Sequence record: AP018932
Origin: Escherichia phage KIT03
Strand: one strand, 5' to 3'
Length of the DNA stretch: 64,000 nt
Shown: piece after piece, positions 1 to 64,000 of the stretch
Numbering within the stretch: the first letter of the stretch is position 1
How the letters are laid out: each line of letters opens with the position of its first letter
Notes under the pieces: model-generated
What the model was told of the DNA's origin: nothing
The model's input: the letters and a program-made list of their open reading frames with translations, nothing else
Databases searched by the model: none
Made by a program: the position numbers and the translations under genes

Positions 1-2178
1 TTAGGCCGCAAGGGCCTTCATAGTTTTAGCGATTTGGGAAACTTCATCATCACTTAAAGAGTTGCGATATCCGATGAAGTCGGAAACAATACGGAATTTC
101 TTGGTAAACTCAGCAACCATTTTATCACTGTTTTTTGAAGCATTATTTGATAATACATCAAAAAGATTAGTTACTGTCCAGATATCATGACCGATGGTAT
201 CTTTTCCACCATTAAAATATACACCACGCAATGAACTAACTATATTAGCGAGTCGTGTATATTCTTCAGAAACTTCATCTGTACTGAAGTACTTCATCAT
301 AAAATCTAGCTCAGGATACTTGATAATTTTATCAATATATCGTTGAGCTGAACTTGAATAACCTACATACTTATCATAATCTACATCATCAAAAGCATCT
401 ACATATAAATCACGCAAAGCTTCAAAAATACATTGGCACTGACCGAGTTCTTTTACCTTTTTCTGTAAAAGCGGACGAATAACATAAAATTCATTAATGC
501 CAATAAGATTAGCCATACGAATCAAAATATTCATAGATGGATGACAAAGTGATGTAGTACCATCCATAGAGAAAATATCAGAACGATGCATATACGCTAC
601 ATAACCAGTAATTTCATCTGCTTCTGACGTAAGTGTAAATAGTTCCTCTTTTTCCCATCGCCCATCTTTAATTTCAAATTTAAATGCTGTAGCAGCTTTA
701 GGACGAGGAGCTTTACTTTTAACTACCTTTGGAATATAGCTTTTAACTAAAGTTTCAATTTCTGACAGATAATGAATGTTAACTTCATCACTTTCAAACA
801 TTGCCATAATATCAGGTAGTAAATCAATCTGCGATTCTACTTCCGGATTAATAAACAGAAGACGCTCATTGTGATGAATATTCAAAGTGTTATTAAATTC
901 ACTATCATCTAGCGCATGTGCTAATCCACGGACAATATTAACACGATTTTTAATATTATCAATAACGATATTAATTTTTGTTGTATTAATACCAAACAGA
1001 CGATAACTTGATGCAACGGCTGAAGTTTCATGACTTTGCTTAATGCGTTTCAGTCGAGGGTCAAGATTTACTTCATACACCACGCCTGCATTACATAACT
1101 TACTGTCAGGTTCAAACATGCTCTGCATCTTTTTATATGACAGATTTTTAGTCGTGAATTTGACTGAATTACTAATCATATAATCTCGAGCAGAATACCC
1201 CATCTTCATCAATTCACGATATGTGTGACGGGGAGATGTAGATTCTTTAAATCGTTTTACATCTTCATTAAATGCTTTCTCACTAAGCTCTTTAACTCGT
1301 TCAATAATATTTTTACGAGTACGATCATCCAATGAAAGAGCTTCACGTGATGGAGCAATATCAAGTGAACCCATTGGAAACTTAATGTAATTCACTTCAT
1401 TGCGAATGCTTAGCCAGTTACGGTCTCTAATAACACCATCGATAGGATAAACAATACCACCATAGATAGCATATAATCCACCACGATCAGGCCAGTATCT
1501 TTCTGGATTTACACCGTAATAGTCATCAAAATCCGGAAAATAATCAATTTCACGGTCAAGACCATTAATAATAGCTAAATCTTTGAACGGTCGCATGATA
1601 TAAGAAACTTCATAAGCAAAGTTGCTAAAATCTTTTTCTTCAACTGGAACTACAATTTCAATACCAGTTTTATCATCTGGACCCATTTCTTTCACGAATG
1701 TAGGTTTAATTTGTGGACCATCGCCATCCATGTAAGCTACATAACCACGAATTTCACCTTTATGATACGAAGTAATACTAAATGTATCAGTATAACTAAA
1801 CGGAGATTTAGAACCTAAACCAAATCCGCCAATGAAATCGTTAGATTCAGCCTTAGATGAACTGAAGTATGAATTATACAAACCAGGAGAATTATCATCA
1901 CCCTGAATATCAAAATCACTCATACCCGGACCAAAATCTCGGCAAACAAATCGTGGATCTAAACGTCCAGGAACTTGAATGATAAATTTTTCAGGATTTC
2001 CATTGAGAGCATGGGCATCAATCATGTTGGTAATCAATTCACGAACAACTGCGCGAATTTTGTTTGTATACAAATCAGATGACAGAATTTTAAATACTTT
2101 AGGAGATGCTGTGATGCTAAATGCTTTTGATTTAGAACCATTACCAAGAATTGTTTCTTTTTCAGTGGTGATAATCAT
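1..2178 (-). CDS. rIIA: rIIA membrane-associated protein (725 aa)
   Basis: 725-aa ORF, same length as T4 rIIA as recalled; ATPase-like N-terminal motifs; stop codon at window pos 1-3; first gene of the T4-like early block. Confidence 0.88.
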
Positions 2179-2188
2179 AATTTCCTCA

Positions 2189-2392
2189 TTAATTCATATT
2201 ACGCTTAATAACTTCAGCAACTTCTAGTAGTTCATCTTTAGTTGCGGTGTCGGATTGAATTTTATCTCTAATATCTTTAAAGCGGTTTTTAAATTCTTCG
2301 GCTTCTCCCATATCGAAAAAGCGTTGAATGATTCTATATTCTCGATGAACTGCTTTATCAAAAAGTTCTAAATTTACTTTATATGATTTCAT
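2189..2392 (-). CDS. small hypothetical protein (rIIA.1 position), 67 aa
   Basis: ORF directly upstream of rIIA, early promoter immediately upstream at 2418-2447. Confidence 0.55.
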
Positions 2393-2417
2393 TCCAATAT
2401 CCTCATTTGCCCAATTA

Positions 2418-2447
2418 ATTATACCACATCCTTGTGGTAAAGTAAAC
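2418..2447 (-). promoter_or_regulatory. T4 early-type promoter (GTTTAC -35, 18-nt spacer, TGGTATAAT extended -10)
   Basis: minus-strand reading GTTTAC-n18-TATAAT preceded by TG; plus-strand gtaaac at 2442-2447 and attata at 2418-2423. Confidence 0.6.
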
Positions 2448-4267
2448 TACTGGCTCATCCATTCTTTACGAAGGTCAGCATTATCTCCCATGAGCATTTC
2501 AAAAAGCTCTTTCCAGTTCTCAGGAAGTTTAACAACATCATATACTGGGTTTTGAATCATCTCACGATATTCAGATTTTTCCAAAGAGCCAAGTCCCTTA
2601 ATATAACGGATGCTATGTTTAGGTAGAGCATCTTTGGCACTCTCATATTCAGCGACTGTATAAAACCATTCTTGTTTTTTACCGACCTGAGCGATGATTA
2701 CAGGAGTTTTGACAAAGCGAATTCTTCCTTGTTCAAACAGTTCTGGCCAATTACTAAAAAATCCGAGCAGAGAAGGATAAATGCTTCCTAAACCATCATG
2801 GTCAGCATCGGTCATAATAGCAATATTATGATAATTCAAGTTTTCAGCTTTTTCACCAAGAACTAATCCAGTGATTGCGCAAATATCAAACAGTTCTTTG
2901 TTTTTAAGCATATCAGCATATGACATACCCCAACTGTTGAGAACTTTACCACGCAATGGATAACCACCATGAAGTTCTTTATCACGAACATCAATAAGAT
3001 ATCCGATAGCAGAATCACCCTCAGTCAAGAAAAGAGTAGTGTCAGCATCTTTACCGCAAAGATTCGCTTTGATATGTTTATGAACCTTAGCTTTAGAAGC
3101 CTTTTTAGCTGCTTTAGTTTCTGCTGCTTTTTCTGCTGCTAATTTACGTGCTAAAGCAGCTTCAATAATCGGCATTAAAATTGCTTCATTATTTAGAATA
3201 GCGCGTGAAATCTTTTTAGCATCAAGTTGAATATGACTACGAATTTCACCAAAAGGAGAAGTAAGTCGTTCTTTAGTTTGAGAATCAAATCGCATGTTTT
3301 TCATATCACGGACAAACATAACGATAGTCAAACATTCTTTGACACGTGCTTTAGTTACATCAATTTTGAACTTACGTTTGATTTGTGGAATAAGGTCTTC
3401 ACAAATATCATCCATAACACAGTCAATGTGATGGCCGCCATTCTTAGTGTGAATGTTATTCACATAAGTTAATTGACGAAATCCATCCGGTGAACGACCA
3501 ACCGCAATAGAACAATTTTCTTGTTCTTGAACAATAGCATGTTCATCATACTGCCGTGCATATTTCTTAAAATTGCCCTGAACCTTTTTACCATTAAAAG
3601 TAAATTGAATATCAGGATAAACAACAGCAAGTGTCTGGAGACGATCTAGTGTAATGTCAAGATAAACTTGGGACAGCTCATTAGTTTCAAATGACATAAA
3701 ATCAGGAATGAAAGTAACACGGGTTCCTTTCCATTTTCCTGGAATAGTTTCCCAGGATTTATTTTCCATGCCATTTGAACAACGAACTACAATATTATTT
3801 TGACCATCGCCAGTTTCACCGACAAACATCACAGAAAAAATGTTAGTTAAACTAGAACCAACACCATTCATACCACCGGTGACACGTTCTTTATCATCAC
3901 CAAAGTTACCACCTGCTTTTGGAATAGTCCATGCAGCAACAGGACCAGGAATTTCTTCACCGGTAGGTGTTTTAACCATTGCCTGTGGAATACCGCGACC
4001 GTTATCTTCAACTGTTACCTGATTATTTTTAATGGTAACATTAATTTTATTTGCGAATTTAAACTTAGTACGAATACCTTCATCGACTGAGTTATCGATA
4101 ATTTCATCAATAAGCTTAACAAGACCAGGTACATACTGAACACTTTCCCATTTACCAAACAGAAAGCGCTCATGCATTTCATTAGCAGAAGAGCCAATGT
4201 ACATGCCACTACGCTTTTTGATATGTTCAATATCGCTCAGAATTTTAATTTCATTCTTAATCATCAC
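2447..4267 (-). CDS. 39: DNA topoisomerase II large subunit, GyrB-like ATPase; single fused ORF covering T4 gp39 plus gp60
   Basis: 606-aa ORF with GyrB-type ATPase N-terminus and TOPRIM-like C-terminus; uninterrupted, unlike split T4 genes 39/60. Confidence 0.88.
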   Translation of the reverse strand: MMIKNEIKILSDIEHIKKRSGMYIGSSANEMHERFLFGKWESVQYVPGLVKLIDEIIDNSVDEGIRTKFKFANKINVTIKNNQVTVEDNGRGIPQAMVKTPTGEEIPGPVAAWTIPKAGGNFGDDKERVTGGMNGVGSSLTNIFSVMFVGETGDGQNNIVVRCSNGMENKSWETIPGKWKGTRVTFIPDFMSFETNELSQVYLDITLDRLQTLAVVYPDIQFTFNGKKVQGNFKKYARQYDEHAIVQEQENCSIAVGRSPDGFRQLTYVNNIHTKNGGHHIDCVMDDICEDLIPQIKRKFKIDVTKARVKECLTIVMFVRDMKNMRFDSQTKERLTSPFGEIRSHIQLDAKKISRAILNNEAILMPIIEAALARKLAAEKAAETKAAKKASKAKVHKHIKANLCGKDADTTLFLTEGDSAIGYLIDVRDKELHGGYPLRGKVLNSWGMSYADMLKNKELFDICAITGLVLGEKAENLNYHNIAIMTDADHDGLGSIYPSLLGFFSNWPELFEQGRIRFVKTPVIIAQVGKKQEWFYTVAEYESAKDALPKHSIRYIKGLGSLEKSEYREMIQNPVYDVVKLPENWKELFEMLMGDNADLRKEWMSQ

Positions 4268-4316
4268 TTATCCTCGTTTGGTTTCGGGAATATTATACTC
4301 CGGCATTCATAAAGCT

Positions 4317-4334
4317 AAAGGCCCGAAGGCCTTT
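4317..4334 (-). terminator. stable hairpin, UUCG tetraloop in mRNA (7-bp stem)
   Basis: plus aaaggcc-cgaa-ggccttt; immediately after stop of upstream ORF. Confidence 0.55.
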
Positions 4335-4603
4335 TATTTAAAACGAATAGTTGAATCCTTAAAGAACAGCCCAGAACATACTGTTCCTTCTACTTTCTGC
4401 CCGGTAGGTCCAACAGCACGAAATCCAGTATGTTGGAAATCATTTTCAGAGCAACCGAACCAGTTATATCCAGTGATTTCAATATTCGTAAAACCACTTG
4501 ATGATAAAATTTTAGTTGCATTATCAGCATCAGTACATCCTACTAAAAATACTGCTAATACTAATGCTGCGATAGAACGATTAACATATTTCATAATTTT
4601 CAC
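4334..4603 (-). CDS. predicted lipoprotein (signal peptide with LVGC lipobox), 89 aa
   Basis: N-terminal hydrophobic segment followed by Cys; RBS; position equivalent to T4 39.1/39.2. Confidence 0.55.
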   Translation of the reverse strand: MKIMKYVNRSIAALVLAVFLVGCTDADNATKILSSSGFTNIEITGYNWFGCSENDFQHTGFRAVGPTGQKVEGTVCSGLFFKDSTIRFK

Positions 4604-4974
4604 TTAAATTTAATGGCTTGAAGAAGACTAATAATTCTCAAACGGCTTCTTTCATCTTTAACTGTAAAAGAAAGAGGGTCGCCAGATTTCATAGTAATAG
4701 TGCATTCAAAATCAAAATCTTCTGTGACTTCTTCGAAGAAGTCAAATTCTTCATCATAAATTAGAACACTACTTTGCAGACTGTGAAGAGTTTTTCCAGC
4801 ATTTCTGCTAACTGCTGTACTAATCATTGTAACATTATGACCTTTCATATCTTCAACGATAAATTCACTAGTCAATATTACAGCATTAATAGAACTATTC
4901 CTATTACTAGCAGAAAGTAGAAATTTCTTTTCTTCGCCTTCGCGAATACGATACTTCTTACCAATTTTAAACAT
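4600..4974 (-). CDS. hypothetical protein, 124 aa
   Basis: ORF with ATGA stop/start overlap to downstream gene. Confidence 0.5.
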   Translation of the reverse strand: MFKIGKKYRIREGEEKKFLLSASNRNSSINAVILTSEFIVEDMKGHNVTMISTAVSRNAGKTLHSLQSSVLIYDEEFDFFEEVTEDFDFECTITMKSGDPLSFTVKDERSRLRIISLLQAIKFK

Positions 4975-4976
4975 AA

Positions 4977-5153
4977 TTACCCTTTAAGTAAGTCGTAAAA
5001 TCCACCATTCACATGCTTAGGAGCAGAAGGCCGACGAGTAGACAAACGATGACATTTAGGACAAACATCATTTTCTCGTTCAGAAATCTTTTTAATTTTT
5101 TCATATTCATGCCCGCAATCTTCGGATTGGCATTTATAATCATACATTGGCAT
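4977..5153 (-). CDS. small zinc-ribbon protein (two CxxC pairs), 58 aa
   Basis: translated by hand: MPMYDYKCQSEDCGHEYEKIKK...VCPKCHRL; not in ORF track (<60 aa); tightly packed between flanking genes. Confidence 0.5.
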   Translation of the reverse strand: MPMYDYKCQSEDCGHEYEKIKKISERENDVCPKCHRLSTRRPSAPKHVNGGFYDLLKG

Positions 5154-5155
5154 AA

Positions 5156-5581
5156 TTATTCCTTAAAATGTGCTTTCAGCATCTGATACAAAGACCATGC
5201 CTGTTCATTATTTTCAATAGTAACTTTCATGACCGGGAATTCTGTGAAATCTTCTATTTGTTCTTGCTCTTTCTCTTCCTGCTCTTGCTCTTCGGCTGCC
5301 TGGTATGGATTTTCCACTTCATCAAAGAACGCAGCTTCGCTCGTTGAAAGCCAGATAAAATCTTCATCCAAAATATCTTTACCAGAAGATAACGCCAATT
5401 TTCCACTAGATGTCACAATTTTAGTAGGACGACCAAGATAGTCAATATCTGTAACTCTAAAAGGTTCCATACCAAGACGACGTGCATAAATTCCATTTTC
5501 AGTATGGTCCTTGATAAAATTTTCTTGAGCTTGTTTATTTTTAAATTGATACCATTTATTAACTTCAAATTTAGTAGCCAT
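5156..5581 (-). CDS. hypothetical protein, 141 aa; possible goF homolog by length and position
   Basis: 141 aa equals recalled T4 goF length; acidic [11 protein letters not shown] stretch. Confidence 0.5.
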
Positions 5582-5796
5582 TAATAAGTTTCCTTCCAGT
5601 AAGTTGTGCCATCTTCAGTAATTTCACGAAATACACCGTAAATTGGTTGTTTATCGCCGACTTTCTCATACACATAAACCGAAGTCAAGTGAGTAAACTT
5701 AGCAGTGTGTTCCTTTTGAACTACTACCAAATATGGATCAAATAATACATCTTCAAATTCGTCATTAGTGCAATTCTGAACAATTTTACGTTTCAT
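5581..5796 (-). CDS. hypothetical protein, 71 aa; possible cef homolog by length and position
   Basis: 71 aa equals recalled T4 cef length; overlapping stop/start with upstream gene. Confidence 0.45.
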
Positions 5797-5809
5797 TACA
5801 ATTTCCTCA

Positions 5810-6079
5810 TTAATTGAACAGTGGAGCGATGCGTTTCAGAAGAGTAGCAGCACCTTTAGCGAATTTTACATCATGAAAAACAGTTTCTTCTTCCGTTACA
5901 ACACGAGCTTTAATGTTTTCACAATCCCAATTTTTGCGAACAATCTTCAAAAGCTGCAGTAAATCTTTGCATTCAGCAATATCGATAACACATCCACGAG
6001 AATCTTCCATTATCGCACGATAACCGTAAGCCATACCATAATCGTTGAAAGATTGTTCGATGATAATTAAGTTTTCCAT
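5810..6079 (-). CDS. hypothetical protein, 89 aa
   Basis: ATG at 6077-6079 preceded by GGAGAATAAA leader shared with two other genes; ORF-track start at 6091 is a TTG extension. Confidence 0.5.
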   Translation of the reverse strand: MENLIIIEQSFNDYGMAYGYRAIMEDSRGCVIDIAECKDLLQLLKIVRKNWDCENIKARVVTEEETVFHDVKFAKGAATLLKRIAPLFN

Positions 6080-6122
6080 TTTATTCTCCAAGTTGTTTTC
6101 TGTATCAGTAGTTGATATTGAT

Positions 6123-6152
6123 ATAGTACCATAATCAACTACTGATGTATAT
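6123..6152 (-). promoter_or_regulatory. probable early promoter (TGGTACTAT extended -10; -35 poorly matched)
   Basis: -10 and leader nearly identical to promoter cassettes at 25398 and 52555. Confidence 0.35.
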
Positions 6153-6176
6153 AGTTTTATGAAAAAATTTTAAACT

Positions 6177-6674
6177 TTATGCACAGCGAGCTTTGCTATA
6201 GTGTTTAATCCAACTTTCAGGAATGACTTTGTATGTTCCTAAAAATACCGCGTTGTACAACTTAACGCCATCTTCTACCCACTGATCGGTGATGTATGCA
6301 CACATAGCGCGAGTACGGTGTTTTTGAACAACCCCTTCCTCATCTTCAGTAAATTCGAATTCATAAGGAGCAACGAACTTAATAGCTTGACCGAGTTTCC
6401 ACTTAAAGTCTACACCTACGTGCGAAGTATCAATCGTTTCAATTCCTTTAGCAGGAACAGCTTTCAAAAACGCAGACTCAAGAAATTTCGCACGAACATA
6501 GCCAAACTGAGGTTTAGATTTTCCATCTTTAGGAATGATACGCACTTTTACTTCAGAATCTTCATCTTTAACACCGTGTTTAAGCTGAATGCTTACAATT
6601 TCGACCAATTTTCCTGCTGCTTTAGAACGGGATTTATCAGATACACGAGCAATTTCACCAATATTAATAATCAT
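6177..6674 (-). CDS. hypothetical basic protein, 165 aa; possible MotB-like; paralog of next gene
   Basis: C-terminal ITDQWVEDGVKLYNAVF resembles VTDQWFEDGVELLNVVH of 6751-7287. Confidence 0.5.
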   Translation of the reverse strand: MIINIGEIARVSDKSRSKAAGKLVEIVSIQLKHGVKDEDSEVKVRIIPKDGKSKPQFGYVRAKFLESAFLKAVPAKGIETIDTSHVGVDFKWKLGQAIKFVAPYEFEFTEDEEGVVQKHRTRAMCAYITDQWVEDGVKLYNAVFLGTYKVIPESWIKHYSKARCA

Positions 6675-6750
6675 AGTTATCTCTCACTTGTTAAAAAGAT
6701 TTTATACTCCACGGGACCAGAGTATAATGGTCCCAAGAGTTTGTAAACTA

Positions 6751-7287
6751 TTAATTTAAAATAGCTACCACCGCACTACGAGGTACTACACTAAAATCAC
6801 CTGCATGAACAACGTTCAGAAGTTCAACACCATCTTCAAACCACTGGTCAGTTACCCAACCACAGACCGAAATAAATGGAGTCTTGATAGCTACCGCATG
6901 AGTTAGAAGGTCAGTAGGATCGCATTCTTGAAAGAGGATGAACTCTGCTTCATAAACCAGGATTTTCTCTATTTTGTTATTGTCTAAACGACGACCGTGG
7001 ACAATATAAGATTTAGTAAACCATTTACTTTTTTCAAAATCTTCAACAATAAATTCGCCTTCGCCAAAAACATCAGTCAGAGTTTTATGGCCGGAAATCA
7101 AGGCATTAGTTTTAATTTCAGGTTCAACCAGTTTGTAGGTTTTGCCAATTTCGATGGTCCGAGCAGTCATAAATGTTTCCTTAATTTCTAATGGTTTAAC
7201 AAGGGTGCCGTACATGCTTGCTATATCCATATCAAACGGTTTATCTACAGGATTCGGTGTGTATTTAGGATTATAATTAAATTTCAT
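6751..7287 (-). CDS. hypothetical protein, 178 aa; paralog of 6177-6674
   Basis: shared C-terminal motif with neighbour. Confidence 0.5.
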   Translation of the reverse strand: MKFNYNPKYTPNPVDKPFDMDIASMYGTLVKPLEIKETFMTARTIEIGKTYKLVEPEIKTNALISGHKTLTDVFGEGEFIVEDFEKSKWFTKSYIVHGRRLDNNKIEKILVYEAEFILFQECDPTDLLTHAVAIKTPFISVCGWVTDQWFEDGVELLNVVHAGDFSVVPRSAVVAILN

Positions 7288-7289
7288 AA

Positions 7290-7802
7290 TTATTTCATTT
7301 CAATAAAATCTATGAGTTCAGCATGCGATTTGCGGAACATTACTTGGTGCCCGCCAATGATAACTTCATCTTCAGGAACTTCATAAATCGCAATGTACAT
7401 TCCACGATCTTTTAAGTCTTCACGCTCTTCTCGGGTGAACCATCTCATCATATCATATTCACTAGCGAAAGCAAAATGATATAATGAAATAAGCCACAAT
7501 GGAATATAATTTTCAAATTGTGAATAATCTTTATTCCATTTAGTTTTAATAGCATCATTAGCATTTTCAACTAATAACTTATCATCGTGTGGAATAGGAA
7601 TACTTTCATGGCTTTCATAATTATCGCTATGATGATGAAATGACGATGAATTAATACCGCAAAATTTTAGCCAAGTTCGAGTTTTCATAGAATCAAATCC
7701 ACGATAAGGAGTTGATTGAACGCATAACTCTTGCCTAATTTTCACTATACCACTATCATCATTTAATGCGCTAAACGATGATTCAACACGATAAATTTTC
7801 AT
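7290..7802 (-). CDS. hypothetical protein, about 170 aa
   Basis: start moved to ATG at 7800-7802 (GAGGA RBS) because ORF-track start 7841 lies inside the promoter. Confidence 0.5.
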   Translation of the reverse strand: MKIYRVESSFSALNDDSGIVKIRQELCVQSTPYRGFDSMKTRTWLKFCGINSSSFHHHSDNYESHESIPIPHDDKLLVENANDAIKTKWNKDYSQFENYIPLWLISLYHFAFASEYDMMRWFTREEREDLKDRGMYIAIYEVPEDEVIIGGHQVMFRKSHAELIDFIEMK

Positions 7803-7829
7803 TTTATTATCCTCAGTAGCTATGGTGTT

Positions 7830-7859
7830 ATAGTACCACAACTAACCGAGGAAGTAAAC
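7830..7859 (-). promoter_or_regulatory. T4 early-type promoter
   Basis: GTTTAC-n18-TACTAT with TG extension. Confidence 0.55.
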
Positions 7860-7865
7860 AACTTT

Positions 7866-8549
7866 TTATCGTTTTGTTGGAAGAGATAGAGGATCGCATT
7901 CTTCCTCTGATGGAGCATCTTCAAGACCCATAGCATAACGCAAAGCATACTTCATCATCAGGATGTCTTTCGCACAGTCATGAATAGAATCATGCGCAAC
8001 GAATCCATCTAAAGTTCCTTTTGGAAGAGGACACGTGGTCATATCACGAACAAGGAGAAGTGCTTCAATTCTGGTACGAATATCACGCTGATTCCAAAAT
8101 TTACAAGGTTCTAACTTAAATGTATCAAGCTCATTCTCGGAAACGCCGTTAAGACGTTGAATATCGCGAATGAGATCGACTAAAATTGGAAAATCAAACG
8201 ACATTCCACGGCACCAGCCTTGAGATTTCCAAGGATCGATATTATGCGCATTGATGTAATCGTTGAATTTTGCAATACCATCAATGGTGCTTACATCTTC
8301 ATCGGATGGTGCAATATTTTTTCTAGCTTCAGGCGATTGATTTTTCCACCATTCAATAGTGCTTTTAGTAAAAAGACGGTGTCCTTTTTGACTTTTTAAG
8401 TCAAATTTAATTTTAATGCCACGTGAAACTAGTTCATCGAATGTTTCAACAACTTCTGGGTTAGGGTCAAAAGCAATTACAGCCAAATCAATAACAGCTG
8501 CTTTTTCACCACTTCCCATCGTTTCAAAATCTATAATAAAATCAAACAT
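7866..8549 (-). CDS. dexA: exonuclease A, DEDDh 3'-5' exonuclease
   Basis: 227 aa equals recalled T4 DexA length; N-terminal DFET exonuclease motif. Confidence 0.8.
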   Translation of the reverse strand: MFDFIIDFETMGSGEKAAVIDLAVIAFDPNPEVVETFDELVSRGIKIKFDLKSQKGHRLFTKSTIEWWKNQSPEARKNIAPSDEDVSTIDGIAKFNDYINAHNIDPWKSQGWCRGMSFDFPILVDLIRDIQRLNGVSENELDTFKLEPCKFWNQRDIRTRIEALLLVRDMTTCPLPKGTLDGFVAHDSIHDCAKDILMMKYALRYAMGLEDAPSEEECDPLSLPTKR

Positions 8550-8791
8550 TAAACTTTCCTCGCTAAATCGCGAATTTGACCTACAGTATAATCTTGGATA
8601 TAAACTTTATTAATAGGCTCATCAATAAATTTTGCCATAGATTCAATATCTTTTTGTATCTCTTCAAGACTGTATACTATCTTTAAAGCTTTTTCGCGAA
8701 TAGTAATATTTTCAGGACTAGAATTTTCCTCAATGACAGCTTTAACATTTGTCATAAGAGATTTAAACTGATACCAACTTAATTCAATCAT
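8549..8791 (-). CDS. hypothetical protein, about 80 aa
   Basis: internal Met chosen to avoid 56-nt overlap with upstream ORF. Confidence 0.4.
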   Translation of the reverse strand: MIELSWYQFKSLMTNVKAVIEENSSPENITIREKALKIVYSLEEIQKDIESMAKFIDEPINKVYIQDYTVGQIRDLARKV

Positions 8792-9044
8792 TAATAACCG
8801 CCTTATAAAGATGGTTAATTTCACCCAAAATATAATCACTGATTGTGACAGTTTTCACTTCGCCGCAAAAGAATTCTAACGCAATCAAATCTCGTTCAAT
8901 TTCTTCTAATTGAAGCATTAACTTGCCTGATTCAATTTTCACGTTTTTGCGATTTTTACTATAAGCTATTTCATAAATTTCGCTCACTTTATCTTGAAGC
9001 AGATAAAACTGATCTTTAGTTATTTCCACGAATAGCTTCCTCAA
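8784..9044 (-). CDS. hypothetical protein, 86 aa
   Basis: ORF in dexA-dda interval. Confidence 0.45.
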   Translation of the reverse strand: MRKLFVEITKDQFYLLQDKVSEIYEIAYSKNRKNVKIESGKLMLQLEEIERDLIALEFFCGEVKTVTISDYILGEINHLYKAVIND

Positions 9045-9276
9045 ATTTAATCAGCAGCTTACAGACACTTTCATCTAGCGTAATTACCGTGTCTGTATTA
9101 CTGTGATATGATTGTTTTTCAATTCGTTTAATTGCTAGTATAGTATCACTTATAAGATAAAGCTTATGAAGGAGCTCAGCTCCTGTTACCATAACATCGA
9201 GATTATCTTGCTTATCAGTATGCTTCCTTATACCATCTATTAGACGATTTAAATATTTTGAATTGATGTTAATCAT
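9016..9276 (-). CDS. hypothetical protein, 86 aa
   Basis: ORF in dexA-dda interval. Confidence 0.45.
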   Translation of the reverse strand: MININSKYLNRLIDGIRKHTDKQDNLDVMVTGAELLHKLYLISDTILAIKRIEKQSYHSNTDTVITLDESVCKLLIKFEEAIRGNN

Positions 9277-9282
9277 ATAGCC

Positions 9283-10602
9283 TCACACATAAAACACATC
9301 ATAACGACCACGTGTTACACCAACATAAAGAAGCTGCTGAGCTAGTTCAGCATCTGCATAATGAATACAAGGCGTATAAATGAAAGCACGGTCTACAGAC
9401 ATACCCTGAGCTTTATGGAATGTTGATGCAGGAAGTGCTTTCACTTTACTGAACTGTGATTTAGCATCCCAAAAATCACTCCATGGAGCTTTTCCGCCTT
9501 TGTTCCAATTTTTATAAGTTTCTGCCGTTTTACCTAAAAATAGGTTAAACTTATATAGCTCTTCATCAGATGAAATTATTTTAATCTTTTCACGATAATA
9601 TTCATCATCGCCGTAAGTTTCTACTGTTAAGTCCCAATGACGAATTAGATATTCTCCAGGAACACCACGAGCTTTAACAAACGTTGATGTATACTCTGCT
9701 TCTATAATACGAACTAATTGTCCGTTATTAAAAATAATTTCTGATACAGGCTTTCCATCAATTTTATATGTTTTAATTAACGGTTCTTGCATTACAATAA
9801 TTTCACCAACGATAAAATCTTTATCAGTTTCAAAAATCTTTTTGCGAATAATATTGTTTAACTTATCAACAGATTTATTCGTAAATGCCATTACGCGATT
9901 TTCAAACAAATCATCTAGTGATTTGACGATTGAAAAATAATTTACCATAAAATCGCGTAAAGCGGTATCACCAATAAATCCACGTACTCCATGCCCGTCA
10001 ACAACTTTATCATAAATCCACTTACCGTTGCGAACATCAGTAGCTACATCAATAATAGGAGCATTACTGCGTTTAACTTCAGTGAGTTCACACTGATAAA
10101 AATCTTTGTGTGTAAAGAATGGACTGATATAAGCAGTATTTTCTCCTGGGTCAACAGGTCTAATTTGCTTATTATCGCCTATTCCAATTATAGTACACCA
10201 CGGTGGGATAGTTGAAAGCAAAATTTTGAAGAGCTTTCTATCATACATTGACACTTCGTCGCAGATTAATACCCTGCATTTAGCTAAATCTGGTACTTCC
10301 TTCTGTTCAAAAAGAACGTTTTCTTCATATGTTACTGGGTTAATTTTAAGAATACTGTGAATAGTACTCGCTTCTTTCCCCGACAGTTTTGAAAGAATCT
10401 TTTTAGCTGCATGTGTAGGAGCTGCCAAAATGATACCAGTTTCGCCCGTAGATATTAAAGCTTCAATGATGAACTTAGTAAGAGTAGTCTTACCAGTACC
10501 AGCAGGTCCATTAATAGTTACATGATGTTTCTTTTCTTTAATAGCCCTCATAACGATGTTAAAGGCATTTTTCTGACCTTCGGTCAAATCATCAAATGTC
10601 AT
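9283..10602 (-). CDS. dda: Dda DNA helicase (SF1)
   Basis: 439 aa equals recalled T4 Dda length; Walker A GPAGTGKT. Confidence 0.88.
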   Translation of the reverse strand: MTFDDLTEGQKNAFNIVMRAIKEKKHHVTINGPAGTGKTTLTKFIIEALISTGETGIILAAPTHAAKKILSKLSGKEASTIHSILKINPVTYEENVLFEQKEVPDLAKCRVLICDEVSMYDRKLFKILLSTIPPWCTIIGIGDNKQIRPVDPGENTAYISPFFTHKDFYQCELTEVKRSNAPIIDVATDVRNGKWIYDKVVDGHGVRGFIGDTALRDFMVNYFSIVKSLDDLFENRVMAFTNKSVDKLNNIIRKKIFETDKDFIVGEIIVMQEPLIKTYKIDGKPVSEIIFNNGQLVRIIEAEYTSTFVKARGVPGEYLIRHWDLTVETYGDDEYYREKIKIISSDEELYKFNLFLGKTAETYKNWNKGGKAPWSDFWDAKSQFSKVKALPASTFHKAQGMSVDRAFIYTPCIHYADAELAQQLLYVGVTRGRYDVFYV

Positions 10603-10910
10603 CGTAAATTCCCTGCAATTGGTATACTAACAATACGCCCAGTATCTAAAATTCGCCGATATAATCTTTGTGTGTCTACATCAGGCTTAACGTGTTTAAC
10701 TTCTATTTTATTAAACCAAAACTTGCGTGGAGTTTTAACTAATCTTGGAATTCCCATACCTAAAGCTAGTCGATACTGCTCTTTAAGAGTGGTAAATACT
10801 CTATCAGCAATCTCCCTTTCAAAAAATACAGCAGGACGATGTTCATCAAGAGGAACAGGCACCGCAAATCCATCTTTATCTCTATACACTATCGCATATA
10901 CATAAACCAT
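10599..10910 (-). CDS. hypothetical protein, 103 aa (dda.1 position)
   Basis: ORF with overlapping stop/start. Confidence 0.5.
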   Translation of the reverse strand: MVYVYAIVYRDKDGFAVPVPLDEHRPAVFFEREIADRVFTTLKEQYRLALGMGIPRLVKTPRKFWFNKIEVKHVKPDVDTQRLYRRILDTGRIVSIPIAGNLR

Positions 10911-10911
10911 A

Positions 10912-11658
10912 TTATCCTCGGATAAGTTTAAAAATTGAACAATTTAGCGGGTATCCTCTTTTCAGTTTAAGTTTATCAATAAAAGACAAGTTTTGATACC
11001 GCTCTACACCTTGAATAATTTTATCACACATATCATATTGCATTTCTGCTTCTGACAACTTTTTCACAATTTTCCAATCTGAGCCTTTAAGAAGAACGTT
11101 CAGTTTAACAACTTCAGCACCTTCTGCTATACGAGAACCATCAATACGAGCTTTAAGTGCTATAATCCTTAGCTTAATGTCAGAGGTCTGTTTTGATTTA
11201 GAAAGCTGAGAAATGTGCTCAATTCGGTTTTCACGTTTTTTCTGTATAGCTTTAATTTGATTATAAGTCTTTTTGATTTTAGCCCATTTCTTTTCATCTA
11301 AATTTAGTTTATGAACTTTTTTCGCAGATGAACGACCAATTCGCAAAGCAAATAAATCACGCTTTTCAATCAACTCTTCTAAAGTATAATCAGAACGAAA
11401 TGTATTATACTTTTTCTTTACTGCAATAACATTCCCTTTAATATATCCAACGTTATTATCAAAACGTTCTAATGATAATTTCTCTCCTTCAATACGATTA
11501 TCAAAAGGTTCTCCCGAGTAAGCGCAAACTTTTTGATCTAAAATATTCTTAATGTAATTGAAGTCTAAGTTAAAATCTTTAGAACGTCTTTTTGCAGATG
11601 CCTGAGTATGCTCTAAACGACGTTTAATTTTACGAATTTGATTATTAGACAGTTTCAT
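10912..11658 (-). CDS. srd: Srd-like protein, 248 aa
   Basis: length and position between dda and modA match recalled T4 srd. Confidence 0.5.
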   Translation of the reverse strand: MKLSNNQIRKIKRRLEHTQASAKRRSKDFNLDFNYIKNILDQKVCAYSGEPFDNRIEGEKLSLERFDNNVGYIKGNVIAVKKKYNTFRSDYTLEELIEKRDLFALRIGRSSAKKVHKLNLDEKKWAKIKKTYNQIKAIQKKRENRIEHISQLSKSKQTSDIKLRIIALKARIDGSRIAEGAEVVKLNVLLKGSDWKIVKKLSEAEMQYDMCDKIIQGVERYQNLSFIDKLKLKRGYPLNCSIFKLIRG

Positions 11659-11693
11659 ATTTTTCTCACATCTTACGGACGATTGACTACTAT

Positions 11694-11723
11694 ACTATAA
11701 CATTTTTACCTTAGCTTGTAAAC
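11694..11723 (-). promoter_or_regulatory. T4 early-type promoter
   Basis: GTTTAC-n18-TATAGT. Confidence 0.5.
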
Positions 11724-11780
11724 AACTTTATGTAAAAATGCTTTAAAAATTTCATGGTATAATGAATCTAAGTCCTTCCA

Positions 11781-12383
11781 TTATAGATTAAATCCTTCAA
11801 AATCAAGAGTATAGATAGTGTATGTTGAATACTTTTTATACTCATATCTATCTGCAATTCTAAATACACTTCCAGCTGGTATCATTACTTCTTGTTCATC
11901 TGAAACTAATTCCATATTACGATAACGATGGCTATCCGGAAACTTAAAGTTTGGATTGTATTCTTTACAGCGTAGAGCTTTTATAGCATACTCCTGGAAA
12001 TTGAATACCATAGGAGCTTTGAATTCAAAAATAACCTGTGTGTTATACTCTAAACCGGAAGCAAAATGTAAAGCTATATTTTTATCATATGAAGCTGATA
12101 CGACTTTATCAAATGTAATAATATCAATTCCTTGATTTAACACCTGCTTAGTCTCAGCTGGAACACCTCTCCAAAGAGGTTTATCGTTTGGAACCAAACG
12201 AGATTTGATTATTTCATTTAACCAAGTATGGTCATCTGGCTTATTAGTAATACAATGAATTAAAAGTTCAATTTCAGATAAATTAAACCCTTCAGAAAGT
12301 AATTCTTCACGAATAGAAGCACGCACCGATGCATCCATTGATTTTATTTTAAAATCTTTTAGTTGCATTACTGAGTATTTCAT
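11781..12383 (-). CDS. modA: ADP-ribosyltransferase ModA
   Basis: 200 aa equals recalled T4 ModA length; tandem with 207-aa paralog. Confidence 0.7.
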   Translation of the reverse strand: MKYSVMQLKDFKIKSMDASVRASIREELLSEGFNLSEIELLIHCITNKPDDHTWLNEIIKSRLVPNDKPLWRGVPAETKQVLNQGIDIITFDKVVSASYDKNIALHFASGLEYNTQVIFEFKAPMVFNFQEYAIKALRCKEYNPNFKFPDSHRYRNMELVSDEQEVMIPAGSVFRIADRYEYKKYSTYTIYTLDFEGFNL

Positions 12384-13003
12384 TCAACTACCTCAATATC
12401 ATAAACTTTAAATGTTCCAAATGAATCGTGTAATTTTTCTTTTGAAATAGAAGTTATTTTATACTTTCCAATTGGAATCATCCATTCTTGTTCATGCACA
12501 GTCATCATTAAGTTATCAGTACGCTCTGAATCTAACCCATCAGTATCTTCATATGTATACTTAAACTCAGTATTAGGAGAAGAAAGTATAATATCGCTGA
12601 TATGGTCAGAGTAATTAAAAGCTTTATCAGTTTTTAAGCGAAGTATTGTTTCAGTGAAATATTCAGCATAAGAAAAAGAACACGCTGTATGCAAACTAGT
12701 AGTAAATGAATCTACCCTGTTCGTTGAAAACACTTCTCCAACTTGTAAATCTTTAATGAGTTCTTTTGTCGATTTTGATATACCACGATATAACTGATAA
12801 GGCGATTTAGTTAAATGCTTTTTAATGATTTTATTCAACTGTCTGTGAAGAGCTTCATTCTTTTTGGCTTCCATACATTGCCAAAGAATTGATTGTTCAA
12901 AATCAGTAAACTTTTCACAAACCTTTTTATACATATCATATTGAAAATCAACGCTTTCAGCTTTTATAGATAACTGTTCAACATCTGCAAGATTAATAAT
13001 CAT
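12380..13003 (-). CDS. modB: ADP-ribosyltransferase ModB
   Basis: 207 aa equals recalled T4 ModB length; paralogous to modA. Confidence 0.7.
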   Translation of the reverse strand: MIINLADVEQLSIKAESVDFQYDMYKKVCEKFTDFEQSILWQCMEAKKNEALHRQLNKIIKKHLTKSPYQLYRGISKSTKELIKDLQVGEVFSTNRVDSFTTSLHTACSFSYAEYFTETILRLKTDKAFNYSDHISDIILSSPNTEFKYTYEDTDGLDSERTDNLMMTVHEQEWMIPIGKYKITSISKEKLHDSFGTFKVYDIEVVE

Positions 13004-13019
13004 GATAGCCTCCGTATAC

Positions 13020-13049
13020 TTCAGAAGCTATCATATCATTGTTAGAAAG
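13020..13049 (-). promoter_or_regulatory. T4 early-type promoter
   Basis: GTTTAC-n18-TATGAT with TG extension. Confidence 0.5.
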
Positions 13050-13070
13050 GAAAGTAAACAACTTTTTGAA

Positions 13071-13253
13071 TTATTTTGCCCAGGGAGCCCAGGGCGGAGG
13101 GTCAAGATGGTATGAAGCTAGTTCTTCTAGAAGAGCATCTGGGGCTTCAATTCCATAATTCTGTAATACTATACGGTACTCTTTCTTATAATCACTAGAA
13201 TCATTCTGGATATTCGTAGAATGATTATCTTCTAACATCTCAAATAAATCCAT
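13071..13253 (-). CDS. hypothetical protein, 60 aa, Pro/Trp-rich C-terminus
   Basis: ORF; short GC-rich 3' end cccagggagcccagggcgg. Confidence 0.4.
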   Translation of the reverse strand: MDLFEMLEDNHSTNIQNDSSDYKKEYRIVLQNYGIEAPDALLEELASYHLDPPPWAPWAK

Positions 13254-13261
13254 ATTAATTC

Positions 13262-13732
13262 CTAGCGGTAAAAACCAAAATAACGGTTAGTTTCAATAAT
13301 CTTTCTTTCTTCTTCGGACATTCTCCAGCGTAGTCCAACATCAAAATGAGCCCAGACCATCTTAACAAATGCATTTATATCTTTAATATCTTCAATAATG
13401 AATGTTTTACTTTTAGAAGGTTGACTCGCTAATTTAACTTTATCGTCTTCAAACAGGTCAAAAAGACCATATTCATGAGCTCTTTTATAGCCTTTAATAG
13501 TTAAAGCTTCAGAAGAAGAAAATGGTGAATCAGTATTCTGCAAAATATCTTCAGTATGCTTTATAATTAGAATAACATTTTCTGGATATTTTCTTTCTTT
13601 TATATCTTTAATTAAAATATCCGGATTTTCTGCTAAAGGAATAATTAATGAGCACTCTTTATCAAGTGTATTTACCGATTTACCTTCTTTAGACATAAAT
13701 TCTATTGAATAATGTTTTGCTACTTCAATCAT
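13262..13732 (-). CDS. hypothetical protein, 156 aa
   Basis: ORF. Confidence 0.5.
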
Positions 13733-13890
13733 GTGATTTCCTCTTGCCTACTAATGGGCCGTCAGGAATTTTGTTTTCCTGGATATATTTCTCATTTTCT
13801 TCCATCATTTTACTGCCAATTTTAAGAAGCAAATCCAATGCTTCATTTGCTTTAGCCTTGGCCTCTTCTAACGTCATATCTCTGTTCATG
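13726..13890 (-). CDS. small hypothetical protein, 54 aa
   Basis: hand-translated [37 protein letters not shown]...; fills gap between flanking ORFs. Confidence 0.4.
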
Positions 13891-14089
13891 ATTTATCCCC
13901 ATAGATGTCTCTCATCAATTTAAGCGCTGAGCGTTCTAATTTCTTTTCTTTCTCAACGCTAATCATTGATTTCATCCATTCTTCTGATTCGTTCTGCATT
14001 TCTTTATTTGCCTGTTCAACCCAACCATCATCAATGTACATTGAGTTTGGTCTATTGAACCATTCAAACATTTTCTTCAGAACTTTCAT
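13886..14089 (-). CDS. hypothetical protein, 67 aa
   Basis: ORF. Confidence 0.45.
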
Positions 14090-14561
14090 TTGTTTTACCT
14101 AAAACAACAGTAGGAGCATCATCAAATTCATGAATTTTTAGCAAATTTGGATGTAAACTATTCCATACAGAAGAAATAAAGTATGATAAAGCATCTTCAC
14201 TCACAATTATAAATTTATTTCCTTTATCTATTTTCCAGCTATATACTGAATCATACGAATAGAAAGATAGAGGATTATCATTATATTGTTCTGCGCTAAC
14301 ATTAATGTATTCGGATTTAGTAAATGCTTCAATTGCTCTAAACGGAATATTTGGTACAGTTTCAATAATTCCGATCTTTTTAAGTTTTATTTCAGCATCT
14401 TCTGGAACTGGCATTGAAACGAAATTTTCTACGAGATACATTGGGTCACAATAACCCTTATCAATCATTACTGCTACTGTAATTGGAACATCTTTAGCAA
14501 ACGACATGCTATTACTGCTAATATACATTTCAAACAAAATCGCTTCCATAATTTTCCTCAA
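14064..14561 (-). CDS. hypothetical protein, 165 aa
   Basis: ORF. Confidence 0.5.
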
Positions 14562-14899
14562 TCACAAGATGTAGATGAACAACTAGAATCACAAGAACTT
14601 TCACATGAATCACCCGTCCACACATGAACAGGAACATTAGTATCATATGAATCAGAACTAGACTGTGTATTCTGCGTATTAGATGATGTAGTAGGTGTTG
14701 ACCAGCGCCAAGGATTTTTATAATATTCCTGGGCTTCTTCATAAGTCATAGTAACTGCTTCTACTGTTCCATCTCCCATATAAACATATTCAACTACAGT
14801 TAAAGGGAGGTAGTCATTTGAAATAGGAACTACACCTTCTCCGGGAGTTGTAGAGAAAAAATCCGTAAAGAAACTTTTAAACCAATTAAAGATAAACAT
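14558..14899 (-). CDS. hypothetical protein, 113 aa, Cys/Ser-rich C-terminal tail
   Basis: C-terminus [19 protein letters not shown]. Confidence 0.5.
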
Positions 14900-15105
14900 T
14901 ACAAAAAGCCTCTCTTGAATTCGACTTGCTTCTCGCCATAATCATATCGAATCTCTGCATTAAATTCGACAGAACCATCTGCGTACATCATAAATGAATG
15001 CACAACAACTTCTGTAGACCATGGCTGCAGTTCATATTTCTTCATTACATGCCGTGAAATGATAATATCTAAATCTTCATTTGGTTTAATCCAGCGATTT
15101 AACAT
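14899..15105 (-). CDS. hypothetical protein, 68 aa
   Basis: ORF. Confidence 0.45.
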   Translation of the reverse strand: MLNRWIKPNEDLDIIISRHVMKKYELQPWSTEVVVHSFMMYADGSVEFNAEIRYDYGEKQVEFKRGFL

Positions 15106-15174
15106 AGTGCTCTCCTCTATAAGATAATTCTATTATACCATACTCATTTTGATATGTAAACTGCAAAAACGAAA

Positions 15175-15197
15175 AAAGGAACCCCGAAGGATTCCTT
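15175..15197 (-). terminator. hairpin with UUCG loop directly after soc stop
   Basis: plus aaggaa-ccccgaagga-ttcctt. Confidence 0.5.
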
Positions 15198-15202
15198 AAA
15201 TT

Positions 15203-15460
15203 TTAACCACCAATACCTGGAGTTGGCGTAACAGTCCAAAGACCTTCATTAGCAGTGATCCATTCAGTACGCTGATTTTCTTCATATACTGTAGAATATG
15301 CTGCTTTTTCAGAAGGGAATGTCTGATAATGAGCACCAGAAATTTTGTGAACATCAGAATAAAGAGGGAAAGCTACAGAAATTTCTTTACCCTGAATTGT
15401 ACCACCATCAACTGCTTGGTCAAATGTTTTGATATTAACATAACCGCGAGTACTAGCCAT
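15203..15460 (-). CDS. soc: small outer capsid protein Soc
   Basis: 85-aa ORF beginning MASTRGYVNIKTF with FPLYSDVHKISGAHYQTFPSEKAAYSTVYEENQRTEWI, matching recalled T4 Soc. Confidence 0.9.
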   Translation of the reverse strand: MASTRGYVNIKTFDQAVDGGTIQGKEISVAFPLYSDVHKISGAHYQTFPSEKAAYSTVYEENQRTEWITANEGLWTVTPTPGIGG

Positions 15461-15476
15461 GTAATTCTCCTTTTAT

Positions 15477-15686
15477 TTAAATTACATGATTATTTATAAT
15501 AAATTCTCGCGGAACGTTAAAATATCCGATTTTAGTTAATATAACAACATCACCATTAATAATTACCGGAGAATAATCTTCTGAAGCATTAAATTTCCAA
15601 TGGGCTCTAATATTATATCCATCAGAACCAAATGCTCGACTAGCCGTTCTCCCGGCTTTTTGCCATGCATAAAAATCAAATTTCAT
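15477..15686 (-). CDS. hypothetical protein, 69 aa
   Basis: ORF. Confidence 0.45.
   Translation of the reverse strand: MKFDFYAWQKAGRTASRAFGSDGYNIRAHWKFNASEDYSPVIINGDVVILTKIGYFNVPREFIINNHVI
15491..15498 (-). promoter_or_regulatory. late promoter TATAAATA for soc
   Basis: exact TATAAATA on minus strand about 30 nt upstream of soc ATG, followed by AAGGAGA RBS. Confidence 0.6.
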
Positions 15687-15886
15687 TTTGAATGCTCTAT
15701 AATTAATTTTAAGGCTTCTTCACGCACCAACTTGTCTAATGGTATATGCCCAGTTTTAATTGTGTAAGCTTTGTGGAGCTGATTAGATAAGAGCTCGTAT
15801 GTGAGCTCTTTGTCATAATCTTTAAATAGCTGGTCAATACGTTTCTTGCGGGCTTTCTTAAGCTGGCGTTTATTTAAACGAGCCAT
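15683..15886 (-). CDS. hypothetical protein, 67 aa
   Basis: ORF. Confidence 0.45.
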   Translation of the reverse strand: MARLNKRQLKKARKKRIDQLFKDYDKELTYELLSNQLHKAYTIKTGHIPLDKLVREEALKLIIEHSK

Positions 15887-16404
15887 TAATAGCCTCTGTC
15901 TTGACGAGCGAAGTTTTCAGCATTTTTCAGATAATAAAGTTTAAATATTTCTTCAGCTGACATTCCAAGAGCAATAAATTTATTCATGAAAAAGTGAAAT
16001 TGGTCAATCAGTTCAAATTTAATTTCAAGCTGATCTTCAGGAGATAAGTCTTGAATTTTCTTGGATTGCATTTCAGAATAACGTTTCTTCCAAGGTTTCC
16101 ATACAGCAGAAGCTTCTTTTTCACCATTACTCATACCACCAAGAGAAGTATATAGCTCGCGAGTTTCGTCTGCGATATAATCGTCTTGGTTTCGCAGCCA
16201 AGCAAGAACTTCTCCTGCAGTTTCAAGTGAATCAGGATGACGATTTGTTTCTGGTTTATCATTAGCCAAACGAATCTGTAAATGCCGCTGCATGTCAAGC
16301 ATAACCTGCAATGGGTCAATACTGTGCATAATATACTCAGCATATGCACGATTTGCTTTATCAACACCTTCGATCAAATGAGCACATTCGTTAAAGTAAG
16401 CCAT
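15886..16404 (-). CDS. 56: dCTPase/dUTPase gp56 (MazG-like)
   Basis: start set to ATG at 16402-16404 (172 aa, close to recalled T4 gp56 171 aa); ORF-track N-terminal extension is antisense of a plus-strand ORF. Confidence 0.75.
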   Translation of the reverse strand: MAYFNECAHLIEGVDKANRAYAEYIMHSIDPLQVMLDMQRHLQIRLANDKPETNRHPDSLETAGEVLAWLRNQDDYIADETRELYTSLGGMSNGEKEASAVWKPWKKRYSEMQSKKIQDLSPEDQLEIKFELIDQFHFFMNKFIALGMSAEEIFKLYYLKNAENFARQDRGY

Positions 16405-16438
16405 TATTTTTCCTTTCAATTCATGGGTTAGTAGATTA

Positions 16439-16462
16439 ATTATACAATAAATATATAAAGCA
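16439..16462 (-). promoter_or_regulatory. middle (MotA-type) promoter for gene 56
   Basis: minus strand TGCTTTA - 11 nt - TATAAT. Confidence 0.5.
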
Positions 16463-16475
16463 ATAAGGAGGACAT

Positions 16476-16676
16476 ATGGTACAAAAATTAATGGCACTTG
16501 TTAATGCCATAAAAGGTAATAAAAAACGTATAGCTTTTACTATTTCTGCTATGGTAGGAATTTTACTCTGGAACTTTATTTTATCACCAATTGCAATTGC
16601 ACATGGTGTTAATATTCCAGTAGTTACTCTTGATACATTCGTAGATCTAGCATTTGCTTTAGTTGGGTTAATTTAA
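16476..16676 (+). CDS. small hydrophobic protein, 66 aa, on the opposite strand
   Basis: AAGGAGG 4 nt before ATG; two hydrophobic segments; sits in the otherwise non-coding 56-61 interval. Confidence 0.4.
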   Translation: MVQKLMALVNAIKGNKKRIAFTISAMVGILLWNFILSPIAIAHGVNIPVVTLDTFVDLAFALVGLI

Positions 16677-17701
16677 ATCTTAGCATATTTAGATAGCCGC
16701 ATTTTAGCCATCAACCCCTGGGCAATATTATTTTTCATATATTCCATAATTTGTTCAGGGGTTGCACCTTCCTTTCTAATCATATCATTGACATCTTTTG
16801 ATTTCCAGGGAGATTTATCCCAAAACATAACCCTTTCTCCTGCATCAACTAATTTAGTCATTCGCTTGATAGTGTCAGGGTGACGAGGTTCATTATCTAA
16901 AACCCACACTCGTCTATCTTTAAATGGAACAACTTCTAGGTCTAATTGACCGCCAGTAATGGCTATACCATTTTCAATAAAAAGTGAATCGATAGGTCCT
17001 TCTAGAACATATACATCACCATCTTTAACTCGTTCAACACCGTAAATTTTTGTTGCCTCAGGATAAGCTTTAATGGTGATATATTTTTGAGGAGCATCTT
17101 TCTTTAATGCACGTCCTTGAAAAGACTCAGCTTTTCCATTAGCATTATAAATTGGAATAACAAGACGAGGCTCAGGAATTTCCTTTTTGTATGTTCCTGG
17201 TGCTATGCTATTAACTAATTTAGGCCATTCGGTTGTAAACCAAAGATATTTCCATTTATCCTTTGGAATACAACGAGCTTTTACGTATTTTATAATTGGA
17301 TGGTCTTCCGCCAGTTTATCTAATCTAACACATGACGGAAGAGATTTAATTATTTTCTTCTCAGGTTGTTTAGGAAGTTCTTTAGGTTTTTCTACTGGAC
17401 GACTTTTACCTTTTTCTTTTCTTATTTCAAAGATATACTCACGATATAAATCGGGTTCAAACTCCTTTAAATATATTCCGATTGGTGCATGATAGTTACA
17501 GTTATAACAATGAATATTTCCTTCATTATTATCACCATAATACCATCCACGAGCTTTATTTTGGTCGGTTTTTGAATCTCCACAAACAGGGCATCTAAAC
17601 CGCAATTTAAAAGTTGAACTATTATTTACTTGTGTGAATTTAGGTAAATGAGCTAATGCACGGTATGCAAACTCATTATCAATCCAAGGTATTGATGACA
17701 T
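16673..17701 (-). CDS. 61: DNA primase gp61
   Basis: 342 aa equals recalled T4 gp61 length; N-terminal zinc ribbon CPVCGDS...CYNC. Confidence 0.9.
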   Translation of the reverse strand: MSSIPWIDNEFAYRALAHLPKFTQVNNSSTFKLRFRCPVCGDSKTDQNKARGWYYGDNNEGNIHCYNCNYHAPIGIYLKEFEPDLYREYIFEIRKEKGKSRPVEKPKELPKQPEKKIIKSLPSCVRLDKLAEDHPIIKYVKARCIPKDKWKYLWFTTEWPKLVNSIAPGTYKKEIPEPRLVIPIYNANGKAESFQGRALKKDAPQKYITIKAYPEATKIYGVERVKDGDVYVLEGPIDSLFIENGIAITGGQLDLEVVPFKDRRVWVLDNEPRHPDTIKRMTKLVDAGERVMFWDKSPWKSKDVNDMIRKEGATPEQIMEYMKNNIAQGLMAKMRLSKYAKI

Positions 17702-17702
17702 T

Positions 17703-17868
17703 TTTACTCTTCTTTTTCTTTAGATTCCTCTTTTTTCTTTTTAGGAATCTGTTCAGGACCTTTATTTACTACAGCACCCGACGTTGTTCCAGTAGAGATA
17801 TTTTCAGGATTACCACCTGAATCTCCAGCTACCATATCTTCTTTGATAAATTCTTTATATGTTTTCAT
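17703..17868 (-). pseudogene. small ORF with capsid-targeting-sequence-like N-terminus (MKTYKEFIKE), interrupted by a frameshift in an A4 run
   Basis: frame from ATG 17868 stops at 17752; removing one A restores a 54-aa ORF ending next to the gene 61 start. Confidence 0.3.
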
Positions 17869-17910
17869 ATTAACCTCTATTCATAAAAGCATTAAAAATT
17901 TGGTCATCAA
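17861..17910 (-). repeat. about 45-nt direct repeat, copy 1 (3' end of gene plus junction)
   Basis: catattaacctctattcataaaagcattaaaaatttg... nearly identical to 18221-18269. Confidence 0.7.
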
Positions 17911-18226
17911 TCAATGGAATAGCAACTTTTTCTGCATCATTTAGCAAATCATTAATTTCATCAGATAGCATAACACATGTATCTTTATTTCCTGTAATTG
18001 TTACTGCGCAATTACGAACATTTTCTTTATTAAATTTTAGGTTAATATTTTCGTAATGAAAATCCTTTAATGCTGAATATATTTTTAAAATAAAATTGTC
18101 TTTTACTACAATAAACCCAACCTCACTATTAAAACGTGGCTCATGGAAACTGTAATAAACCTTTTCATCTATAAAATCGTATGAAATTTTTTCCATTTTT
18201 AAATATGAAAATTCAGAACTATACAT
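17870..18226 (-). CDS. hypothetical protein, 118 aa, C-terminus DDQIFNAFMNRG
   Basis: ORF; shares C-terminal tail with next gene. Confidence 0.5.
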   Translation of the reverse strand: MYSSEFSYLKMEKISYDFIDEKVYYSFHEPRFNSEVGFIVVKDNFILKIYSALKDFHYENINLKFNKENVRNCAVTITGNKDTCVMLSDEINDLLNDAEKVAIPLIDDQIFNAFMNRG

Positions 18227-18269
18227 ATTAACCTTTATTCATAAAAGCATTAAAAATTTGATCGTCAAT
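18221..18269 (-). repeat. about 45-nt direct repeat, copy 2
   Basis: matches 17861-17910 with 3 mismatches. Confidence 0.7.
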
Positions 18270-18854
18270 AGAAACTTTTACTTTAGGCTGTTCTTCAAAC
18301 GGTAATTCATATCCACATATTACAATTTTGTGATCGATACCAAAATGCACAGAAGCAATATGATTAATGTTATTTTCAGTAAAGTCTAAATCAACATCAA
18401 TATCTTTTTGACCACAGCCCAAAGGATAAATAATGCGAGTAATTCGATTATCTTTAACAAAGATTCCACCGACATACTCTGTGCTGAGTTTAAAGTCTAC
18501 ACGCCGACGAAATGAAAAATATTCAGGCTCTTTATGAGCTCGGCTCATAGGACACAACGAGTAACTAGAATAAGAGATGTCAAATCCTACACCTTCAATA
18601 TGAGCCAAAGTATTACGATTAAACCAATTATAATCGTACGCCAAATCCATTAGATTATAATATGTAAAAGGCACCGGATTAACATCATTAGTCACAAGCA
18701 TGTAATTAGCAACTGCTATAATTTCATTGTTTTTAACGAATACAAACCGTGATTGATGCGAATGACCTGGACCCGCGTTTTCACGATTAATGATATAACA
18801 CTGGGCACCTTTATATTTGTATGTATCTTTGCACTTGTGCATTTGATAGAGCAT
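18228..18854 (-). CDS. hypothetical protein, 208 aa, C-terminus DDQIFNAFMNKG (T4 61.2 position)
   Basis: ORF; paralogous tail. Confidence 0.55.
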   Translation of the reverse strand: MLYQMHKCKDTYKYKGAQCYIINRENAGPGHSHQSRFVFVKNNEIIAVANYMLVTNDVNPVPFTYYNLMDLAYDYNWFNRNTLAHIEGVGFDISYSSYSLCPMSRAHKEPEYFSFRRRVDFKLSTEYVGGIFVKDNRITRIIYPLGCGQKDIDVDLDFTENNINHIASVHFGIDHKIVICGYELPFEEQPKVKVSIDDQIFNAFMNKG

Positions 18855-19147
18855 TATTCACCTACCACTTCAGCGATGATATTTTTATTATTAAAGTTTT
18901 TATCGCAATATAGAACATAATTATACTGCATTACACCACCAGACTTAAGCTGTTTTTGCACTTCAGCTTTCATTTCAGGACGATCACGCTCAACGATATT
19001 CATAATATCTGCTTCAATTTGGGTTTCAACTTCAGTCTGATCTGCAGTCATAGACCACTCACACAAATCTTTGTCATAACCCGCCATAGCAGGCTGAGCA
19101 GCGCAAGAAGATAAAGCAAAAATTGCAGCAAAGATAAATTTTTTCAT
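18854..19147 (-). CDS. sp: Spackle periplasmic protein
   Basis: 97 aa with cleavable signal peptide; length and position match recalled T4 sp. Confidence 0.7.
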   Translation of the reverse strand: MKKFIFAAIFALSSCAAQPAMAGYDKDLCEWSMTADQTEVETQIEADIMNIVERDRPEMKAEVQKQLKSGGVMQYNYVLYCDKNFNNKNIIAEVVGE

Positions 19148-19175
19148 GATAATCTCCTCAGTAGTTTATGTTTAT

Positions 19176-19205
19176 ATAATATCTCAATTTCCAATAAAAG
19201 TAAAC
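19176..19205 (-). promoter_or_regulatory. T4 early-type promoter
   Basis: GTTTAC-n18-TATTAT. Confidence 0.45.
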
Positions 19206-19207
19206 AG

Positions 19208-19465
19208 TTATTTTAAAACTTCTGCATAATCACATGTTACAAACTGTTTCTCTAGTTTAATAATTTTACGAAAGTATCTTTTGCATTGACGAATCTGCCG
19301 CTTCGTAGGGCGCACAGCAAACTTAATAAATTCCACTCGACCAAATGGAGGGCTTTCTTCTGCCGGAATATCTAACACCAATTCCCACGTATCTGCAACA
19401 AGTGCTTTGAATTGAGTATTTTTCCTGACGTTATACGGAGTAGGTTTAAATAAAACGATATGCAT
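19208..19465 (-). CDS. hypothetical protein, about 85 aa (61.4 position)
   Basis: ATG at 19463-19465 with GAGGA RBS; ORF-track start is a TTG extension overlapping dmd. Confidence 0.45.
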   Translation of the reverse strand: MHIVLFKPTPYNVRKNTQFKALVADTWELVLDIPAEESPPFGRVEFIKFAVRPTKRQIRQCKRYFRKIIKLEKQFVTCDYAEVLK

Positions 19466-19466
19466 A

Positions 19467-19649
19467 TTATCCTCGGCAATCCACTTCACATACTTTCTTA
19501 TCATCAATGAAAGCTTTAACTAGCGCTTTATTAACTTCAGCATATTGAGTAGTAGCCCATTGAACGTCATCTTTCATCATTGTGATTTCTTTAGTAAACA
19601 TGCTTTCGTTCTTAAACCACCCCATAAAAACTACCTTTACCAATTCCAT
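19467..19649 (-). CDS. dmd: Dmd, antitoxin against RnlA/LsoA
   Basis: 60 aa equals recalled T4 Dmd length; position just upstream of sp and downstream of gene 41. Confidence 0.65.
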   Translation of the reverse strand: MELVKVVFMGWFKNESMFTKEITMMKDDVQWATTQYAEVNKALVKAFIDDKKVCEVDCRG

Positions 19650-19678
19650 AACAATCTCCTCATTTAACCAACAAGACT

Positions 19679-19708
19679 ACTATACCATAGTCTTGTCGGC
19701 TTGTAAAC
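19679..19708 (-). promoter_or_regulatory. T4 early-type promoter
   Basis: GTTTAC-n18-TATAGT with TG extension. Confidence 0.55.
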
Positions 19709-21135
19709 TAAAATTTTAATTCATTCGCTAAAGCATCTAACTGAGCTCGAGCAGATTCGTTTCTTTGATAGCGATTCTGTTCAGCCTGAATCTGCTGTGA
19801 ACCTGCTACTTCACTCACTTCGGTTGGAGTAGAATCTTGCTCAATTTCTACCCATTTCTGATTTCCTTTTTGAACACCCATCAAAAACTTATTCCATTTG
19901 TTCTTATCACCATATCGTGATTTGATTTGCTTAATGAGTTGTTGTTCAGCAGCTGCTAGCTCCTCGGTTTCAATGACCGCAAGCATAAAATCGGCTGTTG
20001 CTGGAAGACCGGCAGATTCTGCAATATCGCTCATGTTAACATCAGAAGAGTCCCAAGCTTGCTTACCAACCTGTGCTGCAGTCCAAAGAACAGTTTCGGT
20101 TTCAACAGCAAGAGCACGCAATTCTTCTGCGATGGCTTTAACAGTTGTGTAACTATTTTCTGAATAAACTCTGATGCGGCAAGATTTACAAATACCTAGA
20201 TAGTCGACAATAATGATTGTTGGAACAAAATTCTTCTTGAGCTTTAATTCATTTAAAAGTGATCGAAATGTATTAGCGTCTGCTCCACCAGTAGGATATT
20301 GCTTAACGATTAAACGACCGAGAGTAGATTTCTCACGCCATTTTTCCATTTTTCCTTTATACTCGGCATAAGAAATATGTCCATCATCAATATCGTCAAG
20401 AGAAACATCGAGCATGTTAGCATCAATACGTTTAGCACAGACTTCTTCTGCCATTTCCATGGAGATATAAAGAACGTTATGACCAAGCTGCAAATAATCT
20501 GCTGCTAATGAACAAAGTCCTAATGATTTACCAACGTTAACGCCAGCCATTAAAACGTTCAGTGTTCCAGTCTCAGCTCCGCCTTTAGTAATTTTATTTA
20601 GAATTTTGAGTCTAAATGGAACCTTACGAGCTTTATTCATATAAGATAGCCAGCGTGCTTCGTAGTCATCCATCCAATCATGACCAACGTAGCTATCAAA
20701 TGAAATTGATAATGCTTGACGCATGATGTCAGGAATAGCACCAACATCCGGCATTTTCTTATTTCGTTTTTCCGGAGGAAGCTCAGCATTAGTTTGAATT
20801 TCAATTATTTTAGACGTAGCATTAAACATCGCCCTTTGCTGAACATATTTTTCTGTTTCTTTTACTAACCAGTTGTGGTCTTCTGGAGAATCAGCCAGTT
20901 TTGAAATAAGTGTTTTTACACCAGAATATTCTGTTTCAGTAAATGAACTATTTTCTAATGCAACATTTAACGCATTAATAGATGGAACGCTATGATACTC
21001 ATTAACATGAGATTTAATTAATTTGAATGTATTTTTAGCTGGACCACTTTCAAAATATTCTGAATCCATATATGGCCAAACTTTTGAAAAATAAGCTTGA
21101 TCAAATATGAGATGAGAAAGAATAATTTCTACCAC
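19708..21135 (-). CDS. 41: replicative DNA helicase gp41 (DnaB family)
   Basis: 475 aa equals recalled T4 gp41 length; Walker A GVNVGKS. Confidence 0.9.
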   Translation of the reverse strand: MVEIILSHLIFDQAYFSKVWPYMDSEYFESGPAKNTFKLIKSHVNEYHSVPSINALNVALENSSFTETEYSGVKTLISKLADSPEDHNWLVKETEKYVQQRAMFNATSKIIEIQTNAELPPEKRNKKMPDVGAIPDIMRQALSISFDSYVGHDWMDDYEARWLSYMNKARKVPFRLKILNKITKGGAETGTLNVLMAGVNVGKSLGLCSLAADYLQLGHNVLYISMEMAEEVCAKRIDANMLDVSLDDIDDGHISYAEYKGKMEKWREKSTLGRLIVKQYPTGGADANTFRSLLNELKLKKNFVPTIIIVDYLGICKSCRIRVYSENSYTTVKAIAEELRALAVETETVLWTAAQVGKQAWDSSDVNMSDIAESAGLPATADFMLAVIETEELAAAEQQLIKQIKSRYGDKNKWNKFLMGVQKGNQKWVEIEQDSTPTEVSEVAGSQQIQAEQNRYQRNESARAQLDALANELKF

Positions 21136-21144
21136 ACTTACTCC

Positions 21145-21507
21145 TTAAAAGAATTTAAATTTTTTCTTTGACCTTTTATTAAATGCATCTTGTAATTGCA
21201 TTGTAATACATTTTTCTACATGAGGAGCTAACTCAGCTTTTCTTTCTTGGTCAAGAACAGCAAAGTCCATTACGACTTTTCCATCAACCCAATTTAATTT
21301 TGTCACATACACAATGTGTGTAGAACCATCTTCTAGTTTAATGACAATCTCCTGGATAACATTTTCCATGGCAGATTTAATTATCTTAAGAGACTCATTA
21401 AAAAGACGTTCTTTTCTTTCTTCTTCCCCCTCCGAAGAGGGGGATTCATCGATAATTTCTAGATCTAAATCTAAATCATCTTTATTCATTAAATTCTTCC
21501 ATATCAC
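21145..21507 (-). CDS. 40: gp40-like protein
   Basis: about 115-120 aa ORF between 41 and uvsX; start may be an internal Met. Confidence 0.55.
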   Translation of the reverse strand: MIWKNLMNKDDLDLDLEIIDESPSSEGEEERKERLFNESLKIIKSAMENVIQEIVIKLEDGSTHIVYVTKLNWVDGKVVMDFAVLDQERKAELAPHVEKCITMQLQDAFNKRSKKKFKFF

Positions 21508-22663
21508 TTAACTGCTCAAGGTCAGTTTCTAAATCAGCAGCTGATTTACTTTTACTTTCTGGAGATTTAAATTTTTCAACCTTTGAGTTAATCAATTCAT
21601 CAACTTCAGCTTCAACAATTTCATTACTATCAATAGCACCTAACTGATAAGCACGTTTAATAGCATCTCGGAATGGTTGATGCTTAAATAAAGGACCCCA
21701 GAATGTAGTGCAGTTGGTATCTTTTGCACGCCAAGATTTTTCTTCGCGAATCATCTCGCCGGTTTCTTCATCAAGAAATTCACGAGCATACCAACCATTT
21801 TTAGGTTTTACCACGAATCCTAATTCTAGAGCCATATCTAACAATCCAGAATAAGGATCGATACCGCCGTCAAATTTAACATCAATAAAGAATTTACTTT
21901 TTTCTTTAACGGTACGAGATTTTTCTACATTTAGAACAAATTGATACCCTTGAAGATCAGAACCATCTTTAATCTGACGTTTACCGATAATGAATACGGT
22001 ATCAGCCGAATACATTACGCCTGTACCACCTGTCATCACGGTTTTACTAAACATTTCAATTGTTTCAATTGTATGGTTAACCGCAACACATGGAATGTTT
22101 TTAATACTAAAATAAGGAGTAACAATACGGAATAATGACTTCAGTGATTTAGCACGAGTCATATCTGCCACAGATTTTTCATTCAAGGCATCTTCCGTTT
22201 CTTTCTTAGAAGCCATATTACCAATTGAGTCGATGAATACAATAACTTTTTCACCACGCTCAATAGCTTCAAGCTGATTCACCATATCAATTTTCAGCTG
22301 TTCAACTGACTGAATTGGTGTATGAATTACTCGTTCCGGGTCAACTCCCATGGATCGCAAATAAGCTGGAGTAATACCAAATTCGCTATCATAGAATAGA
22401 CATACCGCGTCAGGATATTTGTTCAAATACGCCGCAACCATAGTCAAAGACATATTTGATTTAAAGTGTTTAGAAGGACCTGCAAAAATGGTTAAACCAG
22501 ACTGCATACCACCATCAATCGCACCAGAAATAGCGATATTAAGCATTGGGATTTTTGTACGAATTACATCCTTTTCATTAAAGAATTTAGATGTAGTCAG
22601 TTCAGCAGTCATTTTAGAAGTGGAAGCTTTAATCAAACGGGATTTTAAATCTGCAATAGACAT
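21482..22663 (-). CDS. uvsX: UvsX recombinase (RecA-like)
   Basis: 393 aa; RecA fold motifs. Confidence 0.9.
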   Translation of the reverse strand: MSIADLKSRLIKASTSKMTAELTTSKFFNEKDVIRTKIPMLNIAISGAIDGGMQSGLTIFAGPSKHFKSNMSLTMVAAYLNKYPDAVCLFYDSEFGITPAYLRSMGVDPERVIHTPIQSVEQLKIDMVNQLEAIERGEKVIVFIDSIGNMASKKETEDALNEKSVADMTRAKSLKSLFRIVTPYFSIKNIPCVAVNHTIETIEMFSKTVMTGGTGVMYSADTVFIIGKRQIKDGSDLQGYQFVLNVEKSRTVKEKSKFFIDVKFDGGIDPYSGLLDMALELGFVVKPKNGWYAREFLDEETGEMIREEKSWRAKDTNCTTFWGPLFKHQPFRDAIKRAYQLGAIDSNEIVEAEVDELINSKVEKFKSPESKSKSAADLETDLEQLSDMEEFNE

Positions 22664-22740
22664 TCATTTTTTCCATAGGCATCATTATATTTTCCTCACT
22701 GGTTAAAGATAGAGTAATTATAACACAATAAATTTAGGCA

Positions 22741-23589
22741 TTAATCAACTGCTATTGGATGAATAGCATTAAACTTATGAAACGCTTCTGATTTTTCTTT
22801 GCGCGAAACACACATGCGAAGAACCTTTAATGGCTCGTCTTCTTCACCCAACGATTTTCTCTTTTCAATATTCGATGTTTTCCAACGAGCTTGCTCTGGA
22901 AACTCTCTATTGATTTGCTCAAGAGCTCTATTATGTTTTGAATTACTACGAATTGAACTGCACCCGCCCGGAGCCTGTGCTTTTCCAGATACAACCAGAT
23001 ATTTGAACAAGGCCAAATGCGGATAACCTTGATTAATTAAATTGAGAAATGCATACATATCTTCGCATAAATCAATTTTTCCATACCCAATTTGTTCTGT
23101 TGTAAGTTTCCCGAGGTCATACCAAGTATTCGTGAATCCATATGAATTTTCACGATAATTACCCCAAGATGAAGTAATTTTAAAAATAGGTAGACGAGCA
23201 TGACCGTGATAATACCCGCAATCCATGGCATCTTCCACGTATTGAATCAATTCATAGAACTGTTCACGAGTTAATTGATTAATTTTATCTACACAGCGAC
23301 GATCATCTTTCTTTCGCATTGAACTCATACGAATAGTAGTATCATCATCAATCATCCAGATTCGTTGACCTGCATACATATCAGTAATTGCTTTACGAGT
23401 ACCAGCAATTCCATTAACATCATCAGGAATAGTTATAATTTTGGCTTTAGACCCGTAAGCGTCATAATAAGCTTTTTCTTCGTGTTCACGTACTACAATA
23501 TGAGGTTCATAATCAGTCGGAAACATATCAAGGGCAGAAACTGCCCCTACGCGTTGATAGCTTGGAATTACGAATTGAATCATTTCCAC
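22741..23589 (-). CDS. DNA glucosyltransferase, 282 aa, at the T4 beta-gt position; possibly T2/T6-type
   Basis: ORF between uvsX and 42; shorter than recalled T4 beta-gt (351 aa). Confidence 0.5.
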   Translation of the reverse strand: MEMIQFVIPSYQRVGAVSALDMFPTDYEPHIVVREHEEKAYYDAYGSKAKIITIPDDVNGIAGTRKAITDMYAGQRIWMIDDDTTIRMSSMRKKDDRRCVDKINQLTREQFYELIQYVEDAMDCGYYHGHARLPIFKITSSWGNYRENSYGFTNTWYDLGKLTTEQIGYGKIDLCEDMYAFLNLINQGYPHLALFKYLVVSGKAQAPGGCSSIRSNSKHNRALEQINREFPEQARWKTSNIEKRKSLGEEDEPLKVLRMCVSRKEKSEAFHKFNAIHPIAVD

Positions 23590-24320
23590 TCACCATTATA
23601 ATCTTTTTTCACAATATGAGTTTCGCCAGTATTCCACCAATGATCAACCAAGTAAAAATGACGAGAATATACATGAAGACTTCCAACATTCCATATAATA
23701 GAACCTGCTTTATACTGACGAGTTGAATCACCTGCATTCAAATCAGATACTAATTTATCTAGTACGTATTTTTGCCATGCATAATCATTACGGAATCCGA
23801 AGACCACGTCATTTGAACGCATGCTTACTACTGCATTGACTTTCTTATCACGAATCAGGTATTGTACTGTATTCGTACACATGAAATCTGACATACCATC
23901 TTTATTGTAGTCAAATTGCATGGATGGACGAGTATAAATCATGATACCGCGTCGAGAATCAGGATTTTGACCAAGTTCAGCTAAACACATATCATATTGG
24001 GCATAGTTATCTTCTGACCAGATGGCCCAACCATAATTCGAATTAATTTCGCCTTTAGAAGATGCTACCTGTTGCCAAATCTTCGGTGTTTCACCTGGAA
24101 TATCTTTAACAAACAAACTTTTAGATTTATACCATTCAAGTTCACGCTGAATGTATTCATCATTAAGAGCGCCAAAAATAAATGGTTCATCTGCTACAAA
24201 TGATGCGCCAATAATTTCAATAGTTTTAACGCCAGTTTTATCAACTACGAAATCTTTTTCCTTTAATGCAAGCCCCAAATGAAGACGGATTTCTTCAACT
24301 GTCATAGAGTCACTAATCAT
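23580..24320 (-). CDS. 42: dCMP hydroxymethylase gp42
   Basis: 246 aa equals recalled T4 gp42 length; thymidylate-synthase-like. Confidence 0.88.
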   Translation of the reverse strand: MISDSMTVEEIRLHLGLALKEKDFVVDKTGVKTIEIIGASFVADEPFIFGALNDEYIQRELEWYKSKSLFVKDIPGETPKIWQQVASSKGEINSNYGWAIWSEDNYAQYDMCLAELGQNPDSRRGIMIYTRPSMQFDYNKDGMSDFMCTNTVQYLIRDKKVNAVVSMRSNDVVFGFRNDYAWQKYVLDKLVSDLNAGDSTRQYKAGSIIWNVGSLHVYSRHFYLVDHWWNTGETHIVKKDYNGEWK

Positions 24321-24473
24321 TTAAACCTCAATTGATACATTCATATTTAACTTGTAACAGTAATAAACCCCAACCTATAATAAGTGTCGGAATCATACAA
24401 GGAACCGTTACGCTATAGTATATACTTATTATAATCATCAAGATTAAAAGCAATACTGCTAAAATTTTGCTTT

Positions 24474-24725
24474 TCATTCCTTCTCTCTGATGATAATTAC
24501 TTGATTCGGTTGTGCAGATTTTTTAGTTTCACCCGCAATTGACCAAATAAATGTAATAAACCAACCAATAATTGACCAATTAAACAGTAAAGATGTGAAA
24601 AAGATTCCTACTGTCGATTTTGACCCACGCATCAAGGCGATGAACCACGGAAGCATGTATATAATGATAGCCAACACGCCTGAAACTAAAACCATAAAAA
24701 TTGAACCTGCTACTAAAGTTTCCAT
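24474..24725 (-). CDS. imm: Imm superinfection immunity membrane protein
   Basis: 83 aa with two hydrophobic segments. Confidence 0.75.
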   Translation of the reverse strand: METLVAGSIFMVLVSGVLAIIIYMLPWFIALMRGSKSTVGIFFTSLLFNWSIIGWFITFIWSIAGETKKSAQPNQVIIIREKE

Positions 24726-24732
24726 CTTTTCC

Positions 24733-25113
24733 TCACTTAGTCAAATTTTTTACGCATGAATTATAAGAATTCACTACATACTCCATCGGAGCATTTTTAC
24801 CAGTACGCCATTGGTAATTATTAGCCCAATTAGCCCAAAGTTCGGCGCAGTAGTTTTCAATTTTTTCTTCGCGTGTAATTACATCCGAATTACGATATGC
24901 TTGAGCAGATTCATCTGGACGAATAGCTTCGTCAAAATTCGCCTGCATTTGTTCTACTGTCTGTTTTGGAGCTTCTTTATAACACTTGACATTAGGATTA
25001 TAAAACTTGCTTGAACAGTTTACAATTTTTCCTACATCAGACTGATTTACTACCGGTCCTTGAGCCACACAACCAGTAAGACCTAATGCAATAACCAAAA
25101 TAGCGATTTTCAT
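24733..25113 (-). CDS. predicted lipoprotein, 126 aa
   Basis: signal peptide with LTGC lipobox. Confidence 0.55.
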   Translation of the reverse strand: MKIAILVIALGLTGCVAQGPVVNQSDVGKIVNCSSKFYNPNVKCYKEAPKQTVEQMQANFDEAIRPDESAQAYRNSDVITREEKIENYCAELWANWANNYQWRTGKNAPMEYVVNSYNSCVKNLTK

Positions 25114-25123
25114 AATAATTTCC

Positions 25124-25360
25124 TCAAATGCAAGTAGTAATTACTCCAGTAGTGCTTATGCAGGTATTACCCATTTGCACACCTAAAGATCCATTTGTAT
25201 TCACATGAAGATTATCATCAATTTTAACTGATATTTTACCATTAGTGTGAATAACGGTGCTAGATTTAATCACAGGTTGAGTATCATTTTCAACACTAAT
25301 AAATGGAACTGCTACTAATGCAACTAAACAAACTGCTAAACATCCCATAACAATTTTCAT
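25124..25360 (-). CDS. secreted/membrane protein, about 78 aa
   Basis: ATG at 25358-25360 after GGAGAATAAA leader; N-terminal signal-like segment. Confidence 0.5.
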   Translation of the reverse strand: MKIVMGCLAVCLVALVAVPFISVENDTQPVIKSSTVIHTNGKISVKIDDNLHVNTNGSLGVQMGNTCISTTGVITTCI

Positions 25361-25397
25361 TTTATTCTCCAAATCTGTATCAGTAGTTGATAGTTGT

Positions 25398-25427
25398 ATA
25401 GTACCATAGAAGAACAGGGATGTAAAC
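25398..25427 (-). promoter_or_regulatory. T4 early-type promoter in a promoter-stem-loop cassette
   Basis: GTTTAC-n18-TACTAT with TG extension. Confidence 0.6.
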
Positions 25428-25512
25428 AGTTTTGTGAAATTTTTTAGGGAATTCTAAAGGTCCAGAATCATCTGTTTTTCATAAGTATAGATTTATATTA
25501 CTTGTATGAAAA

Positions 25513-25530
25513 AGGGACCCGGAGGTCCCT
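25513..25530 (-). terminator. hairpin with UCCG loop 13 nt after gene 43 stop
   Basis: plus agggacc-cgga-ggtccct. Confidence 0.55.
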
Positions 25531-25542
25531 AGATTTATTCTA

Positions 25543-28239
25543 TCAGCCAAACAGGAAGTCTAACGAAGCTTTTTCTTCATAGTCCATACCAGCCGATTCA
25601 CACATGCCTGCAAGCGGTTTAACAAACGATTTTTGGAACAAAGTTGAGTAGTCAATCCAAGACAGTACGTCAGAACGAATTTCTTTTGGAAGTTCTGTAC
25701 CCGACGGCCAAGCAATGCATTTGTCACCAAATGGATTTCCTTCACGCAATGGAAGAACCATTACTTTATTTCCATCCAAAATTGGAGCTACACCTAAACC
25801 GCTAACAGCTCGACGATAAGTTAGCACACCACGAATATGGAACGGGCATTTAAATCCTGGCCAACCTTTATCATCATATTTCGCTATATCGTTCGCAGTT
25901 TTTACTTCAGCAATAACTTTATAGTCAAGTTGACGATATTCTTTCTCGAAGTTCTTATAATATTCTTGAACAGACTCTTCGCCTTCTTGAAGAATACGAC
26001 GGATACTTTCTTCAAGAGCTTCTTGGACCGCTTTAGGCGTTGAACTCTGCTGAGTTTCCATACCCATGATTTTTAGATGCGGTTCAGCAAATCGCTTATC
26101 TTCCATATCATAAACGTTCAGAGCATAACGCTTTTTCGCTTTCCAAAATCCACCAACGCCCTTTGAACCAAGTGGAGGGCAAGAAATAGCTTCACGGTCC
26201 ATATGCATCAGATGCTCGCGGTTATTCATATAATCACATAACTCACGATATGCAACATCAATCATAGGTTCCATCTTTTTCTTACCGAACTGATTCATGA
26301 ATTCAACTAAATCGTTCTGCTCTTTGAATCGGTCAAGACCAACTTTTTCAATAACTTTATCTACACAAACATATACCGAATCAGTATCACCTGCTGCGAT
26401 GAAATCTTCGCCATTAGTTCCACATACTTTATTCAGATACTCATTAATTTTACGAGCAATCCACTGAATACCGACTTGACCAAAAATTGTAATAGCAGTA
26501 GCATTTCGCAAATCATAGTAGCGGAAATGAATATTACCAAGAGCACCGTAAAGGCTGTTAATAAGAATTTTACGGTTCAGCTGATTTGTATTAGCAAGTG
26601 TAGCCGCTTTTTCACATTCTTCAATCAAACTATTGAGAACAGATTCAGTATAATTCGATAGTTCATTTAAGAAATCATCACTGAACTTAACATATCGTTC
26701 AACTTCCGGTTTAGTTGAACAAGACCCTGCGCCTTTCATAATAATCTTTTTAATAGCTTCGGCATTCATTTCTTCAGCGAACATTTTCTTTTTCCAATCT
26801 TTACGCTGGAAAAATACTTTAGCGATTTCCTTTGGAATGATACCTTCTTGATGCTTATCATACATCCATCCATTCGGAGAACAAGAATATTCATCACTCG
26901 GTTTAGGAGCTGTTCCTGCGATATATTCATGAATTGGATGAACTTTAAACTGACCACGAATAGTCTCAGGACTAATGTTAACCTGACGAATAATGCTAGG
27001 ATACAGAGACGTCAAGTCAAAACTCATAATATATCGACGAGCAATTGGTTTAGGTTCAAATACAAATGCACCCGGAAAACTTTGTTTAACGTGCGAACCT
27101 TGTTGAGGAATAACCTTATGTTCACCTTTCAATGAGTTAAAAATAATAGCATCCCAAGTTTTAATAGGACTCATTACACCAGAAAAAGGCATTTTAGCAT
27201 AATAAGACATACTTAAAACTAGATCGATAAACCCGCGAATTTTATCAATTGCTTGAACTGATTCTACGTCAATGATGTTATAACTAATGTATCGTTGATG
27301 ATTAGTCTCACGAAGTTTATTAATAGGACCGTCGTATGGTAATTTACCTTTTTTGGTTTCATGCTGAGCAACTGATTCCAAAGAGAATGACGGCAAATTA
27401 GTAAATGCGAATTTCTTATACAAATCTAAATAATCAAGAATAGATACGCCATCAATAGAATAAATTTCTTTGCTACCGTACATATTTTGAATTAGTTTAG
27501 ATTTTACTCGACCGATTGGAGAGAAACGTTTCATACTGCGTTCACCGAGAACCATTTTAACACGATTCATGATATACGGAACGTCAAATCCCTCAATATT
27601 CCAACCAGTAAAAATAGCAGGTCGTTTCTGTTCCCAGAGATTGATATATTCCATGAGCATATCACGCTCATTATCGAATGGCATATAAATTACTCGGTCA
27701 AGAATTTCTTGAGGAACTTCATCACCACCTTCACAGTCAAGCTTAGCAGCTAACTTTGCATCCCATTTTGATACTGAACCATACATTGAATTCAAAAGGT
27801 CGAAAACATAAAAACGATCATCAATTGAATCGTAATGAGTGATAGCATCAATTTCATATTCAGCTTTCATTGGGTCAGGAAATTTATCACCAGTAACCTC
27901 AATGTCACAGTTAGCTACACGAACAAATTTTCGGTCATAAACAATTTCTGAACCGTATGTATCACTGATATAAGCGAGTTTAAAATCGTTCATACCGAGA
28001 GCTTCGAGACCGATGTCTTCCATTCGCTTCATCCAATCTCGAGCATCTTTCATTGATGGAAATTTTTGAGGAGCGCAATTTTTACCATAGATGTCTTTGT
28101 ACTTTGACTCTTCCTTACAATGTCTAAACATAGTTGGAAGATATTCTACTTCACGAGTACGTTCCTTTCCGTTTTCATCAATATAACGTTCAACAATGTT
28201 ATTTCCGACTGTTTCAATAGAGATATAAAATTCTTTCAT
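25543..28239 (-). CDS. 43: DNA polymerase gp43 (family B)
   Basis: 898 aa equals recalled T4 gp43 length; exonuclease and polymerase motifs. Confidence 0.95.
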   Translation of the reverse strand: MKEFYISIETVGNNIVERYIDENGKERTREVEYLPTMFRHCKEESKYKDIYGKNCAPQKFPSMKDARDWMKRMEDIGLEALGMNDFKLAYISDTYGSEIVYDRKFVRVANCDIEVTGDKFPDPMKAEYEIDAITHYDSIDDRFYVFDLLNSMYGSVSKWDAKLAAKLDCEGGDEVPQEILDRVIYMPFDNERDMLMEYINLWEQKRPAIFTGWNIEGFDVPYIMNRVKMVLGERSMKRFSPIGRVKSKLIQNMYGSKEIYSIDGVSILDYLDLYKKFAFTNLPSFSLESVAQHETKKGKLPYDGPINKLRETNHQRYISYNIIDVESVQAIDKIRGFIDLVLSMSYYAKMPFSGVMSPIKTWDAIIFNSLKGEHKVIPQQGSHVKQSFPGAFVFEPKPIARRYIMSFDLTSLYPSIIRQVNISPETIRGQFKVHPIHEYIAGTAPKPSDEYSCSPNGWMYDKHQEGIIPKEIAKVFFQRKDWKKKMFAEEMNAEAIKKIIMKGAGSCSTKPEVERYVKFSDDFLNELSNYTESVLNSLIEECEKAATLANTNQLNRKILINSLYGALGNIHFRYYDLRNATAITIFGQVGIQWIARKINEYLNKVCGTNGEDFIAAGDTDSVYVCVDKVIEKVGLDRFKEQNDLVEFMNQFGKKKMEPMIDVAYRELCDYMNNREHLMHMDREAISCPPLGSKGVGGFWKAKKRYALNVYDMEDKRFAEPHLKIMGMETQQSSTPKAVQEALEESIRRILQEGEESVQEYYKNFEKEYRQLDYKVIAEVKTANDIAKYDDKGWPGFKCPFHIRGVLTYRRAVSGLGVAPILDGNKVMVLPLREGNPFGDKCIAWPSGTELPKEIRSDVLSWIDYSTLFQKSFVKPLAGMCESAGMDYEEKASLDFLFG

Positions 28240-28297
28240 AGATATTCCTTAGTTTATAGCCCGAGTTATTAGGCTCTTGATATATTATACTCCAAAT

Positions 28298-28315
28298 AAG
28301 GGGCCGAAGCCCCTT
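28298..28315 (-). terminator. hairpin with UUCG loop between regA and gene 43
   Basis: plus aaggggc-cgaa-gcccctt. Confidence 0.55.
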
Positions 28316-28317
28316 GC

Positions 28318-28686
28318 TTAATTACCAATCGTGTATTTAGGAACGAGTTTCCATTCATGTTTTTGTTTAAAAGAAATAACTCGGAAGTTATTAGTTAAAT
28401 CTTTCATAAAAGTTCTTTGACCAGGAACGATTTCAATCAGTCCCCAATCTTCTAACAGCCATGCAATCGAATCACGACGAACTTCATCTTCTTCTGTCAT
28501 TTCAACTTGGCGACCATCCATACGAAGCATTTCTTTAAAATGAACGATATAGTATAGTCCTTTTTTCTGAAGAATATGACAGGACTGATACAGAACTTTA
28601 TCTTTATTATTAGCAATTCCCATACGAGTCAAAGTTTCTTTTACTTTCAGAAAATCTTCAGGTTTTTTAAGAGTAATTTCAATCAT
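28318..28686 (-). CDS. regA: RegA translational repressor
   Basis: 122 aa equals recalled T4 RegA length; position between 62 and 43. Confidence 0.8.
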   Translation of the reverse strand: MIEITLKKPEDFLKVKETLTRMGIANNKDKVLYQSCHILQKKGLYYIVHFKEMLRMDGRQVEMTEEDEVRRDSIAWLLEDWGLIEIVPGQRTFMKDLTNNFRVISFKQKHEWKLVPKYTIGN

Positions 28687-28687
28687 T

Positions 28688-29251
28688 TTACCATTCCAAT
28701 GCTAGTTTTTTGAGTTGTTTCTGTTCTTTTACGTTCTTAGTCACTTCTTTCAAAAAATCATCCGTGACTAAACCTTTAAGTTCTTTTAATACTAAAGGAA
28801 GTTTTCCATTTTTAGTAAGAATTGATTTATAGTTAATTGCATCATTTGTATTAACTTGATACCGCTTAGCAAGTAACTTAATAATCAATACTTCGGTGGA
28901 ATCTTCAACTAGTTTTGCCCATTTACCATATCTTTTACCACGAGGAACTGCAGCCATTAGATAATTAAAATGAGCTTCATCACTTAAACCTGATCCAATT
29001 AAATTCATAGCATATACAGCTGGCATGCACTCTGGAAATTGTGATAATGCATTTTCAACCATGAATTTTGAATAATCTTTTTGAGCAATAGAGCATTTAG
29101 TTTTATTATTGATAGCTCCAATTATTTCAAAAAATTCATTTTCAGCTTTTTCTTTAAAAGAATCAGCAGCGGATTGGACAGCTGTCCAATCTTTTGAATA
29201 CCAAGCAACTTGATGCTCGTTTAATTGAATATCATCTTCAAATAAGCTCAT
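28688..29251 (-). CDS. 62: clamp loader subunit gp62
   Basis: 187 aa. Confidence 0.85.
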
Positions 29252-29252
29252 A

Positions 29253-30227
29253 TCACTTCCACTGCATTTCGCATGCTAATTGAATGAAAAGATAAGCTAA
29301 ATGCAATTCAGTATTAGCTGCAATACCATGATACTGATTATTTTCGCCGACAATTTCGTACATACGAATAATACTCTGTGGAGTTACACGTGAATAGATT
29401 TCTTCGGCAAGTTTACCAACAAACCAAGAATAATCTGCTGCATATTTTGGTGCTAAAGCTCTGAGTTGTTTAACATCTTTATTTTTGAGAGACTCAAGAA
29501 CATCATCAATAGCACCACGATCGTTAGTAACCAGTGATAAAATACCAGCATCCAAAACACCTTTAGATGAATAACTATCGAGCTCGCCAATAGTTTTACG
29601 AAAATCAGGAAAATTCTTTTTAACCAAAGCTGCTACAACTTTCATATCAGCTATAGCAATTCCTTCATGCTTACAGATTTCAGTCAACCGACGAATCATC
29701 TGCTTCATCATTTCAATTTTATCTTCATCGGTCGGTTGACCGAATGTAATAACTCGGCAGCGTGACTGAAGCGGTTTAATAATACCATCAATATTGTTAG
29801 CAGTAATAATAATACTACAGTTTGAACTATAAGCTTCCATAAAGGAACGAAGATGTCGCTGAGACTCTGCTAGCCCTGAACGGTCAAATTCATCAATAAC
29901 GATTACTTTTTGACGACCATCAAATGAAGCTGCACTCGCAAAATTAGTTAAAGGACCACGAACGAAATCAATTTTACAGTCTGATCCATTTACAAACATC
30001 ATATCAGCATTTACATCATGACACAATGCTTTTGCTACAGTTGTTTTACCTGTTCCTGGAGAAGGAGAATGAAGAATAATATGTGGAATTTTACCTTTAC
30101 TTGTAATAGATTTAAAGGTTTCTTTATCAAAGGCGGGAAGAATACATTCATCGATAGTAGATGGACGATATTTCTGTTCAAGAATGTGTTCTTTTTCATT
30201 TACGGTAATCATAATTTCCTCATTCAA
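29253..30227 (-). CDS. 44: clamp loader ATPase gp44
   Basis: 324 aa; Walker A SPGTGKTT. Confidence 0.9.
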
Positions 30228-30246
30228 GTTTTAGTGTAAATTATAA

Positions 30247-30260
30247 AGGGCCGAAGCCCT
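30247..30260 (-). terminator. short hairpin with UUCG loop between genes 45 and 44
   Basis: plus agggc-cgaa-gccct. Confidence 0.45.
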
Positions 30261-30263
30261 CTA

Positions 30264-30950
30264 TTAAAAATCGTGGGTAGAATCAGCTTCAAGAGCTACT
30301 ACATAATTCGCATGTTCACCTTCAAATTTAGCAGCGCCTTGTTTACCTTTTGCCCAGAGCAGAAGTTTATAATTTCCTGGTTGCATTTTCATATTTGCCA
30401 TATTGATAATGAAATTAAATGTATTTTCACCATCATAATCACCAAGAGTCAAAGAATATTTAACACGGGTCAGAGCAGAATCTTCTACTTTATTAAAACC
30501 GTTAATTACGATTTTACCTTCTTTTACCGTGATAGCAATTGTATCAATTTGCAGACCACGAGATACACGCAACAGTTGTTGAAGGTCTTCAGCTTTAATT
30601 TCAGTAACAACAGATGCTACCGGGAATGGAATTGGTTTATTAGGAGCAACTACTGTACTCGGATCGGCTGCTGGCCAAAAAATTGTTGAACGAGCATCAG
30701 CAATTTTAATATTTCCATCTTCTGACTGGGAAATTTCTGCATCATCATTAACTAGAGACAGAATACCGAGAAAACCGTTCAAATCGTAAATTGCTACATC
30801 AAAATCAATAACGTCAGAAATATTTGCTTCCGCATAAGTTGTACCATTAACTGCGCGAGTCATAATAAATTGACCGGATTTAAGCATAATACCGGAGTTA
30901 ATAGTAGCGAAATTTTTAAGCAGAGCAGTAGTATCTTTAGACAGTTTCAT
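30264..30950 (-). CDS. 45: sliding clamp gp45
   Basis: 228 aa equals recalled T4 gp45 length. Confidence 0.9.
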   Translation of the reverse strand: MKLSKDTTALLKNFATINSGIMLKSGQFIMTRAVNGTTYAEANISDVIDFDVAIYDLNGFLGILSLVNDDAEISQSEDGNIKIADARSTIFWPAADPSTVVAPNKPIPFPVASVVTEIKAEDLQQLLRVSRGLQIDTIAITVKEGKIVINGFNKVEDSALTRVKYSLTLGDYDGENTFNFIINMANMKMQPGNYKLLLWAKGKQGAAKFEGEHANYVVALEADSTHDF

Positions 30951-30981
30951 GTAATTTCCTTCAATTCAAATGAGATTTAAT

Positions 30982-31004
30982 TTTATAACTAATTTAATAA
31001 AGCA
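30982..31004 (-). promoter_or_regulatory. probable middle promoter for gene 45
   Basis: minus strand TGCTTTA about 11 nt upstream of TATAAA. Confidence 0.4.
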
Positions 31005-31005
31005 A

Positions 31006-31395
31006 TTAACGATTAAAATCAGCCGCAATTGTTTCCGCAACAATTTGAGCAGCAATAATTAGACGTTCATCTGCATTACCACAATAATCATCTTCAAGGC
31101 GTTCACCACATGAAGTCATAATAAATTTAGCACCAGCATTTAGGGATTCTGTAGTATGTTTGCGCATTAGTTCAATCCATTTATTACTTACTTCACGATC
31201 GATAGCTTCATAATACGCATGACGAGCAGGTGCAGATTTAATTTTATTCTGAATAACTTCCATTGCGTTATCAGAAAGAGACAAAACCCATGCTCGACGA
31301 ATTTTATTTTGGTTTTGTGGATTTGATTCAGAACGCACGTGTTTTGGCTGAATATCTTTTACATCAACAGTATAATTCACAGTAATTTTAGTCAT
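31006..31395 (-). CDS. rpbA: RNA polymerase binding protein RpbA
   Basis: 129 aa equals recalled T4 RpbA length. Confidence 0.65.
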
Positions 31396-31404
31396 AATAC
31401 ACCT

Positions 31405-31593
31405 TTAGTCATAATAATCAGTAACAGTCCAAGCTTCATTTCTATTGGACATTATTTTTGTATATTCTGCTTTAAATGCATTCCTAAGCATAGATTCAGT
31501 AACTATATGCTCTTCATTAGAAAAATTATTTCTCAGAATATATCGTTTTATTTCAGGAATAGTTAATAGATGCTGTCCAGTTGAATATTCCAT
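31405..31593 (-). CDS. hypothetical protein, 62 aa
   Basis: ORF. Confidence 0.45.
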   Translation of the reverse strand: MEYSTGQHLLTIPEIKRYILRNNFSNEEHIVTESMLRNAFKAEYTKIMSNRNEAWTVTDYYD

Positions 31594-31648
31594 GTTTTTC
31601 CTCCATAGAGATTATACTCTAATAAATTAAAGCATAATCTCTTATAAA

Positions 31649-33331
31649 TTAAACCATTACAGTAAATCGACCAACTTTCTTCATTTGAAGATGCTGACCA
31701 TATTCTTGTGGGTCATGGTCTTTATGCGAAATTATAAAAACATTAGTGTTTTTCATTGAATTTATAATATTAGCTACACCTTTAATACCTTCGGCATCAA
31801 ATGACCCATCAAACACTTCATCAAGAATTAATGTACTAATACTAACACCAGATACGATAGAAGCAATATCACGCCAAGTAAATAAAAGAGCAATATCGAT
31901 TCGTGCCTTTTCACCTTCACTAAATGAAGCATAACTAAAATCTTCACGACCACGGGATTTAATTGTCTCATTAAATTCTTCATCTAATGTAAACACATAA
32001 TCCGCTTCCATTATTTTAAGATAATGGTTAATCTGCTTATTGAATAATGGAATGTACTTTTTAATAATAGCACCTTTAATACCAGAATCTTTGAGCATAT
32101 CAGTCAAAATTCCTCGGTGGTATTTTTCCATTACTAAATTAGTTTTTGTCTTAACAATTTTATCAAGTTCTTCTTGAAGCAGTGCTATTTCATCAGCATG
32201 GTCAATAAACTCAGAAGATGCTTTTTCTATAGCTGCTTTAACTTTTTTAGCTTTATCTACCGTCGTGATTAGAGATTGCTTTTTATTGCGAATATCATTT
32301 GCCAACGACTGCTGGGTTTTAATATTATCTCGGTATTCATCAACAAGAACTTTTAAATTATCACGATGTGTTGAAAGCTGTTCAAACGAATGCGTGCATT
32401 CAGAAACTTTATCTTTAATTTTAGAAACAACTTTATCACCGGAACTTAATTGTGACAAGCAGGTTGGACATAATCCACCTTCGTGATACATATTAATGAC
32501 TTTATTATACGAGTCAATTTTTGATTTAATTAAAACTGCTTCTTGACCGATTTTATTAAATGCATCAGTCGGGTCTTCATCCAAAACAATATTAACTAAT
32601 CTTTCATTAGCTTCTTCTATTTCCGATTTTAGCGTTCTAGCTTCTTTTGCCAAATCATCATACATATTTTGTAGACGAGTAAGGTTGTCACCCGTTAATT
32701 TTTTCTGGCGTTCAACGTTATCATTATATATTTTAATTTGTTGGATAATACTATCTTTTTTAACATCAAGCACTTGGTTTTGTGAATTTAATTCACGTAT
32801 TAGCGCTTTATTAAGCTTATCCATTTCAGCTAATGTTCCTACCTCAAGCAGGTCTTCCACAAGCTTTCTTCGCGCAGGGGTCGACAAACCCATGAAAGGG
32901 GTATACCCTGCTGTACCAAGGACAACAATCTGCTTGAAACTGGCATATGACATTCCGATAAGCTGTTCAAATTCTGCTTGGAAATCTTTACTGCTGGCAG
33001 ATTCATTAAGACGTGTACCGTTAACGGTGATTTCGAAAACGTTTGGTTTTTGTCCTCTTTTGATATAATACTTTTTCTCATCATATTCCATCCACAGTTC
33101 AACTAAAAGTTCTTTCTTATTTGTGCTGTTTATTAATTGACCTTTCTTTACATCACGAAATGGCTTGCCAAAAAGCCCAAATGTGATGGCTTCTAACATA
33201 GTAGACTTACCACCGCCATTTCGGCCAGTAATAAGAGTTTTTTGAACCTTATCTAATTGAATGTCAACTCCATTTTGACCAACTGACATTATATTTTTAT
33301 ATTTTACTCTATTAAGTTTAAATGATTTCAT
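31649..33331 (-). CDS. 46: recombination endonuclease subunit gp46 (SbcC/Rad50-like)
   Basis: 560 aa equals recalled T4 gp46 length; Walker A GRNGGGKST, long coiled coil. Confidence 0.9.
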   Translation of the reverse strand: MKSFKLNRVKYKNIMSVGQNGVDIQLDKVQKTLITGRNGGGKSTMLEAITFGLFGKPFRDVKKGQLINSTNKKELLVELWMEYDEKKYYIKRGQKPNVFEITVNGTRLNESASSKDFQAEFEQLIGMSYASFKQIVVLGTAGYTPFMGLSTPARRKLVEDLLEVGTLAEMDKLNKALIRELNSQNQVLDVKKDSIIQQIKIYNDNVERQKKLTGDNLTRLQNMYDDLAKEARTLKSEIEEANERLVNIVLDEDPTDAFNKIGQEAVLIKSKIDSYNKVINMYHEGGLCPTCLSQLSSGDKVVSKIKDKVSECTHSFEQLSTHRDNLKVLVDEYRDNIKTQQSLANDIRNKKQSLITTVDKAKKVKAAIEKASSEFIDHADEIALLQEELDKIVKTKTNLVMEKYHRGILTDMLKDSGIKGAIIKKYIPLFNKQINHYLKIMEADYVFTLDEEFNETIKSRGREDFSYASFSEGEKARIDIALLFTWRDIASIVSGVSISTLILDEVFDGSFDAEGIKGVANIINSMKNTNVFIISHKDHDPQEYGQHLQMKKVGRFTVMV

Positions 33332-33346
33332 TTTGTATCCAATTGT

Positions 33347-34201
33347 TCACAATGAAGAAAATTCTTTAACTAAAGCCTGTAATGAAGCCTCTATTGGATA
33401 TCCATTCTTAACTAACATTTTCCTAAACATTACATGTTTAGGACGATTATATGATATCCACAATTCATACAATTTATCTTTATTATCCCAATGATAGCCT
33501 TTTCGTCGAGATGCTATATGAGCTTTTCTAATCTCCGGATTTTTCCAACTAGCAGCTACTGAATTTGATATAGCTATTTTATATTCAGGTTTTGATAAAG
33601 CAGCACGAACAGCCTTTTGGTGTTTAATTTTATTTTCTTCGTTATTAAACCATTCCCTTGAAGCCATTGAAATTTTTTGTTTTGTTTTAAAATTATTTAA
33701 TCTTTCTTTATTATCTTTCCTATTTTTTGCTACTGAAAAATATTTTAATGCCCTTTCTCTAGCAGCATTTCTATTTTGCGGATTTGAATAATACTGTTGA
33801 AGCCTTTTTGATATTGTGTCACTTACATCTTGTTTTATAAAACTATACTCAGCAGCTATTAAATCAACTTCGGCTAAAGATAAATTTTTATATGTTTTTC
33901 CTGACATCATTCTATTTAAAGCATTTAGCATTTTTCCATTTTTACCTTTTGCTAATAAGAAGTGTGCTTTAAAATGATTAAAATGACTTAAATTAACTAA
34001 ATTCCATGTAGATTTTAAATATTCAGGAAATATTGATTTAGGAAGCACGTGGTGTGCTTCCGTTTTACCTGGAGTTTTAACAGTTGAATTCACAGAAATA
34101 AAATTAATGTAAGACTTGGCGTCTTCTTCACTCAACGCTAATTTTTCAACTAATTCCTTTATTAAAAATTCATCATTAATGTCAAGTTTAAAATTCTTCA
34201 C
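33347..34201 (-). CDS. free-standing HNH homing endonuclease, 284 aa
   Basis: HH...N...H motif (EAHHVLPKSIF...NLVNLSHFNHFKAHF) and basic C-terminal DNA-binding region. Confidence 0.65.
   Translation of the reverse strand: MKNFKLDINDEFLIKELVEKLALSEEDAKSYINFISVNSTVKTPGKTEAHHVLPKSIFPEYLKSTWNLVNLSHFNHFKAHFLLAKGKNGKMLNALNRMMSGKTYKNLSLAEVDLIAAEYSFIKQDVSDTISKRLQQYYSNPQNRNAARERALKYFSVAKNRKDNKERLNNFKTKQKISMASREWFNNEENKIKHQKAVRAALSKPEYKIAISNSVAASWKNPEIRKAHIASRRKGYHWDNKDKLYELWISYNRPKHVMFRKMLVKNGYPIEASLQALVKEFSSL
33347..34201 (-). mobile_element. homing endonuclease gene inserted between genes 46 and 47
   Basis: T4 has only small ORFs here (recalled); N-terminal motif duplicated in next ORF. Confidence 0.5.
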
Positions 34202-34404
34202 AAAAGATTCCTTTTAATGTATCTTTTAGACCATTCTATCATATCATCATAATCTAAAAAGTATTCATCAAATTCAGCCATGCAAACAACGCCTTGTGCT
34301 GCTTTTGATGTGATATAAATTATTCCAACATATCTAGAATCTTCTTCGGTATAATCAATATTTGCTATGAATTCATCATTAATGTCAAATGTCGAAAACT
34401 TCAT
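34198..34404 (-). CDS. hypothetical protein, about 68 aa, starts MKFSTFDINDEF
   Basis: internal Met chosen; N-terminus resembles that of the HNH gene. Confidence 0.4.
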   Translation of the reverse strand: MKFSTFDINDEFIANIDYTEEDSRYVGIIYITSKAAQGVVCMAEFDEYFLDYDDMIEWSKRYIKRNLL

Positions 34405-34648
34405 AGTATGCATCCTTAATACAAGATACAGCCATATCTCGTAATGATTTAGGTGTGTCATTATCTAAAATGTTGAAGTTAAAAGATACAGCCCAGTCAG
34501 TGCAGACTGTAACCTTTTTAATACAATTATCTTCAACCTCTAACGGTTCAAACCAATATTCAATAATTTCTTTATGCCCAATATCATCTTTTACTTCGCA
34601 TTCAAAATGCTGACTCATCATAACATTTTTAAATTCATCAAAAGTCAT
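34385..34648 (-). CDS. hypothetical protein, 87 aa
   Basis: ORF. Confidence 0.45.
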   Translation of the reverse strand: MTFDEFKNVMMSQHFECEVKDDIGHKEIIEYWFEPLEVEDNCIKKVTVCTDWAVSFNFNILDNDTPKSLRDMAVSCIKDAYYEVFDI

Positions 34649-35664
34649 TGTGTTGCCTCTACATATAGCTGATTTGCATATTGAATAAGTGCTTCACGGT
34701 CAGAATCAGTGATGTCTGGAATTGCATTAATATACTCTTCCATTAATGTCTGAAGCGATTGGACTTCAACTTCTTCACTGTCATCTGACTCGACAGAGTT
34801 ATCAATCTTTGACACAACTCGTAATGAATGCACAACTTTCTCTAGTTCAGATTCAAACTTCGTCAGATTTTTGTCTACTTCAGTTACTATAACACGTACT
34901 GATAGATTTGTAAAATCTTTATAGTCAATTTTTCCTTTAAATGGATAATGAATTCTACGATGCCAGGTAGTGTTGTTTGGAATAAATTCCATTCGTTCTG
35001 TTTCTGTATCAAACATCCAGAACCCGCGAGGGTCATTCTCGTCACCTGCAGTTAGTGTCCATGGTGTCCCAATATATCTGACGTTAGCAGCCTCAGAGAT
35101 AGTATGGAAGTGACCAGACCACACTTCTTTATAAGTCTTAAGGAAATCAGGTTCAAGACCGTGAGATTTCATTCCTTTATAAAAATAAAATCCATTCAGT
35201 TCCCAGTGACCAACACAAAAAGAAGCAGATGAAGTTTTGATGTGTTCAAGAATTTCACCAGTATTTTCTTCACACATCCAAGGAATTAAATCAATTAAAC
35301 ATCCGTCAAAATCTACTGTAGTAGGCTTATCATATACTTTAACATTAGGATATTTAGCCAAAAGTTCAGTAGAAGCATTTGGGGTTAAAGTATTTTTAAA
35401 GTGCATATCATGGTTTCCTACAACGGTATGTAGTGTAATACCAGCATCATCAAGCATCTGAACTATTTCACGAGCGAACTCCATAGTTTTATGCGTGATC
35501 GCTTTTCGCACATCAAAAATATCGCCGTATTGAATCCATGTAGTAATTCCATTTTTCTTAGAATATTCTATTGCTTGTTTAATTCCATCCAACTGAATGG
35601 ATTGAATCCACTCATCATCGGCTTTAACACCTAAATGCCAATCACCTAAATTTAAAATTTTCAT
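34645..35664 (-). CDS. 47: recombination nuclease subunit gp47 (Mre11-like)
   Basis: 339 aa equals recalled T4 gp47 length; phosphoesterase motifs. Confidence 0.9.
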   Translation of the reverse strand: MKILNLGDWHLGVKADDEWIQSIQLDGIKQAIEYSKKNGITTWIQYGDIFDVRKAITHKTMEFAREIVQMLDDAGITLHTVVGNHDMHFKNTLTPNASTELLAKYPNVKVYDKPTTVDFDGCLIDLIPWMCEENTGEILEHIKTSSASFCVGHWELNGFYFYKGMKSHGLEPDFLKTYKEVWSGHFHTISEAANVRYIGTPWTLTAGDENDPRGFWMFDTETERMEFIPNNTTWHRRIHYPFKGKIDYKDFTNLSVRVIVTEVDKNLTKFESELEKVVHSLRVVSKIDNSVESDDSEEVEVQSLQTLMEEYINAIPDITDSDREALIQYANQLYVEATQ

Positions 35665-35801
35665 ATATCAAGAACCGTCATTGAAATGCAAAATAAAATT
35701 AATGAAATAAATCCATCTGGAGTGCTAAAGAACCCAATCCAACACGCTCTGGTGAATAGATAAAATGCGAGAAAAAGTATCACATATCCAAGAAATATCA
35801 T
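35661..35801 (-). CDS. small hydrophobic protein, 46 aa
   Basis: hand-translated MIFLGYVILFLAFYLF...; GGAG RBS; stop overlaps gene 47 ATG. Confidence 0.4.
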   Translation of the reverse strand: MIFLGYVILFLAFYLFTRACWIGFFSTPDGFISLILFCISMTVLDI

Positions 35802-35824
35802 TATATCAAACTCCGTATAAAGCT

Positions 35825-35842
35825 AAAGGGCCGAAGCCCTTT
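35825..35842 (-). terminator. hairpin with UUCG loop at a-gt stop
   Basis: plus aaagggc-cgaa-gcccttt. Confidence 0.55.
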
Positions 35843-37043
35843 ATTTTGTAATAATGTCAAACTGTTCTTTAAAGCAGAAGCTTGAATCTTGATGCTGATA
35901 CAAAAATTCATAAGCTTTTTCACGTTCGCGGTCATAAAGAGTTCGGTCAGATGACAGTTCTTTAATACGTTCAAATGTTGATTCCATGTCATTTTCATCA
36001 AACCAAATGATACCGCTATCATGCGAGGTCAAAGGAGTATTATCAACACGGAATTTTAAATTTTCGCCAGTAGATTTCCAAAATACCGGAATTGTTCCAC
36101 ATGCACCAAGCTCGAGATGAGTATATTCTAAAGAACGTTGTAGATATTTTTTATCCAACTTACTCAACTGATAACCAAAACCGGATTTACTCATACGTTC
36201 AAGCATTTCGCTATTTACATAACGGTCAAGAATTTGCGTTGGCAAATTAGGAGCAATTTTAATTTGGTCTACTTGATGAAGACGATAATACTCGTATGGA
36301 ATTCCTTTTTCTTTAATAGGAATGAACGCTGGAGAACGTTCCAGACCTTCCATAATAGTACTTAGTCCTGCAGGTTTAAGATGTTTTTCGTGAAAATCAA
36401 ACATCTGATAAAAACCTTTCCATGTAGTCGTACGACCAATCCAACGGTTGATATTCATGTTAATTTCAGAAACATCTTTCCAGTAGGTTGATCGAACCTT
36501 CGCAATATCCATAGGAGGCTGAAAGTTATATACGGTCGGTGCTTCTTCAATATCATCAAACAGAGAAACAGTTTCTGGATACCACTCTTTCATCAGAACT
36601 TTATTAAAATCACCATTATCAGAATGGCTAAAAATAACATCAGCTCGACGAACAGTTTCTTCTAATCCCAAATTTCGGCGCAAAGAAAGAGAAGAATGGT
36701 CATGTTGATAAACTACAACACGAACCGAAGGTTTAATGTTATCAATAATTTTTTTATAGTTATTAATAGTGTCTTCTTCTACTGAAGTAGCAGGAACTGA
36801 ATTGATAATTAGAATATCACAATCATTTACCAGCTTAAGTGTTTTATCGTATTCTTTTGCCAATAAAACCGGAATTGAAAATGATTTATAATCATGCGCG
36901 CAATTACGAGTAAATGATTTATCTTTAGCATAAACCAAAGTTACTTCATGACCATTTTTAATAAACCAATCACGCTGCTCGAGAGAAAATTTAGTTACGC
37001 CGCAACCTTCAAGACCTCGAGCCATAAAAATACATACTTTCAT
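35841..37043 (-). CDS. a-gt: alpha-glucosyltransferase
   Basis: 400 aa equals recalled T4 alpha-gt length. Confidence 0.85.
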   Translation of the reverse strand: MKVCIFMARGLEGCGVTKFSLEQRDWFIKNGHEVTLVYAKDKSFTRNCAHDYKSFSIPVLLAKEYDKTLKLVNDCDILIINSVPATSVEEDTINNYKKIIDNIKPSVRVVVYQHDHSSLSLRRNLGLEETVRRADVIFSHSDNGDFNKVLMKEWYPETVSLFDDIEEAPTVYNFQPPMDIAKVRSTYWKDVSEINMNINRWIGRTTTWKGFYQMFDFHEKHLKPAGLSTIMEGLERSPAFIPIKEKGIPYEYYRLHQVDQIKIAPNLPTQILDRYVNSEMLERMSKSGFGYQLSKLDKKYLQRSLEYTHLELGACGTIPVFWKSTGENLKFRVDNTPLTSHDSGIIWFDENDMESTFERIKELSSDRTLYDREREKAYEFLYQHQDSSFCFKEQFDIITK

Positions 37044-37067
37044 TTAATATCCTCATTGTTTTGGTTT

Positions 37068-37091
37068 ATTTTACCAAAAATTTATAAAGCA
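37068..37091 (-). promoter_or_regulatory. middle (MotA-type) promoter for a-gt
   Basis: minus strand TGCTTTA - 11 nt - TAAAAT, then GAGGA RBS. Confidence 0.5.
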
Positions 37092-37093
37092 AT

Positions 37094-37113
37094 ATAGGAG
37101 CCGAAGCTCCTAT
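37094..37113 (-). terminator. hairpin with UUCG loop (8-bp stem)
   Basis: plus ataggagc-cgaa-gctcctat. Confidence 0.55.
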
Positions 37114-37286
37114 CCGCATAATACACCATACAGAGGCTCATTAGAGCTTCTAAATTTTATACGCTTATATGTTATAGTTCCTTCTGCTTTAGCTTTATCA
37201 TGAGACTCTTTAAAGCGTCTCATCATTTCTACTTTAGAGGAACGAATTTTATTATAATCTATTTCAGAAGTCTGGATGTTCATCTT

Positions 37287-37493
37287 TCACAGTTGCCACC
37301 ATTTTTTAACTTGATAAGAATCAACCCACACTTTCATATTAGGGTCTGCTCTTACAATAGGAGGATTAACTTCTTTAATTGAACTATCATGGTATTCTTT
37401 TTCAGAAATTTTCACACAAAGATGACCATTCAAAGATTCAGTAAATCCTGCATTAATTTTAAGACGCTTGAATTTTACGTGTGTAAGCATCAA
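37287..37493 (-). CDS. hypothetical protein, 68 aa
   Basis: ORF. Confidence 0.45.
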   Translation of the reverse strand: MMLTHVKFKRLKINAGFTESLNGHLCVKISEKEYHDSSIKEVNPPIVRADPNMKVWVDSYQVKKWWQL

Positions 37494-37776
37494 TCATATC
37501 CTCAATCTGCGATCTAGTAGTCTTCCAAAGAATACTGATAAGTTCATCGTTATATGGCTGTTTTAGAATATCCCGACTTTTCTTGATAGCATATTCGTAT
37601 TGAGCAAAATTATTGTTTTCAGCTGCGATCTGAGCGTGCTTATAAAGACGATTCAGTTCGCGTTTGTTTTTAGACAATAACTTATTTGCTTTTCTTTCTG
37701 CTTCAAGACGGTTCTTTTCTTCAATAGAAGAAATAAGCTTTTCCACTTCATCATTAATTTCGGGTTTATCAGTCAT
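37459..37776 (-). CDS. hypothetical protein, 105 aa
   Basis: ORF. Confidence 0.5.
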   Translation of the reverse strand: MTDKPEINDEVEKLISSIEEKNRLEAERKANKLLSKNKRELNRLYKHAQIAAENNNFAQYEYAIKKSRDILKQPYNDELISILWKTTRSQIEDMIDAYTRKIQAS

Positions 37777-37777
37777 A

Positions 37778-37996
37778 TTATTTCTCTAATATAAAATAAA
37801 AATCATCATCTGTTAAATGATACCGATAGTTTAATTCTACACCATTAGATTTAAAAGCGGTATCATACGGATTTTCTGGATCAATATCAATGTCAAGAGC
37901 TAAAACTTCCCTGAGATACATTTTAAGTAAATAGGGAATAGCTTCAACTTCAGGTATTTCTTCCAAGAATCCGGAGAGGTTAATCGTTAGCCTCAT
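37778..37996 (-). CDS. hypothetical protein, 72 aa
   Basis: ORF. Confidence 0.45.
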
Positions 37997-38543
37997 ATAA
38001 AAAATCCAAACTAGGAGAATCGTCTACAACACTTTTCTTTTCAGCCCCCGGTGTTCTATAGGTTGATTCTTCGTAATGCGTCATTTTATCGTAGATGTCT
38101 TGAATAAAAGTTTCATCTACTAACGCAACCATATCGTCGTCACGACTGTCATAGACATTGTGAACGAAGTAACTATATTTCTTTGCAACTTCCTTACGTT
38201 CTTTTTTAATACGCTGGACGAATGCATTAAAACAAGCTTGAGTTATATATGCATGTGGGTTTTTATATTTCGTTTCATCAAAATTATGAAGCCCCTTAAT
38301 AGAAGCTTCTATACCATCTGCAATCATTTCTTGTTTCCAAGACTGGGTGTATCCTGAAAAGTTGAAACGTTTAGATAAGCCTTCTGCAATAAGCATAATG
38401 GCTAATCCGATAGTATCATTCTGACGAACTACTTTATTTGGGTCTTTATTATTTGCTAATTCTGTTTTCCAATCAATAATAGCTTGTAAAAGCTCTTTAT
38501 TGTTTACGTAATTATATTTAGGCTTAGTTTCTGACATTTTCAC
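37980..38543 (-). CDS. 55: late transcription sigma factor gp55
   Basis: 187 aa; position between a-gt block and nrd genes. Confidence 0.8.
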
Positions 38544-38615
38544 CTCTTAGCTCAATTCATAGATCTATTATATCATAATATTTGAAGATCTATCTTAAAG
38601 CACAGAGGATATCAG

Positions 38616-38885
38616 TTATCTAAGTAAACAGTATGCTTGGAATACTTTCTCCATCATCTTTTTAAATTCATGAATATCTATATAATGACTAGTTAGATCA
38701 GCATGATATAAAAAGTCTAAAAACTTTTCATGTGTACTAACATATTCACTTTCATTTAATTCAGAAACATGACTTTCCCAATATCCAACACCAGTCTTAT
38801 TTGGGAAAAATGAAATTTTCATGTATTGGTCAACATAGAAAATGCCATAATTTTCAATAGTAATAGAAATATTAATAAATTTCAT
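38616..38885 (-). CDS. hypothetical protein, 89 aa
   Basis: ORF. Confidence 0.45.
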   Translation of the reverse strand: MKFINISITIENYGIFYVDQYMKISFFPNKTGVGYWESHVSELNESEYVSTHEKFLDFLYHADLTSHYIDIHEFKKMMEKVFQAYCLLR

Positions 38886-39097
38886 ACATTCATCAACTTA
38901 GCCGCTTCGAGAGCTGCATCTAGTGAATCAAATTGATCGACATATTCAATCAGTTTGCCGTAATTAGCGTATAACCACCATTGGCTAAATTCATACTCAA
39001 GGATAAATCCATTTCCTTCAATTTGAGTTAAACCAATGCCATTTGTATTTACTTCATACCCAGCAAGACGTAAATCGTTAATAAGAGCTTCGTTCAT
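38882..39097 (-). CDS. hypothetical protein, 71 aa
   Basis: ORF. Confidence 0.45.
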   Translation of the reverse strand: MNEALINDLRLAGYEVNTNGIGLTQIEGNGFILEYEFSQWWLYANYGKLIEYVDQFDSLDAALEAAKLMNV

Positions 39098-39099
39098 AA

Positions 39100-39426
39100 T
39101 TATACCTTAGTAATTTTCAGGTCTGCAAATTTTTTCTTGCGTTGATTTTTCATACGACGAATAGTTTTATCGGAAATTTCATGCTTTTGATAAGCTTTAG
39201 ATTCTGCGCCAAAAGCTTTAACATCAAATTCTGACAAGATATATTGAACCAACAATTCACGGACAGTATTTCGTCCAATCTTCTGATCATTCTGTTTCAT
39301 CGTCTGATGAAGCTCTTTTTCCCATTTATCCAAAATTTGAGGAGTTACAATATCGCCTTTTTCTAGCAGAGAAACTACTTTATCATATGCATAAGAATTG
39401 ATGGCGTTTTTAATTTGAATAGTCAT
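39100..39426 (-). CDS. hypothetical protein, 108 aa
   Basis: ORF. Confidence 0.5.
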   Translation of the reverse strand: MTIQIKNAINSYAYDKVVSLLEKGDIVTPQILDKWEKELHQTMKQNDQKIGRNTVRELLVQYILSEFDVKAFGAESKAYQKHEISDKTIRRMKNQRKKKFADLKITKV

Positions 39427-39464
39427 ACATTATCCTCAATTGCGTTAAAATTTTATTATCCAAA

Positions 39465-39480
39465 AAGGGCCGAAGCCCTT
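39465..39480 (-). terminator. hairpin with UUCG loop
   Basis: plus aagggc-cgaa-gccctt. Confidence 0.5.
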
Positions 39481-39679
39481 AGCTAAACTGTTTGGCACCC
39501 TTCCAGCCTTCGTACATCATTGCGGCTGATATTAATATTGCTCCTGCGCATTTTGAATATTTGTGATTCCAAAACCAGTTTAGAAAAACTTCGTCATCAA
39601 TACCTTGGGCTATCATATTTTCAAAGAATTGACGACGAGCTTCAGCAATTCGTTGCGATAATTTAGATTCAGGATTCAT
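39479..39679 (-). CDS. hypothetical protein, 66 aa
   Basis: ORF. Confidence 0.45.
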   Translation of the reverse strand: MNPESKLSQRIAEARRQFFENMIAQGIDDEVFLNWFWNHKYSKCAGAILISAAMMYEGWKGAKQFS

Positions 39680-39811
39680 TTAAATTTTCCAGTTACCATT
39701 TTCATCAATGAATTTAATCCAATCATTTACTGACCACTTGGTCGTATCGCCCTTTGGAGCAACATTTAAAGTGTATAATCCTTGTTTAAAAAGCATGCGT
39801 TTGATATTCAT
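39680..39811 (-). CDS. small hypothetical protein, about 43 aa
   Basis: internal ATG with GAGGA RBS; avoids overlap. Confidence 0.35.
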   Translation of the reverse strand: MNIKRMLFKQGLYTLNVAPKGDTTKWSVNDWIKFIDENGNWKI

Positions 39812-39818
39812 ATTTTCC

Positions 39819-40112
39819 TCAGCTGTAACGATAGCACTCGTTTGATTTGCGCTTAGCAACTCGTTGAGAAGTATTGTAATCAAAATCATCGTCAATGTAA
39901 ACTGATTTTTTCAACTTTCTTACTTCACCGCGTAATTGGCGATTTAGCTCATCTTTAACTTCTGAATCGATGCCTTTCATTCTACGCCATTTATCTGAGC
40001 GAAAAATGTTTTCAACCATATCTTTATGACTTACACCATCAGGAGCTTTACGCTTTCCGAAATAGTCATAATCACGTACTTTTAAATCTTTACGACGATA
40101 CGTTTTACCCAT
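39819..40112 (-). CDS. basic hypothetical protein, about 97 aa
   Basis: ATG at 40110-40112 with AAGGAAA RBS. Confidence 0.45.
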   Translation of the reverse strand: MGKTYRRKDLKVRDYDYFGKRKAPDGVSHKDMVENIFRSDKWRRMKGIDSEVKDELNRQLRGEVRKLKKSVYIDDDFDYNTSQRVAKRKSNECYRYS

Positions 40113-40281
40113 GGAGTTTAATTTCCTTAGCAACTGAACTAAATACAGCACGATCACAAATCATCTGTTTATTCCATTTAAGTACAGTATAATGAACATC
40201 TAGATCATCTACTGCTGTAACAATAACAATATGTCCGTTAACACGATAATACTGATCCTTTTTAATCTCTTTATCAACCAT
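40105..40281 (-). CDS. small hypothetical protein, 58 aa
   Basis: hand-translated MVDKEIKKDQYYRVNGHIVIV...; GAGGA RBS. Confidence 0.45.
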   Translation of the reverse strand: MVDKEIKKDQYYRVNGHIVIVTAVDDLDVHYTVLKWNKQMICDRAVFSSVAKEIKLHG

Positions 40282-40311
40282 ATCAAATCCTCAAAGGCAA
40301 TTCATATGTTA

Positions 40312-40341
40312 ATAATACCACAGTTTGAACTTCTTGTAAAC
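40312..40341 (-). promoter_or_regulatory. T4 early-type promoter
   Basis: GTTTAC-n18-TATTAT with TG extension. Confidence 0.5.
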
Positions 40342-40420
40342 AACTTTGTGAAATTATTTTAGGGAACGATAAGAAGGGAACGATAGCTTAGAATGGTAAT
40401 ATACAGAATGCGAGAAAGAA

Positions 40421-40438
40421 AGGCCCAGAGGGCCCGTC
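40421..40438 (-). terminator. GC hairpin followed by U-tract after nrdH-like gene
   Basis: plus ggccc-aga-gggcc, then T-rich on minus strand. Confidence 0.5.
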
Positions 40439-40747
40439 TTAGTCTTCTATGATATCTCTATCATATCCAAGTGAAATGAGAGTTTCTTTGAAGTGTTTAA
40501 TGTTCTTTTGTCTAGAATCATTGATGAAAATGACTGGATAACGAATGTTAAGAGATGTGAATCCAGCGCGTTTAGCAAGAGATACAATCAGTGGACGATC
40601 ATACTCAATCTTACCATTATTTGTAAGAACTTTATAGAAAGTAAAAGGAGCATTGAGCTCCTTTAGAAGTTTTGTAACTGATTGACATCCAGGACAACGA
40701 CCTACTTCATCTGGAATTCCATAGACTTCAATCTTGTTTTGTTTCAC
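40439..40747 (-). CDS. nrdH: glutaredoxin-like protein NrdH
   Basis: 102 aa with CPGC active site. Confidence 0.65.
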   Translation of the reverse strand: MKQNKIEVYGIPDEVGRCPGCQSVTKLLKELNAPFTFYKVLTNNGKIEYDRPLIVSLAKRAGFTSLNIRYPVIFINDSRQKNIKHFKETLISLGYDRDIIED

Positions 40748-40749
40748 AA

Positions 40750-40986
40750 CTATTCCTTACTAAGAGCAGCATTCAGCTTGTTAGTAATTTTATCCAGACG
40801 CTCATTGAATTCGCTAGAAGATAGTCCTTTTTCTGGAGAAATCAAACTAATCACGAAAAATATAGCAATAAAAGGAATAAGGAAAATAGCTCCAACTGCC
40901 ATAAACAAAAAGAATGTTACGGTTGTAAGAAAATCAGCTAAACCTTTACGAAATTTATACATATTTACCCTTAATTGATTAACCAA
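40750..40986 (-). CDS. small membrane protein, 78 aa
   Basis: central hydrophobic stretch. Confidence 0.45.
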   Translation of the reverse strand: MVNQLRVNMYKFRKGLADFLTTVTFFLFMAVGAIFLIPFIAIFFVISLISPEKGLSSSEFNERLDKITNKLNAALSKE

Positions 40987-41076
40987 GCATTGATAAGCAC
41001 TAAACTATATTGCGAATAAAATTCTGGACCAAAATGAAAAATCATATCATTTATAGTGTCCATAATATAATTCAAT

Positions 41077-41547
41077 TTAATCATGTTTCCACACCCCATC
41101 GGTATTTGACCAAAGTCGCTGATTATCTGATCCTCGCCACAGCTTTTTGGTCGGAAGATTTTTCTCATACTTCCCATCAATAATAACATCAACATATTTA
41201 AGCATTTCTAGTTGTTTAATATCTTCAAATTTATATCCTGTCCACAACCAAATGCTTTTATTGGGATAAAAATTTTTTACTGTTTGAACAATGCAATGAA
41301 CAACATCTCGGTTATCAGGATAGAGAGGGTCTCCTCCAGTTATAGTTAATCCTTCTATATAATCATTATTCAAACATTCAATTAATTGTTCTAGTGTTTC
41401 ACCAGTGAATGGAACGCCATTTCTAGCGTTCCATGTTGATTTATTATAACACCCTTCACATTTATGCAAACAACCTGTAACGAAAAGAACGACCCTGCAT
41501 CCAGGGCCATTCACAAAATCGCAAGGATAAAATCTATCATAATTCAT
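41077..41547 (-). CDS. nrdG: anaerobic ribonucleotide reductase activating protein NrdG (radical SAM)
   Basis: 156 aa; CxxxCxxC cluster GCLHKCEGCYN. Confidence 0.85.
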   Translation of the reverse strand: MNYDRFYPCDFVNGPGCRVVLFVTGCLHKCEGCYNKSTWNARNGVPFTGETLEQLIECLNNDYIEGLTITGGDPLYPDNRDVVHCIVQTVKNFYPNKSIWLWTGYKFEDIKQLEMLKYVDVIIDGKYEKNLPTKKLWRGSDNQRLWSNTDGVWKHD

Positions 41548-43361
41548 TGGTGTTTAACCCTATGCATGATTTCTTTATTTTTGCCGAGATTAAATCCACG
41601 TTCGTTCGGATTTCCCAAATAACCACAAGTTCTTCTTATTGTGTTCATCTTTTTAGGATCAGTTTCTCCACAAATAGAACAAACAAACCCGTTTTCAGTA
41701 GGAGTCATTTCATGGGTACTTCCACACGTAAAACATTTATCTACTGGCATGTTAACACCAAAATAATCTAAATGTTGTGCAGCATAATCCCATACAGCCT
41801 CAAGACCTTTTAGGTTATTTTTCATATCAGGAAGTTCAACATAAGAAATGTGACCGCCTGTCGCAATGAAATGATATGGGGCTTCGCGAGAAATCTTTTC
41901 AAACGGAGTAATATTTTCTTCTACTGAAACATGGAAACTATTAGTGTACCATCCTTTATCAGTAACATCCTTTACACTTCCATATTTTTCAGTATCAAGT
42001 TTACAGAAGCGATAACAAAGGTTTTCAGCGGGAGTAGAATACAAGCTAAAAGCAAAACCAGTTCTTTCAGTCCACTGCTTAAGACGAGCATTCATTTTAG
42101 TCAAAATTTCCTGTCCAATATCACGACCGACAAGAATATTCAATTCGTGAATACCAATGTATCCTAGGGACACTGAACTTCTACCGTTTTTAAATAACTC
42201 AATTATGTCGTCATCAGGTTTAAGACGAACCCCGAATGCACCTTCTTGGTAAAGAATAGGAGCAACAGTCGCTTTAACTCCTTTTAAGGAACTAATTCTA
42301 CACATCAAAGCTTCAAAACACAAATCCATTCGTTCATTGAACAATTCGGCAAATTTCTGTTCATTGAATTGTGTTCCAATATAAGAATCTAGTGCAATGC
42401 GAGGAAGATTCAGTGTTACAACACCAAGATTATTACGTCCATCAAGAATTTCATTACCAGTCGAATCTTTCCATACACTCAAGAAACTACGGCAACCCAT
42501 TGGAGAAACAGGAATAGATGAACCGGTGATAGCTTTATTGTTCTTAGCTGAAATAATATCAGGATACATTCTTTTGCTTGCACACTCTAGAGCAAGCTGC
42601 TTAATATCATAGTTCGGATCGTCTTTATAAAGATTAACACCTTCTTCAACGAACATAACAAGCTTAGGGAAAATAGGAGTTATCCCATCGCGACCAAGGC
42701 CTTTAATGCGATTTTTCAGAATTGCTTTCTGAATCATTCGTTCAGTCCAGTCAGTTCCCGTACCAAATGTAATTGTTACAAAAGGCGTTTGTCCGTTTGA
42801 ACTAAAGAGAGTATTTACTTCATATTCATACGCTTGGAATGCGTCGTATACGTCTTTTTCTGTTTTAGATTGGGCATAATTCAACGCATCAGCGATTTGC
42901 CATTTTTCTGCATCCTCAATATGTTTTGCATAGGTGCGTTTAACATAAGGTGAAAGTACTTTATCTACATTAGCAAAAGTCGTTCCGCCATATTGATGGG
43001 AAGCAACTTGCGCAGTAATTTGTGCCATAATTGCAGTAGCAACACCGATTGATTTAGGAGTTTCAATCTGCGCATTACCAAGCTTAAATCCGTTCTCAAG
43101 CATTCCTTTTAAATCTACTAAACAACAATTAGTAAATGGAAGAGCAGGGGAATAATCAATATCATGGAAATGAATAATTCCGCTTTCATGCGCTTTCATA
43201 ATAAAAGACGGGACCATATTTTTGGCAATGTGTTTAGACACAATACCAGCCATAAGGTCCCGTTGAGTTGGAAAAACACGAGAATCTTTATTAGCATTCT
43301 CGTTTAAAAGGTCTTTATTAGTTTTATGAATCAATCCTTCAATTTCTTTTTCAATTGTCAT
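41544..43361 (-). CDS. nrdD: anaerobic ribonucleoside-triphosphate reductase NrdD, uninterrupted
   Basis: 605 aa; C-terminal zinc ribbon and glycyl-radical motif. Confidence 0.9.
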   Translation of the reverse strand: MTIEKEIEGLIHKTNKDLLNENANKDSRVFPTQRDLMAGIVSKHIAKNMVPSFIMKAHESGIIHFHDIDYSPALPFTNCCLVDLKGMLENGFKLGNAQIETPKSIGVATAIMAQITAQVASHQYGGTTFANVDKVLSPYVKRTYAKHIEDAEKWQIADALNYAQSKTEKDVYDAFQAYEYEVNTLFSSNGQTPFVTITFGTGTDWTERMIQKAILKNRIKGLGRDGITPIFPKLVMFVEEGVNLYKDDPNYDIKQLALECASKRMYPDIISAKNNKAITGSSIPVSPMGCRSFLSVWKDSTGNEILDGRNNLGVVTLNLPRIALDSYIGTQFNEQKFAELFNERMDLCFEALMCRISSLKGVKATVAPILYQEGAFGVRLKPDDDIIELFKNGRSSVSLGYIGIHELNILVGRDIGQEILTKMNARLKQWTERTGFAFSLYSTPAENLCYRFCKLDTEKYGSVKDVTDKGWYTNSFHVSVEENITPFEKISREAPYHFIATGGHISYVELPDMKNNLKGLEAVWDYAAQHLDYFGVNMPVDKCFTCGSTHEMTPTENGFVCSICGETDPKKMNTIRRTCGYLGNPNERGFNLGKNKEIMHRVKHQ

Positions 43362-43831
43362 TTTAAACTCTTTCTAAGCTGCTTCTTAAATGAAGCTATT
43401 AATTGTGTTTTGGTGTCAGATTCATTATATTCAAATCCTCTTTGAAGCATCTCAGCCATCATTTCCTCTTTTCCTAAACGAGAAAATTCCTTTGATTTAT
43501 CTCCAACAAAGTTAGGGTGAATATTATTTTGGGTGTAATCGGATTTTAAATAAGTAAGTAAATTTTCTAACCATTCAAGATAATCAACACCTTGCCCCTT
43601 TAAGCCAGAACGATTAAATTTATGTTTCATTTGACCTTCTGCGGCATTGCAGAGATTACAAAGCAATCCACGCACCTTTCCTGCTTTTGGTCCATTTAAT
43701 TCATGGTCATGATCAAGATGATTAGCTTGAACATCAGGATTTAGTTCTCGTTGGCAAATTAAGCATTTACCGTTTTGTGCATCATAAAATTTCTGTTTTT
43801 CTTCTTTGTATAATTTGCCAGTCAATAACAT
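43358..43831 (-). CDS. 49: endonuclease VII (Holliday junction resolvase) gp49
   Basis: 157 aa; CLICQ and CNLCN zinc motifs, HLDHDH. Confidence 0.85.
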   Translation of the reverse strand: MLLTGKLYKEEKQKFYDAQNGKCLICQRELNPDVQANHLDHDHELNGPKAGKVRGLLCNLCNAAEGQMKHKFNRSGLKGQGVDYLEWLENLLTYLKSDYTQNNIHPNFVGDKSKEFSRLGKEEMMAEMLQRGFEYNESDTKTQLIASFKKQLRKSLK

Positions 43832-43872
43832 AATAAACCCTTACCTTAAATAGATAAGGGTATTTATTATTT
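43832..43872 (-). promoter_or_regulatory. hairpin sequestering the gene 49 RBS, with near-consensus late promoter
   Basis: mRNA CCCUUA...UAAGGG stem includes the SD; ATAAATA just upstream. Confidence 0.4.
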
Positions 43873-44049
43873 TCAAGTATTGTAAAACATTCGATGCAAT
43901 CGCTTATATTGTCGAATCATCTTTTTAGTAGGACGAGAATAAGTTCCTATACAAGTGGTCATATTAGGGTCAGTAGGACTTCCTTTAATAAAAAGTTTCC
44001 AAACCTTACCACCATTTAACTTTTCAGTATAAATTAATTCGGTTTTCAT
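43873..44049 (-). CDS. small hypothetical protein, 58 aa
   Basis: hand-translated MKTELIYTEKLNGGKVWKLF...; TAATG overlap with upstream gene. Confidence 0.45.
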   Translation of the reverse strand: MKTELIYTEKLNGGKVWKLFIKGSPTDPNMTTCIGTYSRPTKKMIRQYKRLHRMFYNT

Positions 44050-44495
44050 TAAAACGCTCGGTCAGAAAAAGAAATTTGAGTTTCAAGCCATTCAATATAT
44101 TCTGCCGCGGCTTGCATTAAATTTCCTTCGTAATCATCAATATCTTTTTTCAACGCCGATTTAGATAATGCATATGAAATGCGTTCACCCTGAAATCCAG
44201 CTTTAGGTTTATGAATAACTTGATCAATTCGTTCTACGACTTCTTCAATTTCGCCATTTTCTGCGGATTCAGTATTCCACAAGCACCAATATGTAATTGG
44301 CTTATCATAGATGTTAATAATCTTTCCATCAGAAAGTTCAATTTCAATAATTCCAGTATCAGGTTCTATATCATCTTCGCATTCTTTTGCAAGTTCACGA
44401 ACTTTAAAGACAGTACCTGCACTAAGTTCCGGCCAGTAATTACACAGCCCTTTATCAGCACGATTAATTCTAAACCACTTATCTACTGCAATCAT
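44049..44495 (-). CDS. hypothetical protein, about 148 aa; position of T4 pin
   Basis: ATG start chosen over ORF-track TTG. Confidence 0.45.
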   Translation of the reverse strand: MIAVDKWFRINRADKGLCNYWPELSAGTVFKVRELAKECEDDIEPDTGIIEIELSDGKIINIYDKPITYWCLWNTESAENGEIEEVVERIDQVIHKPKAGFQGERISYALSKSALKKDIDDYEGNLMQAAAEYIEWLETQISFSDRAF

Positions 44496-44618
44496 ACCCC
44501 ATCTCCATATCAATTAAGTCATTTATCGTCGGTTCATTATATACTGTTTCTTCATCAGTATAAACCGGTTCTTCCGGCTCTGGCTCTACTGTTTCCCATC
44601 TAGCCGCCCACCAAGGTT

Positions 44619-44929
44619 TTATAGCGTAATCCATTCTCGTACTGTCTGAGTTACTACACGTTCACGGGGCTCGACTAGTTCAACAGTCGGAACTGCATAA
44701 TACCAGTCAGAATGATAAGAACCTGACCGAGATTCATTTACAGACACATGAACGTTATGTTTTGGACTAAAATAAACACACTGACGATATTGGCATTTGC
44801 CGTCTTGCACCCAGTCTTCTATTTCGACAGGTTTAAGATAATCCGAAAAATCGAAATCATAATTTCTGAAAATGCGTCATGGTCTTCGATGATTTCACTC
44901 AGAACTGCATCAACATCTAATTTATTTTC
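44619..44929 (-). pseudogene. ORF of about 103 aa split by a frameshift in a T4 homopolymer run
   Basis: ATG frame 44929-44807 and downstream frame to 44619 overlap; one extra T at 44869-44872 would fuse them. Confidence 0.3.
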
Positions 44930-44948
44930 AATAGTCATTTGTCACCAA

Positions 44949-45158
44949 TTAATTTCGCAATTTATTAAGTTCTTCATAATCAATCCAGGATTCTAGTCCT
45001 GATGGCAAATCAGATTCAATTTCCCAAAGAAGCTCTTCAATTTTCTGAAGACGATCTAATTCTTCGGCTGGAATAGTAACCATTGACGGAGTTCTTGATA
45101 CACTAATATCGTAAATCATATTTACCCCAGTTTGACCATGCAATCGCCATATTTCCAT
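44949..45158 (-). CDS. hypothetical protein, 69 aa
   Basis: ORF. Confidence 0.45.
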   Translation of the reverse strand: MEIWRLHGQTGVNMIYDISVSRTPSMVTIPAEELDRLQKIEELLWEIESDLPSGLESWIDYEELNKLRN

Positions 45159-45337
45159 TTAGAAATAGACTTTTCACCGTTAGAATAATAAACTTCGAGT
45201 TTAGCACGATTATTTTTAATTTGAATAACCTTTGCTGTCATCAAAGTTCCATACCCGTAATAAACTGCAACCTCATCACCTACATATACCGCGCTTCCGC
45301 GGTAGTCATGGATATAATCAGTTCCTTCGAGCATCAT
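45122..45337 (-). CDS. hypothetical protein, 71 aa
   Basis: ORF. Confidence 0.45.
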   Translation of the reverse strand: MMLEGTDYIHDYRGSAVYVGDEVAVYYGYGTLMTAKVIQIKNNRAKLEVYYSNGEKSISKWKYGDCMVKLG

Positions 45338-45597
45338 TTAAAGTATTCCCGCAATTGGTCAAATCCACCAATATGACTTCCATCAGGAGCAAATACTTGT
45401 GGCATTGTCAAACCAATTTGAGTATCACGACCTAGTTTCGTCAGAAGCTCAGCGATTTTCTCATCATCAAAAACACCTTTTTCCGGCATAATGTTGATAA
45501 ACTCAAACGGCTGTTTCTTCACAGTCAAAAGACGTTTTGCATTATCGCAATACACACATTTATGGATGCTGCTATCATAACCATATACTTTAAACAT
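45334..45597 (-). CDS. nrdC: thioredoxin/glutaredoxin NrdC
   Basis: 87 aa with CVYC active site. Confidence 0.8.
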   Translation of the reverse strand: MFKVYGYDSSIHKCVYCDNAKRLLTVKKQPFEFINIMPEKGVFDDEKIAELLTKLGRDTQIGLTMPQVFAPDGSHIGGFDQLREYFK

Positions 45598-45598
45598 A

Positions 45599-45841
45599 TT
45601 ATTCCTTAATTCCTAGTACTTGTTTAAAAGTCTCGTCGTAATCAAGACTTTGACCTGTTTGTTCTTTATGTTTGTATATAATATCACTTACTTCTGATAG
45701 CATATTTTTATATGAACGAGTTATAGCAGATTTAAGCACGCTATATCTATCAGGAAATTTACCGTGTTCATTATAATACGCTATTGCTAATTCACGGACT
45801 GCCTTTTCAGCAGTCTCCATATATTCTTTACGCTTTGTCAT
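45599..45841 (-). CDS. hypothetical protein, 80 aa
   Basis: ORF. Confidence 0.45.
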
Positions 45842-46148
45842 TTTCTTCTCGGTTAAATCGGTGTTTACAATGACGGCATTTATAACGAAGATTACTAGTC
45901 TGCCAATGGACTAATTGAACCTGTTCAGTACCACATTTTGGGCAGTTCGGAACATTCTTAGAAGCCCTTTCGCGACGTTCAACCATAACCATAATAGCAT
46001 CCCAGGCTGGAGGTTTAAAATCTAAATCATCACAACCATGAATCTTTCCGCGCATTTCCAGATCGTCTTCTTCACCAGCCATAATAATAATTTTAATTAG
46101 ACTGGAATTACTTGAAGCTGCAATATCTTCTAATAGACGCTTTTTCAT
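45828..46148 (-). CDS. hypothetical protein with C-terminal zinc ribbon, 106 aa
   Basis: CPKCG...CRHCKH. Confidence 0.5.
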
Positions 46149-47074
46149 TTCAATACCTCAATAGCATTACGTAAACCATTTGCTTTTGCATTAAGAGCTT
46201 TTAACAATTTAGTGTGTTCGGCAATCTGAGCTTCAACTTCAACTAGTCGAGATTTGAGGTATTCACGTTCTTCGCTCAAGTTATCAATCTTTTCTACTTT
46301 AGGCTCTTTTACAACTGTCTTATATGTATTAGGGTTCTTCAGTTTAATTAAAATGCGTGAACTGTATAACATTGAACCATTATCTTCGGTTTCGTCATAC
46401 ATTTCTACTACGTCCATGATTTTTAACATCATGCGGAGTTTATAAGACAACGAACGAATAGTTTTGTTGTGCTTATTAATTTCTTTAGCTGTCATGGTGC
46501 CGAGATTACGTGAGTAATAATAAGGAACCTGGATATTAATTAATACTGATGAACCACCTGGCTTGTGTGTTACTTCATCAGCAATAACCCAATCCTTAAC
46601 ATGAACTGTATTTGTACGGTCATCGCCCGCGGTAAATAGTTTACGAGCATGCTTAAAAAGCATATTCACTTGGTCATTGAATTGACAAGCGAACTTATCA
46701 GCAAATTTAGTTTCAGGAATGGTAGATAACCAATCAGCCAAATGGGTCTTTTTAACATCATTAACAATAGTAAATTCAACCAAATCAGTTATAGATGTCT
46801 CAGATTTAATAAAGCTCGGCTTCATAAAGTTTTTAATGTTATCGCGAGCTACAGTAGAAGATAACATACGAGAACGTTTAAACCATTGAAGCAAATTGCC
46901 CAACGAATGAGAATAAGCGTTTTGAGTATCTTTACAGATATGATTTTCCTGGCCAACATATTGAAGGAAATCACGAAGAATATTATTGATTACTGCTCTG
47001 TGTCCGATCTGATAATTACGGTGTTTAGTAATAAGACTGTCAAAATAATCAATATAATGTTTACGAGTTTTCAT
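46145..47074 (-). CDS. coiled-coil protein, 309 aa, member of a four-gene paralog array
   Basis: starts MKTRKHY; C-terminal heptad-rich region. Confidence 0.6.
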   Translation of the reverse strand: MKTRKHYIDYFDSLITKHRNYQIGHRAVINNILRDFLQYVGQENHICKDTQNAYSHSLGNLLQWFKRSRMLSSTVARDNIKNFMKPSFIKSETSITDLVEFTIVNDVKKTHLADWLSTIPETKFADKFACQFNDQVNMLFKHARKLFTAGDDRTNTVHVKDWVIADEVTHKPGGSSVLINIQVPYYYSRNLGTMTAKEINKHNKTIRSLSYKLRMMLKIMDVVEMYDETEDNGSMLYSSRILIKLKNPNTYKTVVKEPKVEKIDNLSEEREYLKSRLVEVEAQIAEHTKLLKALNAKANGLRNAIEVLK

Positions 47075-47126
47075 GTTCTTCTCACTTGGTTAATGATTTA
47101 TACTCCGAGCCATCCTTGGCTTTAAA

Positions 47127-48128
47127 TTACTTAATTAACTGTAAAGCTTGTTCTAGACGATCAAGACGATTAACAGATTCTTCCCAAATCCTTTTAGCCT
47201 GCTCATATTCTTTCTGCGCTTTATTAGAAATTTCTAGAACTTCTTTATAAGCTTTTTCTAGTGCAATAACTTCTGGACGAATTTCTACCGGTTCAGGTGA
47301 ATCATCAAGATTATCCATTAGTTCCTCAAGGGTAGTTTCTTCTTTAGGAGTATTCACAATTTCATCACATTTTTGTTGATAAATTTCTTTATCAGTCGGT
47401 GAGTACGCGCACTTTAATTCACGAAGGCTAATTACAATTTTATATCCTTCCCAACCGCATATATTCTTAAAAGGATATGTATGAATATTTTCTACTGTTT
47501 CCATACAAAGTAATGCAGTCTCTAACTGACGAGTTATAGTGCTAGCAATTGAGAAAAATTTATTAATATTCTTTTGGCTAGCGTTTGGTGTAAAAAATCC
47601 ATAATTCACAAAAATAGCTACTTTATTTTCATCAAGCTCATATTCTTTTACGATAATCATATCAGAAGCCAAAGGATGAATTTGACGATAATCGCCATAA
47701 CATAATTTAGAAGCTGATTTTAGAATTTGTCCTTTGAAAAGTTTGAAATTACTAATCCAACGACGAGTAAAAATATTCTCAGGGTCTTCTTTATTATTAA
47801 GATGATAAGAATTAACATCACCGAACCAATTATATCCTACTACATCTTTAGTTCGTTTAATTTCTTTCCCAAAATTACCAAGAATATCCCGATTAACCAA
47901 ATATGAAAGAAGACGAGACTCTTTAAAGGTTTTCTTGATAACATCTTTATCTACACGGCTAGAAATTTTACGAATTTCATGAATAAATTTAGTAGAAGAA
48001 ACAATACTTGCATCAACACTATTGAGCCATTGATTGATAATAGAAAGAACGATATTTTGACCAAACATCGGTATAGCTTTATCATCAATAACGCTATTGA
48101 ATGATTTGATATATTCGTTACGAGTCAT
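47127..48128 (-). CDS. coiled-coil protein, about 333 aa, paralog array member
   Basis: ATG at 48126-48128 with GAGGAG RBS; ORF-track start lies in promoter. Confidence 0.6.
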   Translation of the reverse strand: MTRNEYIKSFNSVIDDKAIPMFGQNIVLSIINQWLNSVDASIVSSTKFIHEIRKISSRVDKDVIKKTFKESRLLSYLVNRDILGNFGKEIKRTKDVVGYNWFGDVNSYHLNNKEDPENIFTRRWISNFKLFKGQILKSASKLCYGDYRQIHPLASDMIIVKEYELDENKVAIFVNYGFFTPNASQKNINKFFSIASTITRQLETALLCMETVENIHTYPFKNICGWEGYKIVISLRELKCAYSPTDKEIYQQKCDEIVNTPKEETTLEELMDNLDDSPEPVEIRPEVIALEKAYKEVLEISNKAQKEYEQAKRIWEESVNRLDRLEQALQLIK

Positions 48129-48156
48129 AATAATCTCCTCAGTAGAAAGTAAGAAC

Positions 48157-48186
48157 ATTATACCACATCCTTGTGGCAATGTAAAC
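48157..48186 (-). promoter_or_regulatory. T4 early-type promoter
   Basis: GTTTAC-n18-TATAAT with TG extension; near-identical to promoter at 2418. Confidence 0.6.
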
Positions 48187-49205
48187 TAGTTCAGTGCATT
48201 TAGTGCATTGTTCAGTTTAGAACGTTGCTTCGTAAGATTTTTGACTTTTTCTTGAGCTTTTTCCAACATCTTTTCAGCTTCTAGCACTTCATTGGTCGCT
48301 TTAACGAGTTCATCATCTACTGCCTTGATAGACTTCTCAATCGCATCCGCGTGCCATTTTTCAACAGGTTTAAGACTCGGATTTTCAACAGGAAGAAAAT
48401 TCACTTTATTGAATTTCCATGCATCATTATTACCTGAACTATACATCCAAAATTTAGGATCGTTTGATAAGTAATTGGATAAATTTAAGTTATCTTGCAC
48501 TTCCTGCTTTTTCTCTTGCGGGACTTCGTCCTTTCTCAAAAAATCGTATTTAAATGAAACGATCATATCAAGTTCATATGATGTTGTATCTAACTTAAAT
48601 CGTTCAAAACGAGGTAAAATCTTAGATTGAACAGCAGCAACAACATCCATATACTTAAATGCTTCTGTCAACTGCGATTTAAGGCATTCGCAAATTGAAA
48701 GAGAATTTTTTGTATTAGGTTTAAAGCTAATTCGTGCAGTTCTATTATTTTCTTTTAATGGTCTTACTTCCATCTGAAGAGTATAACCATCAAATTTCAG
48801 GTTCTTTAAGTTAATATCAGAACCTTTTAATCGACTCGCAGTTGATAAAATTTGCTTTAATTGTCTACGGAATAGAGCAATAAATCTCCATTCAATACGA
48901 TAATGATTTGGATTGAAAAATCCAGATGATAAATCGACCTTACTTTGACCAACGCCTTGAACAAATAGAGGATTTTTATAATCAATAGTTTTACAGAAAT
49001 CGGTGAGCTGCTCACGAGCAGTCATTTGTGTAATATATCCCGCTTTATCAAAATGACGTAACCATTCACTGCTATTCATATACTTAAAGTGAATGGAACT
49101 ATTAACTCTATCAGGGTCTAAATTATTTTGGCACAAAAATGTCATAACATTACGGGTATAGCTGGCATTACGAACCATATCTTCAATTTGAGAACGAGTT
49201 TTCAT
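48186..49205 (-). CDS. coiled-coil protein, 339 aa, paralog array member
   Basis: starts MKTRSQIED; C-terminal coiled coil. Confidence 0.6.
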   Translation of the reverse strand: MKTRSQIEDMVRNASYTRNVMTFLCQNNLDPDRVNSSIHFKYMNSSEWLRHFDKAGYITQMTAREQLTDFCKTIDYKNPLFVQGVGQSKVDLSSGFFNPNHYRIEWRFIALFRRQLKQILSTASRLKGSDINLKNLKFDGYTLQMEVRPLKENNRTARISFKPNTKNSLSICECLKSQLTEAFKYMDVVAAVQSKILPRFERFKLDTTSYELDMIVSFKYDFLRKDEVPQEKKQEVQDNLNLSNYLSNDPKFWMYSSGNNDAWKFNKVNFLPVENPSLKPVEKWHADAIEKSIKAVDDELVKATNEVLEAEKMLEKAQEKVKNLTKQRSKLNNALNALN

Positions 49206-49213
49206 AGTGTTCC

Positions 49214-50122
49214 TTAAGATTTAAGTAAATCAACAATTTTAATTAACTTTTCACGCTCAGATTTAGCTTTACTACTCAATCCAGATAGTCTGAAAATTTC
49301 ATCGTCATACTGTTGAATAGAAATATTCAGCTCTTCAATTTGCTTATTAAAATAATCAATTTGCTCAGAATGTTTTTCATTACTGCGAACTGGTACAGGG
49401 TTTGTAGGCAATTTAGTTGAACTGGATTCATCCGGGCGATAAATTAAAATACAACTTGAACCAATTGGACATTTTGCACCAGATGAATATTCTAACGTTC
49501 CAGCTTCTTTTAAAACTTCAAAAGCTAAACAGAGATGATGCCCCATATTAACATAATCTGTAGAGCGAGCTCTGATATAATAATCATCGCCGCGAATACT
49601 AAATTTAAAGCATTTAAGGTCTTCTGTATTATTGGTCTTAAAAATCATTTGTTTATCTAGACCTTTAGCTAATCGAGCGCCTAATGCTAATAATCGTCGT
49701 TGATTTTCCCACAAATCCGCAATCATTTGATCGAATGACAATTTCGGCATTAGTCTACCATAAAGGTCATATCCTTTATTATAATTACGAAGGATTTCAC
49801 TCGCGTTAATACGAGACAACGCTCCAATTTTATTAAGGGCTTTCATAATGCGATTAGATAAACCCATTCCAGACCCGTTTGTTCGCTGTAAATGTTTTTC
49901 TAATCCAAATCCAATATCAACTTTAAACTTATCTAAAATTTCTGCATGAACATCTCTGTCAATAACATTCAAATCCAAAGTTGGGTTAAATCTATGAAAA
50001 AATTTATCTGGCTCTCCACGACGAAGTACAGTCCATTCATTCATTTTTTTATTAACTAAAGATTTAATTACTGTATTGACATTATTAATTACTACTGACA
50101 TATTTTCCTCACTCAATTTCAA
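49214..50122 (-). CDS. coiled-coil protein, 302 aa, paralog array member
   Basis: C-terminal coiled coil. Confidence 0.6.
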   Translation of the reverse strand: MKLSEENMSVVINNVNTVIKSLVNKKMNEWTVLRRGEPDKFFHRFNPTLDLNVIDRDVHAEILDKFKVDIGFGLEKHLQRTNGSGMGLSNRIMKALNKIGALSRINASEILRNYNKGYDLYGRLMPKLSFDQMIADLWENQRRLLALGARLAKGLDKQMIFKTNNTEDLKCFKFSIRGDDYYIRARSTDYVNMGHHLCLAFEVLKEAGTLEYSSGAKCPIGSSCILIYRPDESSSTKLPTNPVPVRSNEKHSEQIDYFNKQIEELNISIQQYDDEIFRLSGLSSKAKSEREKLIKIVDLLKS

Positions 50123-50516
50123 TTTTACTAAATACGCAGAATATGATGGAAAAGACTATATAAGCACCGCATACAGATTGAACTAATACCATTCCAAAGA
50201 ACCAAACAATATTATCAAACAATGTCTGTTTTACGTCGAAAGGACGTAAACTTACAGTAATATTATCGCCTTTTTCTATTGATGAATACATCTCTGGGGA
50301 AATATATTCGCTAAATCTATAACCGTCTTTGAGTTCATATACGGCAATAAACGATAAACTAGACCCCTTTCCTTGAGTTCCTATAAGGGTATTAACTACA
50401 GTAACATCATAATCTTTATAATGCATATAATCATTAATTGCGTAATAACCATATGCAACTACTACGCATAAACAACATATCAATAAATTCAATCTTTTAA
50501 TTATCAACTGTTTCAT
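50109..50516 (-). CDS. membrane protein, 135 aa
   Basis: hydrophobic N- and C-terminal segments. Confidence 0.5.
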   Translation of the reverse strand: MKQLIIKRLNLLICCLCVVVAYGYYAINDYMHYKDYDVTVVNTLIGTQGKGSSLSFIAVYELKDGYRFSEYISPEMYSSIEKGDNITVSLRPFDVKQTLFDNIVWFFGMVLVQSVCGAYIVFSIIFCVFSKIEIE

Positions 50517-50552
50517 AATAATCTCAATTAAAAGGGCTTAGAACCATTATAC

Positions 50553-50585
50553 CATCCTTGGTATAAAGCGGTTATGCGAGTACCG
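50553..50585 (-). promoter_or_regulatory. possible extended -10 promoter (TGGTATAAT), weak -35
   Basis: minus-strand TGGTATAAT. Confidence 0.3.
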
Positions 50586-51099
50586 TCTTTAACCGTTCTT
50601 CAAACTTCCGAAGAGTGTTCTGGCGTTCAGCTCTTTGCTTTTTGTAAGTTTCAATACGCTCTGAAATGAGAGTGTATCGTTCATTTACTGATTCTTTCAT
50701 AAAATCAGGAATTTCACGAGAAGCTTTAATCTCGTCAAATTTATCAATAACAGCTTGCTCTTCAGCAATTAAGTTATCATACATCAAAATATCTTTCTTG
50801 ATGAACTCAATATCTTCTTGAGTTACACGAGATAATTTAGATGCTTTATCCTTTTTGTACTGTTCGTTAGTATCACGAGACCAGTGTAATGTACGATTTT
50901 TATTCGTATTCTTATAAATTTCTACAATACCAATCTCATCAATAATAACGATCCAATTCCAACGAGATTTGTAAATTTGTCCTCCGTCAACCGTGATTTC
51001 ACCTCCGATTGAGATGTCATTAAAGAACTTGCTTTGTGCTTCAGATTTAAATTTACCATCATTGTAGTTTACTAAGTTGAAAATATCTTTAGCATTCAT
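50572..51099 (-). CDS. hypothetical protein, about 175 aa
   Basis: ATG at 51097-51099 with GGAGGA RBS. Confidence 0.5.
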   Translation of the reverse strand: MNAKDIFNLVNYNDGKFKSEAQSKFFNDISIGGEITVDGGQIYKSRWNWIVIIDEIGIVEIYKNTNKNRTLHWSRDTNEQYKKDKASKLSRVTQEDIEFIKKDILMYDNLIAEEQAVIDKFDEIKASREIPDFMKESVNERYTLISERIETYKKQRAERQNTLRKFEERLKTVLA

Positions 51100-51119
51100 T
51101 TTCTGTTCCTCCGTAGTTG

Positions 51120-51149
51120 ATAGAGTAATAATACCACAGAGGAACAGTC
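51120..51149 (-). promoter_or_regulatory. T4 early-type promoter
   Basis: GTTTAC-n18-TATTAT with TG extension. Confidence 0.5.
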
Positions 51150-51159
51150 TTGTAAACAA

Positions 51160-51462
51160 CTAAAAGAAACTTCTTTCACAATTTTTTCCACTGAACCATG
51201 CGCTCACTGCTTTCTTAGTCTCAGGAGCAGTATTATCCATAAACCATTCAAAGGCAGCCTTTTTATGATTCTGGAGGGCTTCTCGGGCTTTAATCTGCTC
51301 ACGGTCTATTAACACTAACATATGAGCCTTTCTTGTCACCATGGGCTTTGAATATTCCCAATCATTTGTCCATCGCATCGTTGTTGCGAATTGAAGTACA
51401 GCTTCTTTAATTTTAGTTTCGTAAATTTCACGAGCCTTTGAGTATAACATTACTACCTCCAT
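51160..51462 (-). CDS. hypothetical protein, 100 aa
   Basis: ORF. Confidence 0.5.
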   Translation of the reverse strand: MEVVMLYSKAREIYETKIKEAVLQFATTMRWTNDWEYSKPMVTRKAHMLVLIDREQIKAREALQNHKKAAFEWFMDNTAPETKKAVSAWFSGKNCERSFF

Positions 51463-51551
51463 TTACCAGTTTAATTCTAGTCATCTTTTTGATGGCAGTC
51501 CATATAATCTATTTCTGAACTGCCTTTTTATCTTAGAAGGCCTCTTATGAA

Positions 51552-52520
51552 TTATTTCAGAAGAGTAACCTCAGCGATTTCTTCCCAACCGTTTTTGTCG
51601 GTCATAATAAAGTCAGCAAGATAAAGAGCAGTACGCAGTGAAACATTGCGTAAACGATTAACATTGACTTTCATCCATGATAATGCTTTATAAGTTTCTT
51701 CATCAGAAAGACCGCGCTTTTGCATCATGTCAGTTGAAAGAATAACATCTTCAACCCTGACCATAATTTCTTCATTAGTGTGAACACCCAAATCCAAATA
51801 AACTGAGCGGGACACTAATGCTTGTAAATGTGGAGCAAGTTTAGTACCACGGTCTAATTCGCGGTCAATGTCAACGTTTGTGATAAAAACAATCGTTCCT
51901 TTAAATTCAAACTCACGCTCAATGCCTTTTTCTTCTAAGTAAGAAGATGCAGTGCTCCAGCAGACTTTACGGGTCTCTCCAGTGTCCAGAGCAGCTTTCA
52001 GAAGATTAAGAATGTCCATATCAGAGAAAACATCCACATCATCAATCAAAAGGACAGAATTCTCTTCACGATTATTCCAAAGCTGCTCATAAAGACCAAT
52101 ACCAGAGATTTTACCATTAATGCTTTTATATTCAATGTATCCAATATCATTTGCTTTATTTAAAGCTTTATCTAAAGAATACGTTTTACCAATACCCGCC
52201 GCACCAGAGATAATTAATGAACGAATGTTTCCGTTAATAATACCATTCGTCATCATTCCCATAACATTAAATCTTTTATTAATGCGGGTTTTCATATCTT
52301 CATATGATTCTTTAACTTCTTCAACTTTTACACCATCATATGAAATGTCTGATTTGTAAACCCAAACACCGCGACGTTTACCGTCAATTTCAACAAAAAC
52401 TTTACCATCTCCTTGTGCATCTACTGGGGCATTATCAGGGAACCACTCACCTAAGAGTTCAAAAGTTCCAGAGATTTCTTTGCCAAAGTAGATACCCTTA
52501 TTGATAGTTACAGTTTTCAT
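51552..52520 (-). CDS. P-loop ATPase (AAA-like), about 322 aa
   Basis: Walker A GAAGIGKT, Walker B LLIDDVD; ATG at 52518-52520 after GGAGAATAAA leader. Confidence 0.6.
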   Translation of the reverse strand: MKTVTINKGIYFGKEISGTFELLGEWFPDNAPVDAQGDGKVFVEIDGKRRGVWVYKSDISYDGVKVEEVKESYEDMKTRINKRFNVMGMMTNGIINGNIRSLIISGAAGIGKTYSLDKALNKANDIGYIEYKSINGKISGIGLYEQLWNNREENSVLLIDDVDVFSDMDILNLLKAALDTGETRKVCWSTASSYLEEKGIEREFEFKGTIVFITNVDIDRELDRGTKLAPHLQALVSRSVYLDLGVHTNEEIMVRVEDVILSTDMMQKRGLSDEETYKALSWMKVNVNRLRNVSLRTALYLADFIMTDKNGWEEIAEVTLLK

Positions 52521-52554
52521 TTTATTCTCCAAATCTGTATCAGTTGATAGTTGT

Positions 52555-52584
52555 ATAGTACCATAAAGCTTTATGCTTGTAAAC
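52555..52584 (-). promoter_or_regulatory. T4 early-type promoter in a promoter-stem-loop cassette
   Basis: GTTTAC-n18-TACTAT with TG extension. Confidence 0.6.
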
Positions 52585-52613
52585 AACTTTGTGAAAAATT
52601 TTTGAAATAAAAA

Positions 52614-52633
52614 AGGGAGCCCGAAGGCTCCCT
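52614..52633 (-). terminator. hairpin with UUCG loop (8-bp stem) plus U-tract
   Basis: plus agggagcc-cgaa-ggctccct. Confidence 0.6.
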
Positions 52634-52634
52634 A

Positions 52635-53648
52635 TCATTTATAATAACTTCGATGGTTTTCAAGATAGACCTTCTCAAGGAAGTCATCCCAGAAACCCAT
52701 GTCTACTTTTTGCTGCATACCGTTCTTAGAAGCTTCAGTAGATGCTGCTTCTACTTGATCGACCACATCTTCCAAAAACTCTTGAACTGTTTTAAATGGA
52801 TGTTTACCCAACTTCACGTCGAGAATAAATGGAGCGTCTTGAAGTGGATAAACTAAGTCACCAGTTTTGTAAATTTCCAATAGTTGAAGTCCACCACGAC
52901 AGGCATGGCTCAGAGCTTTCCAGTCAATACCTTCATTGGCTTCGGCCTTACGAGCACGTTCACCATATTCAGCATCTAATTTGTTCAGTGACTGCTTAAG
53001 CTCAATAAGAGAAAGCGTTGTCTGATATTTACGACCCAACACAGTGTAGAACGTTTGTGGACCTGTTTTCTCATGATTATGGAACACCCATTCACAGAAT
53101 TCGTTTTCTGGAAGACGATGCTTAATATCTTCAATTTTAGTGCGACGTTGTCCTTGTGTTCCATCTTCTCGGTAGACATTCCGTTGATCAGGAATTTGAT
53201 TAATTACTTTCAACACATCACGTAATGCAGCTAGACGAGAACCTTTAACACCATATTTAGAAGCTTGCTTGCGAACATATCCTAAATAGGATTTCATGTT
53301 AGTCGTATAAAAACGAGAACGGTTGTCTTGAATAAACTTCCACACATCAGGCAAATCAGATTTAACTACTAGCTCAGGTGGAGTGTGAAGCATATCCAAT
53401 GCTACGGTTTCACCATCTGCTGCTAATTTAAAGAAATACTTAAGACTATACAATTCATGGTCAATATCATCTTTAGTGTTTTTAGATGATGTGTTGTTAG
53501 TGTTTTTACTCATATGCTCTTTAACATTTCCGATAAGAATATCGCGAGCAGGAGGAACAAAAATTTCTTTAAAATCTACATCAGATTCTGGGGTAGAAGT
53601 TCCATAAAGATGACTACCAAAATAGCTTTTCATTACTGTTTTCATCAT
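52635..53648 (-). CDS. predicted nucleotidyltransferase (Pol-beta-like fold), 337 aa
   Basis: N-terminal GS...SDVDF motif (YFGSHLYGTSTPESDVDF). Confidence 0.55.
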   Translation of the reverse strand: MMKTVMKSYFGSHLYGTSTPESDVDFKEIFVPPARDILIGNVKEHMSKNTNNTSSKNTKDDIDHELYSLKYFFKLAADGETVALDMLHTPPELVVKSDLPDVWKFIQDNRSRFYTTNMKSYLGYVRKQASKYGVKGSRLAALRDVLKVINQIPDQRNVYREDGTQGQRRTKIEDIKHRLPENEFCEWVFHNHEKTGPQTFYTVLGRKYQTTLSLIELKQSLNKLDAEYGERARKAEANEGIDWKALSHACRGGLQLLEIYKTGDLVYPLQDAPFILDVKLGKHPFKTVQEFLEDVVDQVEAASTEASKNGMQQKVDMGFWDDFLEKVYLENHRSYYK

Positions 53649-54106
53649 TCAGCCTTATATTCAATAACAGGACATACTTTAGCTTTACGAGCTTTTAAAA
53701 ATTCAACGATAATCGATTTCTTGGGTTGAATAGGAGGTAAACCTTTATTTTTCCTATCAATGTTTTCTACGTGTAAAGCATAATCCTTTTTCCATTTATA
53801 ATCTTTATATTTTTCACGCAAATGTACAGGAATAACAAATGAACTGATAATAAGTAAAACAACCAAAAGCGCAAGTATAAATGCTGATGGAAGCAAAGTC
53901 CATAAACTACCGAAAATAAGCCAACGCTGTAGGCTTTCTGCACAAATAATTGTTAGCCCTACGAGTATAGCACACCCGAAAATAGAAACGAAAAATGTAG
54001 GAATGGCAATAGACCAAAAATATGCGCATAGTGTCTTAGGTCGTTGCCATTCATCGTTAAACAATTTGAATAATTTATAGTGCCAAGAGTTTTCATTAAT
54101 AATCAT
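53645..54106 (-). CDS. membrane protein, 153 aa
   Basis: two long hydrophobic segments. Confidence 0.5.
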   Translation of the reverse strand: MIINENSWHYKLFKLFNDEWQRPKTLCAYFWSIAIPTFFVSIFGCAILVGLTIICAESLQRWLIFGSLWTLLPSAFILALLVVLLIISSFVIPVHLREKYKDYKWKKDYALHVENIDRKNKGLPPIQPKKSIIVEFLKARKAKVCPVIEYKAE

Positions 54107-54108
54107 AA

Positions 54109-54630
54109 TTATCCTTTCATTGAAGGCGTAACGGTTGTTAAATACTTAATCATAGCTTCAGCTTCTGATTTTGATAATGAAATTTCTCCATTGTTTTGAC
54201 GAATAGAAATAAAATCCGGATGACGGTCACCACCAGCTTTTAAAACACACATATAAGTATCAACTTCGCCTTCAATATTTGAAATGATTGAAGCAGTTCC
54301 ACATGAATGTGGTTTTTGATAAATCAATGCAGCTTTTCTTCCACCGTTTGACTGTTCATAAACTTTTAACACATCAAACAAATCGCTTCTTTTATCAATA
54401 GCTAAGATGTTGTTTTCATCTTCAATGTTAAATCCTTCGGATACTTCATAAAGTGTCACCCATAAATCACCTATATCGATAGTAGCATTTCCTTTTCCAC
54501 GACTTTCAAGAATATGACAAATTTTCTTGATTTCGTCATAACTCATTTTAATAATATCATCTCCTTGAATAAGGAAGATGTCATTTTTAAATTCAACACG
54601 AATTAAACCACTTCCACTTGAAATAAACAT
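54109..54630 (-). CDS. hypothetical protein, 173 aa, paralog of next gene
   Basis: C-terminal SEAEAMIKYLTTVTPSMKG resembles DEAIALKTYLDSVIPTMISK. Confidence 0.5.
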   Translation of the reverse strand: MFISSGSGLIRVEFKNDIFLIQGDDIIKMSYDEIKKICHILESRGKGNATIDIGDLWVTLYEVSEGFNIEDENNILAIDKRSDLFDVLKVYEQSNGGRKAALIYQKPHSCGTASIISNIEGEVDTYMCVLKAGGDRHPDFISIRQNNGEISLSKSEAEAMIKYLTTVTPSMKG

Positions 54631-54636
54631 ATTTCC

Positions 54637-55194
54637 TCACTTTGAAATCATAGTTGGAATGACAGAATCAAGATAAGTCTTTAGCGCAATAGCTTCGTCT
54701 TTGGTAAATGTGACAATATGCGATCGAAAATCATCAATTTGACGAATAGTTAAGACATCTCCATCTTCATAACATTTTGATACGTTTAAAACAGTTTCAT
54801 CATTCTGATTGCAAGCGTTAGTAATAATAGCATTGCAATTTTTAAACCATTTTAAACTATGTTTTCTTTCATTAGAATAATAAAAATATTTAATCTTATC
54901 TATAAAACTGTCCCAATGAATAACTGATAGGCATATTGACTCGCTTTCAATATTAAATCCTGGGCATGAAGAATAAAAATGAATTTTATGCTCATCATTA
55001 ATGCTTACAATTTTATCAGTATAAGGATTTTCAATTTGGGTTAAATGAATGATTTCACTAGGCGTAAAATACATCATATCATCTTCTTGCGTCAAACGAT
55101 ACATATTATTTACTTTTTCTATAGCTAATTCACCAAAAAGTGAACTAACTTCTAATACTAATCGTTTCATATTGATTCTCTTCGACTCACTCAC
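54637..55194 (-). CDS. hypothetical protein, 185 aa, paralog of previous gene
   Basis: shared C-terminal motif; probable GTG start with AGGAG RBS. Confidence 0.5.
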   Translation of the reverse strand: MSESKRINMKRLVLEVSSLFGELAIEKVNNMYRLTQEDDMMYFTPSEIIHLTQIENPYTDKIVSINDEHKIHFYSSCPGFNIESESICLSVIHWDSFIDKIKYFYYSNERKHSLKWFKNCNAIITNACNQNDETVLNVSKCYEDGDVLTIRQIDDFRSHIVTFTKDEAIALKTYLDSVIPTMISK

Positions 55195-55361
55195 AATTAC
55201 ATACTCCTTTGAATAATATCAATAATGTTGTTCACCAGATTATAAGTAAACATTGGGTAATTATATTGAATCATCACATACACAACAAACAAAACTTTCA
55301 TTCTCTTCTCCTTGGCAGTTGACAAGATTACTATATCATAACCTTGCCAACTTGTAAACCA

Positions 55362-55535
55362 TTAAATGACGTTTTCAATAAAATTCTGAAGCTTTGTGTG
55401 AGCATCAACCATGATTTTCATTTCTTCCTTTGCGAAAGCTGTACCTCTTTCCCGAGCAGAATACTCATAGTCAGAAACTGCATTAGCATATTCTTCAATT
55501 AGCTTCATTAAAAACATCTGCTTTTCAGTTTTCAT
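55362..55535 (-). CDS. small hypothetical protein, 57 aa
   Basis: hand-translated MKTEKQMFLMKLIEEYANAV...; GGTGG RBS. Confidence 0.4.
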   Translation of the reverse strand: MKTEKQMFLMKLIEEYANAVSDYEYSARERGTAFAKEEMKIMVDAHTKLQNFIENVI

Positions 55536-55719
55536 TATTCCACCTAATCATTTCAAGATATTGAACTAACTTAGCTTTGGATTTATCCAAATCCTTTTTA
55601 GCTGCTTCTATACCGTCGTATGAATATCCTTCACAATGCTCAACTGCTAATTGGTATGAATCTATTTCAATATCACGTGCTAATTTAATGATTTTTTCAA
55701 ACTGTTCACGTGTTAGCAT
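55525..55719 (-). CDS. hypothetical protein, 64 aa
   Basis: ORF. Confidence 0.45.
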   Translation of the reverse strand: MLTREQFEKIIKLARDIEIDSYQLAVEHCEGYSYDGIEAAKKDLDKSKAKLVQYLEMIRWNNEN

Positions 55720-55721
55720 AA

Positions 55722-55904
55722 TTAAACTCTCGTATTATGATCGATAATTTCATCAAGAAACATATCTAACGCTTCTAAAGCATTATCAACTTTAGCTTCA
55801 AGTTCTTCAATACCTGATAAGGCAAAGTTAATGCGTTCCTCATCTGCTTTGCGAATTGAAGCCACTAATTCCTTGATTTTATCCGCTTGCTCTACACTAA
55901 TCAT
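55722..55904 (-). CDS. hypothetical protein, about 60 aa
   Basis: internal Met start. Confidence 0.4.
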   Translation of the reverse strand: MISVEQADKIKELVASIRKADEERINFALSGIEELEAKVDNALEALDMFLDEIIDHNTRV

Positions 55905-56092
55905 TATTCCACCACATATGAAAGAGAGAATATTGCACACGCCATATGAGTTGCAGCTTCATCACACATACTATAGCGTTTCTTAAGAAATTCTACAAGT
56001 TCTTCACTAGTAACTTCATCCATGTCGACGAAAAAATCACCATTAATGATGACGTAGATGTTTCCTTCTTGATTGAGTGCTTCAATTTTCAT
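55904..56092 (-). CDS. hypothetical protein, about 62 aa
   Basis: ATG at 56090-56092 with GAGGAG RBS. Confidence 0.45.
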
Positions 56093-56120
56093 GATGTTCT
56101 CCTCTTTATCCGATAGTTGT

Positions 56121-56150
56121 ATAGTATCACAGCTCAAACGGAAAGTAAAC
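56121..56150 (-). promoter_or_regulatory. T4 early-type promoter
   Basis: GTTTAC-n18-TACTAT with TG extension. Confidence 0.55.
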
Positions 56151-56166
56151 CGGTAAAATGAAAAAA

Positions 56167-56182
56167 GTCTCCCGAAGGAGAC
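56167..56182 (-). terminator. hairpin with UUCG loop plus U-tract
   Basis: plus gtctcc-cgaa-ggagac. Confidence 0.55.
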
Positions 56183-56187
56183 TAATG

Positions 56188-56574
56188 TTATTCGAGGGAA
56201 AGAAGATACTTACTCTGATAAAACATCCCAGTAATATCATCTATCGTGCTTTGAATGGCTGGAGGCATTTCTTTATAAATGCTGTTAGATTGGTCTAGTA
56301 TGCGATCAATCATTTTAATTGTGTCGGTAGGAAGTTTACTGGCATCTGGAATTGAAGGTGTGTATTTTCTACCAGAATACCCCAAATATTGCTCACCAAA
56401 TTTATCAATCAAATCTGGCAACTCGGAGAAAATAAAATCGTATGCTTTATGTCTAGCATAACTTTTAGTTTCAAAATGTGCAGAATGAAAATAAGCTTGT
56501 GCAGCCATTAATAAACCTAAGTATTCATCTGCCTTTGAAGGTTTTCCACTTTGTGAAAAGTCGCTGAATTTCAT
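56188..56574 (-). CDS. hypothetical protein, 128 aa
   Basis: ORF. Confidence 0.5.
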
Positions 56575-56864
56575 TCAGTCTCCAATTTAATGTTCATAAT
56601 TCTAGCGTATGATTGTGCCATCTCCGCGCCTCGCTCTATACATTCAAAATCAGAAGAGCACGGGTCATTTTTATAGGTCGTTCTCATAAAACTATAGAAT
56701 TGTTCAGACGATTCTACGCTTTTATTTTCAAAAAGCATATAAACGTGCCTAATACCAGATTCCATAAATTTATCAAAATGAGGATCGACATTCGCTTCAA
56801 TCGATGGAGATAAAACAAATGACAATCCTAGCATGGCAAAAAGTGCCGTTGCTTTTAAGGCCAT
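56571..56864 (-). CDS. rI: lysis inhibition regulator RI-like periplasmic protein
   Basis: 97 aa with N-terminal signal anchor; position upstream of tk as in T4. Confidence 0.55.
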   Translation of the reverse strand: MALKATALFAMLGLSFVLSPSIEANVDPHFDKFMESGIRHVYMLFENKSVESSEQFYSFMRTTYKNDPCSSDFECIERGAEMAQSYARIMNIKLETE

Positions 56865-56876
56865 AAAGGCCTCCTA

Positions 56877-57089
56877 TCATTTTTGTCCTGTATTTACTTT
56901 ATGCCGATGCACGGCCTTAACTTTATCAAGGTATTTTTCAAAATTTCGCAATCTAGTATAGTCTGCCGGAGATTGGTTGAGTGATACTTCTCGACGCAAA
57001 GCTGAAATGATATTTCCAACTTCCCTACGAATTTCATCTAATTGAAGAACAGTAAGATTGCGAAGTTGCTTTTCAGTTAATTGTAGCAT
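56877..57089 (-). CDS. hypothetical protein, 70 aa
   Basis: ORF with AAAGGGG RBS. Confidence 0.5.
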
Positions 57090-57114
57090 ATATACCCCTT
57101 TAGTTAGATAAACC

Positions 57115-57122
57115 TATTTATA
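57115..57122 (-). promoter_or_regulatory. late promoter TATAAATA
   Basis: exact TATAAATA on minus strand about 26 nt upstream of the 57089 ATG. Confidence 0.55.
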
Positions 57123-57131
57123 ACTTTTGCA

Positions 57132-57713
57132 CTAACCGAGCTTTTTAGTTAATTCATTCCAATGTTTTCTACACAAAGAAACATAAATTTCATCACCAAT
57201 ACAGATTTGATTACCTTCTTTAACTGGTGTTCCATCTTCCATTAATCGAGCTGTCATAATCGCTTTTTTGCCACAATGACAAACTGCTTTTAGTTCAATA
57301 AGTTTATCAGCAATCGCTAAAAGTTCTTTAGAACCTTCAAATAATTTTCCGGCGAAATCAGTCCTTAATCCATAAGCCATAACAGGAACATTATATGTAT
57401 CAACAATTCGACTCAATTGATGCACTTGTTCAGTTTTTAAAAACTGAGCTTCATCTACAAATACACAATGAATATCTTTTTGTGCTTCAGCCCATTTATA
57501 GAACTCGAAAATATCCATATCATCTGTAATAATATTCGCTTCCTGTTTAATTCCAATGCGAGAAACGACTTCACAGACAGAATCGCGAGTATCAATAGCA
57601 GGCTTAAGAACTAATACACCCATTCCGCGTTCTTTATAATTATGCGCAGCAGTCAAAAGAGAAGCAGATTTTCCAGCATTCATTGCTGCATAAGTAAAAA
57701 TTAAACTCGCCAT
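57132..57713 (-). CDS. tk: thymidine kinase
   Basis: 193 aa equals recalled T4 Tk length; Walker A AMNAGKSA, C-terminal zinc cysteines. Confidence 0.85.
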   Translation of the reverse strand: MASLIFTYAAMNAGKSASLLTAAHNYKERGMGVLVLKPAIDTRDSVCEVVSRIGIKQEANIITDDMDIFEFYKWAEAQKDIHCVFVDEAQFLKTEQVHQLSRIVDTYNVPVMAYGLRTDFAGKLFEGSKELLAIADKLIELKAVCHCGKKAIMTARLMEDGTPVKEGNQICIGDEIYVSLCRKHWNELTKKLG

Positions 57714-57722
57714 ATCACCTTC

Positions 57723-57908
57723 TTAAAGCGTATTCACATAAGCTATTAATTCATTTTCTTTCTTATCAAACCGATCAGCAAATTCTTCCTGCTGTTCAGG
57801 AGATAGCGGGCCGTATTCATCATAAAAGGTGTTTGCTTCTGTATGCTCATCTAGAAGTTCATGGATAAGCTCAAACAATTTATCTTTTTGTTCTTTGCTT
57901 AGGCTCAC
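57723..57908 (-). CDS. hypothetical protein, 61 aa
   Basis: ORF. Confidence 0.45.
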   Translation of the reverse strand: MSLSKEQKDKLFELIHELLDEHTEANTFYDEYGPLSPEQQEEFADRFDKKENELIAYVNTL

Positions 57909-58077
57909 AGTATGTCAATCCCCAAAAGTTTTAAAATGACTCGTTTCTGATTCATAACCGCTACGATTGAATGACCGTTGGGGTCTTTTTGACCTGATCC
58001 AATTATAAATCCTTTTTGCGCAGAAAGTTTAATCAAAACATCAAGTTCACGTAATAATTGATATTTTAAATCATCAT

Positions 58078-58305
58078 TCATTTTGGTTTACCTTCTTTAA
58101 CGAAATCAGGATAAGGATAAAATCCTGAATAAAATCCTTCACCTTTATGATTGATGCATCTTTTATTAGAACAATAGCACCAATAATCGAAATCACAAGC
58201 CATTTCATCATTACATAAAGCAAAAACAACAGGCCACTTACACTTTTCACAGTGGGCATTTTTAAGAATACTAGTTTGGCTCATAACCATGTAACCTTTA
58301 AGCAA
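58078..58305 (-). CDS. cysteine-rich small protein, 75 aa
   Basis: multiple CxxC-like pairs. Confidence 0.45.
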   Translation of the reverse strand: MLKGYMVMSQTSILKNAHCEKCKWPVVFALCNDEMACDFDYWCYCSNKRCINHKGEGFYSGFYPYPDFVKEGKPK

Positions 58306-58493
58306 TATTCTTCTACATGTTGTTTACGACCTTTCTTATCAATAAAGGTATATTCAACGAATGTTCCAATGTAGTCTTTATCTACATCATGTGGACTATT
58401 AATTGGACATTTAGTACGGCAAATGCGTTCCCATTGACGAATAATTACTGCTTTGTTTTTAGGATCAAACGGATGTGGGTAATGCACTTTCAT
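58281..58493 (-). CDS. hypothetical protein, 70 aa
   Basis: ORF. Confidence 0.45.
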   Translation of the reverse strand: MKVHYPHPFDPKNKAVIIRQWERICRTKCPINSPHDVDKDYIGTFVEYTFIDKKGRKQHVEEYCLKVTWL

Positions 58494-58944
58494 AATCCAC
58501 CACTATTAAATCAATATCAGGAGTAAACATGTCGATTAATTTAGAAACCTTATCCCAATCGCCGCCAGCAATACCACAACCTATGCGTGGAATGTAAATT
58601 ACCGGTTTAAACAAAAGGGTTTCTGCCTGTAGATTTAATTCTATCATGCAGTTTACTAAAGCACCATAATCAAGATTAGGACCTGGTTCGTATTGCGTAT
58701 ACAAGTTATAACATATGCCAAAACCATTAGGTTTATGTTTAAAAACAATAGACATATCGCCTAATTTATCACGAGAACCGTACTCAGTAGTGGTTTTATC
58801 TATTTCTAAAATTTTGGGATAGGCTCTTGCTAATTGACCAGCTACACCACTGCCCATTGTATGAAAACAGTTACACCCGTGCGCAATAATATTACCTTCA
58901 AGAAAGAGGGCGACAATATCGCCCTTGATATATTTTACAATCAT
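58465..58944 (-). CDS. macro-domain protein (ADP-ribose binding/hydrolase fold), 159 aa
   Basis: N-terminal GCNCFHTMGSGVAGQL glycine-rich motif typical of macro domains. Confidence 0.55.
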   Translation of the reverse strand: MIVKYIKGDIVALFLEGNIIAHGCNCFHTMGSGVAGQLARAYPKILEIDKTTTEYGSRDKLGDMSIVFKHKPNGFGICYNLYTQYEPGPNLDYGALVNCMIELNLQAETLLFKPVIYIPRIGCGIAGGDWDKVSKLIDMFTPDIDLIVVDYESALPTSV

Positions 58945-59282
58945 CTAGTACTCAATCCTCGATTATAAGAATCTACCAAACGGTCAACCATTGAATGACA
59001 AGCGGCTTTATCTTTCTCCTCCGCAACTGAACATTCTAAGGTATTCCACTTTTTAGCATATCGTTTTAACAATGTATCATTTTTGTATCTGCTTGATTTA
59101 TCTCTTTCTCCGTCTTTATATGCATATATTAATTTCTGCGCAAATTCAGCTTGACATGCTTTATTTTTCCCGCAATAATCCGCTGCAGTACGGTTTACAT
59201 ATTCTCTAATTTCAGTATATGATGTATCTGCTAACGCAGAAAATGAAATTAATCCTATACATAAAACCAAAATTTTAGTCAT
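58941..59282 (-). CDS. secreted protein, 113 aa
   Basis: cleavable signal peptide; conserved Cys pairs. Confidence 0.5.
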   Translation of the reverse strand: MTKILVLCIGLISFSALADTSYTEIREYVNRTAADYCGKNKACQAEFAQKLIYAYKDGERDKSSRYKNDTLLKRYAKKWNTLECSVAEEKDKAACHSMVDRLVDSYNRGLSTR

Positions 59283-59820
59283 TTACTATTTCCAAAAGTT
59301 TATTATTTTTAAGGTAATTAGCCTTTTCTAGGACTTCAGAAGCATATTTAGAACCTGCTTTAACATTCCATCCCGAATTATAAGAGGATATTGCTTTTCT
59401 TATATCGCCCTTATGTATATTTAACCAATAAGAAAGTTCAATGTACGCCCAGGAAGCTGAATTGGATCGTTTATTCAACATTCTTTTTATTTCAGCATCG
59501 GTCATATTATAACCAAGTTCCTTAACTCTTGCTCGCATAGTAGGCAAATAATTTTGGAACATTCCGTAGGCGTGATGCTTTGGTTTAGATTTTAAATTAA
59601 CTCCACCAGAGCTTTCTTGCCATAAAATAGCAGCCATTATATGACCTAATCCGCTCTTGTGGATATTTTTGTGTGTTTTATATTTTCCATCCTTAGAAAA
59701 CTGTTCCCCGAATTGATACGCGTAACGCATGTTATCGAGTTGGACATTACTGAAAGTATGCTCGGAGCTATGTGCCATCATAGAAATGGCCAATAGACCA
59801 GCGAGTAGTGCTTTTCTCAT
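59275..59820 (-). CDS. secreted lytic transglycosylase-like protein, 181 aa
   Basis: signal peptide; WQESSGG and GMFQ motifs. Confidence 0.55.
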   Translation of the reverse strand: MRKALLAGLLAISMMAHSSEHTFSNVQLDNMRYAYQFGEQFSKDGKYKTHKNIHKSGLGHIMAAILWQESSGGVNLKSKPKHHAYGMFQNYLPTMRARVKELGYNMTDAEIKRMLNKRSNSASWAYIELSYWLNIHKGDIRKAISSYNSGWNVKAGSKYASEVLEKANYLKNNKLLEIVND

Positions 59821-59827
59821 GTTTACC

Positions 59828-64000: not shown

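Follow-up and report, generated by a model that had tools for sequence, protein, structure and literature searches.

Within the window, by which we mean the whole 64,000-nt stretch of DNA analyzed here, the minus strand carries an open reading frame (ORF) at 2447..4267 that extends in the ORF listing for 606 aa from a GTG codon and contains no internal stops. It is flanked by rIIA (1..2178, 725 aa) and rIIA.1 (2189..2392) and, at its opposite end, by small early ORFs. These genes likewise lie on the minus strand, and this gene order around gene 39 is the layout that opens a T-even genome record. The features of the locus are as follows.

2447..4264, minus strand: gene 39 coding sequence, the uninterrupted GyrB-like large subunit of a phage type IIA topoisomerase (605 aa plus stop)
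2783..2845, minus strand: parental segment, codons 474–494, ENLNYHNIAIMTDADHDGLGS, 63 nt (blastn break points, codon comparison, and T2, T6, and RB69)
2792..2809, minus strand: TOPRIM acidic motif D-A-D-H-D-G, residues 486–491, DxDxD metal-binding (motif search)
4097..4105, minus strand: core of the GHKL ATPase N-box, E-x-x-D-N-x-x-D, present as EIIDNSVD from residue 54 (motif search)
4265..4267, minus strand: in-frame GTG one codon 5′ of the ATG, the mechanical start of the ORF and probably not the initiation codon
4271..4275, minus strand: presumed Shine-Dalgarno sequence GAGGA, 6 nt 5′ of the ATG (reading of the sequence; the same in T4)
4292..4317, minus strand: putative middle-type promoter composed of a MotA-box-like TAGCTTTA, a 12-nt spacer, and TATAAT (reading of the sequence; near-identical in T4)

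The second codon of the ORF is ATG (4264..4262), and we consider it most likely that gp39 begins there and is 605 aa long, with 606 being the mechanical length of the ORF. This start is favored because GAGGA lies 6 nt from the ATG versus 3 nt from the GTG, and because translation is annotated from ATG in every curated record examined (T4, T2, T6, and phage 121/2022-2B). GTGATG is also found in T4, whose gp39 annotation takes the ATG as the start (MIKNEIK), and the upstream coding-strand sequence, AAACGAGGATAAGTGATGATT, is identical in the window and T4. In T2, T6, and 121/2022-2B, the coding sequence is annotated at 2447..4264 or as an equivalent 1818 nt encoding 605 aa. Translation from the GTG, yielding a protein of 606 aa, seems to us very improbable: GTG is a legal start and the first start codon past the upstream stop, but the short spacing to GAGGA and the uniform ATG annotation of the curated records speak against it, as does the T6 protein, which has been expressed and structurally solved and which aligns from residue 1 as M-I-K. 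The original prediction had described an uninterrupted ORF of 606 aa; its continuity stands, whereas its length should likely be given as 605 aa from the ATG.

Upstream of the gene, the arrangement of TAGCTTTA, spacer, and TATAAT resembles the T4 middle-promoter consensus, and we take it to be a putative promoter of this class. It goes unlisted in a sigma-70 promoter scan because it lacks a −35 hexamer. Between 2100 and 4700, that scan returned fewer promoter-like sites than were obtained in shuffled sequences, and a scan of the same interval for intrinsic terminators found none.

The product of the ORF matches the PHROG 543 family, annotated as DNA topoisomerase II large subunit, over residues 1–606 (E = 7e-296), and T6 gp39 structures in the PDB over residues 1–605 (E = 0; 8YLU, 8YO1, 8YO5, 8YO7, 8YOD, 8YON, and 9IMJ). 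Pfam models place HATPase_c at residues 48–150 (38.4 bits versus a cut-off of 26.4) and the DNA_gyraseB transducer at residues 251–385 (51.1 bits versus 27), and they additionally detect TOPRIM_C (30.7 bits versus 29). These PHROG, Pfam, and PDB matches show that the ORF is a genuine gene, not a fortuitous reading frame. Motif searches located, besides the N-box and the acidic motif listed above, the glycine motifs of the ATP lid (DNGRG at residue 87 and GMNGVG at residue 131), the QTK loop of the transducer at residue 329, and the TOPRIM catalytic glutamate motif EGDSA at residue 415. The protein thus has the domain make-up of a type IIA B subunit, with GHKL, a transducer with its QTK loop, and TOPRIM contiguous in one polypeptide.

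One difference from T4 next to the QTK loop concerns the T4 reference itself. The reference gp39 (NC_000866 about 4345–4353; window about 3281–3289) reads R-L-I-R-QTK, in contrast to R-F-D-S-QTK in the window, in T2, T6, RB69, and 121/2022-2B, and also in T4T, a resequenced T4. At the nucleotide level this corresponds to CGA TTG ATT CGT in the T4 reference versus CGA TTT GAT TCT, a −1/+1 compensated frameshift 5′ of the catalytic loop, and the LIR of the T4 reference probably reflects an old sequencing mistake.

In T4, the same enzyme subunit is encoded in two pieces, gp39 and gp60 (NP_049621.1 and NP_049618.1). The T4 record NC_000866 annotates 39, mobA, 60.1, 60, and a 50-nt bypass region at 2803..2852, in agreement with the original prediction that T4 splits this protein between genes 39 and 60 with a translational bypass element and an inserted mobile endonuclease. 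For comparison with the window, T4 gp60 was rebuilt from the two coding pieces that flank the annotated 50-nt bypass region. In the numbering of the 606-aa ORF, residues 2–474 align without gaps to T4 gp39 1–473 (98.3% identity), and residues 473–606 align without gaps to T4 gp60 27–160 (95.5% identity); in the 605-aa numbering, window residues 477–605 correspond to T4 gp60 32–160. A PHROG family of gp60 type, 7229, likewise matches ORF residues 453–606. The gene in the window is therefore fused and complete, as had been proposed, since it is collinear with both T4 proteins over these ranges. The outcome that was to count against the proposal, a missing gp60-equivalent segment, did not appear in the alignment with T4 gp39 plus gp60.

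Nucleotide comparison defines where the two loci part. By blastn, window 4596–2847 pairs with T4 5661–3911 at 95.3% identity and window 2795–2150 pairs with T4 2806–2161 at 98.5%, and the break points between these blocks set T4 2807–3910 (1104 nt) against window 2796–2846 (51 nt). Read in codons, the window passes through the junction as ...GEKA, ENLNYHNIAIMTDADHDGLGS, IYP..., such that approximately 51–63 nt of the window stand in place of approximately 1.1 kb of T4 comprising the gp39 tail, the mobA pseudogene/60.1, the gp60 N terminus, homR, and the gap. At the bypass site itself, the window reads GAT GGT TTA GGA versus GAT GGA [50 nt] TTA GGT in T4, and the point equivalent to the T4 gap falls between window positions 2792 and 2791, directly after the Gly codon of DADHDG.

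The features found at the T4 locus alone are the ~1.1-kb insertion, a 43-aa gp39 tail, a decayed HNH endonuclease gene, a new gp60 N terminus of ~31 aa, a recoded homR of 15–16 codons, and the 50-nt untranslated gap. The window holds no counterpart of the 43-residue gp39 tail (FEEKEDGEW...KNL) or of the ~31 N-terminal residues of gp60 (MKFVKIDSSS...KSSSM). The 50-nt coding gap, which in the T4-type locus goes with a GGA take-off codon, a UAG stop, a stem-loop, and a GGA landing site, is absent from its uninterrupted junction, and a blastn-short search with the gap sequence across the window returned only chance matches of 11–12 nt elsewhere. We conclude that 2447..4264 is almost certainly an intact Tequatrovirus gene 39 of the T2/T6-like type, an empty-site allele that carries neither the ~1.1-kb MobA element nor the 50-nt bypass cassette. 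The locus never received, or at any rate is now without, the MobA homing-endonuclease element that splits the T4 gene into 39 and 60.

The patch known as homR provides a further view of the junction. T4 homR is 70–73% identical to the window (70% for the 15 codons before the gap together with the 9 nt after it), whereas the flanks of this patch are 95.6% identical upstream (1356/1419) and 99.1% identical, in nucleotides, across the rest of gene 60 (gp60 47–160). homR has been described as a patch borne by the element that is 67–81% identical to the parental sequence and that, in clade 1, continues beyond the bypass for another 9 nt (bioRxiv 10.1101/2022.08.31.505936). The low identity of T4 homR reads as the signature of imported DNA, and this sharp, local divergence therefore points to window 2783..2845 as the parental counterpart of what the MobA element replaced in T4.

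The closest characterized proteins are also unsplit. T6 gp39 (AXN58044.1/YP_010067157.1; record MH550421, which starts at rIIA) is a 605-aa protein with the same coordinates, 2447..4264, and the same domains; it shares 604 of 605 residues with the window protein, the exception being Q526 in the window versus H in T6, and the genes differ at 65 of 1818 nt (96.4% nucleotide identity). T2 gp39 (BBF63163.1; record AP018813), likewise 605 aa, unsplit, and located at 2447..4264, is identical at 603/605 positions (differences F70L and T173D), with 67 nucleotide differences in the gene (~96.3% identity). More distantly, gp39 of the Mosigvirus RB69 (NP_861694.1) is an unsplit protein of 606 aa with 79.6% amino acid identity to the window; it is collinear across the junction, where it reads EKAENTNYRNIAIMTDADHDGLGS, and an extra ORF, RB69ORF003c, lies between rIIA.1 and gene 39 in this phage. 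The GHKL/transducer/TOPRIM architecture is held in common with the B modules of cellular type IIA enzymes (ParE, GyrB, and the N-terminal half of eukaryotic Topo II), and the alignments to human TOP2A/B and to S. pneumoniae ParE run unbroken through the junction, over approximately residues 6–603 (E about 1e-37 to 1e-60).

How common the two states are was assessed with a 131-nt probe spanning the junction (window 2760–2890). Counting matches with at least 80% coverage of this probe, we found the contiguous junction in 450 phage records. The 1108-nt T4 cassette occurs in 43 records, many of which are T4 isolates; the unsplit state is accordingly about ten times commoner than the T4-type cassette. 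An alternative count of 485 records, based on coverage of at least 80% of the query, is unsafe as a tally of fused genes, since separate pieces may be joined across the 1.1-kb insertion, and the probe was used in its place. A fused gene 39 is the norm among sequenced phages.

The original prediction also held that the fused gene gives the ancestral state of the locus, and our comparisons bear this out. The ancestral reading is favored because of the record frequency, the unsplit outgroups (RB69 and the cellular GyrB, ParE, and Topo II proteins, all contiguous at the junction), and the foreign-looking homR of T4. It agrees with the published account, in which the parental Topo2L gene was unsplit when the MobA element entered it (bioRxiv 10.1101/2022.08.31.505936). 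The opposite history would make the fused gene the derived form: the MobA element, the bypass, and homR would have been deleted precisely from a split locus of the T4 type, or removed when that locus recombined with an unsplit relative. This history can draw on the free recombination and mosaic genomes of T-even phages and on reported lineages in which the endonuclease and/or the bypass has been lost (bioRxiv 10.1101/2022.08.31.505936). In addition, no scar would be left if an unsplit phage in the same infection had served as donor for gene conversion. We nonetheless judge it very unlikely. The 63-nt junction segment is of the T2/T6/RB69 type and bears no trace of the recoded homR, the gp39 tail, or the gp60 N terminus; the outgroups are unsplit; and the unsplit state is by far the more frequent. 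Even if the lineage had regained it by recombination, the allele would be ancestral in type. That the continuity arises from an assembly or annotation artefact, such as a collapsed insertion, has nothing specific in its favor and is hardly conceivable, given an intact reading frame and TOPRIM motif, the recurrence of this contiguous junction across 450 independent records of phages, T2 and T6 among them, and a 100% identical match to the 131-nt junction in phage PinkRuby.

In MobA homing work by Bonocora et al. (PNAS, 2011), the unsplit T2/T6-type gene 39 was reportedly the reference recipient allele. A preprint places the nick and insertion site of MobA, as defined in T2, within the 63-nt parental segment (bioRxiv 10.1101/2022.08.31.505936), and the coding segment ENLNYHNIAIMTDADHDG is the putative MobA nick segment in the window. 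Because the MobA target sequence is retained unmodified, the window allele is a predicted homing recipient in a mixed infection with a MobA-proficient phage; T4T and phage HY01 have an intact mobA. Within the 63 nt, the window differs from T2 by two synonymous changes, ACC versus ACT (Thr485) and TTA versus CTA (Leu492). It might be supposed that these changes make the window allele naturally resistant to MobA, an immune empty site that, if real, would constitute a route to homing resistance without any bypass cassette. We consider this very unlikely, as polymorphisms alone are reported not to have blocked MobA nicking (bioRxiv 10.1101/2022.08.31.505936).

The T6 enzyme provides a guide to the function of the window protein. 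T6 gp39 and gp52 form an A2B2 enzyme that carries out ATP-dependent relaxation of DNA (Xin et al. 2024, PMC11461880), and the phage enzyme relaxes DNA without supercoiling it (PMC11461880). The same study reports that the Topo II subunits number two in T2 and T6 and, uniquely, three in T4, and that the ~70-aa TOPRIM insertion of T4 protrudes from the domain and leaves activity unaffected (PMC11461880). Because a single residue separates the two proteins, gp39 of the window presumably works as T6 gp39 does. With its GHKL ATPase, transducer, and TOPRIM domains, it would combine with gp52 into an A2B2, ATP-dependent type IIA topoisomerase, and this gp39/gp52 enzyme would relax DNA and support the initiation of phage replication. 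A tblastn search with T4 gp52 found no match to this partner in the 64-kb window. Its absence is expected because T4 gene 52, at 163.9–165.2 kb and past rIIB, sits beyond the span homologous to the window.

Gene 39 of the window is 95–96% identical in nucleotides, approximately, to each of T4, T2, and T6. Over the 3-kb region, Escherichia phage 121/2022-2B matches best (99.4%), and the best matches over 25 kb are assorted Tequatrovirus phages at about 96–97%. The possibility that the window derives from T4, T2, or T6 itself is ruled out by the gene 39 identity together with these best genome-scale matches. The proposed placement of the phage as a T-even relative other than T4 holds, supported by the gene 39 identity and by the lack of mobA, segF, segA, mobB, mobC, and the nrdD intron. 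The unsplit gene 39 does flag the window as a Tequatrovirus other than T4; however, the fused gene had been offered as the mark of such a phage, and taken alone it says little, since most sequenced relatives share it (450 versus 43 records).

Knowledge of the unsplit T2/T6-type gene 39 goes back to the late 1980s, and the split and unsplit forms of the gene are textbook material (Huang 1988; Bonocora 2011; Xin et al. 2024). The unsplit gene in the window is thus an ordinary and already known form and presents nothing new. Its practical value is that the locus offers an undisturbed example of the site that the MobA/bypass element occupies elsewhere, and that gene 39 can be annotated here without a recoding exception. 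In itself the unsplit state matters little, and the structure of the T6 protein has already been solved (PMC11461880).

Elsewhere in the window, several further loci differ from T4. Between 46 and 46.1, at a site that is empty in T4, a 284-aa ORF (33347–34201, minus strand) encodes a free-standing Mob-type HNH homing endonuclease. It belongs to PHROG 655, the MobA family, and is 29% identical to intact T4T MobA and ~30% identical to MobD; the full insert occurs in about 70 of 516 related phage records at 99.8–99.9% identity. A MobA element at another position in the window was ruled out by tblastn with intact MobA, which detected only this paralogue, at 29–40% identity, at 33.9–34.1 kb. The phage is without MobA yet carries a paralogous mobile endonuclease elsewhere.

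Other mobile elements of T4 are absent: the window lacks segF, segA, mobB, and mobC as well as the group I intron of nrdD and the endonuclease that this intron carries, at 15499–16465, 22652–23597, 37035–37058, 41527–41547, and 42824–42825, and nrdD is uninterrupted, with 2 nt in the window at the position of T4 44814–45850. On the minus strand at 15886–16497, the homologue of gene 56 (dCTPase) shares just 69% identity with its T4 equivalent, and this sharply divergent patch adjoins the empty segF site. The dam gene (T4 16846–17625) is absent at 16445–16464, where 20 nt of the window stand against 899 nt of T4, and T4 Dam has no tblastn match anywhere in the 64 kb. A 282-aa TET-associated glycosyltransferase (22741–23589, minus strand; Pfam TAGT, E = 1e-9) replaces segA and beta-gt, and alpha-gt is kept at 91% identity to T4. 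The substitution of TAGT for beta-gt, with alpha-gt retained, suggests a T2/T6-style pattern of hydroxymethylcytosine glucosylation.

By tblastn, T4 denV, ipII, and ipIII find no counterpart in the window, and their place is taken by a 157-aa ORF at 62482–62955 (minus strand). The ORF begins MKTYQEFITEA, a start resembling the leader that directs T4 internal proteins to the capsid. The site looks to be polymorphic for internal proteins, and denV seems to have no equivalent. Closer to gene 39, between 39.1 and 39.2, a 124-aa ORF (4600–4974, minus strand; PHROG 622) with a weakly goF-like N terminus is absent from T4 and present in T6 as "similar to RB69ORF005c." Finally, two ORFs on the minus strand at 53645–54630 replace T4 mobD: one encodes a 153-aa predicted membrane-like protein without family matches, and the other a 173-aa y05I-like putative transcription factor (Pfam T4_y05I_N/C) that adjoins a 185-aa ORF at 54637–55194.

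Follow-up and report, generated by a model that had tools for sequence, protein, structure and literature searches.

The repeated elements between positions 6,080 and 52,633 of the Escherichia phage KIT03 window (the whole stretch of DNA analysed, 64,000 nucleotides; record AP018932) are those of a T4-like phage: its strong early promoters, the 5′ leaders that several genes share, and terminator-type UUCG hairpins. They are real but ordinary, and are already known from publications on "PeSL" (promoter-early stem-loop) cassettes. Taken as a whole, they are very probably immediate-early transcription and translation start units together with the intercistronic CUUCGG-type hairpins of a T4-type phage. 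With its ~64 kb, the window covers the start of the sequence of a T4-like coliphage of the genus Tequatrovirus; it shares ~98% identity with AR1 and wV7, and its gene order from rIIA to e is colinear with that of T4. All genes in the window lie on the minus strand, as do the promoters, leaders and cassettes (Table 1).

Table 1 Positions of the cassettes, promoters, hairpins and adjoining ORFs in the KIT03 window
Feature	Position (strand)	Parts and context
c1	6077..6180 (-)	Between motB and 89-aa ORF (AR1 ar1_010; in T4 a deleted stub, then cef); A/T-rich UP-like tract; degenerate -35 ATATAC 6152-6147; TGG + TACTAT extended -10 6131-6123; leader; GGAGAATAAAA 6089-6079; ATG 6079-6077
89-aa ORF	5810..6079 (-)	Putatively expressed from c1; PHROG 3720, function not assigned
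c2	25358..25455 (-)	Between gene 43 and 78-aa signal-peptide-like ORF (ar1_049), then imm.1; UP tract; GTTTAC 25427-25422; TGGTACTAT 25406-25398; leader 25397-25371; GGAGAATAAAA 25370-25360; ATG 25360-25358
Hairpin after gene 43	25513..25530 (-)	C(UCCG)G with U-run, terminator-like, -13.9 kcal/mol
78-aa ORF	25124..25360 (-)	PHROG 4189; in polymorphic slot behind c2
c3	52518..52633 (-)	nrdC.11/nrdC.10 junction, full PeSL layout; C(UUCG)G hairpin, 8 bp, 52633-52614, with U-run, -17.3 kcal/mol, z -4.35; UP tract; GTTTAC 52584-52579; TGGTACTAT 52563-52555; leader; GGAGAATAAAA 52530-52520; ATG 52520-52518
nrdC.10	51552..52520 (-)	322 aa, behind c3 and putatively expressed from it
nrdC.8 early promoter	51128..51157 (-)
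PeSL	56121..56183 (-)	C(UUCG)G hairpin 56183-56166 + U-run; early promoter GTTTAC..TGATACTAT 56150-56121; upstream of mobD.5
PeSL	15132..15197 (-)	UUCG hairpin 15197-15176 (one G.U pair) + U-run; early promoter 15161-15132; upstream of mrh.2
Hairpin and promoter	13030..13095 (-)	GC-rich hairpin 13095-13078; early promoter 13059-13030; upstream of modB
Early promoter	2418..2447 (-)	GTTTAC-n15-TGGTATAAT; upstream of rIIA.1
Same-class early promoters	7830-7859, 11694-11723, 19176-19205, 19679-19708, 22717-22746, 40312-40341, 48157-48186, 55330-55359, 60317-60346, 63010-63039 (-)	Degenerate -35 at 22717-22746
Intergenic hairpin	4317..4334 (-)	C(UUCG)G without U-run
Other intergenic hairpins, same kind	28298-28315, 30247-30260, 35824-35843, 37094-37113, 39465-39480 (-)
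Hairpins in coding sequence	28392-28375, 21444-21425 (-)	regA and gene 40, respectively

Three cassettes with a shared leader

The preliminary description had singled out three genes, starting at 6079, 25360 and 52520, with a near-identical promoter, leader and initiation region. All three starts are correct, and the extended -10, leader, ribosome site and ATG are common to the three cassettes, here called c1, c2 and c3. The 49-mer quoted for the shared region is exact at 25358-25406 (c2) only, with no other match in the window at up to 3 mismatches, and the other two copies differ from it by small indels. The c3 copy (52518-52563) has 3 nt fewer (one ACT of ACTACT), and in the c1 copy (6077-6131) 2 bases after the -10 are substituted and 6 nt are added, GAAAACAACTT replacing GATTT. 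A single gapped pattern nevertheless matches all three copies, with 0 matches expected from shuffled sequences. All three end at the 3′ side in GGAGAATAAAATG, the Shine-Dalgarno and start codon of the downstream ORF, and all carry an A/T-rich UP element, AAAATTTTTTCA(C/T)AAAA, before the -35, which aligned with those of T4 motA and e.8.

Leader identity within the trio was 0.76-0.92, compared with 0.57 ± 0.09 and at most 0.74 for the remaining pairs of the 18 early promoters, and the top three identities among the 153 pairs were those of the trio. Thus the leaders resemble each other beyond the AT-rich background, the point on which the preliminary description had staked this claim. T4 carries the three cassettes at the same loci (upstream of cef, imm.1 and nrdC.10), and the leader also precedes its motA and e.8. 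The trio belongs to one paralogous sub-family that includes T4 motA and e.8, with ~45-55 nt in common from -10 to ATG. A 91-nt cassette has 8-9 matches per Tequatrovirus genome (555 records). The nrdC.8 early promoter, with the leader core TATCAACTAC followed directly by GGAGGAACAGAAAATG, is a short-leader relative of the trio.

The cassettes also have individual features. In c1, which is identical in T4, AR1, wV7 and RB51, the -35 is poor and no hairpin or terminator was found upstream; its -10 is bracketed by a perfect 13-bp inverted repeat (6146-6134 and 6116-6104; z -5.5), which could be an additional operator or form a hairpin in read-through RNA. The product of nrdC.10, behind c3, has a weak similarity to AAA/STAND NTPases that falls short of the Pfam cut-off.

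The strong cleavage consensus of RegB/S1 is GGAGRAYARAA (Durand 2006, PMC1702504; Uzan and Miller 2010, PMC3014915). It matches the window exactly 3 times, once per cassette, against 0.46 expected, and the last 11 nt of the leader (GGAGAAUAAAA, overlapping AUG) are the perfect match. Folding energies of 0 to -1.7 kcal/mol for the leaders predict that they are single-stranded, as RegB requires. In the exact match, the single-stranded context and the overlap with the Shine-Dalgarno, the sites are like the typical early-gene targets of Durand; cleavage in KIT03 is predicted.

Early promoters and hairpins across the window

About 15 early promoters had been described as sharing GTTTAC-n18-TGGTAYWAT. 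A relaxed form of the motif has 15 matches; the spacing is n15, and the literal n18 motif has 0 matches because n18 is the distance to TAYWAT and not to TGG. GTTTAC-n14-16-TGGTAYWAT was found 9 times (0.01 expected) and GTTTAC-n14-16-TRNTANNNT 15 times (0.37 expected), in both cases with all matches on the minus strand and at n15; 0 of 100 shuffles reached the observed counts for any specific motif. Three more promoters depart from this pattern: their -35 is degenerate or the TG/TA dinucleotide ahead of the -10 is missing, and the copy at 6123 is one of them. Within the trio, c2 and c3 are exact early promoters (GTTTAC(A/T), 17-nt spacer, TGn-extended TAnnnT), whereas c1 has TGG-TACTAT but an ATATAC -35.

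T4 early promoters (Pe) have reportedly been catalogued by Wilkens and Ruger in 1996 and by Miller et al. in 2003. The promoters of the window are not different in kind: they have the same UP, GTTTAC -35, TGn and -10, which is the architecture described for T4 (Hinton 2010, PMC2988021), the same three stand at the same loci, and the leader recurs at motA and e.8. Two of them would here drive an extra small ORF that is missing or deleted in T4. From the T4 literature and these consensus matches, we infer that the promoters are active in KIT03.

All 11 of the UUCG or UCCG hairpins previously described as intergenic are present with perfect stems (at least 5 bp) on the minus strand, although only 9 are intergenic and 2 lie inside coding sequence. 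Only 2 were found on the plus strand, and the simulated mean was 0.44; the hairpin at 15197-15176, with its G.U pair, is counted outside the 11. GC-rich hairpins followed by a U-run, the intrinsic-terminator criterion, occur at 56183, 52633, 25530 and 15197, and these putative terminators fold at -14 to -17 kcal/mol. No U-run follows the hairpins at 4334, 28315, 30260, 35843 and 37113. C(UUCG)G tetraloop hairpins were reportedly described in T4 intercistronic regions by Tuerk et al. in PNAS in 1988. The hairpins of the window do not differ from them in kind, being GC-rich stems closed by C-G around UUCG after stop codons, some with U-runs, apart from those within genes.

Several hairpins had been placed immediately upstream of promoters, and this was confirmed for the UUCG hairpins at 56183, 52633 and 15197 and the GC hairpin at 13095, which end 14-29 nt before the -35. 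Such a tight hairpin accompanies 4 of the 18 early promoters only. Within the trio, the full hairpin-then-promoter layout is confined to c3 (one of three), where the hairpin lies 20-29 nt upstream; at c2, 85 nt separate the -35 from the hairpin at 25530 upstream of it.

PeSL cassettes were described by Arbiol, Comeau, Kutateladze, Adamia and Krisch (2010, PMC2839356) and were extended to the T4/PST pair with the motif TTTACW-N17-TAYWAT, a stem-loop just upstream, and a Shine-Dalgarno and ATG at the 3′ end (Comeau, Arbiol and Krisch 2014, PMC4122927). In this class, recombination between cassettes gives rise to mini-circles or hybrid cassettes. The KIT03 elements share with them the AT-rich tract, the early promoter and the 3′ Shine-Dalgarno and ATG, and at some of the sites also the upstream stem-loop and adjoining small ORFs that differ between close relatives; the inverted repeat of c1 resembles the RB49 arrangement, in which the stem-loop overlaps the promoter. 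They differ in that the tight layout is limited to the four sites named above, and in that the cassette junctions of the window are not enriched for indels.

Polymorphism and origin of the cassettes

The repeats had been read as mobile regulatory cassettes that mark module boundaries, with a comparison of cassette-flanked genes among relatives proposed as the check. Membership in the PeSL class and polymorphism at c2 and c1 uphold this reading in part; c3 is invariant, with no polymorphism at nrdC.11/nrdC.10 within the genus, and no window-wide enrichment was found. Three alleles occur in the slot behind c2 in a set of ~530 related genomes: the 78-aa ORF, a different ORF, or none. The 78-aa ORF occurs in 324 records and is absent in T4 and T6, and an unrelated 83-aa ORF takes its place in 31 Tequatrovirus records (RB51, T2, RB27). 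Behind c1, the 89-aa ORF has a ~208-bp internal deletion between AAAAT microhomologies in T4, RB32 and T6, and homology to RB51-type phages ends at the cassette's 5′ border. Comparing the window with T4, AR1, wV7 and RB51, 8 of 24 junctions with an early promoter or hairpin were polymorphic, versus 29 of 96 other gene junctions (Fisher p ~0.47), and many of the indels are homing-endonuclease insertions or microhomology deletions. The term "module boundary" thus holds at two of the three cassettes and fails as a general rule.

Because the cassettes stand at orthologous positions in T4, AR1, wV7 and RB51, and that of e.8 also in Mosigvirus, vertical inheritance under selection explains most of their distribution. 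It is possible, though on balance unlikely, that selection is the whole explanation: the copies would be kept alike by the need for a maximal-strength early promoter, a RegB site and an optimal leader free of structure, would stay at their loci through vertical descent, and would play no special part in gene shuffling. This agrees with the near-identity across those four genomes, the retention of the e.8 cassette in Mosigvirus SF (88% identity), the invariance of c3 and the lack of enriched polymorphism at cassette junctions. Moreover, the T4-specific differences at c1 and c2 are bounded by microhomologies of 5-8 bp (AAAAT and ATGAAAAT) and so do not call for recombination between cassettes. 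Several observations are however harder to reconcile with selection only. The central 23 nt of the leader are identical between loci without a known functional requirement, and the RB51 replacement at c2 breaks inside the leader, right after CTATCAACTAC, and continues with an nrdC.8-type leader; published PeSL crossovers were mapped to this same zone, between -10 and SD/ATG (Arbiol 2010, PMC2839356). As indirect evidence of recombination between cassettes, hybrid cassettes also exist, such as T4 e.8 with a c2-type promoter and a c1-type leader, and there is a conversion-like patch at c2: its -35 to -10 stretch in the window and wV7, which has 4 clustered changes relative to AR1 c2, equals wV7's own e.8 cassette. 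Furthermore, one ORF family is found behind different cassettes in different genera: a homolog of the RB51-type ORF occupies the rI.-1/mobD.3 slot of Dhakavirus IME08, behind a different UUCG-hairpin/GTTTAC/TATCAACTA cassette. A single-site test for concerted evolution was inconsistent across genomes.

Rather less credible is that the leader is a dedicated cis-regulatory RNA element, such as an S1-binding translational enhancer or a phage-factor site, whose identity is maintained by function and not by recombination. The leader is indeed more conserved than the promoter proper, CA-rich and unstructured, ends in a perfect RegB/S1 site and is shared with the regulator gene motA, and ACA and A-rich motifs are S1 targets (Durand 2006, PMC1702504). 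Yet it has no Rfam family and no stable structure, its copies tolerate 3-7 nt indels mid-leader, RegB/S1 cleavage does not depend on a particular sequence 5′ of GGAG (Durand 2006, PMC1702504), and the genes served have no evident common function. The immediate-early genes co-regulated by such an element would be motA, e.8, the ORFs upstream of cef and imm.1, and nrdC.10.

An autonomous or site-specific mobile element inserting at new sites (a MITE-like repeat or a homing-endonuclease target), as the dispersed copies and the 13-bp inverted repeat in c1 might suggest, is very improbable: the copy ends lack terminal inverted repeats and target-site duplications, every copy occupies the orthologous locus in each of the genomes compared, no empty site (flanks joined without the cassette) was seen among them, and the homing endonuclease insertions of the window lie at other junctions. 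Chance resemblance in AT-rich intergenic DNA retains practically no likelihood. In its favour is that scanning this DNA with a generic sigma-70 consensus tells nothing (88 sites versus 89 expected), but it is refuted by the shuffle counts, the RegB-site count and the leader identities, and every match is on the coding strand.

Proposed working of the start units

On the reading we favour, of immediate-early start units with intercistronic hairpins, each unit would run from an A/T-rich UP element through the -35 (GTTTAC) and the -10 with its TGn extension to a 5′ leader that is short, CA-rich and unstructured, and would close with a GGAG Shine-Dalgarno and ATG. Host sigma-70 RNA polymerase would fire these promoters immediately after infection, independently of phage protein synthesis. 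Just ahead of a promoter, a hairpin with a U-run would stop the transcript arriving from upstream, and hairpins that lack one probably serve in RNA processing or stability. By recurring at several loci, the same 50-100 nt would also offer a homology patch for ectopic recombination, which may occasionally swap, insert or delete the small ORF behind a cassette, or convert copies, as in the published PeSL model.

Given the exact RegB/S1 match, we predict for each copy that its first downstream cistron has a burst of expression, which RegB then ends by cutting inside the ribosome-binding site. We also entertain, as a doubtful extension, that the 23-nt CA-rich core ACAACUAUCAACUACUGAUACAG and the RegB/S1 site together form a portable post-transcriptional tag, which would give motA, e.8 and the first cistrons of c1-c3 a common burst-then-shut-off expression and serve as a preferred crossover for plugging in ORFs.

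A shared leader at three gene starts

A near-identical promoter, leader and initiation region had been reported at three genes starting at positions 6079, 25360 and 52520. These starts are right, all three lying on the minus strand, and the corresponding cassettes are named c1, c2 and c3. The 49-mer quoted in the preliminary description is exact at c2 only: one ACT of the ACTACT repeat is missing from c3, and c1 carries two substitutions just past the -10 and six additional bases ahead of the ribosome-binding site. Used literally, the 49-mer returned one match and was superseded by an indel-tolerant pattern; a single gapped pattern matched all three copies, with 0 expected by chance.

When the 18 early-promoter regions of the window were compared, the leader identities among c1, c2 and c3 (0.92, 0.83 and 0.76) were the top three of 153 pairs, the remaining pairs having a mean of 0.57 ± 0.09 and a maximum of 0.74. 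Leader identity at background level had been named beforehand as the result that would speak against the claim, and the three copies, at 0.76 or more, lay above it. Over the promoter itself (positions -52 to -7), their identity of 0.67–0.72 was only at the upper end of the promoter family; therefore, the repeated unit consists chiefly of the segment between the -10 and the ATG. The leader core is its central 23 nt, ACAACUAUCAACUACUGAUACAG. A structured RNA leader was ruled out, as the leaders fold at only 0 to -1.7 kcal/mol and the whole window gave 0 Rfam matches. T4 motA and e.8 likewise have the promoter and leader of the three copies in front of them; shorter relatives precede nrdC.8 and denV. 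A 91-nt c2 query found 8–9 places per Tequatrovirus genome (555 records), and an exact IMG/VR scan with the leader found 2 loci only.

The three leaders end in 11 nt, GGAGAAUAAAA, that agree at every position with the GGAGRAYARAA consensus for strong RegB/S1 sites (Durand 2006; Uzan and Miller 2010). The 64-kb window has exactly three matches to it, one per cassette, against 0.46 expected. We infer that each copy's first downstream cistron would be synthesized in a burst and then inactivated through a RegB cut in its ribosome-binding site.

Early promoters, hairpins and inverted repeats

About 15 early promoters had been described by the motif GTTTAC-n18-TGGTAYWAT. The literal form has no match, since n18 counts the bases as far as TAYWAT; at the correct spacing of n15 before TGG, 9 strict matches (0.01 expected) and 15 relaxed matches (0.37 expected) were found, all on the minus strand. 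Three further promoters have a degenerate -35 or no TG/TA dinucleotide before the -10, the c1 copy at 6123 among them. In DNA this rich in AT, generic scans were uninformative for both sigma-70 promoters (88 promoter-like sites, 89 expected) and terminators (13 terminator-like sites, 8.7 expected). The promoter part of the cassettes agrees with T4 early promoters as published, which are of the UP/-35/TGn/-10 type and out-compete host promoters (Hinton 2010). Within the c3 promoter, which drives nrdC.10, the spacer contains a perfect palindrome conserved in T4; it may be a coincidence, about four such being expected by chance in 64 kb.

Perfect-stem UUCG or UCCG hairpins numbered 11 on the minus strand and 2 on the plus strand (simulated mean 0.44), and among hairpins with a stem of at least 6 bp no other tetraloop was nearly as frequent as UUCG. 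The reported number of 11 was correct; nine of these are intergenic and two lie within regA and gene 40, the latter being too strong for obvious chance. One extra hairpin (15197-15176) contains a G.U pair. As described earlier, several hairpins lie immediately upstream of a promoter: those at 56183, 52633, 15197 and 13095 end 14–29 nt before the -35, and the one that follows gene 43 precedes its promoter (c2) by 85 nt. The hairpins with a U-run fold at -14 to -17 kcal/mol and look like intrinsic terminators; those without one probably serve, on the basis of established T4 knowledge, in RNA stability or processing. In wV7 and RB51, 245 bp (ORF 43.1/RB32ORF047c) are inserted exactly between the stop codon of regA and the UUCG hairpin preceding gene 43. 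A second repeated cassette was also observed, in which the tail of the UUCG hairpin forms a MotA-box-like sequence and a compensatory G/C swap distinguishes the stems of the two copies; the copy upstream of gene 39 is the known T4 middle promoter P39.

The perfect 13-bp inverted repeat around the -10 of c1 (ssDNA fold -11.5 kcal/mol, z -5.5) stands in place of the usual -35 and spacer and is identical in T4, AR1, wV7 and RB51. Such repeats were rejected as a general promoter feature, since arms of 5 bp or longer occurred in 5 of 18 promoters, a count reached by 47% of shuffled sets; only c1 and the dmd promoter stand out.

Coordinates of cassettes and associated features (window positions unless a record is named)
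Feature	Position	Strand	Detail
c1 copy	6077-6131	minus	
c2 copy	25358-25406	minus	
c3 copy	52518-52563	minus	
c1 inverted repeat	6104-6146	minus	ATCAGTAGTTGAT-(17 nt containing TGGTACTAT)-ATCAACTACTGAT
dmd early promoter inverted repeat	19671-19696	minus	8 bp, ACAAGACT...AGTCTTGT around -10 box
c3 spacer palindrome	52565-52578	minus	14 bp, CATAAAGCTTTATG
Second repeated cassette	4290-4334 and 35800-35843	minus	AAAGGSCTTCGGSCCTTTAGCTTTAT, UUCG hairpin, TATAAT 12 nt later; upstream of gene 39 and of 47.1
Gene 40 hairpin	21425-21444	minus	8-bp GC-rich stem, UUCG, in coding sequence
regA hairpin	28375-28392	minus	7-bp AT-rich stem, UCCG, in coding sequence
Hairpin preceding gene 43	28315-28298		UUCG
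Site of 245-bp insertion	28317-28319		
284-aa ORF	33347-34201	minus	between genes 46 and 46.1
118-aa ORF	17870-18226	minus	adjoins 61.2
ORF upstream of e.8 cassette	4018-4491 (L016, RB51); 3466-3939 (L014, wV7)		

Rearrangement at the cassettes in related phages

About 500 Tequatrovirus genomes match a 6-kb sample of the window at 95–99% identity, AR1 and wV7 being closest. Colinearity with the T4 and AR1 annotations extends over the window, beginning at rIIA (1-2178) and ending in the lysozyme/nudE region; every gene of the window is on the minus strand, consistent with a uniformly negative GC skew. Two ORFs were noted in passing: the 284-aa ORF, absent from T4, AR1 and wV7, matches PHROG homing endonuclease/HNH families (E 8e-45), and the 118-aa ORF, absent from T4, matches the C-terminal part of Pfam AdfA (anti-DarT factor A) above the cut-off (32.8 bits).

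The cassettes had been proposed to mark module boundaries, which is right at c1 and c2 only; c3, the nrdC.10 promoter, is conserved throughout the genus. T4 has all three at the same loci. At c1, between motB and cef, an 89-aa ORF is present in the window, AR1, wV7 and RB51; T4 keeps the promoter, leader, ATG and last 18 codons, about 208 bp having been lost between AAAAT microhomologies, a deletion common to T4, RB32 and T6. At c2, after gene 43, the cassette feeds imm.1 directly in T4, and in the window a 78-aa signal-peptide-like ORF intervenes, with its junction at a repeated ATGAAAAT. Among about 530 genomes this slot has three alleles: the 78-aa ORF (324 records), an unrelated 83-aa ORF (31 Tequatrovirus records, with RB51, T2 and RB27) and no ORF (e.g. 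T4 and T6).

Several observations point to recombination at the cassettes themselves. Homology between RB51 and the window runs through the c2 promoter and ends inside the leader right after CTATCAACTAC; RB51 then has an nrdC.8-type leader and its own ORF, and homology returns at the imm.1 Shine-Dalgarno. This breakpoint lies in the same zone as the crossovers of promoter-early stem-loop (PeSL) cassettes, mapped between the -10 and the SD/ATG (Arbiol et al., PMC2839356). A homolog of the RB51 ORF in Dhakavirus IME08 occupies a different slot, rI.-1/mobD.3, behind another cassette (UUCG hairpin, GTTTAC, TGATACTAT, TATCAACTA). In the e.8 cassette of T4, the promoter is of the c2 type and the leader of the c1 type. 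From -35 to -10, c2 of the window and wV7 is identical to wV7's own e.8 cassette; compared with c2 of AR1, it has four changes, clustered within surroundings that are otherwise about 98% identical, a patch suggestive of a single ectopic conversion. RB51 and wV7 have an ORF, absent in T4, immediately upstream of the e.8 cassette; the RB51 annotation calls it "flanked by 34 bp imperfect direct repeat", and it may represent a further insertion associated with a cassette, lying outside the window.

A general role in recombination was unsupported in the window. Comparison with T4, AR1, wV7 and RB51 gave 47 distinct breakpoints (indels or replacements of at least 40 bp), and the 120 gene junctions were classified by the presence of an early promoter or hairpin. 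Polymorphic junctions made up 8 of 24 with either element and 29 of 96 with neither, showing no enrichment (Fisher p ~0.47). Most breakpoints lay at gene junctions, with or without a cassette, and many were homing-endonuclease or intron insertions; the T4 differences at c1 and c2 require only 5–8-bp microhomology. The cassettes are at orthologous positions in every compared genome. Cross-genus mobility of the cassette in Mosigvirus SF was rejected: the e.8 cassette there (88% identity) is the orthologous e.8 promoter, and the match therefore reflects conservation, not transfer. Concerted evolution at single sites (A/G in GATACRGA; C/T before ATGG) gave inconsistent patterns across T4, AR1, wV7 and RB51, and the 3-nt difference of c3 is no evidence of conversion, because ACT-ACT slippage can produce it.

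Relation to published cassettes

The original description of PeSL cassettes came from RB49/phi1 (PMC2839356); T4/PST were added later, with TTTACW-N17-TAYWAT as the consensus (PMC4122927). The elements of the window fall within this class, as had been proposed. The strict PeSL layout is found at c3 and three other promoters, with c2 and c1 conforming loosely only; the c1 inverted repeat resembles the RB49-type PeSL, an arrangement not general in the window. The observation is confirmed with small corrections, and the elements are already known, with nothing new in kind. They are also covered by the earlier catalogues of T4 early promoters, CUUCGG hairpins and RegB sites.

For the published shuffling role of PeSL, the finding that cassette junctions in this 64-kb region are no more rearranged than ordinary ones among four relatives is a caution. 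The significance goes little beyond annotation: the elements show where a T4-like genome has its immediate-early transcription units, its terminators and its probable RegB targets, and they draw attention to a single, clearly polymorphic "expression slot" located behind gene 43.

Follow-up and report, generated by a model that had tools for sequence, protein, structure and literature searches.

Genes and features of the locus

The window, a stretch of 64,000 nucleotides from Escherichia phage KIT03 (AP018932), is a segment of a T4-like phage (Tequatrovirus) genome, and all genes considered here lie on the minus strand. Here we examined three gene pairs in it. An initial annotation had described two of these, 6177-6674 with 6751-7287 and 54109-54630 with 54637-55194, as adjacent pairs which share C-terminal motifs behind divergent N-termini, and had seen the same architecture in the pair at 17870 and 18228. 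All six open reading frames were present at these positions. They are numbered below as pairs 1 (6177-7287), 2 (54109-55194) and 3 (17870-18854), and their features are collected in Table 1.

Around pair 1 the region 5800-8600 was 96% identical to phages NiC89 and G4507, and the gene order dexA, motB.2, motB.1, motB, cef, goF matched that of T4. Pfam and PHROG matches, synteny with T4 and BLASTP orthology identify 6177-6674 as motB and 6751-7287 as a motB.1-type gene.

Table 1. Features of the three gene pairs and of the neighbourhood of pair 1. Structural entries with pLDDT values refer to predicted models.
Feature	Position	Strand	Evidence and remarks
124-aa gene, LSm-like N-terminal domain as in the MotB.1-type head	about 4600..4974	-	phrog_622 E 6e-30, phrog_2333 E 1.3e-4; absent from T4
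goF, 141 aa	5156..5581	-	86% identical to T4 GoF; phrog_622 E 7e-41; founding member of the LSm-like family
motB, 165 aa	6177..6674	-	PF17613 E 6.5e-99; 88% identical to T4 MotB, BLASTP E 8e-107
MotB C-terminal domain, residues 90-165; shared tail, long form with β-hairpin insert	6180..6407	-	pLDDT 83-92; tail alignment
MotB linker, residues 69-89, predicted disordered	6408..6470	-	pLDDT <50 for residues 69-86; relatives carry large insertions here
MotB N-terminal KOW-like barrel, residues 1-68	6471..6674	-	AF2 β-barrel, pLDDT 72-86; basic, pI 9.75
Intergenic T4-type early promoter and stem-loop (PeSL-like), upstream of motB	6675..6750	-	stem 6713-6719 / 6728-6734; sequence
motB.1-type gene, 178 aa	6751..7287	-	phrog_2333 E 4.7e-77; position equivalent to T4 motB.1; KIT03 gp011 (100% identical)
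MotB.1-type tail, residues 123-178; shared module, short form	6754..6921	-	five-strand barrel, pLDDT 83-90; acidic, pI 4.3; phrog_1671 E 4e-16
MotB.1-type head, residues 44-122; GoF/Frd.2-type 'LSm-like' small barrel	6922..7158	-	hhalign; head HMM; pLDDT 84-90
Disordered N-terminal extension, residues 1-43 (about)	7159..7287	-	pLDDT <50; contains the conserved D.D.ASMY motif
D.D.ASMY motif, residues 15-34	7186-7245	-	motif instances and HMM scan
Tract of about 45 nt, near-identical in DNA to 18224-18269; recombination junction	17866..17911	-	43/46 identical; upstream diverged
118-aa partial paralog of the AdfA C-terminal half	17870..18226	-	PF23813 positions 113-211, 32.8 bits (cut-off 27); absent from T4
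adfA (T4 gene 61.2), anti-DarT factor A, 208 aa	18228..18854	-	93% identical to T4; PF23813 E 9e-134
Second, diverged full-length y05I paralog	54109..54630	-	26% identical to T4 MobD.1; PF24449 E 1e-32, PF24448 E 5e-23; no T4 counterpart
MobD.1 ortholog, y05I family, two domains	54637..55194	-	84% identical to T4 MobD.1; PF24449 E 7e-38, PF24448 E 1e-20

The gap between the two genes of pair 1 resembles a PeSL element, i.e. a T4-group early promoter (TTTACW..N17..TAYWAT) with a stem-loop, intergenic and in a hyperplastic zone (PMC4122927). The window has TTTACA, read by eye as a promoter, and an inverted repeat with a 7-bp stem and an 8-nt loop; the loop with the -10 hexamer is inverted, whereas T4 itself fits N17-TATAAT. 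A generic sigma-70 scan did not detect the T4-type early promoter upstream of motB.

MotB and the MotB.1-type protein share a tail behind unrelated heads

Pairwise alignment, which had been proposed as a check of the shared C-termini, gave significant similarity within pairs 1, 2 and 3 (BLASTP E 1e-10, 6e-11 and 1e-9, respectively). A BLASTP comparison of the six proteins and their neighbours uncovered no significant similarity across pairs. Thus, the three pairs are three unrelated families and not one recurring architecture, and the proposed likeness of pair 1 to the 17870/18228 pair is lost.

Within pair 1 the description was correct. The tails had 16/32 residues identical, and a search of 1,176 six-frame open reading frames of the window with either tail returned only the other tail (E 7e-9 and 3e-9). 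In Smith-Waterman shuffle tests the tails scored z = 21.4 and none of 500 shuffles reached the score; for the heads z was 0.1 and 215/500 shuffles reached it. The DNA of the two tails was about 70% identical with synonymous differences scattered throughout, which argues for selection at the protein level and against recent gene conversion. The observation is real, yet already known: according to Patterson-West et al. (2021; PMC7827196), who distinguished four categories among 102 homologs, the C-terminal domain is conserved between MotB and MotB.1 and the N-terminal domains differ. They predicted a KOW domain for the MotB head by HHpred and an OB fold for the tail.

MotB matched PF17613 with 328.9 bits over profile positions 1-160. 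Its KOW-like N-terminal domain was conserved in the alignment with its relatives, and the AF2 barrel concurs. The 178-aa protein reached 32.6 bits (cut-off 25), and only residues 140-173 matched, on profile positions 120-153. It lacks a KOW head: beside the shuffle result, hhalign of KOW against the MotB.1-type heads gave a probability of 0.4%. By sequence it is a MotB.1-type protein and not MotB proper (category 1 of PMC7827196). Like T4 MotB.1, it is encoded next to motB at the same genomic position and carries the C-terminal domain of PF17613 (PMC6070864; PMC7827196). It differs in its length (the T4 protein is annotated with 119 aa and really has 143 aa, see below) and in the predicted disordered extension with the D.D.ASMY motif. 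This motif was found neither in the remaining open reading frames of the window nor in T4-type MotB proteins.

The head of the MotB.1-type protein belongs to the GoF family

A profile of MotB.1 heads from which the tails had been removed matched the 124-aa open reading frame at about 4600-4974 with E 1e-6; the next-best open reading frame of the window had E >1. With hhalign the MotB.1 head was linked to the family of the 124-aa protein and GoF with 93% probability, and with 96% once GoF joined the template (E 2.5e-7 to 1e-8; the alignment spans 79/83 columns). PHROG matches between the MotB.1-type protein and this family were reciprocal. AF2 predicted β1-α-β2-β3-β4-α-β5 for the head; a bent β-sheet of five strands in the N-terminal domain is the mark of the GoF/MotB.1/Frd.2 family. 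Direct comparisons were negative: GoF itself against the MotB.1 head HMM was not significant (E 1.4), and the 124-aa protein had no BLASTP match to GoF. The link between head and GoF comes from the profile-profile alignments and from common PHROG membership. When the heads, the 124-aa protein and goF were scanned against Pfam, all matches were sub-threshold (DUF7632 0.015-0.033; FRD2 0.061). A homologue search with the 124-aa protein returned, among the matches listed, only close relatives of at least 82% identity. A search of a viral fold library retrieved relatives of MotB and MotB.1, none of the entries bearing the name GoF.

Kim et al. (2025; PMC12152347) had joined the MotB.1 head, GoF and Frd.2 in a family with an "LSm-like fold" of SH3-like topology. 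Our profile comparisons point to the same family and were reached independently of that study. Residues 44-122 of the 178-aa protein form a member, and the window holds goF and the 124-aa protein as further ones. The C-terminal domains were described there as 'various structures', and the T4 MotB.1 used had 13.8 kDa, i.e. most of the tail was missing. T4 deleted for motB.1 had no phenotype under laboratory conditions (PMC12152347).

The tail is confined to small T4-like phage proteins and is their most conserved part

The homologue searches covered the first 120 matches listed for each query. When 1.84 billion representative proteins were searched exhaustively with the tail profile, 32 matches were obtained. 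Six of these (567-2,607 aa) were rejected as spurious, since weak matches had added up along repetitive proteins of the Ig-like, CarboxypepD_reg or tail-fibre kind. The remaining 26 were phage proteins of 43-251 aa, and the tail was always C-terminal. Thus, the tail is confined to small proteins of T4-like phages. At least five head architectures precede it, so that a shared tail with variable heads, as claimed for pair 1, holds across the family. KOW with a long tail is found in MotB, and KOW may also be combined with the D.D.ASMY motif and a short tail. A single LSm-like domain precedes the tail in T4-type MotB.1, and the D.D.ASMY motif is added in front of it in the 178-aa protein of the window; other proteins carry two LSm-like domains or an additional N-terminal domain. 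In three bridging forms (P0250, P0251 and P0253) the "DPTDLL" prefix of the MotB.1 tails was combined with the hairpin insert of the MotB tails. This indicated that the homology extends beyond the 32 residues aligned by BLAST to the entire C-terminal domain, in which the β1-β2 hairpin is variable. KOW, LSm-like head and tail gave no signal of a common origin among themselves (hhalign probability at most 1.2%).

The tail core was the most conserved segment of the tail-bearing proteins. In MotB.1 proteins its mean identity was 95% (minimum 83%) versus 57% (minimum 12%) for the heads; in MotB proteins it was 75% versus 55% for the KOW domain. In the tail alignment D, W, G, N and V of [ST]D.W.E.G..L.N.V were invariant. 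Nearly all members had an acidic tail (pI 4-5.5, net charge -3 to -12); the T4-type MotB tail, with a pI of 8.0, was near neutral.

Of 50,697 phage records 922 contained the tail, with 1,827 occurrences in total. Two copies per genome are typical of Tequatroviruses; RB69-like phages have three, and T2 and the Klebsiella T4-like phages one. All 24 tails of the alignment matched PF17613. Beyond this family no relative of the tail was detected at the sequence level in Pfam, nor was any in PDB, which was queried with MotB, with the 178-aa protein and with the profile of 24 tails and gave nothing at E up to 10.

Predicted models suggest an SH3/Tudor-like barrel

The proposal to predict the structure of the shared tails was followed for pair 1, and both tails were modelled by AF2 as five-strand barrels. 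DSSP assigned the order β1-β2-β3-β4-3_10-β5, in which β4 follows β3 without an intervening helix (pLDDT 83-92). Among small β-barrels this is the SH3/Sm/Tudor-like topology and not that of an OB fold, which is marked by a helix between β3 and β4 and by OB structural neighbours; the predicted models of both tails lack these. Foldseek searches of PDB with both models had as best matches tandem Tudor domains (53BP1, UHRF1), Agenet, SAWADEE and the KOW repeats of Spt5. The matches were weak: the probability was 0.99-1.0, yet the best E-value was 3e-3, none was at or below 1e-3 and TM was 0.25-0.4, with two-domain models as queries. OB-fold structures were absent from the top 50 PDB matches of either two-domain model. 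From these models the tail is likely an SH3/Tudor-like barrel of five strands and 55-75 residues, and the published OB assignment (PMC7827196) appears doubtful.

The tandem small-barrel readers, such as the tandem Tudor domains of 53BP1 and UHRF1 and the KOW domains of Spt5/DSIF, follow the same plan, with a linker between two SH3-like barrels. They are eukaryotic chromatin and transcription proteins without sequence similarity to the phage proteins, and with these E-values the resemblance is one of fold only.

The T4 reference sequence of motB.1 carries an additional base

MotB.1 of the T4 reference genome (NC_000866.4 / AF158101.6; UniProt P39415) has 119 aa and 13.8 kDa and ends within the tail core with ...WVTDQWIGRWR. 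The reference DNA contains one additional G, CAATGGATTGGAAGATGG versus CAATGGATT-GAAGATGG. If the frame is shifted by +1, the remaining tail can be read without interruption to the usual stop. Among 16 records with at least 99% identity the additional G was present only in the two reference entries, and 13 other T4-type genomes are without it. In MT984581 MotB.1 has 143 aa and a full tail. Judged by these records, a single inserted base very probably created the artefactual 119-aa protein of the reference genome and of UniProt, and the real protein has 143 aa.

Kim et al. (2025) obtained motB.1 plasmids by gene synthesis, cited NC_000866.4, reported a monomer of 13.8 kDa and found the protein almost entirely insoluble (PMC12152347). 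The word "frameshift" is absent from that paper. Probably, its heterologous MotB.1 results concern a tail-truncated protein. Constructs made from the 119-aa sequence would be without most of the tail, which may be why the protein was insoluble and showed no activity.

Pairs 2 and 3 are a full-length and a partial duplication

For pair 2 the claim of shared C-termini behind divergent N-termini did not survive. The proteins were 30% identical over 176 aa, covering the whole length. In shuffle tests the N-terminal domains scored z = 8.4 (27% identity) and the C-terminal domains z = 7.7 (32% identity). As both domains are homologous and PF24449 as well as PF24448 are matched by both proteins, the N-termini are not divergent in the sense intended. 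By these comparisons pair 2 is an ordinary tandem full-length duplication in a hyperplastic early region. The y05I/MobD.1 family with its two domains is already in Pfam. T4 has one y05I copy adjoining the mobD homing endonuclease, whereas the window has two copies and a 153-aa membrane protein at the mobD site. Of the two copies the upstream one is the MobD.1 ortholog, and the additional, diverged one lies where mobD is found in T4.

In pair 3 the 208-aa protein is a full-length ortholog of AdfA, matching positions 1-211 of the 211-position profile PF23813, a family already defined in Pfam. AdfA neutralises DarT1 by binding, and its specificity is set at residue 164 (PMC11257639). The 118-aa neighbour was 36% identical to AdfA over 106 aa and aligned with AdfA residues 109-208 only; shuffle tests gave z = 15 against the C-terminal and z = 0.6 against the N-terminal half. 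The final 13 residues, IDDQIFNAFMN[RK]G, are near-identical in the two proteins. The corresponding DNA tract runs through the stop codon into the start of the next gene (GGTTAATATG). A near-identical tract that extends past a stop codon, with diverged DNA upstream, indicates a recombination junction. The older homology was still significant without the tract (z = 5.8). The comparisons identify the 118-aa gene as a partial duplicate of AdfA: the N-terminal half is missing and there is no alternative head, thus no head swap. The C-terminal duplicate would have been inserted in a hyperplastic early region through the short homologous tract. Residue 164 lies within the half matched by the 118-aa protein and, as a speculation, the copy might be a variant DarT binder.

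Discussion

The best explanation of the data as a whole combines the identity of the genes, the evolution of pair 1, docking by its tail, and ordinary duplications in pairs 2 and 3; we give it a probability of about 0.6. Its parts differ in strength. That pair 1 consists of motB and a motB.1-type gene with a history of duplication and head replacement is close to certain. An ancestral small early protein consisting of an N-terminal barrel, a linker and a C-terminal barrel would have been duplicated, and in one copy the basic KOW-like head would have been swapped for a GoF-type LSm-like barrel. The C-terminal domain would have been kept in both copies under strong purifying selection.

What the tail does is a more tentative matter, and docking or self-association as its mechanism is put at somewhat less than even odds. 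The initial annotation had suggested a common docking module. For the tail of pair 1 this is a reasonable reading, with which the acidic charge is consistent. The tail is phage-restricted, acidic and the most conserved segment, which favours docking or self-association over a DNA-binding surface. Its surface would present an invariant, exposed acidic-aromatic stripe, with [ST]D.W.E.G on β2 and N.V on β3. As a common address module it would dock on one shared partner. This may be a second tail, in which case the contact would account for the reported cooperative spreading of MotB, or a basic nucleoid-associated protein, e.g. H-NS/StpA. Contact with nucleic acid would be left to the heads: DNA would be bound by the basic KOW domain of MotB and, perhaps, RNA by the LSm-like head of MotB.1. 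The acidic pI of the tail compared to the pI of 9.75 of the MotB KOW head, and the acidic or aromatic nature of the invariant residues, speak for docking rather than DNA binding. So do two observations on T4 MotB: H-NS/StpA were copurified with it, and it appears to spread along DNA (PMC6070864). A bulky C-terminal fusion lowered MotB toxicity, a comparison that is confounded by temperature (PMC6070864), and this also points to docking. On the other side, the T4-type MotB tail is compatible with DNA contact by its pI, the published HHpred assignment points to an OB fold of cold-shock-like type, potentially DNA-binding (PMC7827196), AlphaFold3 gave no confident MotB.1 homodimer (with the truncated sequence; PMC12152347), and the motB.1 deletion has no laboratory phenotype. 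The low significance of the Foldseek matches, which came from two-domain models, also counts against this reading. Spelled out in full, the proposal is that the acidic SH3/Tudor-like tail binds to a basic stretch on a nucleoid or transcription protein of the host, e.g. H-NS/StpA, or self-polymerises, and as an address tag delivers KOW (DNA) and LSm-like (RNA) barrels to the same site. In this specific form we consider it rather improbable.

Other explanations have to be weighed against docking. The tail itself may be a nucleic-acid-binding cold-shock-type OB fold, as proposed in 2021, and MotB and MotB.1 would then bind DNA or RNA through it while the heads modulate. An IF5A model did appear in the viral fold search, at rank 50 with E 3e-2. 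SH3-like DNA binders exist as well, and this was counted in favour of a nucleic-acid-binding tail. HHpred matched the tail to the C-terminal OB domain of eIF5A (PMC7827196), and the tight, non-specific DNA binding of T4 MotB (PMC6070864) would also fit. However, an acidic tail is the rule in the family, with few exceptions, and the pI of the complete 178-aa protein is 5.1. Among the invariant residues D, W, E, G and N none is basic; the models, without a β3-β4 helix and with a 3_10 turn before β5, are SH3-like, and no OB fold was among the top 50 PDB matches of either model. We therefore regard this explanation as unlikely. The same low likelihood is given to the tail as a purely homo- or hetero-oligomerising module, with MotB polymerising along DNA, MotB.1 joining or capping the polymer and no host partner. 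The spreading of MotB on DNA, 'perhaps through protein-protein cooperativity' (PMC6070864), and the extreme conservation of the tail would agree with this, as would the fact that two tail-bearing genes, in some cases three, are kept together in most Tequatrovirus genomes. Yet T2 and the Klebsiella T4-like phages have a single tail-bearing gene, so that hetero-pairing is not obligatory, and no confident MotB.1 homomultimer was obtained by AlphaFold3 with the truncated sequence (PMC12152347).

Finally, the similarities might be by-products of recent DNA-level recombination or gene conversion and not conserved protein modules. This would suit pair 3, in which a terminal tract with 43/46 identical nucleotides adjoins diverged upstream DNA. 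It would also suit the PeSL-like promoter/stem-loop cassette between motB.1 and motB, which is of a type implicated in shuffling. But the tails of pair 1 are too dissimilar in DNA, with their synonymous differences throughout, pair 3 is significant without the identical tract, and pair 2 is 30% identical over its whole length. Recombination is very improbable and refuted as a general explanation; it is valid for the extreme 3' end of pair 3 only.

Compared to the published observation on pair 1 the added value is modest and consists of the fold re-assessment, the charge argument and the error in the reference sequence. An SH3/Tudor-like instead of an OB topology is a re-assessment of use for work on T4 early proteins, as is the docking or self-association role suggested by the phage restriction, conservation and acidity of the tail. 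If the tail is an address tag, the heterologous MotB.1 experiments were probably carried out with a tagless protein and a function may have been missed. T4-like phages would then bring different nucleic-acid-binding barrels to one site by means of a common tag.

The N-terminal extension and the mosaic heads of the 178-aa family

The protein encoded by the motB.1-type gene (6751-7287) carries a conserved D.D.ASMY...P motif ahead of its LSm-like head. Among relatives the position of this motif varies: it is located before the LSm-like head, at the head-tail junction or at the KOW-tail junction. It was absent from the other ORFs of the window and from T4-type MotB. A possible role for it is that of a short linear motif used in docking. 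In some records homologs (P0089, P0106, P0113) are annotated from an internal Met; these, the 'MotB.1' of PP01 included, are 138-141 aa long and lack the N-terminal extension. Because the extension and its motif are conserved, sequence comparison supports the long form of the gene, as used here, over the internal start.

In an alignment of the homologs the heads fell into two alleles, e.g. NALISGHKTLTDV...FEKSKWF vs TELNLGYKALTSV...FSKSNWYDKN. The two alleles were combined with two N-terminal variants, i.e. the family displays mosaic recombination, and the tail was invariant across these mosaics.

Truncated and fused forms of MotB.1

We compared motB.1 of the T4 reference (L002 3215-3345, i.e. 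NC_000866.4 7214-7344) with window 6751-6880 and a further sequence, L006. The tail core of the 119-aa reference version contains one additional G which is missing in 13 other T4-type genomes. Without this base T4 motB.1 encodes 143 aa with a complete tail. The truncated MotB.1 is probably the form behind published plasmid work on a 13.8-kDa protein.

A search of representative proteins with the tail profile recovered a natural protein of 43 aa, P0260, in which the start of MotB.2 (MKIYRVESSFS) is fused to the final 29 residues of the MotB.1 tail. Apparently, it is the product of a deletion which joined the MotB.2 and MotB.1 genes. The '29-aa RB69 peptide' (PMC7827196) may be a similar case.

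Features at neighboring and other loci

Coordinates of the features
Feature	Position	Location or remark
124-aa gene	4600-4974	absent from T4; N-terminal domain of the GoF/MotB.1/Frd.2 LSm-like family
PeSL-like early promoter/stem-loop	6702-6734	intergenic, upstream of motB
D.D.ASMY...P motif, conserved, about 20 aa	7186-7245	predicted disordered region of the 178-aa protein (residues 15-34)
45-nt tract, DNA nearly identical	17866-17911 and 18224-18269	3' ends of the 118-aa partial copy and the AdfA gene
Predicted 153-aa membrane protein	53645-54106	between nrdC.11 and the y05I pair

The stem of the PeSL-like element (GGGACCA/TGGTCCC) is the same in the window and in T4. The 8-nt loops, TTATACTC in the window and GAGTATAA in T4, are exact reverse complements; thus, the loop with the -10 hexamer is flipped. 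A further copy of GAGTATAA directly follows the element in both phages.

The tract shared by the AdfA gene and its partial copy takes in the stop codon and the next ATG and is likely a homology-mediated insertion junction. At the site of the predicted membrane protein T4 has the homing endonuclease mobD, i.e. a gene was replaced at a known mobile-element site. Three genes with the LSm-like domain, the 124-aa gene, goF and the motB.1-type gene, are thus present within 2.7 kb.

Follow-up and report, generated by a model that had tools for sequence, protein, structure and literature searches.

The acidic, serine-rich tail at the C-terminus of the small early protein Mrh.1 is the most conserved part of the protein and the signature of its family rather than a T4 peculiarity. 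Moreover, sequence comparison places the C-terminal half together with this tail on transmembrane (TM) helices, zinc-knuckle-like CxxC motifs and amphipathic helices of unrelated phages, indicating a portable module that is newly described here. As a tentative best guess, we propose that Mrh.1 might be a membrane-proximal flexible arm whose thiolates and carboxylates bind a metal.

The gene lies at 14558..14899 on the minus strand of the window, by which we mean the whole stretch of 64,000 nucleotides that was analysed, and runs from an ATG start through 113 codons to a TGA stop. On the evidence of the ORF list, Pfam, PHROG and an exact database match, it is almost certainly the ortholog of the T4 early gene mrh.1 in a Tequatrovirus genome. 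A preliminary description of this DNA had reported a 113-aa ORF with a cysteine- and serine-rich end, and this is real, the ORF list giving exactly the C-terminus that had been noted. The protein matched the Pfam family DUF7206 (PF23836) with an E value of 3.7e-29 and 101.9 bits against a cut-off of 25.6, residues 3-113 aligning with positions 1-107 of the 107-position profile, and it matched phrog_2031 with an E value of 5.9e-33. All of the DUF7206 motifs are present: the N-terminal W-L-K-x-L-F helix, the E-Y-V-Y-M-G-D-G block and the C-terminal S-C-D...S-C-D-COOH. The sequence is identical to YP_010071503.1 of Escherichia phage KIT03; tblastn matched 500 T-even-type (Tequatrovirus-type) records, several of which carry the mrh.1 annotation, and the region 13000-16500 shares ~96% identity with Shigella phage Shfl2, PP01 and others.

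T4 Mrh.1 has the same length as the window protein (113 aa, encoded by 342 nt in both) and occupies the same place between mrh.2 and mrh. According to the supplement of PMC11879866, the T4 annotation puts mrh.1 at 14685..15026 (342 nt) and mrh at 14191..14676. The T4 record was 100% identical to the window protein over residues 1-94, the sole part that the low-complexity filter let align. Sampled Tequatrovirus homologues were 88-99% identical to it (96% for the cluster representative RB68/RB51), and those read here end in the same four-cysteine tail. In contrast, the Glu100 shared by the window protein and KIT03 is Gly in nearly all other sampled Tequatrovirus sequences. For the window, mrh.1 is an ordinary finding, a correctly called and already catalogued T-even gene.

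The surrounding genes, all on the minus strand, follow the T4 order: gene 61 (16673..17701), gene 56 (15886..16497), soc (15203..15460), mrh.2 (14899..15105; 68 aa, phrog_1873, E = 1.2e-36), mrh.1, mrh (14064..14549; 161 aa from the ATG at 14549, Pfam T4_MRH, E = 9.9e-43), srh (13886..14089) and modB (12380..13003). The order 56 - soc - mrh.2 - mrh.1 - mrh or an Mrh-like gene - Mod ADP-ribosyltransferases extends across genera, being shared by T4 and by those loci of the PEi20, JS98, RB69 and Enterobacter-phage groups that we examined. A consensus scan identified a strong sigma-70-type early promoter before mrh.2-mrh.1-mrh at 15132..15160 (minus strand), reading TTTACA-17-TATAAT with a TG and matching 11 of 12 consensus positions; by map position only, it corresponds to the T4 early promoter Pe15.0 named in PMC6024815. 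A terminator scan found a terminator-like hairpin with a 9-bp stem and a T run 3' of soc at 15176..15197 (minus strand), which sets soc apart from the mrh.2 operon. mrh.1 is an early gene, co-transcribed with mrh.2 and upstream of mrh. The mrh.2 stop overlaps the mrh.1 start in a TAATG, which suggests that the two genes are translationally coupled, as they probably are, and of 15 related loci in which a small upstream ORF was resolved, 14 show it running 1-11 nt into the mrh.1 start; most of these ORFs are Mrh.2 homologues. On the other side, 8 nt separate mrh.1 from mrh, as in the T4 annotation, and the mrh Shine-Dalgarno sequence GAGGAA overlaps the mrh.1 TGA. An Rfam search of 13000-16500 returned a single chance-level match only.

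An AlphaFold2 model built on a 63-sequence alignment had a mean pLDDT of 57 and, together with the alignments, divides Mrh.1 into four predicted parts: an amphipathic helix, a core of a hairpin and a helix, a variable disordered linker and a disordered acidic serine-rich tail. The aromatic N-terminal helix (residues 3-15; 14855..14893, minus strand), predicted with modest confidence, carries the conserved family motif phi-x-[WF]-[LIF]-K-x-[LFM]-F. Its hydrophobic moment was 0.41-0.79 across the family, within or above the 0.27-0.56 of reference membrane-targeting helices of the MinD/FtsA/MreB type, and a TM helix takes its place in some other tail-bearing proteins. The helix may be a membrane- or partner-binding element. 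The folded core (residues 34-61; 14717..14800, minus strand) comprises predicted strands at 34-40 and 46-52 and a helix at 53-61, with a pLDDT of 73-84; the hairpin reached 75-84, and the helix was modelled with moderate confidence. The hairpin carries a near-invariant E-Y-V-Y-M-G-D-G-x-x-E, within which Y40, G42, D43 and G44 are invariant columns. The linker (residues 67-94; 14618..14701, minus strand) is rich in Ser, Thr, Asn and Gln and variable in the alignments, with a pLDDT below 50 at residues 69-102. It leads into the tail (residues 95-113; 14561..14617, minus strand), which is acidic and serine-rich, contains four cysteines and bears the family signature; for residues 69-113, tail included, no structure was predicted (pLDDT 40-49). 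A PDB sequence search with the family profile gave no match at E values up to 10, and an NCBIfam search with Mrh.1 gave none; a BFVD fold search with the low-confidence model retrieved family members only, and HMMER with the single protein against the whole library retrieved family members and one repetitive false positive (P0012).

The four tail cysteines stand at residues 99, 103, 107 and 112 (C-x3-C-x3-C-x4-C-D-COOH), and the rest of the protein contains no cysteine. When every ORF of 80 aa or more in the 64,000-nucleotide stretch was scanned in 17-residue windows (17,207 in total), four or more cysteines occurred in two places only, the Mrh.1 tail and one unvetted mechanical ORF. Binomial probabilities were ~1e-4 for four cysteines and ~6e-6 for eight serines in 17 residues, and the composition of the tail is far from chance. 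The preliminary description had spoken of an 'SC(D/E)SS repeat'; the Ser/Cys/Asp-rich tract is there, but the peptide is irregular, so that this wording holds only approximately, and Tandem Repeats Finder detected no array at the DNA level in 14400-15000, even at a score of 30. The suggestion that the tract is prone to slippage did not hold up, since we found no tandem DNA repeat, a mixture of TCN and AGY serine codons (TCA/TCT/AGT) and a fixed tail length in sampled Tequatrovirus sequences. For this comparison of tail length among relatives, which had been proposed as a check, we drew on a 515-member cluster (15 listed members), six viral contigs and other cluster representatives, and the length from DSC to SCD was identical in every Tequatrovirus sequence sampled. 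Substitutions in the tail within Tequatrovirus were rare (G/E at 100, S/G at 106 and T/A at 95), and indels among close relatives sit upstream, in the linker. We consequently rejected a slippage microsatellite, as there was neither a short-unit tandem repeat nor length polymorphism among close relatives. An incorrect stop, the other concern raised, is contradicted by the presence of the tail in all 115 full-length homologues and by a Pfam model that extends to the last position. The mrh.1 stop codon is correct, and the tail is functional at the protein level and almost certainly under functional constraint.

A profile search yielded 129 DUF7206 matches, of which 120 were listed; those listed all carry PF23836, and among them the named sources are all T4-like phages of Enterobacterales. 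We analysed the 115 full-length homologues together with the window protein (n = 116). The C-terminus reads -CD in 112 sequences, -CN in two and -CE in two. Exactly two cysteines fall within the last 32 residues in 110 of the 116, separated, for the last two, by 4-12 residues with modes at 6 and 8; the upstream cysteine is followed by Asp in 100, usually as SCD. The last 20 residues consist of 46% Ser, 17% Asp, 14% Gly, 10% Cys and 8% Tyr, compared with a cysteine frequency of 0.07% outside the tail. Invariance or near-invariance in the alignments is confined to the N-terminal K/F/P positions, the E-Y-x-Y-M-G-D-G-x-x-E-x-V block and, in the tail, C103/C107, S105, S111, C112 and D113. Of the four cysteines of the T4 type, only two are kept family-wide, and the four-cysteine version is specific to the T4 subgroup, which has gained two extra cysteines; tail cysteine counts range from 2 to 4 among Mrh.1 relatives and reach five in a protein of one jumbo contig. 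A comparison of the tail codons of L007 and L011, two diverged relatives, showed 11 synonymous changes versus one replacement. The internal cysteine, usually within S-C-D, and the penultimate cysteine with the terminal Asp are under strong purifying selection at the amino-acid level. Furthermore, because distant relatives end in TAA and some lack mrh as the next gene, the C-terminus of mrh.1 is not dictated by the mrh ribosome-binding site.

The same tail was also found outside the family. A 42-aa profile of the tail alone gave two non-significant matches, one of which led to gp041 of Salmonella phage 7-11 (YP_004782416.1; Moazamivirus, 79 aa). The N-terminus of gp041 is an unrelated CxxC...C knuckle, but gp041 and the Mrh.1 homologue of Edwardsiella phage PEi20 end in an identical tail, SDSYSSCDSSSSFSGSCD. 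DNA pattern scans of viral contigs were codon-restricted (TCN for serine, fixed stop), so the catalogue of tail proteins is a lower bound; the scans also recovered T4-like genes. A CxxC knuckle likewise forms the N-terminus of a 116-aa protein on an 82-kb uncultured contig (L025). In a 105-aa protein of a Methylovulum miyakonense prophage (L031 = L077), an N-terminal TM helix is followed by RDRKTEK, and in a 130-aa protein of a 249-kb jumbo contig (L038) an N-terminal TM helix precedes a five-cysteine tail; in both, a TM helix followed by positive charges would place the tail in the cytoplasm. A 57-aa uncultured protein (L100) has no recognised N-terminal anchor or knuckle. Finally, a 156-aa protein of Erwinia phage Hena1 (L117; NC_048828.1 96688..97089) has an Mrh.1-like amphipathic helix, MLKWLAKILGLVKEEK, at its N-terminus and the tail ...SWGGDSGSSSSSSCDSGGGGGSCD. 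P0140, a metagenomic match short of significance (E 4.7), also shows the TM-plus-tail layout.

DUF7206 matched the C-terminal halves only of six tail-bearing proteins (profile positions ~40-107, E values from 7e-6 to ~1), and the Hena1 protein passed the family cut-off on its C-terminal 52 residues. Phage 7-11 gp041 and the Hena1 protein share with Mrh.1 a charged segment, a Ser-rich linker, an aromatic patch and the S-C-D...S-C-D-COOH tail, whereas they belong to unrelated phage lineages and genomic contexts and their N-termini lack PGEGVVPI and EYVYMGDG. tblastn of the L025, L031 and L038 proteins against cultured phages gave no match. A codon-restricted scan of 185,579 bacterial and archaeal genomes, a restrictive pattern whose yield is a lower bound, recovered no cellular protein with the tail other than that of the Methylovulum prophage.

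In the metal-binding arm that we tentatively favour, the N-terminal helix, or the TM helix in other lineages, would keep Mrh.1 on the inner membrane, on its cytoplasmic side, with the flexible tail as the working end. Thiolates and neighbouring carboxylates, supplied by the Cys-Asp pairs and the free C-terminal carboxylate, would chelate a soft or borderline metal ion. Several tails might share this ion, or it might be one already bound in the site of a host protein such as a membrane zinc protease, in which case Mrh.1 would modulate a host factor during early takeover. Metal binding is favoured by the invariant thiols of the disordered acidic tail and the carboxylates on either side of them; a reducing cytoplasm favours free thiols, and digonal sites formed by two cysteines tolerate flexible loops. 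Metallothioneins, phytochelatins and two-cysteine loops such as the C-x7-C of CueR are flexible thiol/carboxylate stretches able in principle to bind soft metals. Mrh.1 differs from them in having only two conserved cysteines, no Cys-x-Cys or CxxC clusters and no sequence similarity, and it thus departs from the metallothionein type, in which all ligand cysteines are conserved and arranged in CxC/CxxC clusters. A simple four-cysteine site is opposed by the conservation of only two of the four cysteines outside the T4 subgroup, at a spacing of 4-12. With two conserved cysteines, variable spacing and no His, a monomer cannot form a classical tetrahedral site, and because the terminal residue is Asn in two clusters, the side-chain carboxylate is not absolutely required. 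In Pfam, the PDB profile search and NCBIfam, no known metal-binding family matched Mrh.1.

The membrane theme draws on the hydrophobic-moment values and on the TM-anchored relatives, which together suggest a membrane placement of Mrh.1; against it stand the two tail-bearing lineages with CxxC knuckles in place of membrane anchors, and L100, which has neither. Small phage inhibitors of the membrane protease FtsH, of the lambda CIII type, have an amphipathic helix, and CIII has no cysteine tail; T4 srh and mrh concern sigma-32, an FtsH substrate. Mrh.1 and CIII are both small early proteins with an amphipathic helix but have no sequence similarity, and action of Mrh.1 at the inner membrane would be conceivable by this analogy, while genomic context alone might hint at a link between Mrh.1 and FtsH. 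A broader version of the metal-binding idea, in which the tail and its charged, Ser-rich linker would form a portable effector module that phages join to an amphipathic helix, a TM helix or a zinc knuckle as anchor and that uses thiolate-metal chemistry against a single conserved host factor at the cytoplasmic membrane, strikes us as unlikely. If true, it could, for example, plug the zinc site of an FtsH/HtpX/RseP-type protease or sequester a metal needed by host defence, and it would be a kind of host-takeover or anti-defence module not described before and common to T4-like, 7-11-like and Hena1-like phages and some prophages.

A possible but more doubtful explanation dispenses with the metal and treats the tail as a short linear docking motif, a decoy or inhibitor that engages a host or phage protein through S-C-D-COOH and the acidic serines, much as Srh, Mrh and Srd, other early T4 proteins of this block, may modulate host transcription and stress factors. 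The architecture is congenial to such a role, for most of Mrh.1 is disordered and its few short conserved motifs stand between variable linkers, its last residue shows the strict conservation common among C-terminal peptide ligands, and the module is portable across phage lineages. Docking would, however, leave two invariant cysteines in otherwise cysteine-free proteins unexplained, and the codon-restricted scan revealed no similarly tailed host protein as a candidate for mimicry. The adjoining srh and mrh genes also fit docking, as does the best match of the N-terminal motif in E. coli RpoH, which falls, with a weak score, on the RpoH box; but this similarity amounts to just 5.2 bits (P ~0.05). 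Together with the neighbours srh and mrh, this weak resemblance is all that suggests a sigma-32 connection, and we do not count it as evidence.

The conserved cysteines could instead form a reversible disulfide, making the tail a redox-active swinging arm or a redox sensor, for which the C-terminal cysteine pair of the class Ia ribonucleotide reductase R1 provides a functional comparison. A tail with exactly two cysteines, as in 110 of the 116 sequences, would suit a disulfide, as would the disorder of the tail, and a flexible tail with variable cysteine spacing is better suited to a loop-closing disulfide than to a fixed chelate geometry. We nevertheless regard redox activity as unlikely: the inferred location is the reducing cytoplasm, nearby acidic residues are expected to make the thiols less reactive by raising their pKa, and there was no redox domain in Mrh.1 or as a conserved neighbour in the loci examined.

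Still less probable, in our assessment very unlikely, is that Mrh.1 serves as a precursor modified after translation, whether RiPP-like or by Ser/Cys acylation, phosphopantetheinylation or phosphorylation. A conserved N-terminus followed by a Cys/Ser/Asp-rich C-terminal 'core' does resemble thiazole/oxazole or lanthipeptide precursors, and class IIb microcins with their Ser-rich C-terminal tails, like Cys/Ser-rich RiPP cores, are small enterobacterial proteins with a functional C-terminal region. Unlike these, Mrh.1 lacks an export signal and neighbouring modification genes, and its conserved terminus is Cys-Asp instead of Ser. In at least six unrelated genomic contexts, no YcaO, LanB/C/M or radical SAM gene adjoined the gene; the neighbours examined were small hypotheticals, Soc, Mrh-like proteins and Mod ADP-ribosyltransferases in the T4-likes, and a ligase with hypotheticals in phage 7-11. 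The proteins lack an export signal, and a tethered protein accounts better than a released peptide for the TM-anchored versions and for a free terminal Asp that is strictly conserved. For a precursor one could further cite the non-significant P0140, which scored a weak 13 bits with the YxzE-like 'putative bacteriocin' family, whose cut-off is 40. We discarded this bacteriocin link, which lies far under the cut-off and was seen for P0140 alone.

That the tail merely reflects slippage at a repeat, RNA structure or the overlap with the mrh ribosome-binding site, with no role at the protein level, is barely credible: the mrh.1 TGA does overlap the mrh Shine-Dalgarno sequence and TCTTGTGAT does occur twice in the tail coding sequence, but the RNA folding energy at the mrh.1/mrh junction was no better than that of shuffled sequence (z = 0.14), there was no Rfam match, no tandem repeat and no variation in tail length among close relatives, the amino acids are kept through many synonymous changes, and the tail is conserved with a TAA stop, in the absence of mrh downstream and in unrelated phages.

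The tail being the constrained part of Mrh.1, a family signature and a feature that recurs on other anchors in unrelated phages narrows what experiments must test. As both a signature and a module common to unrelated phages, it makes the function experimentally approachable, and work on the tail would apply to the entire set of phage proteins that bear it. A literature search on mrh.1 and DUF7206/PF23836 found no paper discussing the protein or the family. The fitness effect of mrh.1 is marginal. In the supplement of PMC11879866, which reports a genome-wide dCas13d knock-down screen, T4 mrh.1 is scored 'Semi-Fit' (score 0.79, p 0.069) and is among five semi-fit genes of purely unknown function, and mrh.2 and mrh are scored 'Not Fit'. 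Insertion mapping classifies T4 mrh.1 as non-essential, with 31 of 31 sites hit, according to the supplement of bioRxiv 10.1101/2025.11.20.689424.

P0003, a 164-aa homolog from the Escherichia phage 235Ecol030PP cluster whose BFVD match is from Yersinia phage fPS-90, is a mosaic variant of Mrh.1. Its N-terminal half is of the T4 type and is followed by a middle insert of the JS98/Dhaka type (..MEEIIRQPEKAGNVG..LNSKKLKEHLD..AVSSW), after which the T4 four-cysteine tail resumes. Because P0003 thus joins T4-type ends to a JS98/Dhaka-type middle, its layout suggests recombination between Mrh.1 subtypes. A C-terminus is shared between proteins of different phage types: gp041 of Salmonella phage 7-11, a Moazamivirus (locus L022, 1501..1740), and a protein of a T4-like Edwardsiella phage (locus L013, 1516..1929) are identical over their last 18 residues, SDSYSSCDSSSSFSGSCD, despite having unrelated N-termini.

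A perfect (SCD)x7 repeat closes an open frame in the Candidatus Binatia chromosome OY761159.2 (locus L082, 1622..1660). This repeat is a genuine coding microsatellite, which sets it apart from the S-C-D tails of phages, and it is probably unrelated to them. In uncultured phages or prophages, two tail-bearing genes had notable neighbours, namely that of a 249-kb jumbo contig (L038, neighbour at 7037..7921, minus strand) and that of the Methylovulum prophage type (L031, neighbour at 2974..3579, plus strand). By eye, a putative SPFH/band-7 (HflK/C-like) ORF lies about 600 nt from one of the two, and a putative J-domain protein is encoded about 1 kb from the other.

At the opposite end of the protein, a motif resembling the Mrh.1 N-terminus opens the Srh-like proteins, both in the window (srh, 13886..14089, minus strand) and at the locus of a diverged Mrh.1 relative (L007, 1840..2034: MRITSWLKDWLVTPG). 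Within E. coli RpoH, the top match of the Mrh.1 N-terminal matrix was the RpoH box (RKLFFNLRKTKQ), which scored only 5.2 bits (P about 0.05).

Several mrh.1 alleles lack the tail through frameshift or truncation: P0005 (141 aa, on a 175-kb NCBI contig), P0004 (73 aa) and P0009 (53 aa). P0005 runs on in the alternative frame that corresponds to the window ORF 14530..14742 (minus strand). Such alleles represent natural knock-outs or else errors of sequencing, and they fit with mrh.1 being dispensable. A further predicted protein, the 150-aa P0007 from a 647-nt ENA contig, fuses an ORF of mammalian repeat-derived appearance (..RMRWLDGITDSMD..REAWRAA..) to residues 1-30 of Mrh.1 and is probably an assembly artefact.

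Comparison of the ORF list with the T4 map, on which the gene order is soc, segF, 56, dam and 61 (PMC11879866 supplement), revealed two differences in the KIT03 window. No dam gene is present between genes 56 and 61, which are separated only by a 176-nt spacer (16498..16672), and the position occupied by segF in T4 instead carries two small ORFs of 69 and 67 aa (15477..15886).

Follow-up and report, generated by a model that had tools for sequence, protein, structure and literature searches.

The plus-strand gene ORF66 between genes 56 and 61 of T4-like phages: a conserved coding sequence for a predicted membrane protein at a locus polymorphic for dam

In phage T4 the dam gene is located between genes 56 and 61, whereas in the DNA analysed here (a stretch of 64,000 nucleotides, referred to as the window) these two genes are separated by an interval of 268 nt (positions 16405-16672). 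This locus raises the questions whether the small plus-strand reading frame in the interval, referred to as ORF66, is a genuine gene, whether it takes the place of dam, and when and where its product might act. Over positions 15800-17800 the window is about 98% identical to the phages slur07, RB18 and phiD1, and it represents a Tequatrovirus (T4-like coliphage). Gene 56 (minus strand, 15886-16404, ATG at 16404) encodes a dCTP/dUTP pyrophosphatase of 172 aa (phrog_173, E=4.6e-44), which is annotated as dCTPase in RB18; a GTG-extended version of this frame reaching up to 16497 in the ORF list is spurious. Gene 61 (minus strand, 16673-17701) encodes the DNA primase of 342 aa (phrog_47, E=7.9e-107). 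On the other side of gene 56, two small soc-proximal ORFs (15477-15686 and 15683-15886, one of which is called soc.2 in RB18) and soc (15203-15460) are located, all of them on the minus strand.

ORF66 (plus strand, 16476-16676) encodes a small putative membrane protein of 66 aa. Its ATG is preceded by the Shine-Dalgarno sequence AAGGAGG (16465-16471, plus strand) with the 4-nt spacer ACAT, and no competing minus-strand frame was found within 16405-16672. The convergent stop codons of ORF66 (16674-16676) and gene 61 (16675-16673) share the TTAA at 16673-16676, and this 4-nt overlap also occurs in ST0, STP4-a, Ursula and KLB31. The layout given in an earlier reading of the sequence alone, which had described the 268-nt gap with a hydrophobic 66-aa ORF and an AAGGAGG 4 nt from the ATG, was thus confirmed. 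The same reading had named ORF66 the only convincing plus-strand gene, and a crude gene map of the whole window likewise contained no other plus-strand ORF with a ribosome-binding site. About 600 nt of the window (44514-45121) are poorly covered by long minus-strand ORFs; an 82-aa plus-strand ORF at 44748-44996 has no ribosome site, consists of low-complexity sequence and looks spurious.

ORF66 matched the profile of phrog_2024 with an E-value of 1.5e-31 (residues 2-66 on positions 1-65 of 65) and is an already catalogued member of this family of unknown function. By tblastn, homologs were detected in 691 phage records, 501 of them with at least 90% identity, and nearly all are annotated as 'hypothetical protein'. 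Proteins with 100% identity are annotated in BYEP02, L14, NBEco003, UFV-AREG1, SfPhi01 and PYps11T, and RB18 labels the ORF as 'similar to RB69ORF029w; RB32ORF030w'. With the latter two members of the family ORF66 shares the position, the orientation and a single predicted transmembrane segment, which was placed at residues 21-41 of RB69ORF029w (Nolan et al. 2006, PMC1524935). A profile search against 1.84 billion representative proteins yielded only 8 matches at E<=0.001. Two distant members, traced by tblastn, belong to T4-like phages of Klebsiella, Salmonella, Citrobacter, Enterobacter and Escherichia. One of the 8, the entry P0076 of a public protein collection, was rejected as a distant homolog; it equals the translation of ORF66 from Met6 onward (window 16491-16676) with every C changed to T, and it looks like the assembly of bisulfite-type reads of T-even DNA and not like a real variant.

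Pairwise dN/dS ratios (NG86) within the family were between 0.10 and 0.40 in most usable pairs, for example 0.14 between the window and L011 (8 synonymous vs. 4 non-synonymous differences), 0.13 between ST0 and L015 (13 synonymous vs. 6 non-synonymous differences) and 0.19 between STP4-a and Ursula. Higher ratios were obtained for P8 and TH40 (0.73, calculated from 9 differences) and for the window and Bp7 (0.62, at saturated distances). The frame, the length of 61-69 aa, the start context and a residue motif are conserved in the family; in the alignments the motif W-N-[FYL]...P...G...P...[DE] is retained down to about 30% identity. Judged by these patterns, ORF66 is a genuine protein-coding gene under purifying selection. 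Expression data on ORF66 or other members of the family were not found in the literature searched.

The T4 reference record (NC_000866) shows the order soc - segF - 56 - (oriA) - dam - 309-nt unannotated gap - 61. A copy of ORF66 is present in this gap (NC_000866 17738-17938; L002 4239-4439), and the encoded protein is 97% identical to that of the window, but the reference record does not annotate it. A newer automated annotation of T4 (OZ209057) does call the ortholog. RB69ORF029w was grouped by Nolan et al. 2006 with the analysed ORFs without T4 orthologs (PMC1524935), whereas T4 does encode an ortholog, which is unannotated. In T2 the order is 56 - dam - T2_032 - ORF66 homolog - 61. A plus-strand homolog flanked by genes 56 and 61 was located in at least 8 genera; the phages concerned belong to Tequatrovirus, Mosigvirus, Gaprivervirus, Dhakavirus, Jiaodavirus, Gelderlandvirus and Kanagawavirus, and an unclassified Citrobacter phage is also among them. 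According to this gene order, ORF66 is an ancestral, syntenic component of the 56-61 region in enterobacterial T4-like phages.

A role of ORF66 as a replacement for dam could be ruled out. T4 and T2 carry dam and ORF66 together, so ORF66 is no stand-in, and dam is an extra cassette. The comparison with T4 and T2 bore out the lack of dam that the sequence-only reading had proposed for this locus. The window and the 56-dam-61 region of T4 share genes 56 and 61, ORF66, and the middle promoter P(M)16.53 together with its leader. What is missing in the window is the dam cassette (about 0.9 kb) in comparison to T4 and 1417 bp including T2_032 in comparison to T2; in addition, segF, which in T4 lies between soc and gene 56, is replaced by the two small ORFs. 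No homolog of SegF was found across the 64-kb window.

In the blastn comparison, the homology between the window and T2 or T4 breaks exactly at 16464|16465, just 5' of the Shine-Dalgarno sequence, and on the gene 61 side (16465-17800) the DNA is 97.5% identical to T4. Gene 56 itself shows 95% DNA identity to T2 but 73% to T4, and the adjoining gene 61 shows 97% to both. This sharp mosaic boundary at gene 56 is in keeping with the marker exclusion that SegF is known to drive around gene 56 of T4.

The sequence-only reading had further placed dam, gene 69 and an origin in this interval of T4, and had concluded that the phage appears to lack them at this locus. This was correct for dam, which in T4 lies between genes 56 and 61; a tblastn search of the 64-kb window with T4 Dam gave no homolog (best E=0.65). 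Gene 69 was misplaced. In the record X01416 (Macdonald and Mosig 1984), 'gene 69' begins at the present start of gene 56 and runs through the present segF, i.e. it is gene 56 fused to segF, and segF, which targets gene 56, is located between soc and gene 56 (PMC2988022). A loss of the origin was not supported either. The annotation of T4 places oriA 22 nt into gene 56 (NC_000866), and the oriA primer RNA is thought to arise from a MotA-dependent promoter upstream of gene 56; evidence for R-loop formation or replication priming from the promoter transcript is only partial even for T4 oriA (PMC3016281). Since this MotA-dependent promoter and the leader are retained in the window, the origin determinants known from T4 do not appear to be obviously lost here.

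A comparison with other genomes showed that the dam-less arrangement is no peculiarity of this phage. The contiguous dam-less junction of the window occurs in 321 of 473 Tequatrovirus records (about two thirds), about 150 records match only from 16465 onward (query position 66), and a T4-type Dam with at least 90% identity is present in 182 records. Furthermore, the 56-61 locus is devoid of dam in Mosigvirus ST0, Yersinia phage P8, Gaprivervirus TH40, Jiaodavirus KP185, Gelderlandvirus STP4-a, Citrobacter phage Ursula, Kanagawavirus KLB31 and Dhakavirus Bp7. As dam is missing at this locus in every other genus examined, outgroup comparison points to the dam-less state as the ancestral one. Judged by these records, dam at the 56-61 locus is a common presence/absence polymorphism, of which the dam-less state is the majority form. 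A separate observation concerns the tetranucleotide GATC, which is the most depleted 4-bp palindrome of the window (79 observed vs. 214 expected from trinucleotide counts, ratio 0.37; the next most depleted palindrome is TCGA with 0.60), despite the fact that the window contains no dam.

The cassettes adjoining ORF66 differ between the phages and comprise dam, dam together with the 181-aa T2_032, homing endonucleases on either side, and MazG-like genes. They were located at L003 1365-1910 (T2), L024 1-330 (fPS-2), L005 2280-3047 (P8) and L023 1972-2727 (Bp7), and further sites beside ORF66 homologs are L021 1493-1777 and L022 1453-1746. With such varied neighbours, both ends of ORF66 behave as insertion hot spots.

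A MotA-dependent middle promoter of gene 56 is predicted on the minus strand at 16439-16463. It consists of the MotA box TTGCTTTA (16463-16456), an 11-nt spacer and the -10 element TATAAT (16444-16439) and corresponds to the definition of such promoters, in which a MotA box (a/t)(a/t)TGCTT(t/c)A lies about 12 bp upstream of a sigma-70 -10 element. Matches to the MotA-type pattern occur 19 times in the window vs. 6.3 times expected by chance, and 15 of the 19 are on the minus strand. In the aligned region this promoter is the positional equivalent of T4 P(M)16.53, which is linked to oriA priming and for which X01416 annotates a mot box and a -10 element; the identical sequence in fPS-2 is called a 'predicted middle promoter' by its annotators. 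The MotA-type promoter proposed in the sequence-only reading was thereby recovered, but it lies 13 nt upstream of the start of ORF66 and not inside the ORF.

Inside the spacer of this promoter, the plus strand carries the late-promoter-like box AATAAATA (16446-16453), a variant of TATAAATA with A at position -13. It lies 22 nt before the ATG of ORF66. From this putative gp55-type late promoter, transcription would start near 16459, which predicts a 17-nt leader containing the ribosome site, and ORF66 protein would then be made late, from a transcript running against the direction of the early and middle genes around it. ATAAATA occurs four times on the plus strand of the 64 kb, and only the copy at 16446-16453 is followed by a Shine-Dalgarno sequence and an ATG. 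Among the variants of T4 late promoters, those with A at -13 are the most frequent (9 of 50 listed sites; PMC2988020), and conservation of this position across T4-like phages is poor (PMC1524935).

The perfect box TATAAATA is present only three times in the window, on the minus strand with 5' ends at 15498, 57122 and 63572. These copies precede soc, a gene starting with MLQLTEKQL and a lysozyme-like gene, respectively, and each lies 20-30 nt upstream of a Shine-Dalgarno sequence and ATG. Judged by their boxes, these three are late genes that lie within the early region. Soc, a late gene of the T4 type, resembles ORF66 in its small size, its location among early and middle genes, a TATAAATA-type box and a leader of 20-30 nt with Shine-Dalgarno sequence. 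It differs in that soc is located on the minus strand behind a perfect box, whereas ORF66 is on the plus strand behind the A(-13) variant, the activity of which is putative.

Upstream of the ORF66 homologs, NATAAATA was found in 10 of 12 lineages. The box is present in dam-plus and dam-minus contexts, the upstream sequences of which are non-homologous. In the window and RB18, AATAAATA falls within the spacer of the middle promoter that serves gene 56; the same box occurs in the dam-less ST0. T4 and T2 possess GATAAATA beyond dam (17709-17716 in T4, with a predicted start near 17722). Among the other dam-less phages, P8, TH40 and KLB31 have CATAAATA, KP185 has two boxes (GATAAATA and CATAAATA), Bp7 has the perfect TATAAATA, and STP4-a and Ursula have only ATTAAATA. 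Set against Bp7, the dam cassette of T4 seems to sit precisely between the MotA box and the late box. A 'potential' early promoter, P(E)16.82, is annotated inside dam on the minus strand of X01416 (L017, 1246-1274) and, from a distance of about 650 nt, would point towards the ORF that the T4 record leaves unannotated; it might be a second promoter in T4, but has no bearing on the window, which lacks dam.

The minus strand further shows a terminator-like hairpin in the 5' part of ORF66 (16481-16510), in which the stem-loop 16510-16491 is followed by UUAAUUUUUGU, with the U-rich tail TAATTTTTGT (dG -8.9 kcal/mol, z=-2.8). For the identical sequence, the annotators of fPS-2 assigned a minus-strand terminator to the initial 49 nt of the ORF. 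An equivalent hairpin was not seen in the folded sequences of Mosigvirus, Yersinia phage P8 and Dhakavirus. The hairpin looks like a weak candidate terminator for transcripts of gene 61. Conserved mRNA structure at the start of ORF66 was not significant.

The ORF66 product is predicted to be a single-pass inner-membrane protein which is made late and has its N-terminus in the cytoplasm. Residues 1-18 contain 5 Lys/Arg and no acidic residue and form a basic amphipathic helix. They are followed by a transmembrane helix at about residues 19-42 with the conserved W32-N33-F34 and P38, and by a turn at H43-G44; the Kyte-Doolittle maximum (19-residue mean) is 2.02 at residues 23-41. Residues 43-66 contain 2 Asp and no Lys/Arg, include a short acidic hydrophobic C-terminal helix (52-63) and end with AFALVGLI. 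An AlphaFold2 model based on the family alignment contains helices at 2-13, 16-42 and 52-63 (mean pLDDT 76.7). The charge bias (+5/0 vs. 0/-2) and the positive-inside rule lead to the predicted topology, in which the basic N-terminal helix would be cytoplasmic, residues 19-42 would span the membrane, and the acidic C-terminal helix would be periplasmic or located at the membrane interface.

Searches for related proteins gave no lead to a function. ORF66 had no match in Pfam even at E<=10, and PADLOC, which contains defence and anti-defence models, reported nothing. With NCBIfam, only noise was obtained, namely matches of two distant members to AaeX (15.8 bits vs. a cutoff of 82) and to a YSIRK signal. 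Foldseek searches with the AlphaFold2 model found only members of the family in BFVD and nothing in the PDB. Holins, the T4 antiholin RI and Imm are, like ORF66, small proteins with one hydrophobic helix and a likely location in the inner membrane, but no sequence or fold similarity to ORF66 was detected.

The following explanation is proposed for these observations. The ancestral 56-61 region would contain a late gene for a single-pass membrane protein, and the dam genes of T4 and T2 would represent a cassette between the middle promoter of gene 56 and the late promoter of ORF66. The invariant Trp-Asn in the middle of the membrane and the Pro might mediate helix-helix association, either as self-oligomerisation or as docking on a membrane partner. 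The protein would then be a small modulatory subunit and no enzyme, and could take part in a late envelope process, e.g. lysis timing, lysis inhibition or the response to superinfection. Taken as a whole, the explanation by an ancestral late membrane protein gene and a dam polymorphism is the one towards which we lean, if only slightly. Its late-promoter part is weakened by the boxes of STP4-a and Ursula, which are limited to ATTAAATA, by the late-promoter prediction for RB69, which has no site before RB69ORF029w, and by the missing plus-strand terminator after ORF66. The role in an envelope process is its weakest step, a guess that we regard as rather doubtful, and binding to a partner is suggested by the conservation pattern only.

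Other explanations of the locus have to be weighed against this one, and they concern the function of the protein, its time of expression and the coding capacity of the interval itself. ORF66 might be a holin- or pinholin-like lysis effector, which oligomerises via its transmembrane helix and depolarises or permeabilises the inner membrane late in infection. The protein is small, hydrophobic and probably late, has a conserved polar Asn in the middle of the membrane and possesses at least one predicted transmembrane domain, as expected for a holin, and one homolog with 91% identity, from phage OE5505, bears the name 'Holin' in UniProt. This name, however, is a submitter label without an underlying model and was rejected as unsupported, and no holin match was obtained in Pfam, NCBIfam or PHROG. 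The highly charged, hydrophilic C-terminus of holins is absent from ORF66, the tail of which is hydrophobic and acidic, and the charge layout is the reverse of that in a typical holin. Moreover, ORF66 lies among the replication genes 56 and 61 and in no lysis cassette, the lysozyme-like gene of the window being located about 47 kb away. T4-like phages already possess the holin T and the antiholins RI and RIII, which also counts against a further holin. Such a function is consequently considered unlikely.

Equally improbable in our view is a translation of ORF66 in the early or middle programme, from an unrecognised plus-strand promoter or by other means, with ATAAATA as a mere by-product of the AT-rich promoter on the opposite strand. 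In the window the box does lie within the spacer of the minus-strand middle promoter, where a high AT content would be no surprise; from the upstream base composition, ATAAATA would occur by chance in 24 positions with a frequency of about 3%, and the late-promoter HMM of Nolan et al. 2006 called no site upstream of RB69ORF029w, the homolog in RB69 (PMC1524935). Against this stand the middle-promoter spacers of T4 and T2, which lack the box although a separate GATAAATA occurs just before the ORF, and the perfect TATAAATA of Bp7, which is located outside the spacer. In addition, no sigma-70-like promoter was found on the plus strand in 15800-17000, and all early and middle transcripts of T4 run counter-clockwise (PMC2988020), which corresponds to the minus strand here. 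It would be still less probable, and we give it hardly any credence, that the interval is purely regulatory DNA (a terminator of gene 61, the promoter and origin region of gene 56, and a late RNA antisense to the primase mRNA) with an incidental reading frame. Such a view could draw on the hairpin within the 5' portion of ORF66, on the middle promoter of gene 56 abutting it, and on the search for a plus-strand terminator after ORF66, which found none up to 21.2 kb, so that late transcription would continue into gene 61 in the antisense direction. It is at odds with the purifying selection at the amino acid level across genera, the DNA of which is about 68% identical or less, with the conserved frame, length, start context and motif, and with the hairpin, the conservation of which does not extend beyond Tequatrovirus. 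The plus-strand transcript could still be regulatory in addition to coding.

Returning to the preferred explanation, a late membrane protein gene beside a polymorphic dam, the modest added value of this analysis is that the reference annotation of T4 misses a conserved gene and that a conserved late-promoter box occurs within the early region. In the T4 reference NC_000866.4, the 309-nt 'gap' between dam and gene 61 holds a conserved gene, which is preceded by a late-promoter-like box of its own. Work based on the reference gene list is blind to ORF66, with consequences for knockout collections, expression arrays and proteomics databases. As one of the very few plus-strand genes in the early region, ORF66 would also be a test case for late transcription against early operons. 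ORF66 is missing from the T4 reference gene list and thus from gene-by-gene screens. In a far-reaching version of the explanation, ORF66 would encode an overlooked, near-universal late membrane protein of enterobacterial T-even phages that has so far been lacking from the account of a classic envelope phenotype, e.g. lysis timing, lysis inhibition or superinfection signalling, and the interleaved late and oriA middle promoters of dam-less phages could also couple late transcription to the shut-off of origin priming. This version appears to us a long shot.

Beyond gene 61, the two minus-strand ORFs at 17870-18226 (118 aa) and 18228-18854 (208 aa) both end in the C-terminal motif DDQIFNAFMN(R/K)G. 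In RB18 this pair is labelled as gp61.2 and as an ORF with 'some similarity to gp61.2'. Since T4 has a single gp61.2, the pair represents a local paralogous duplication.
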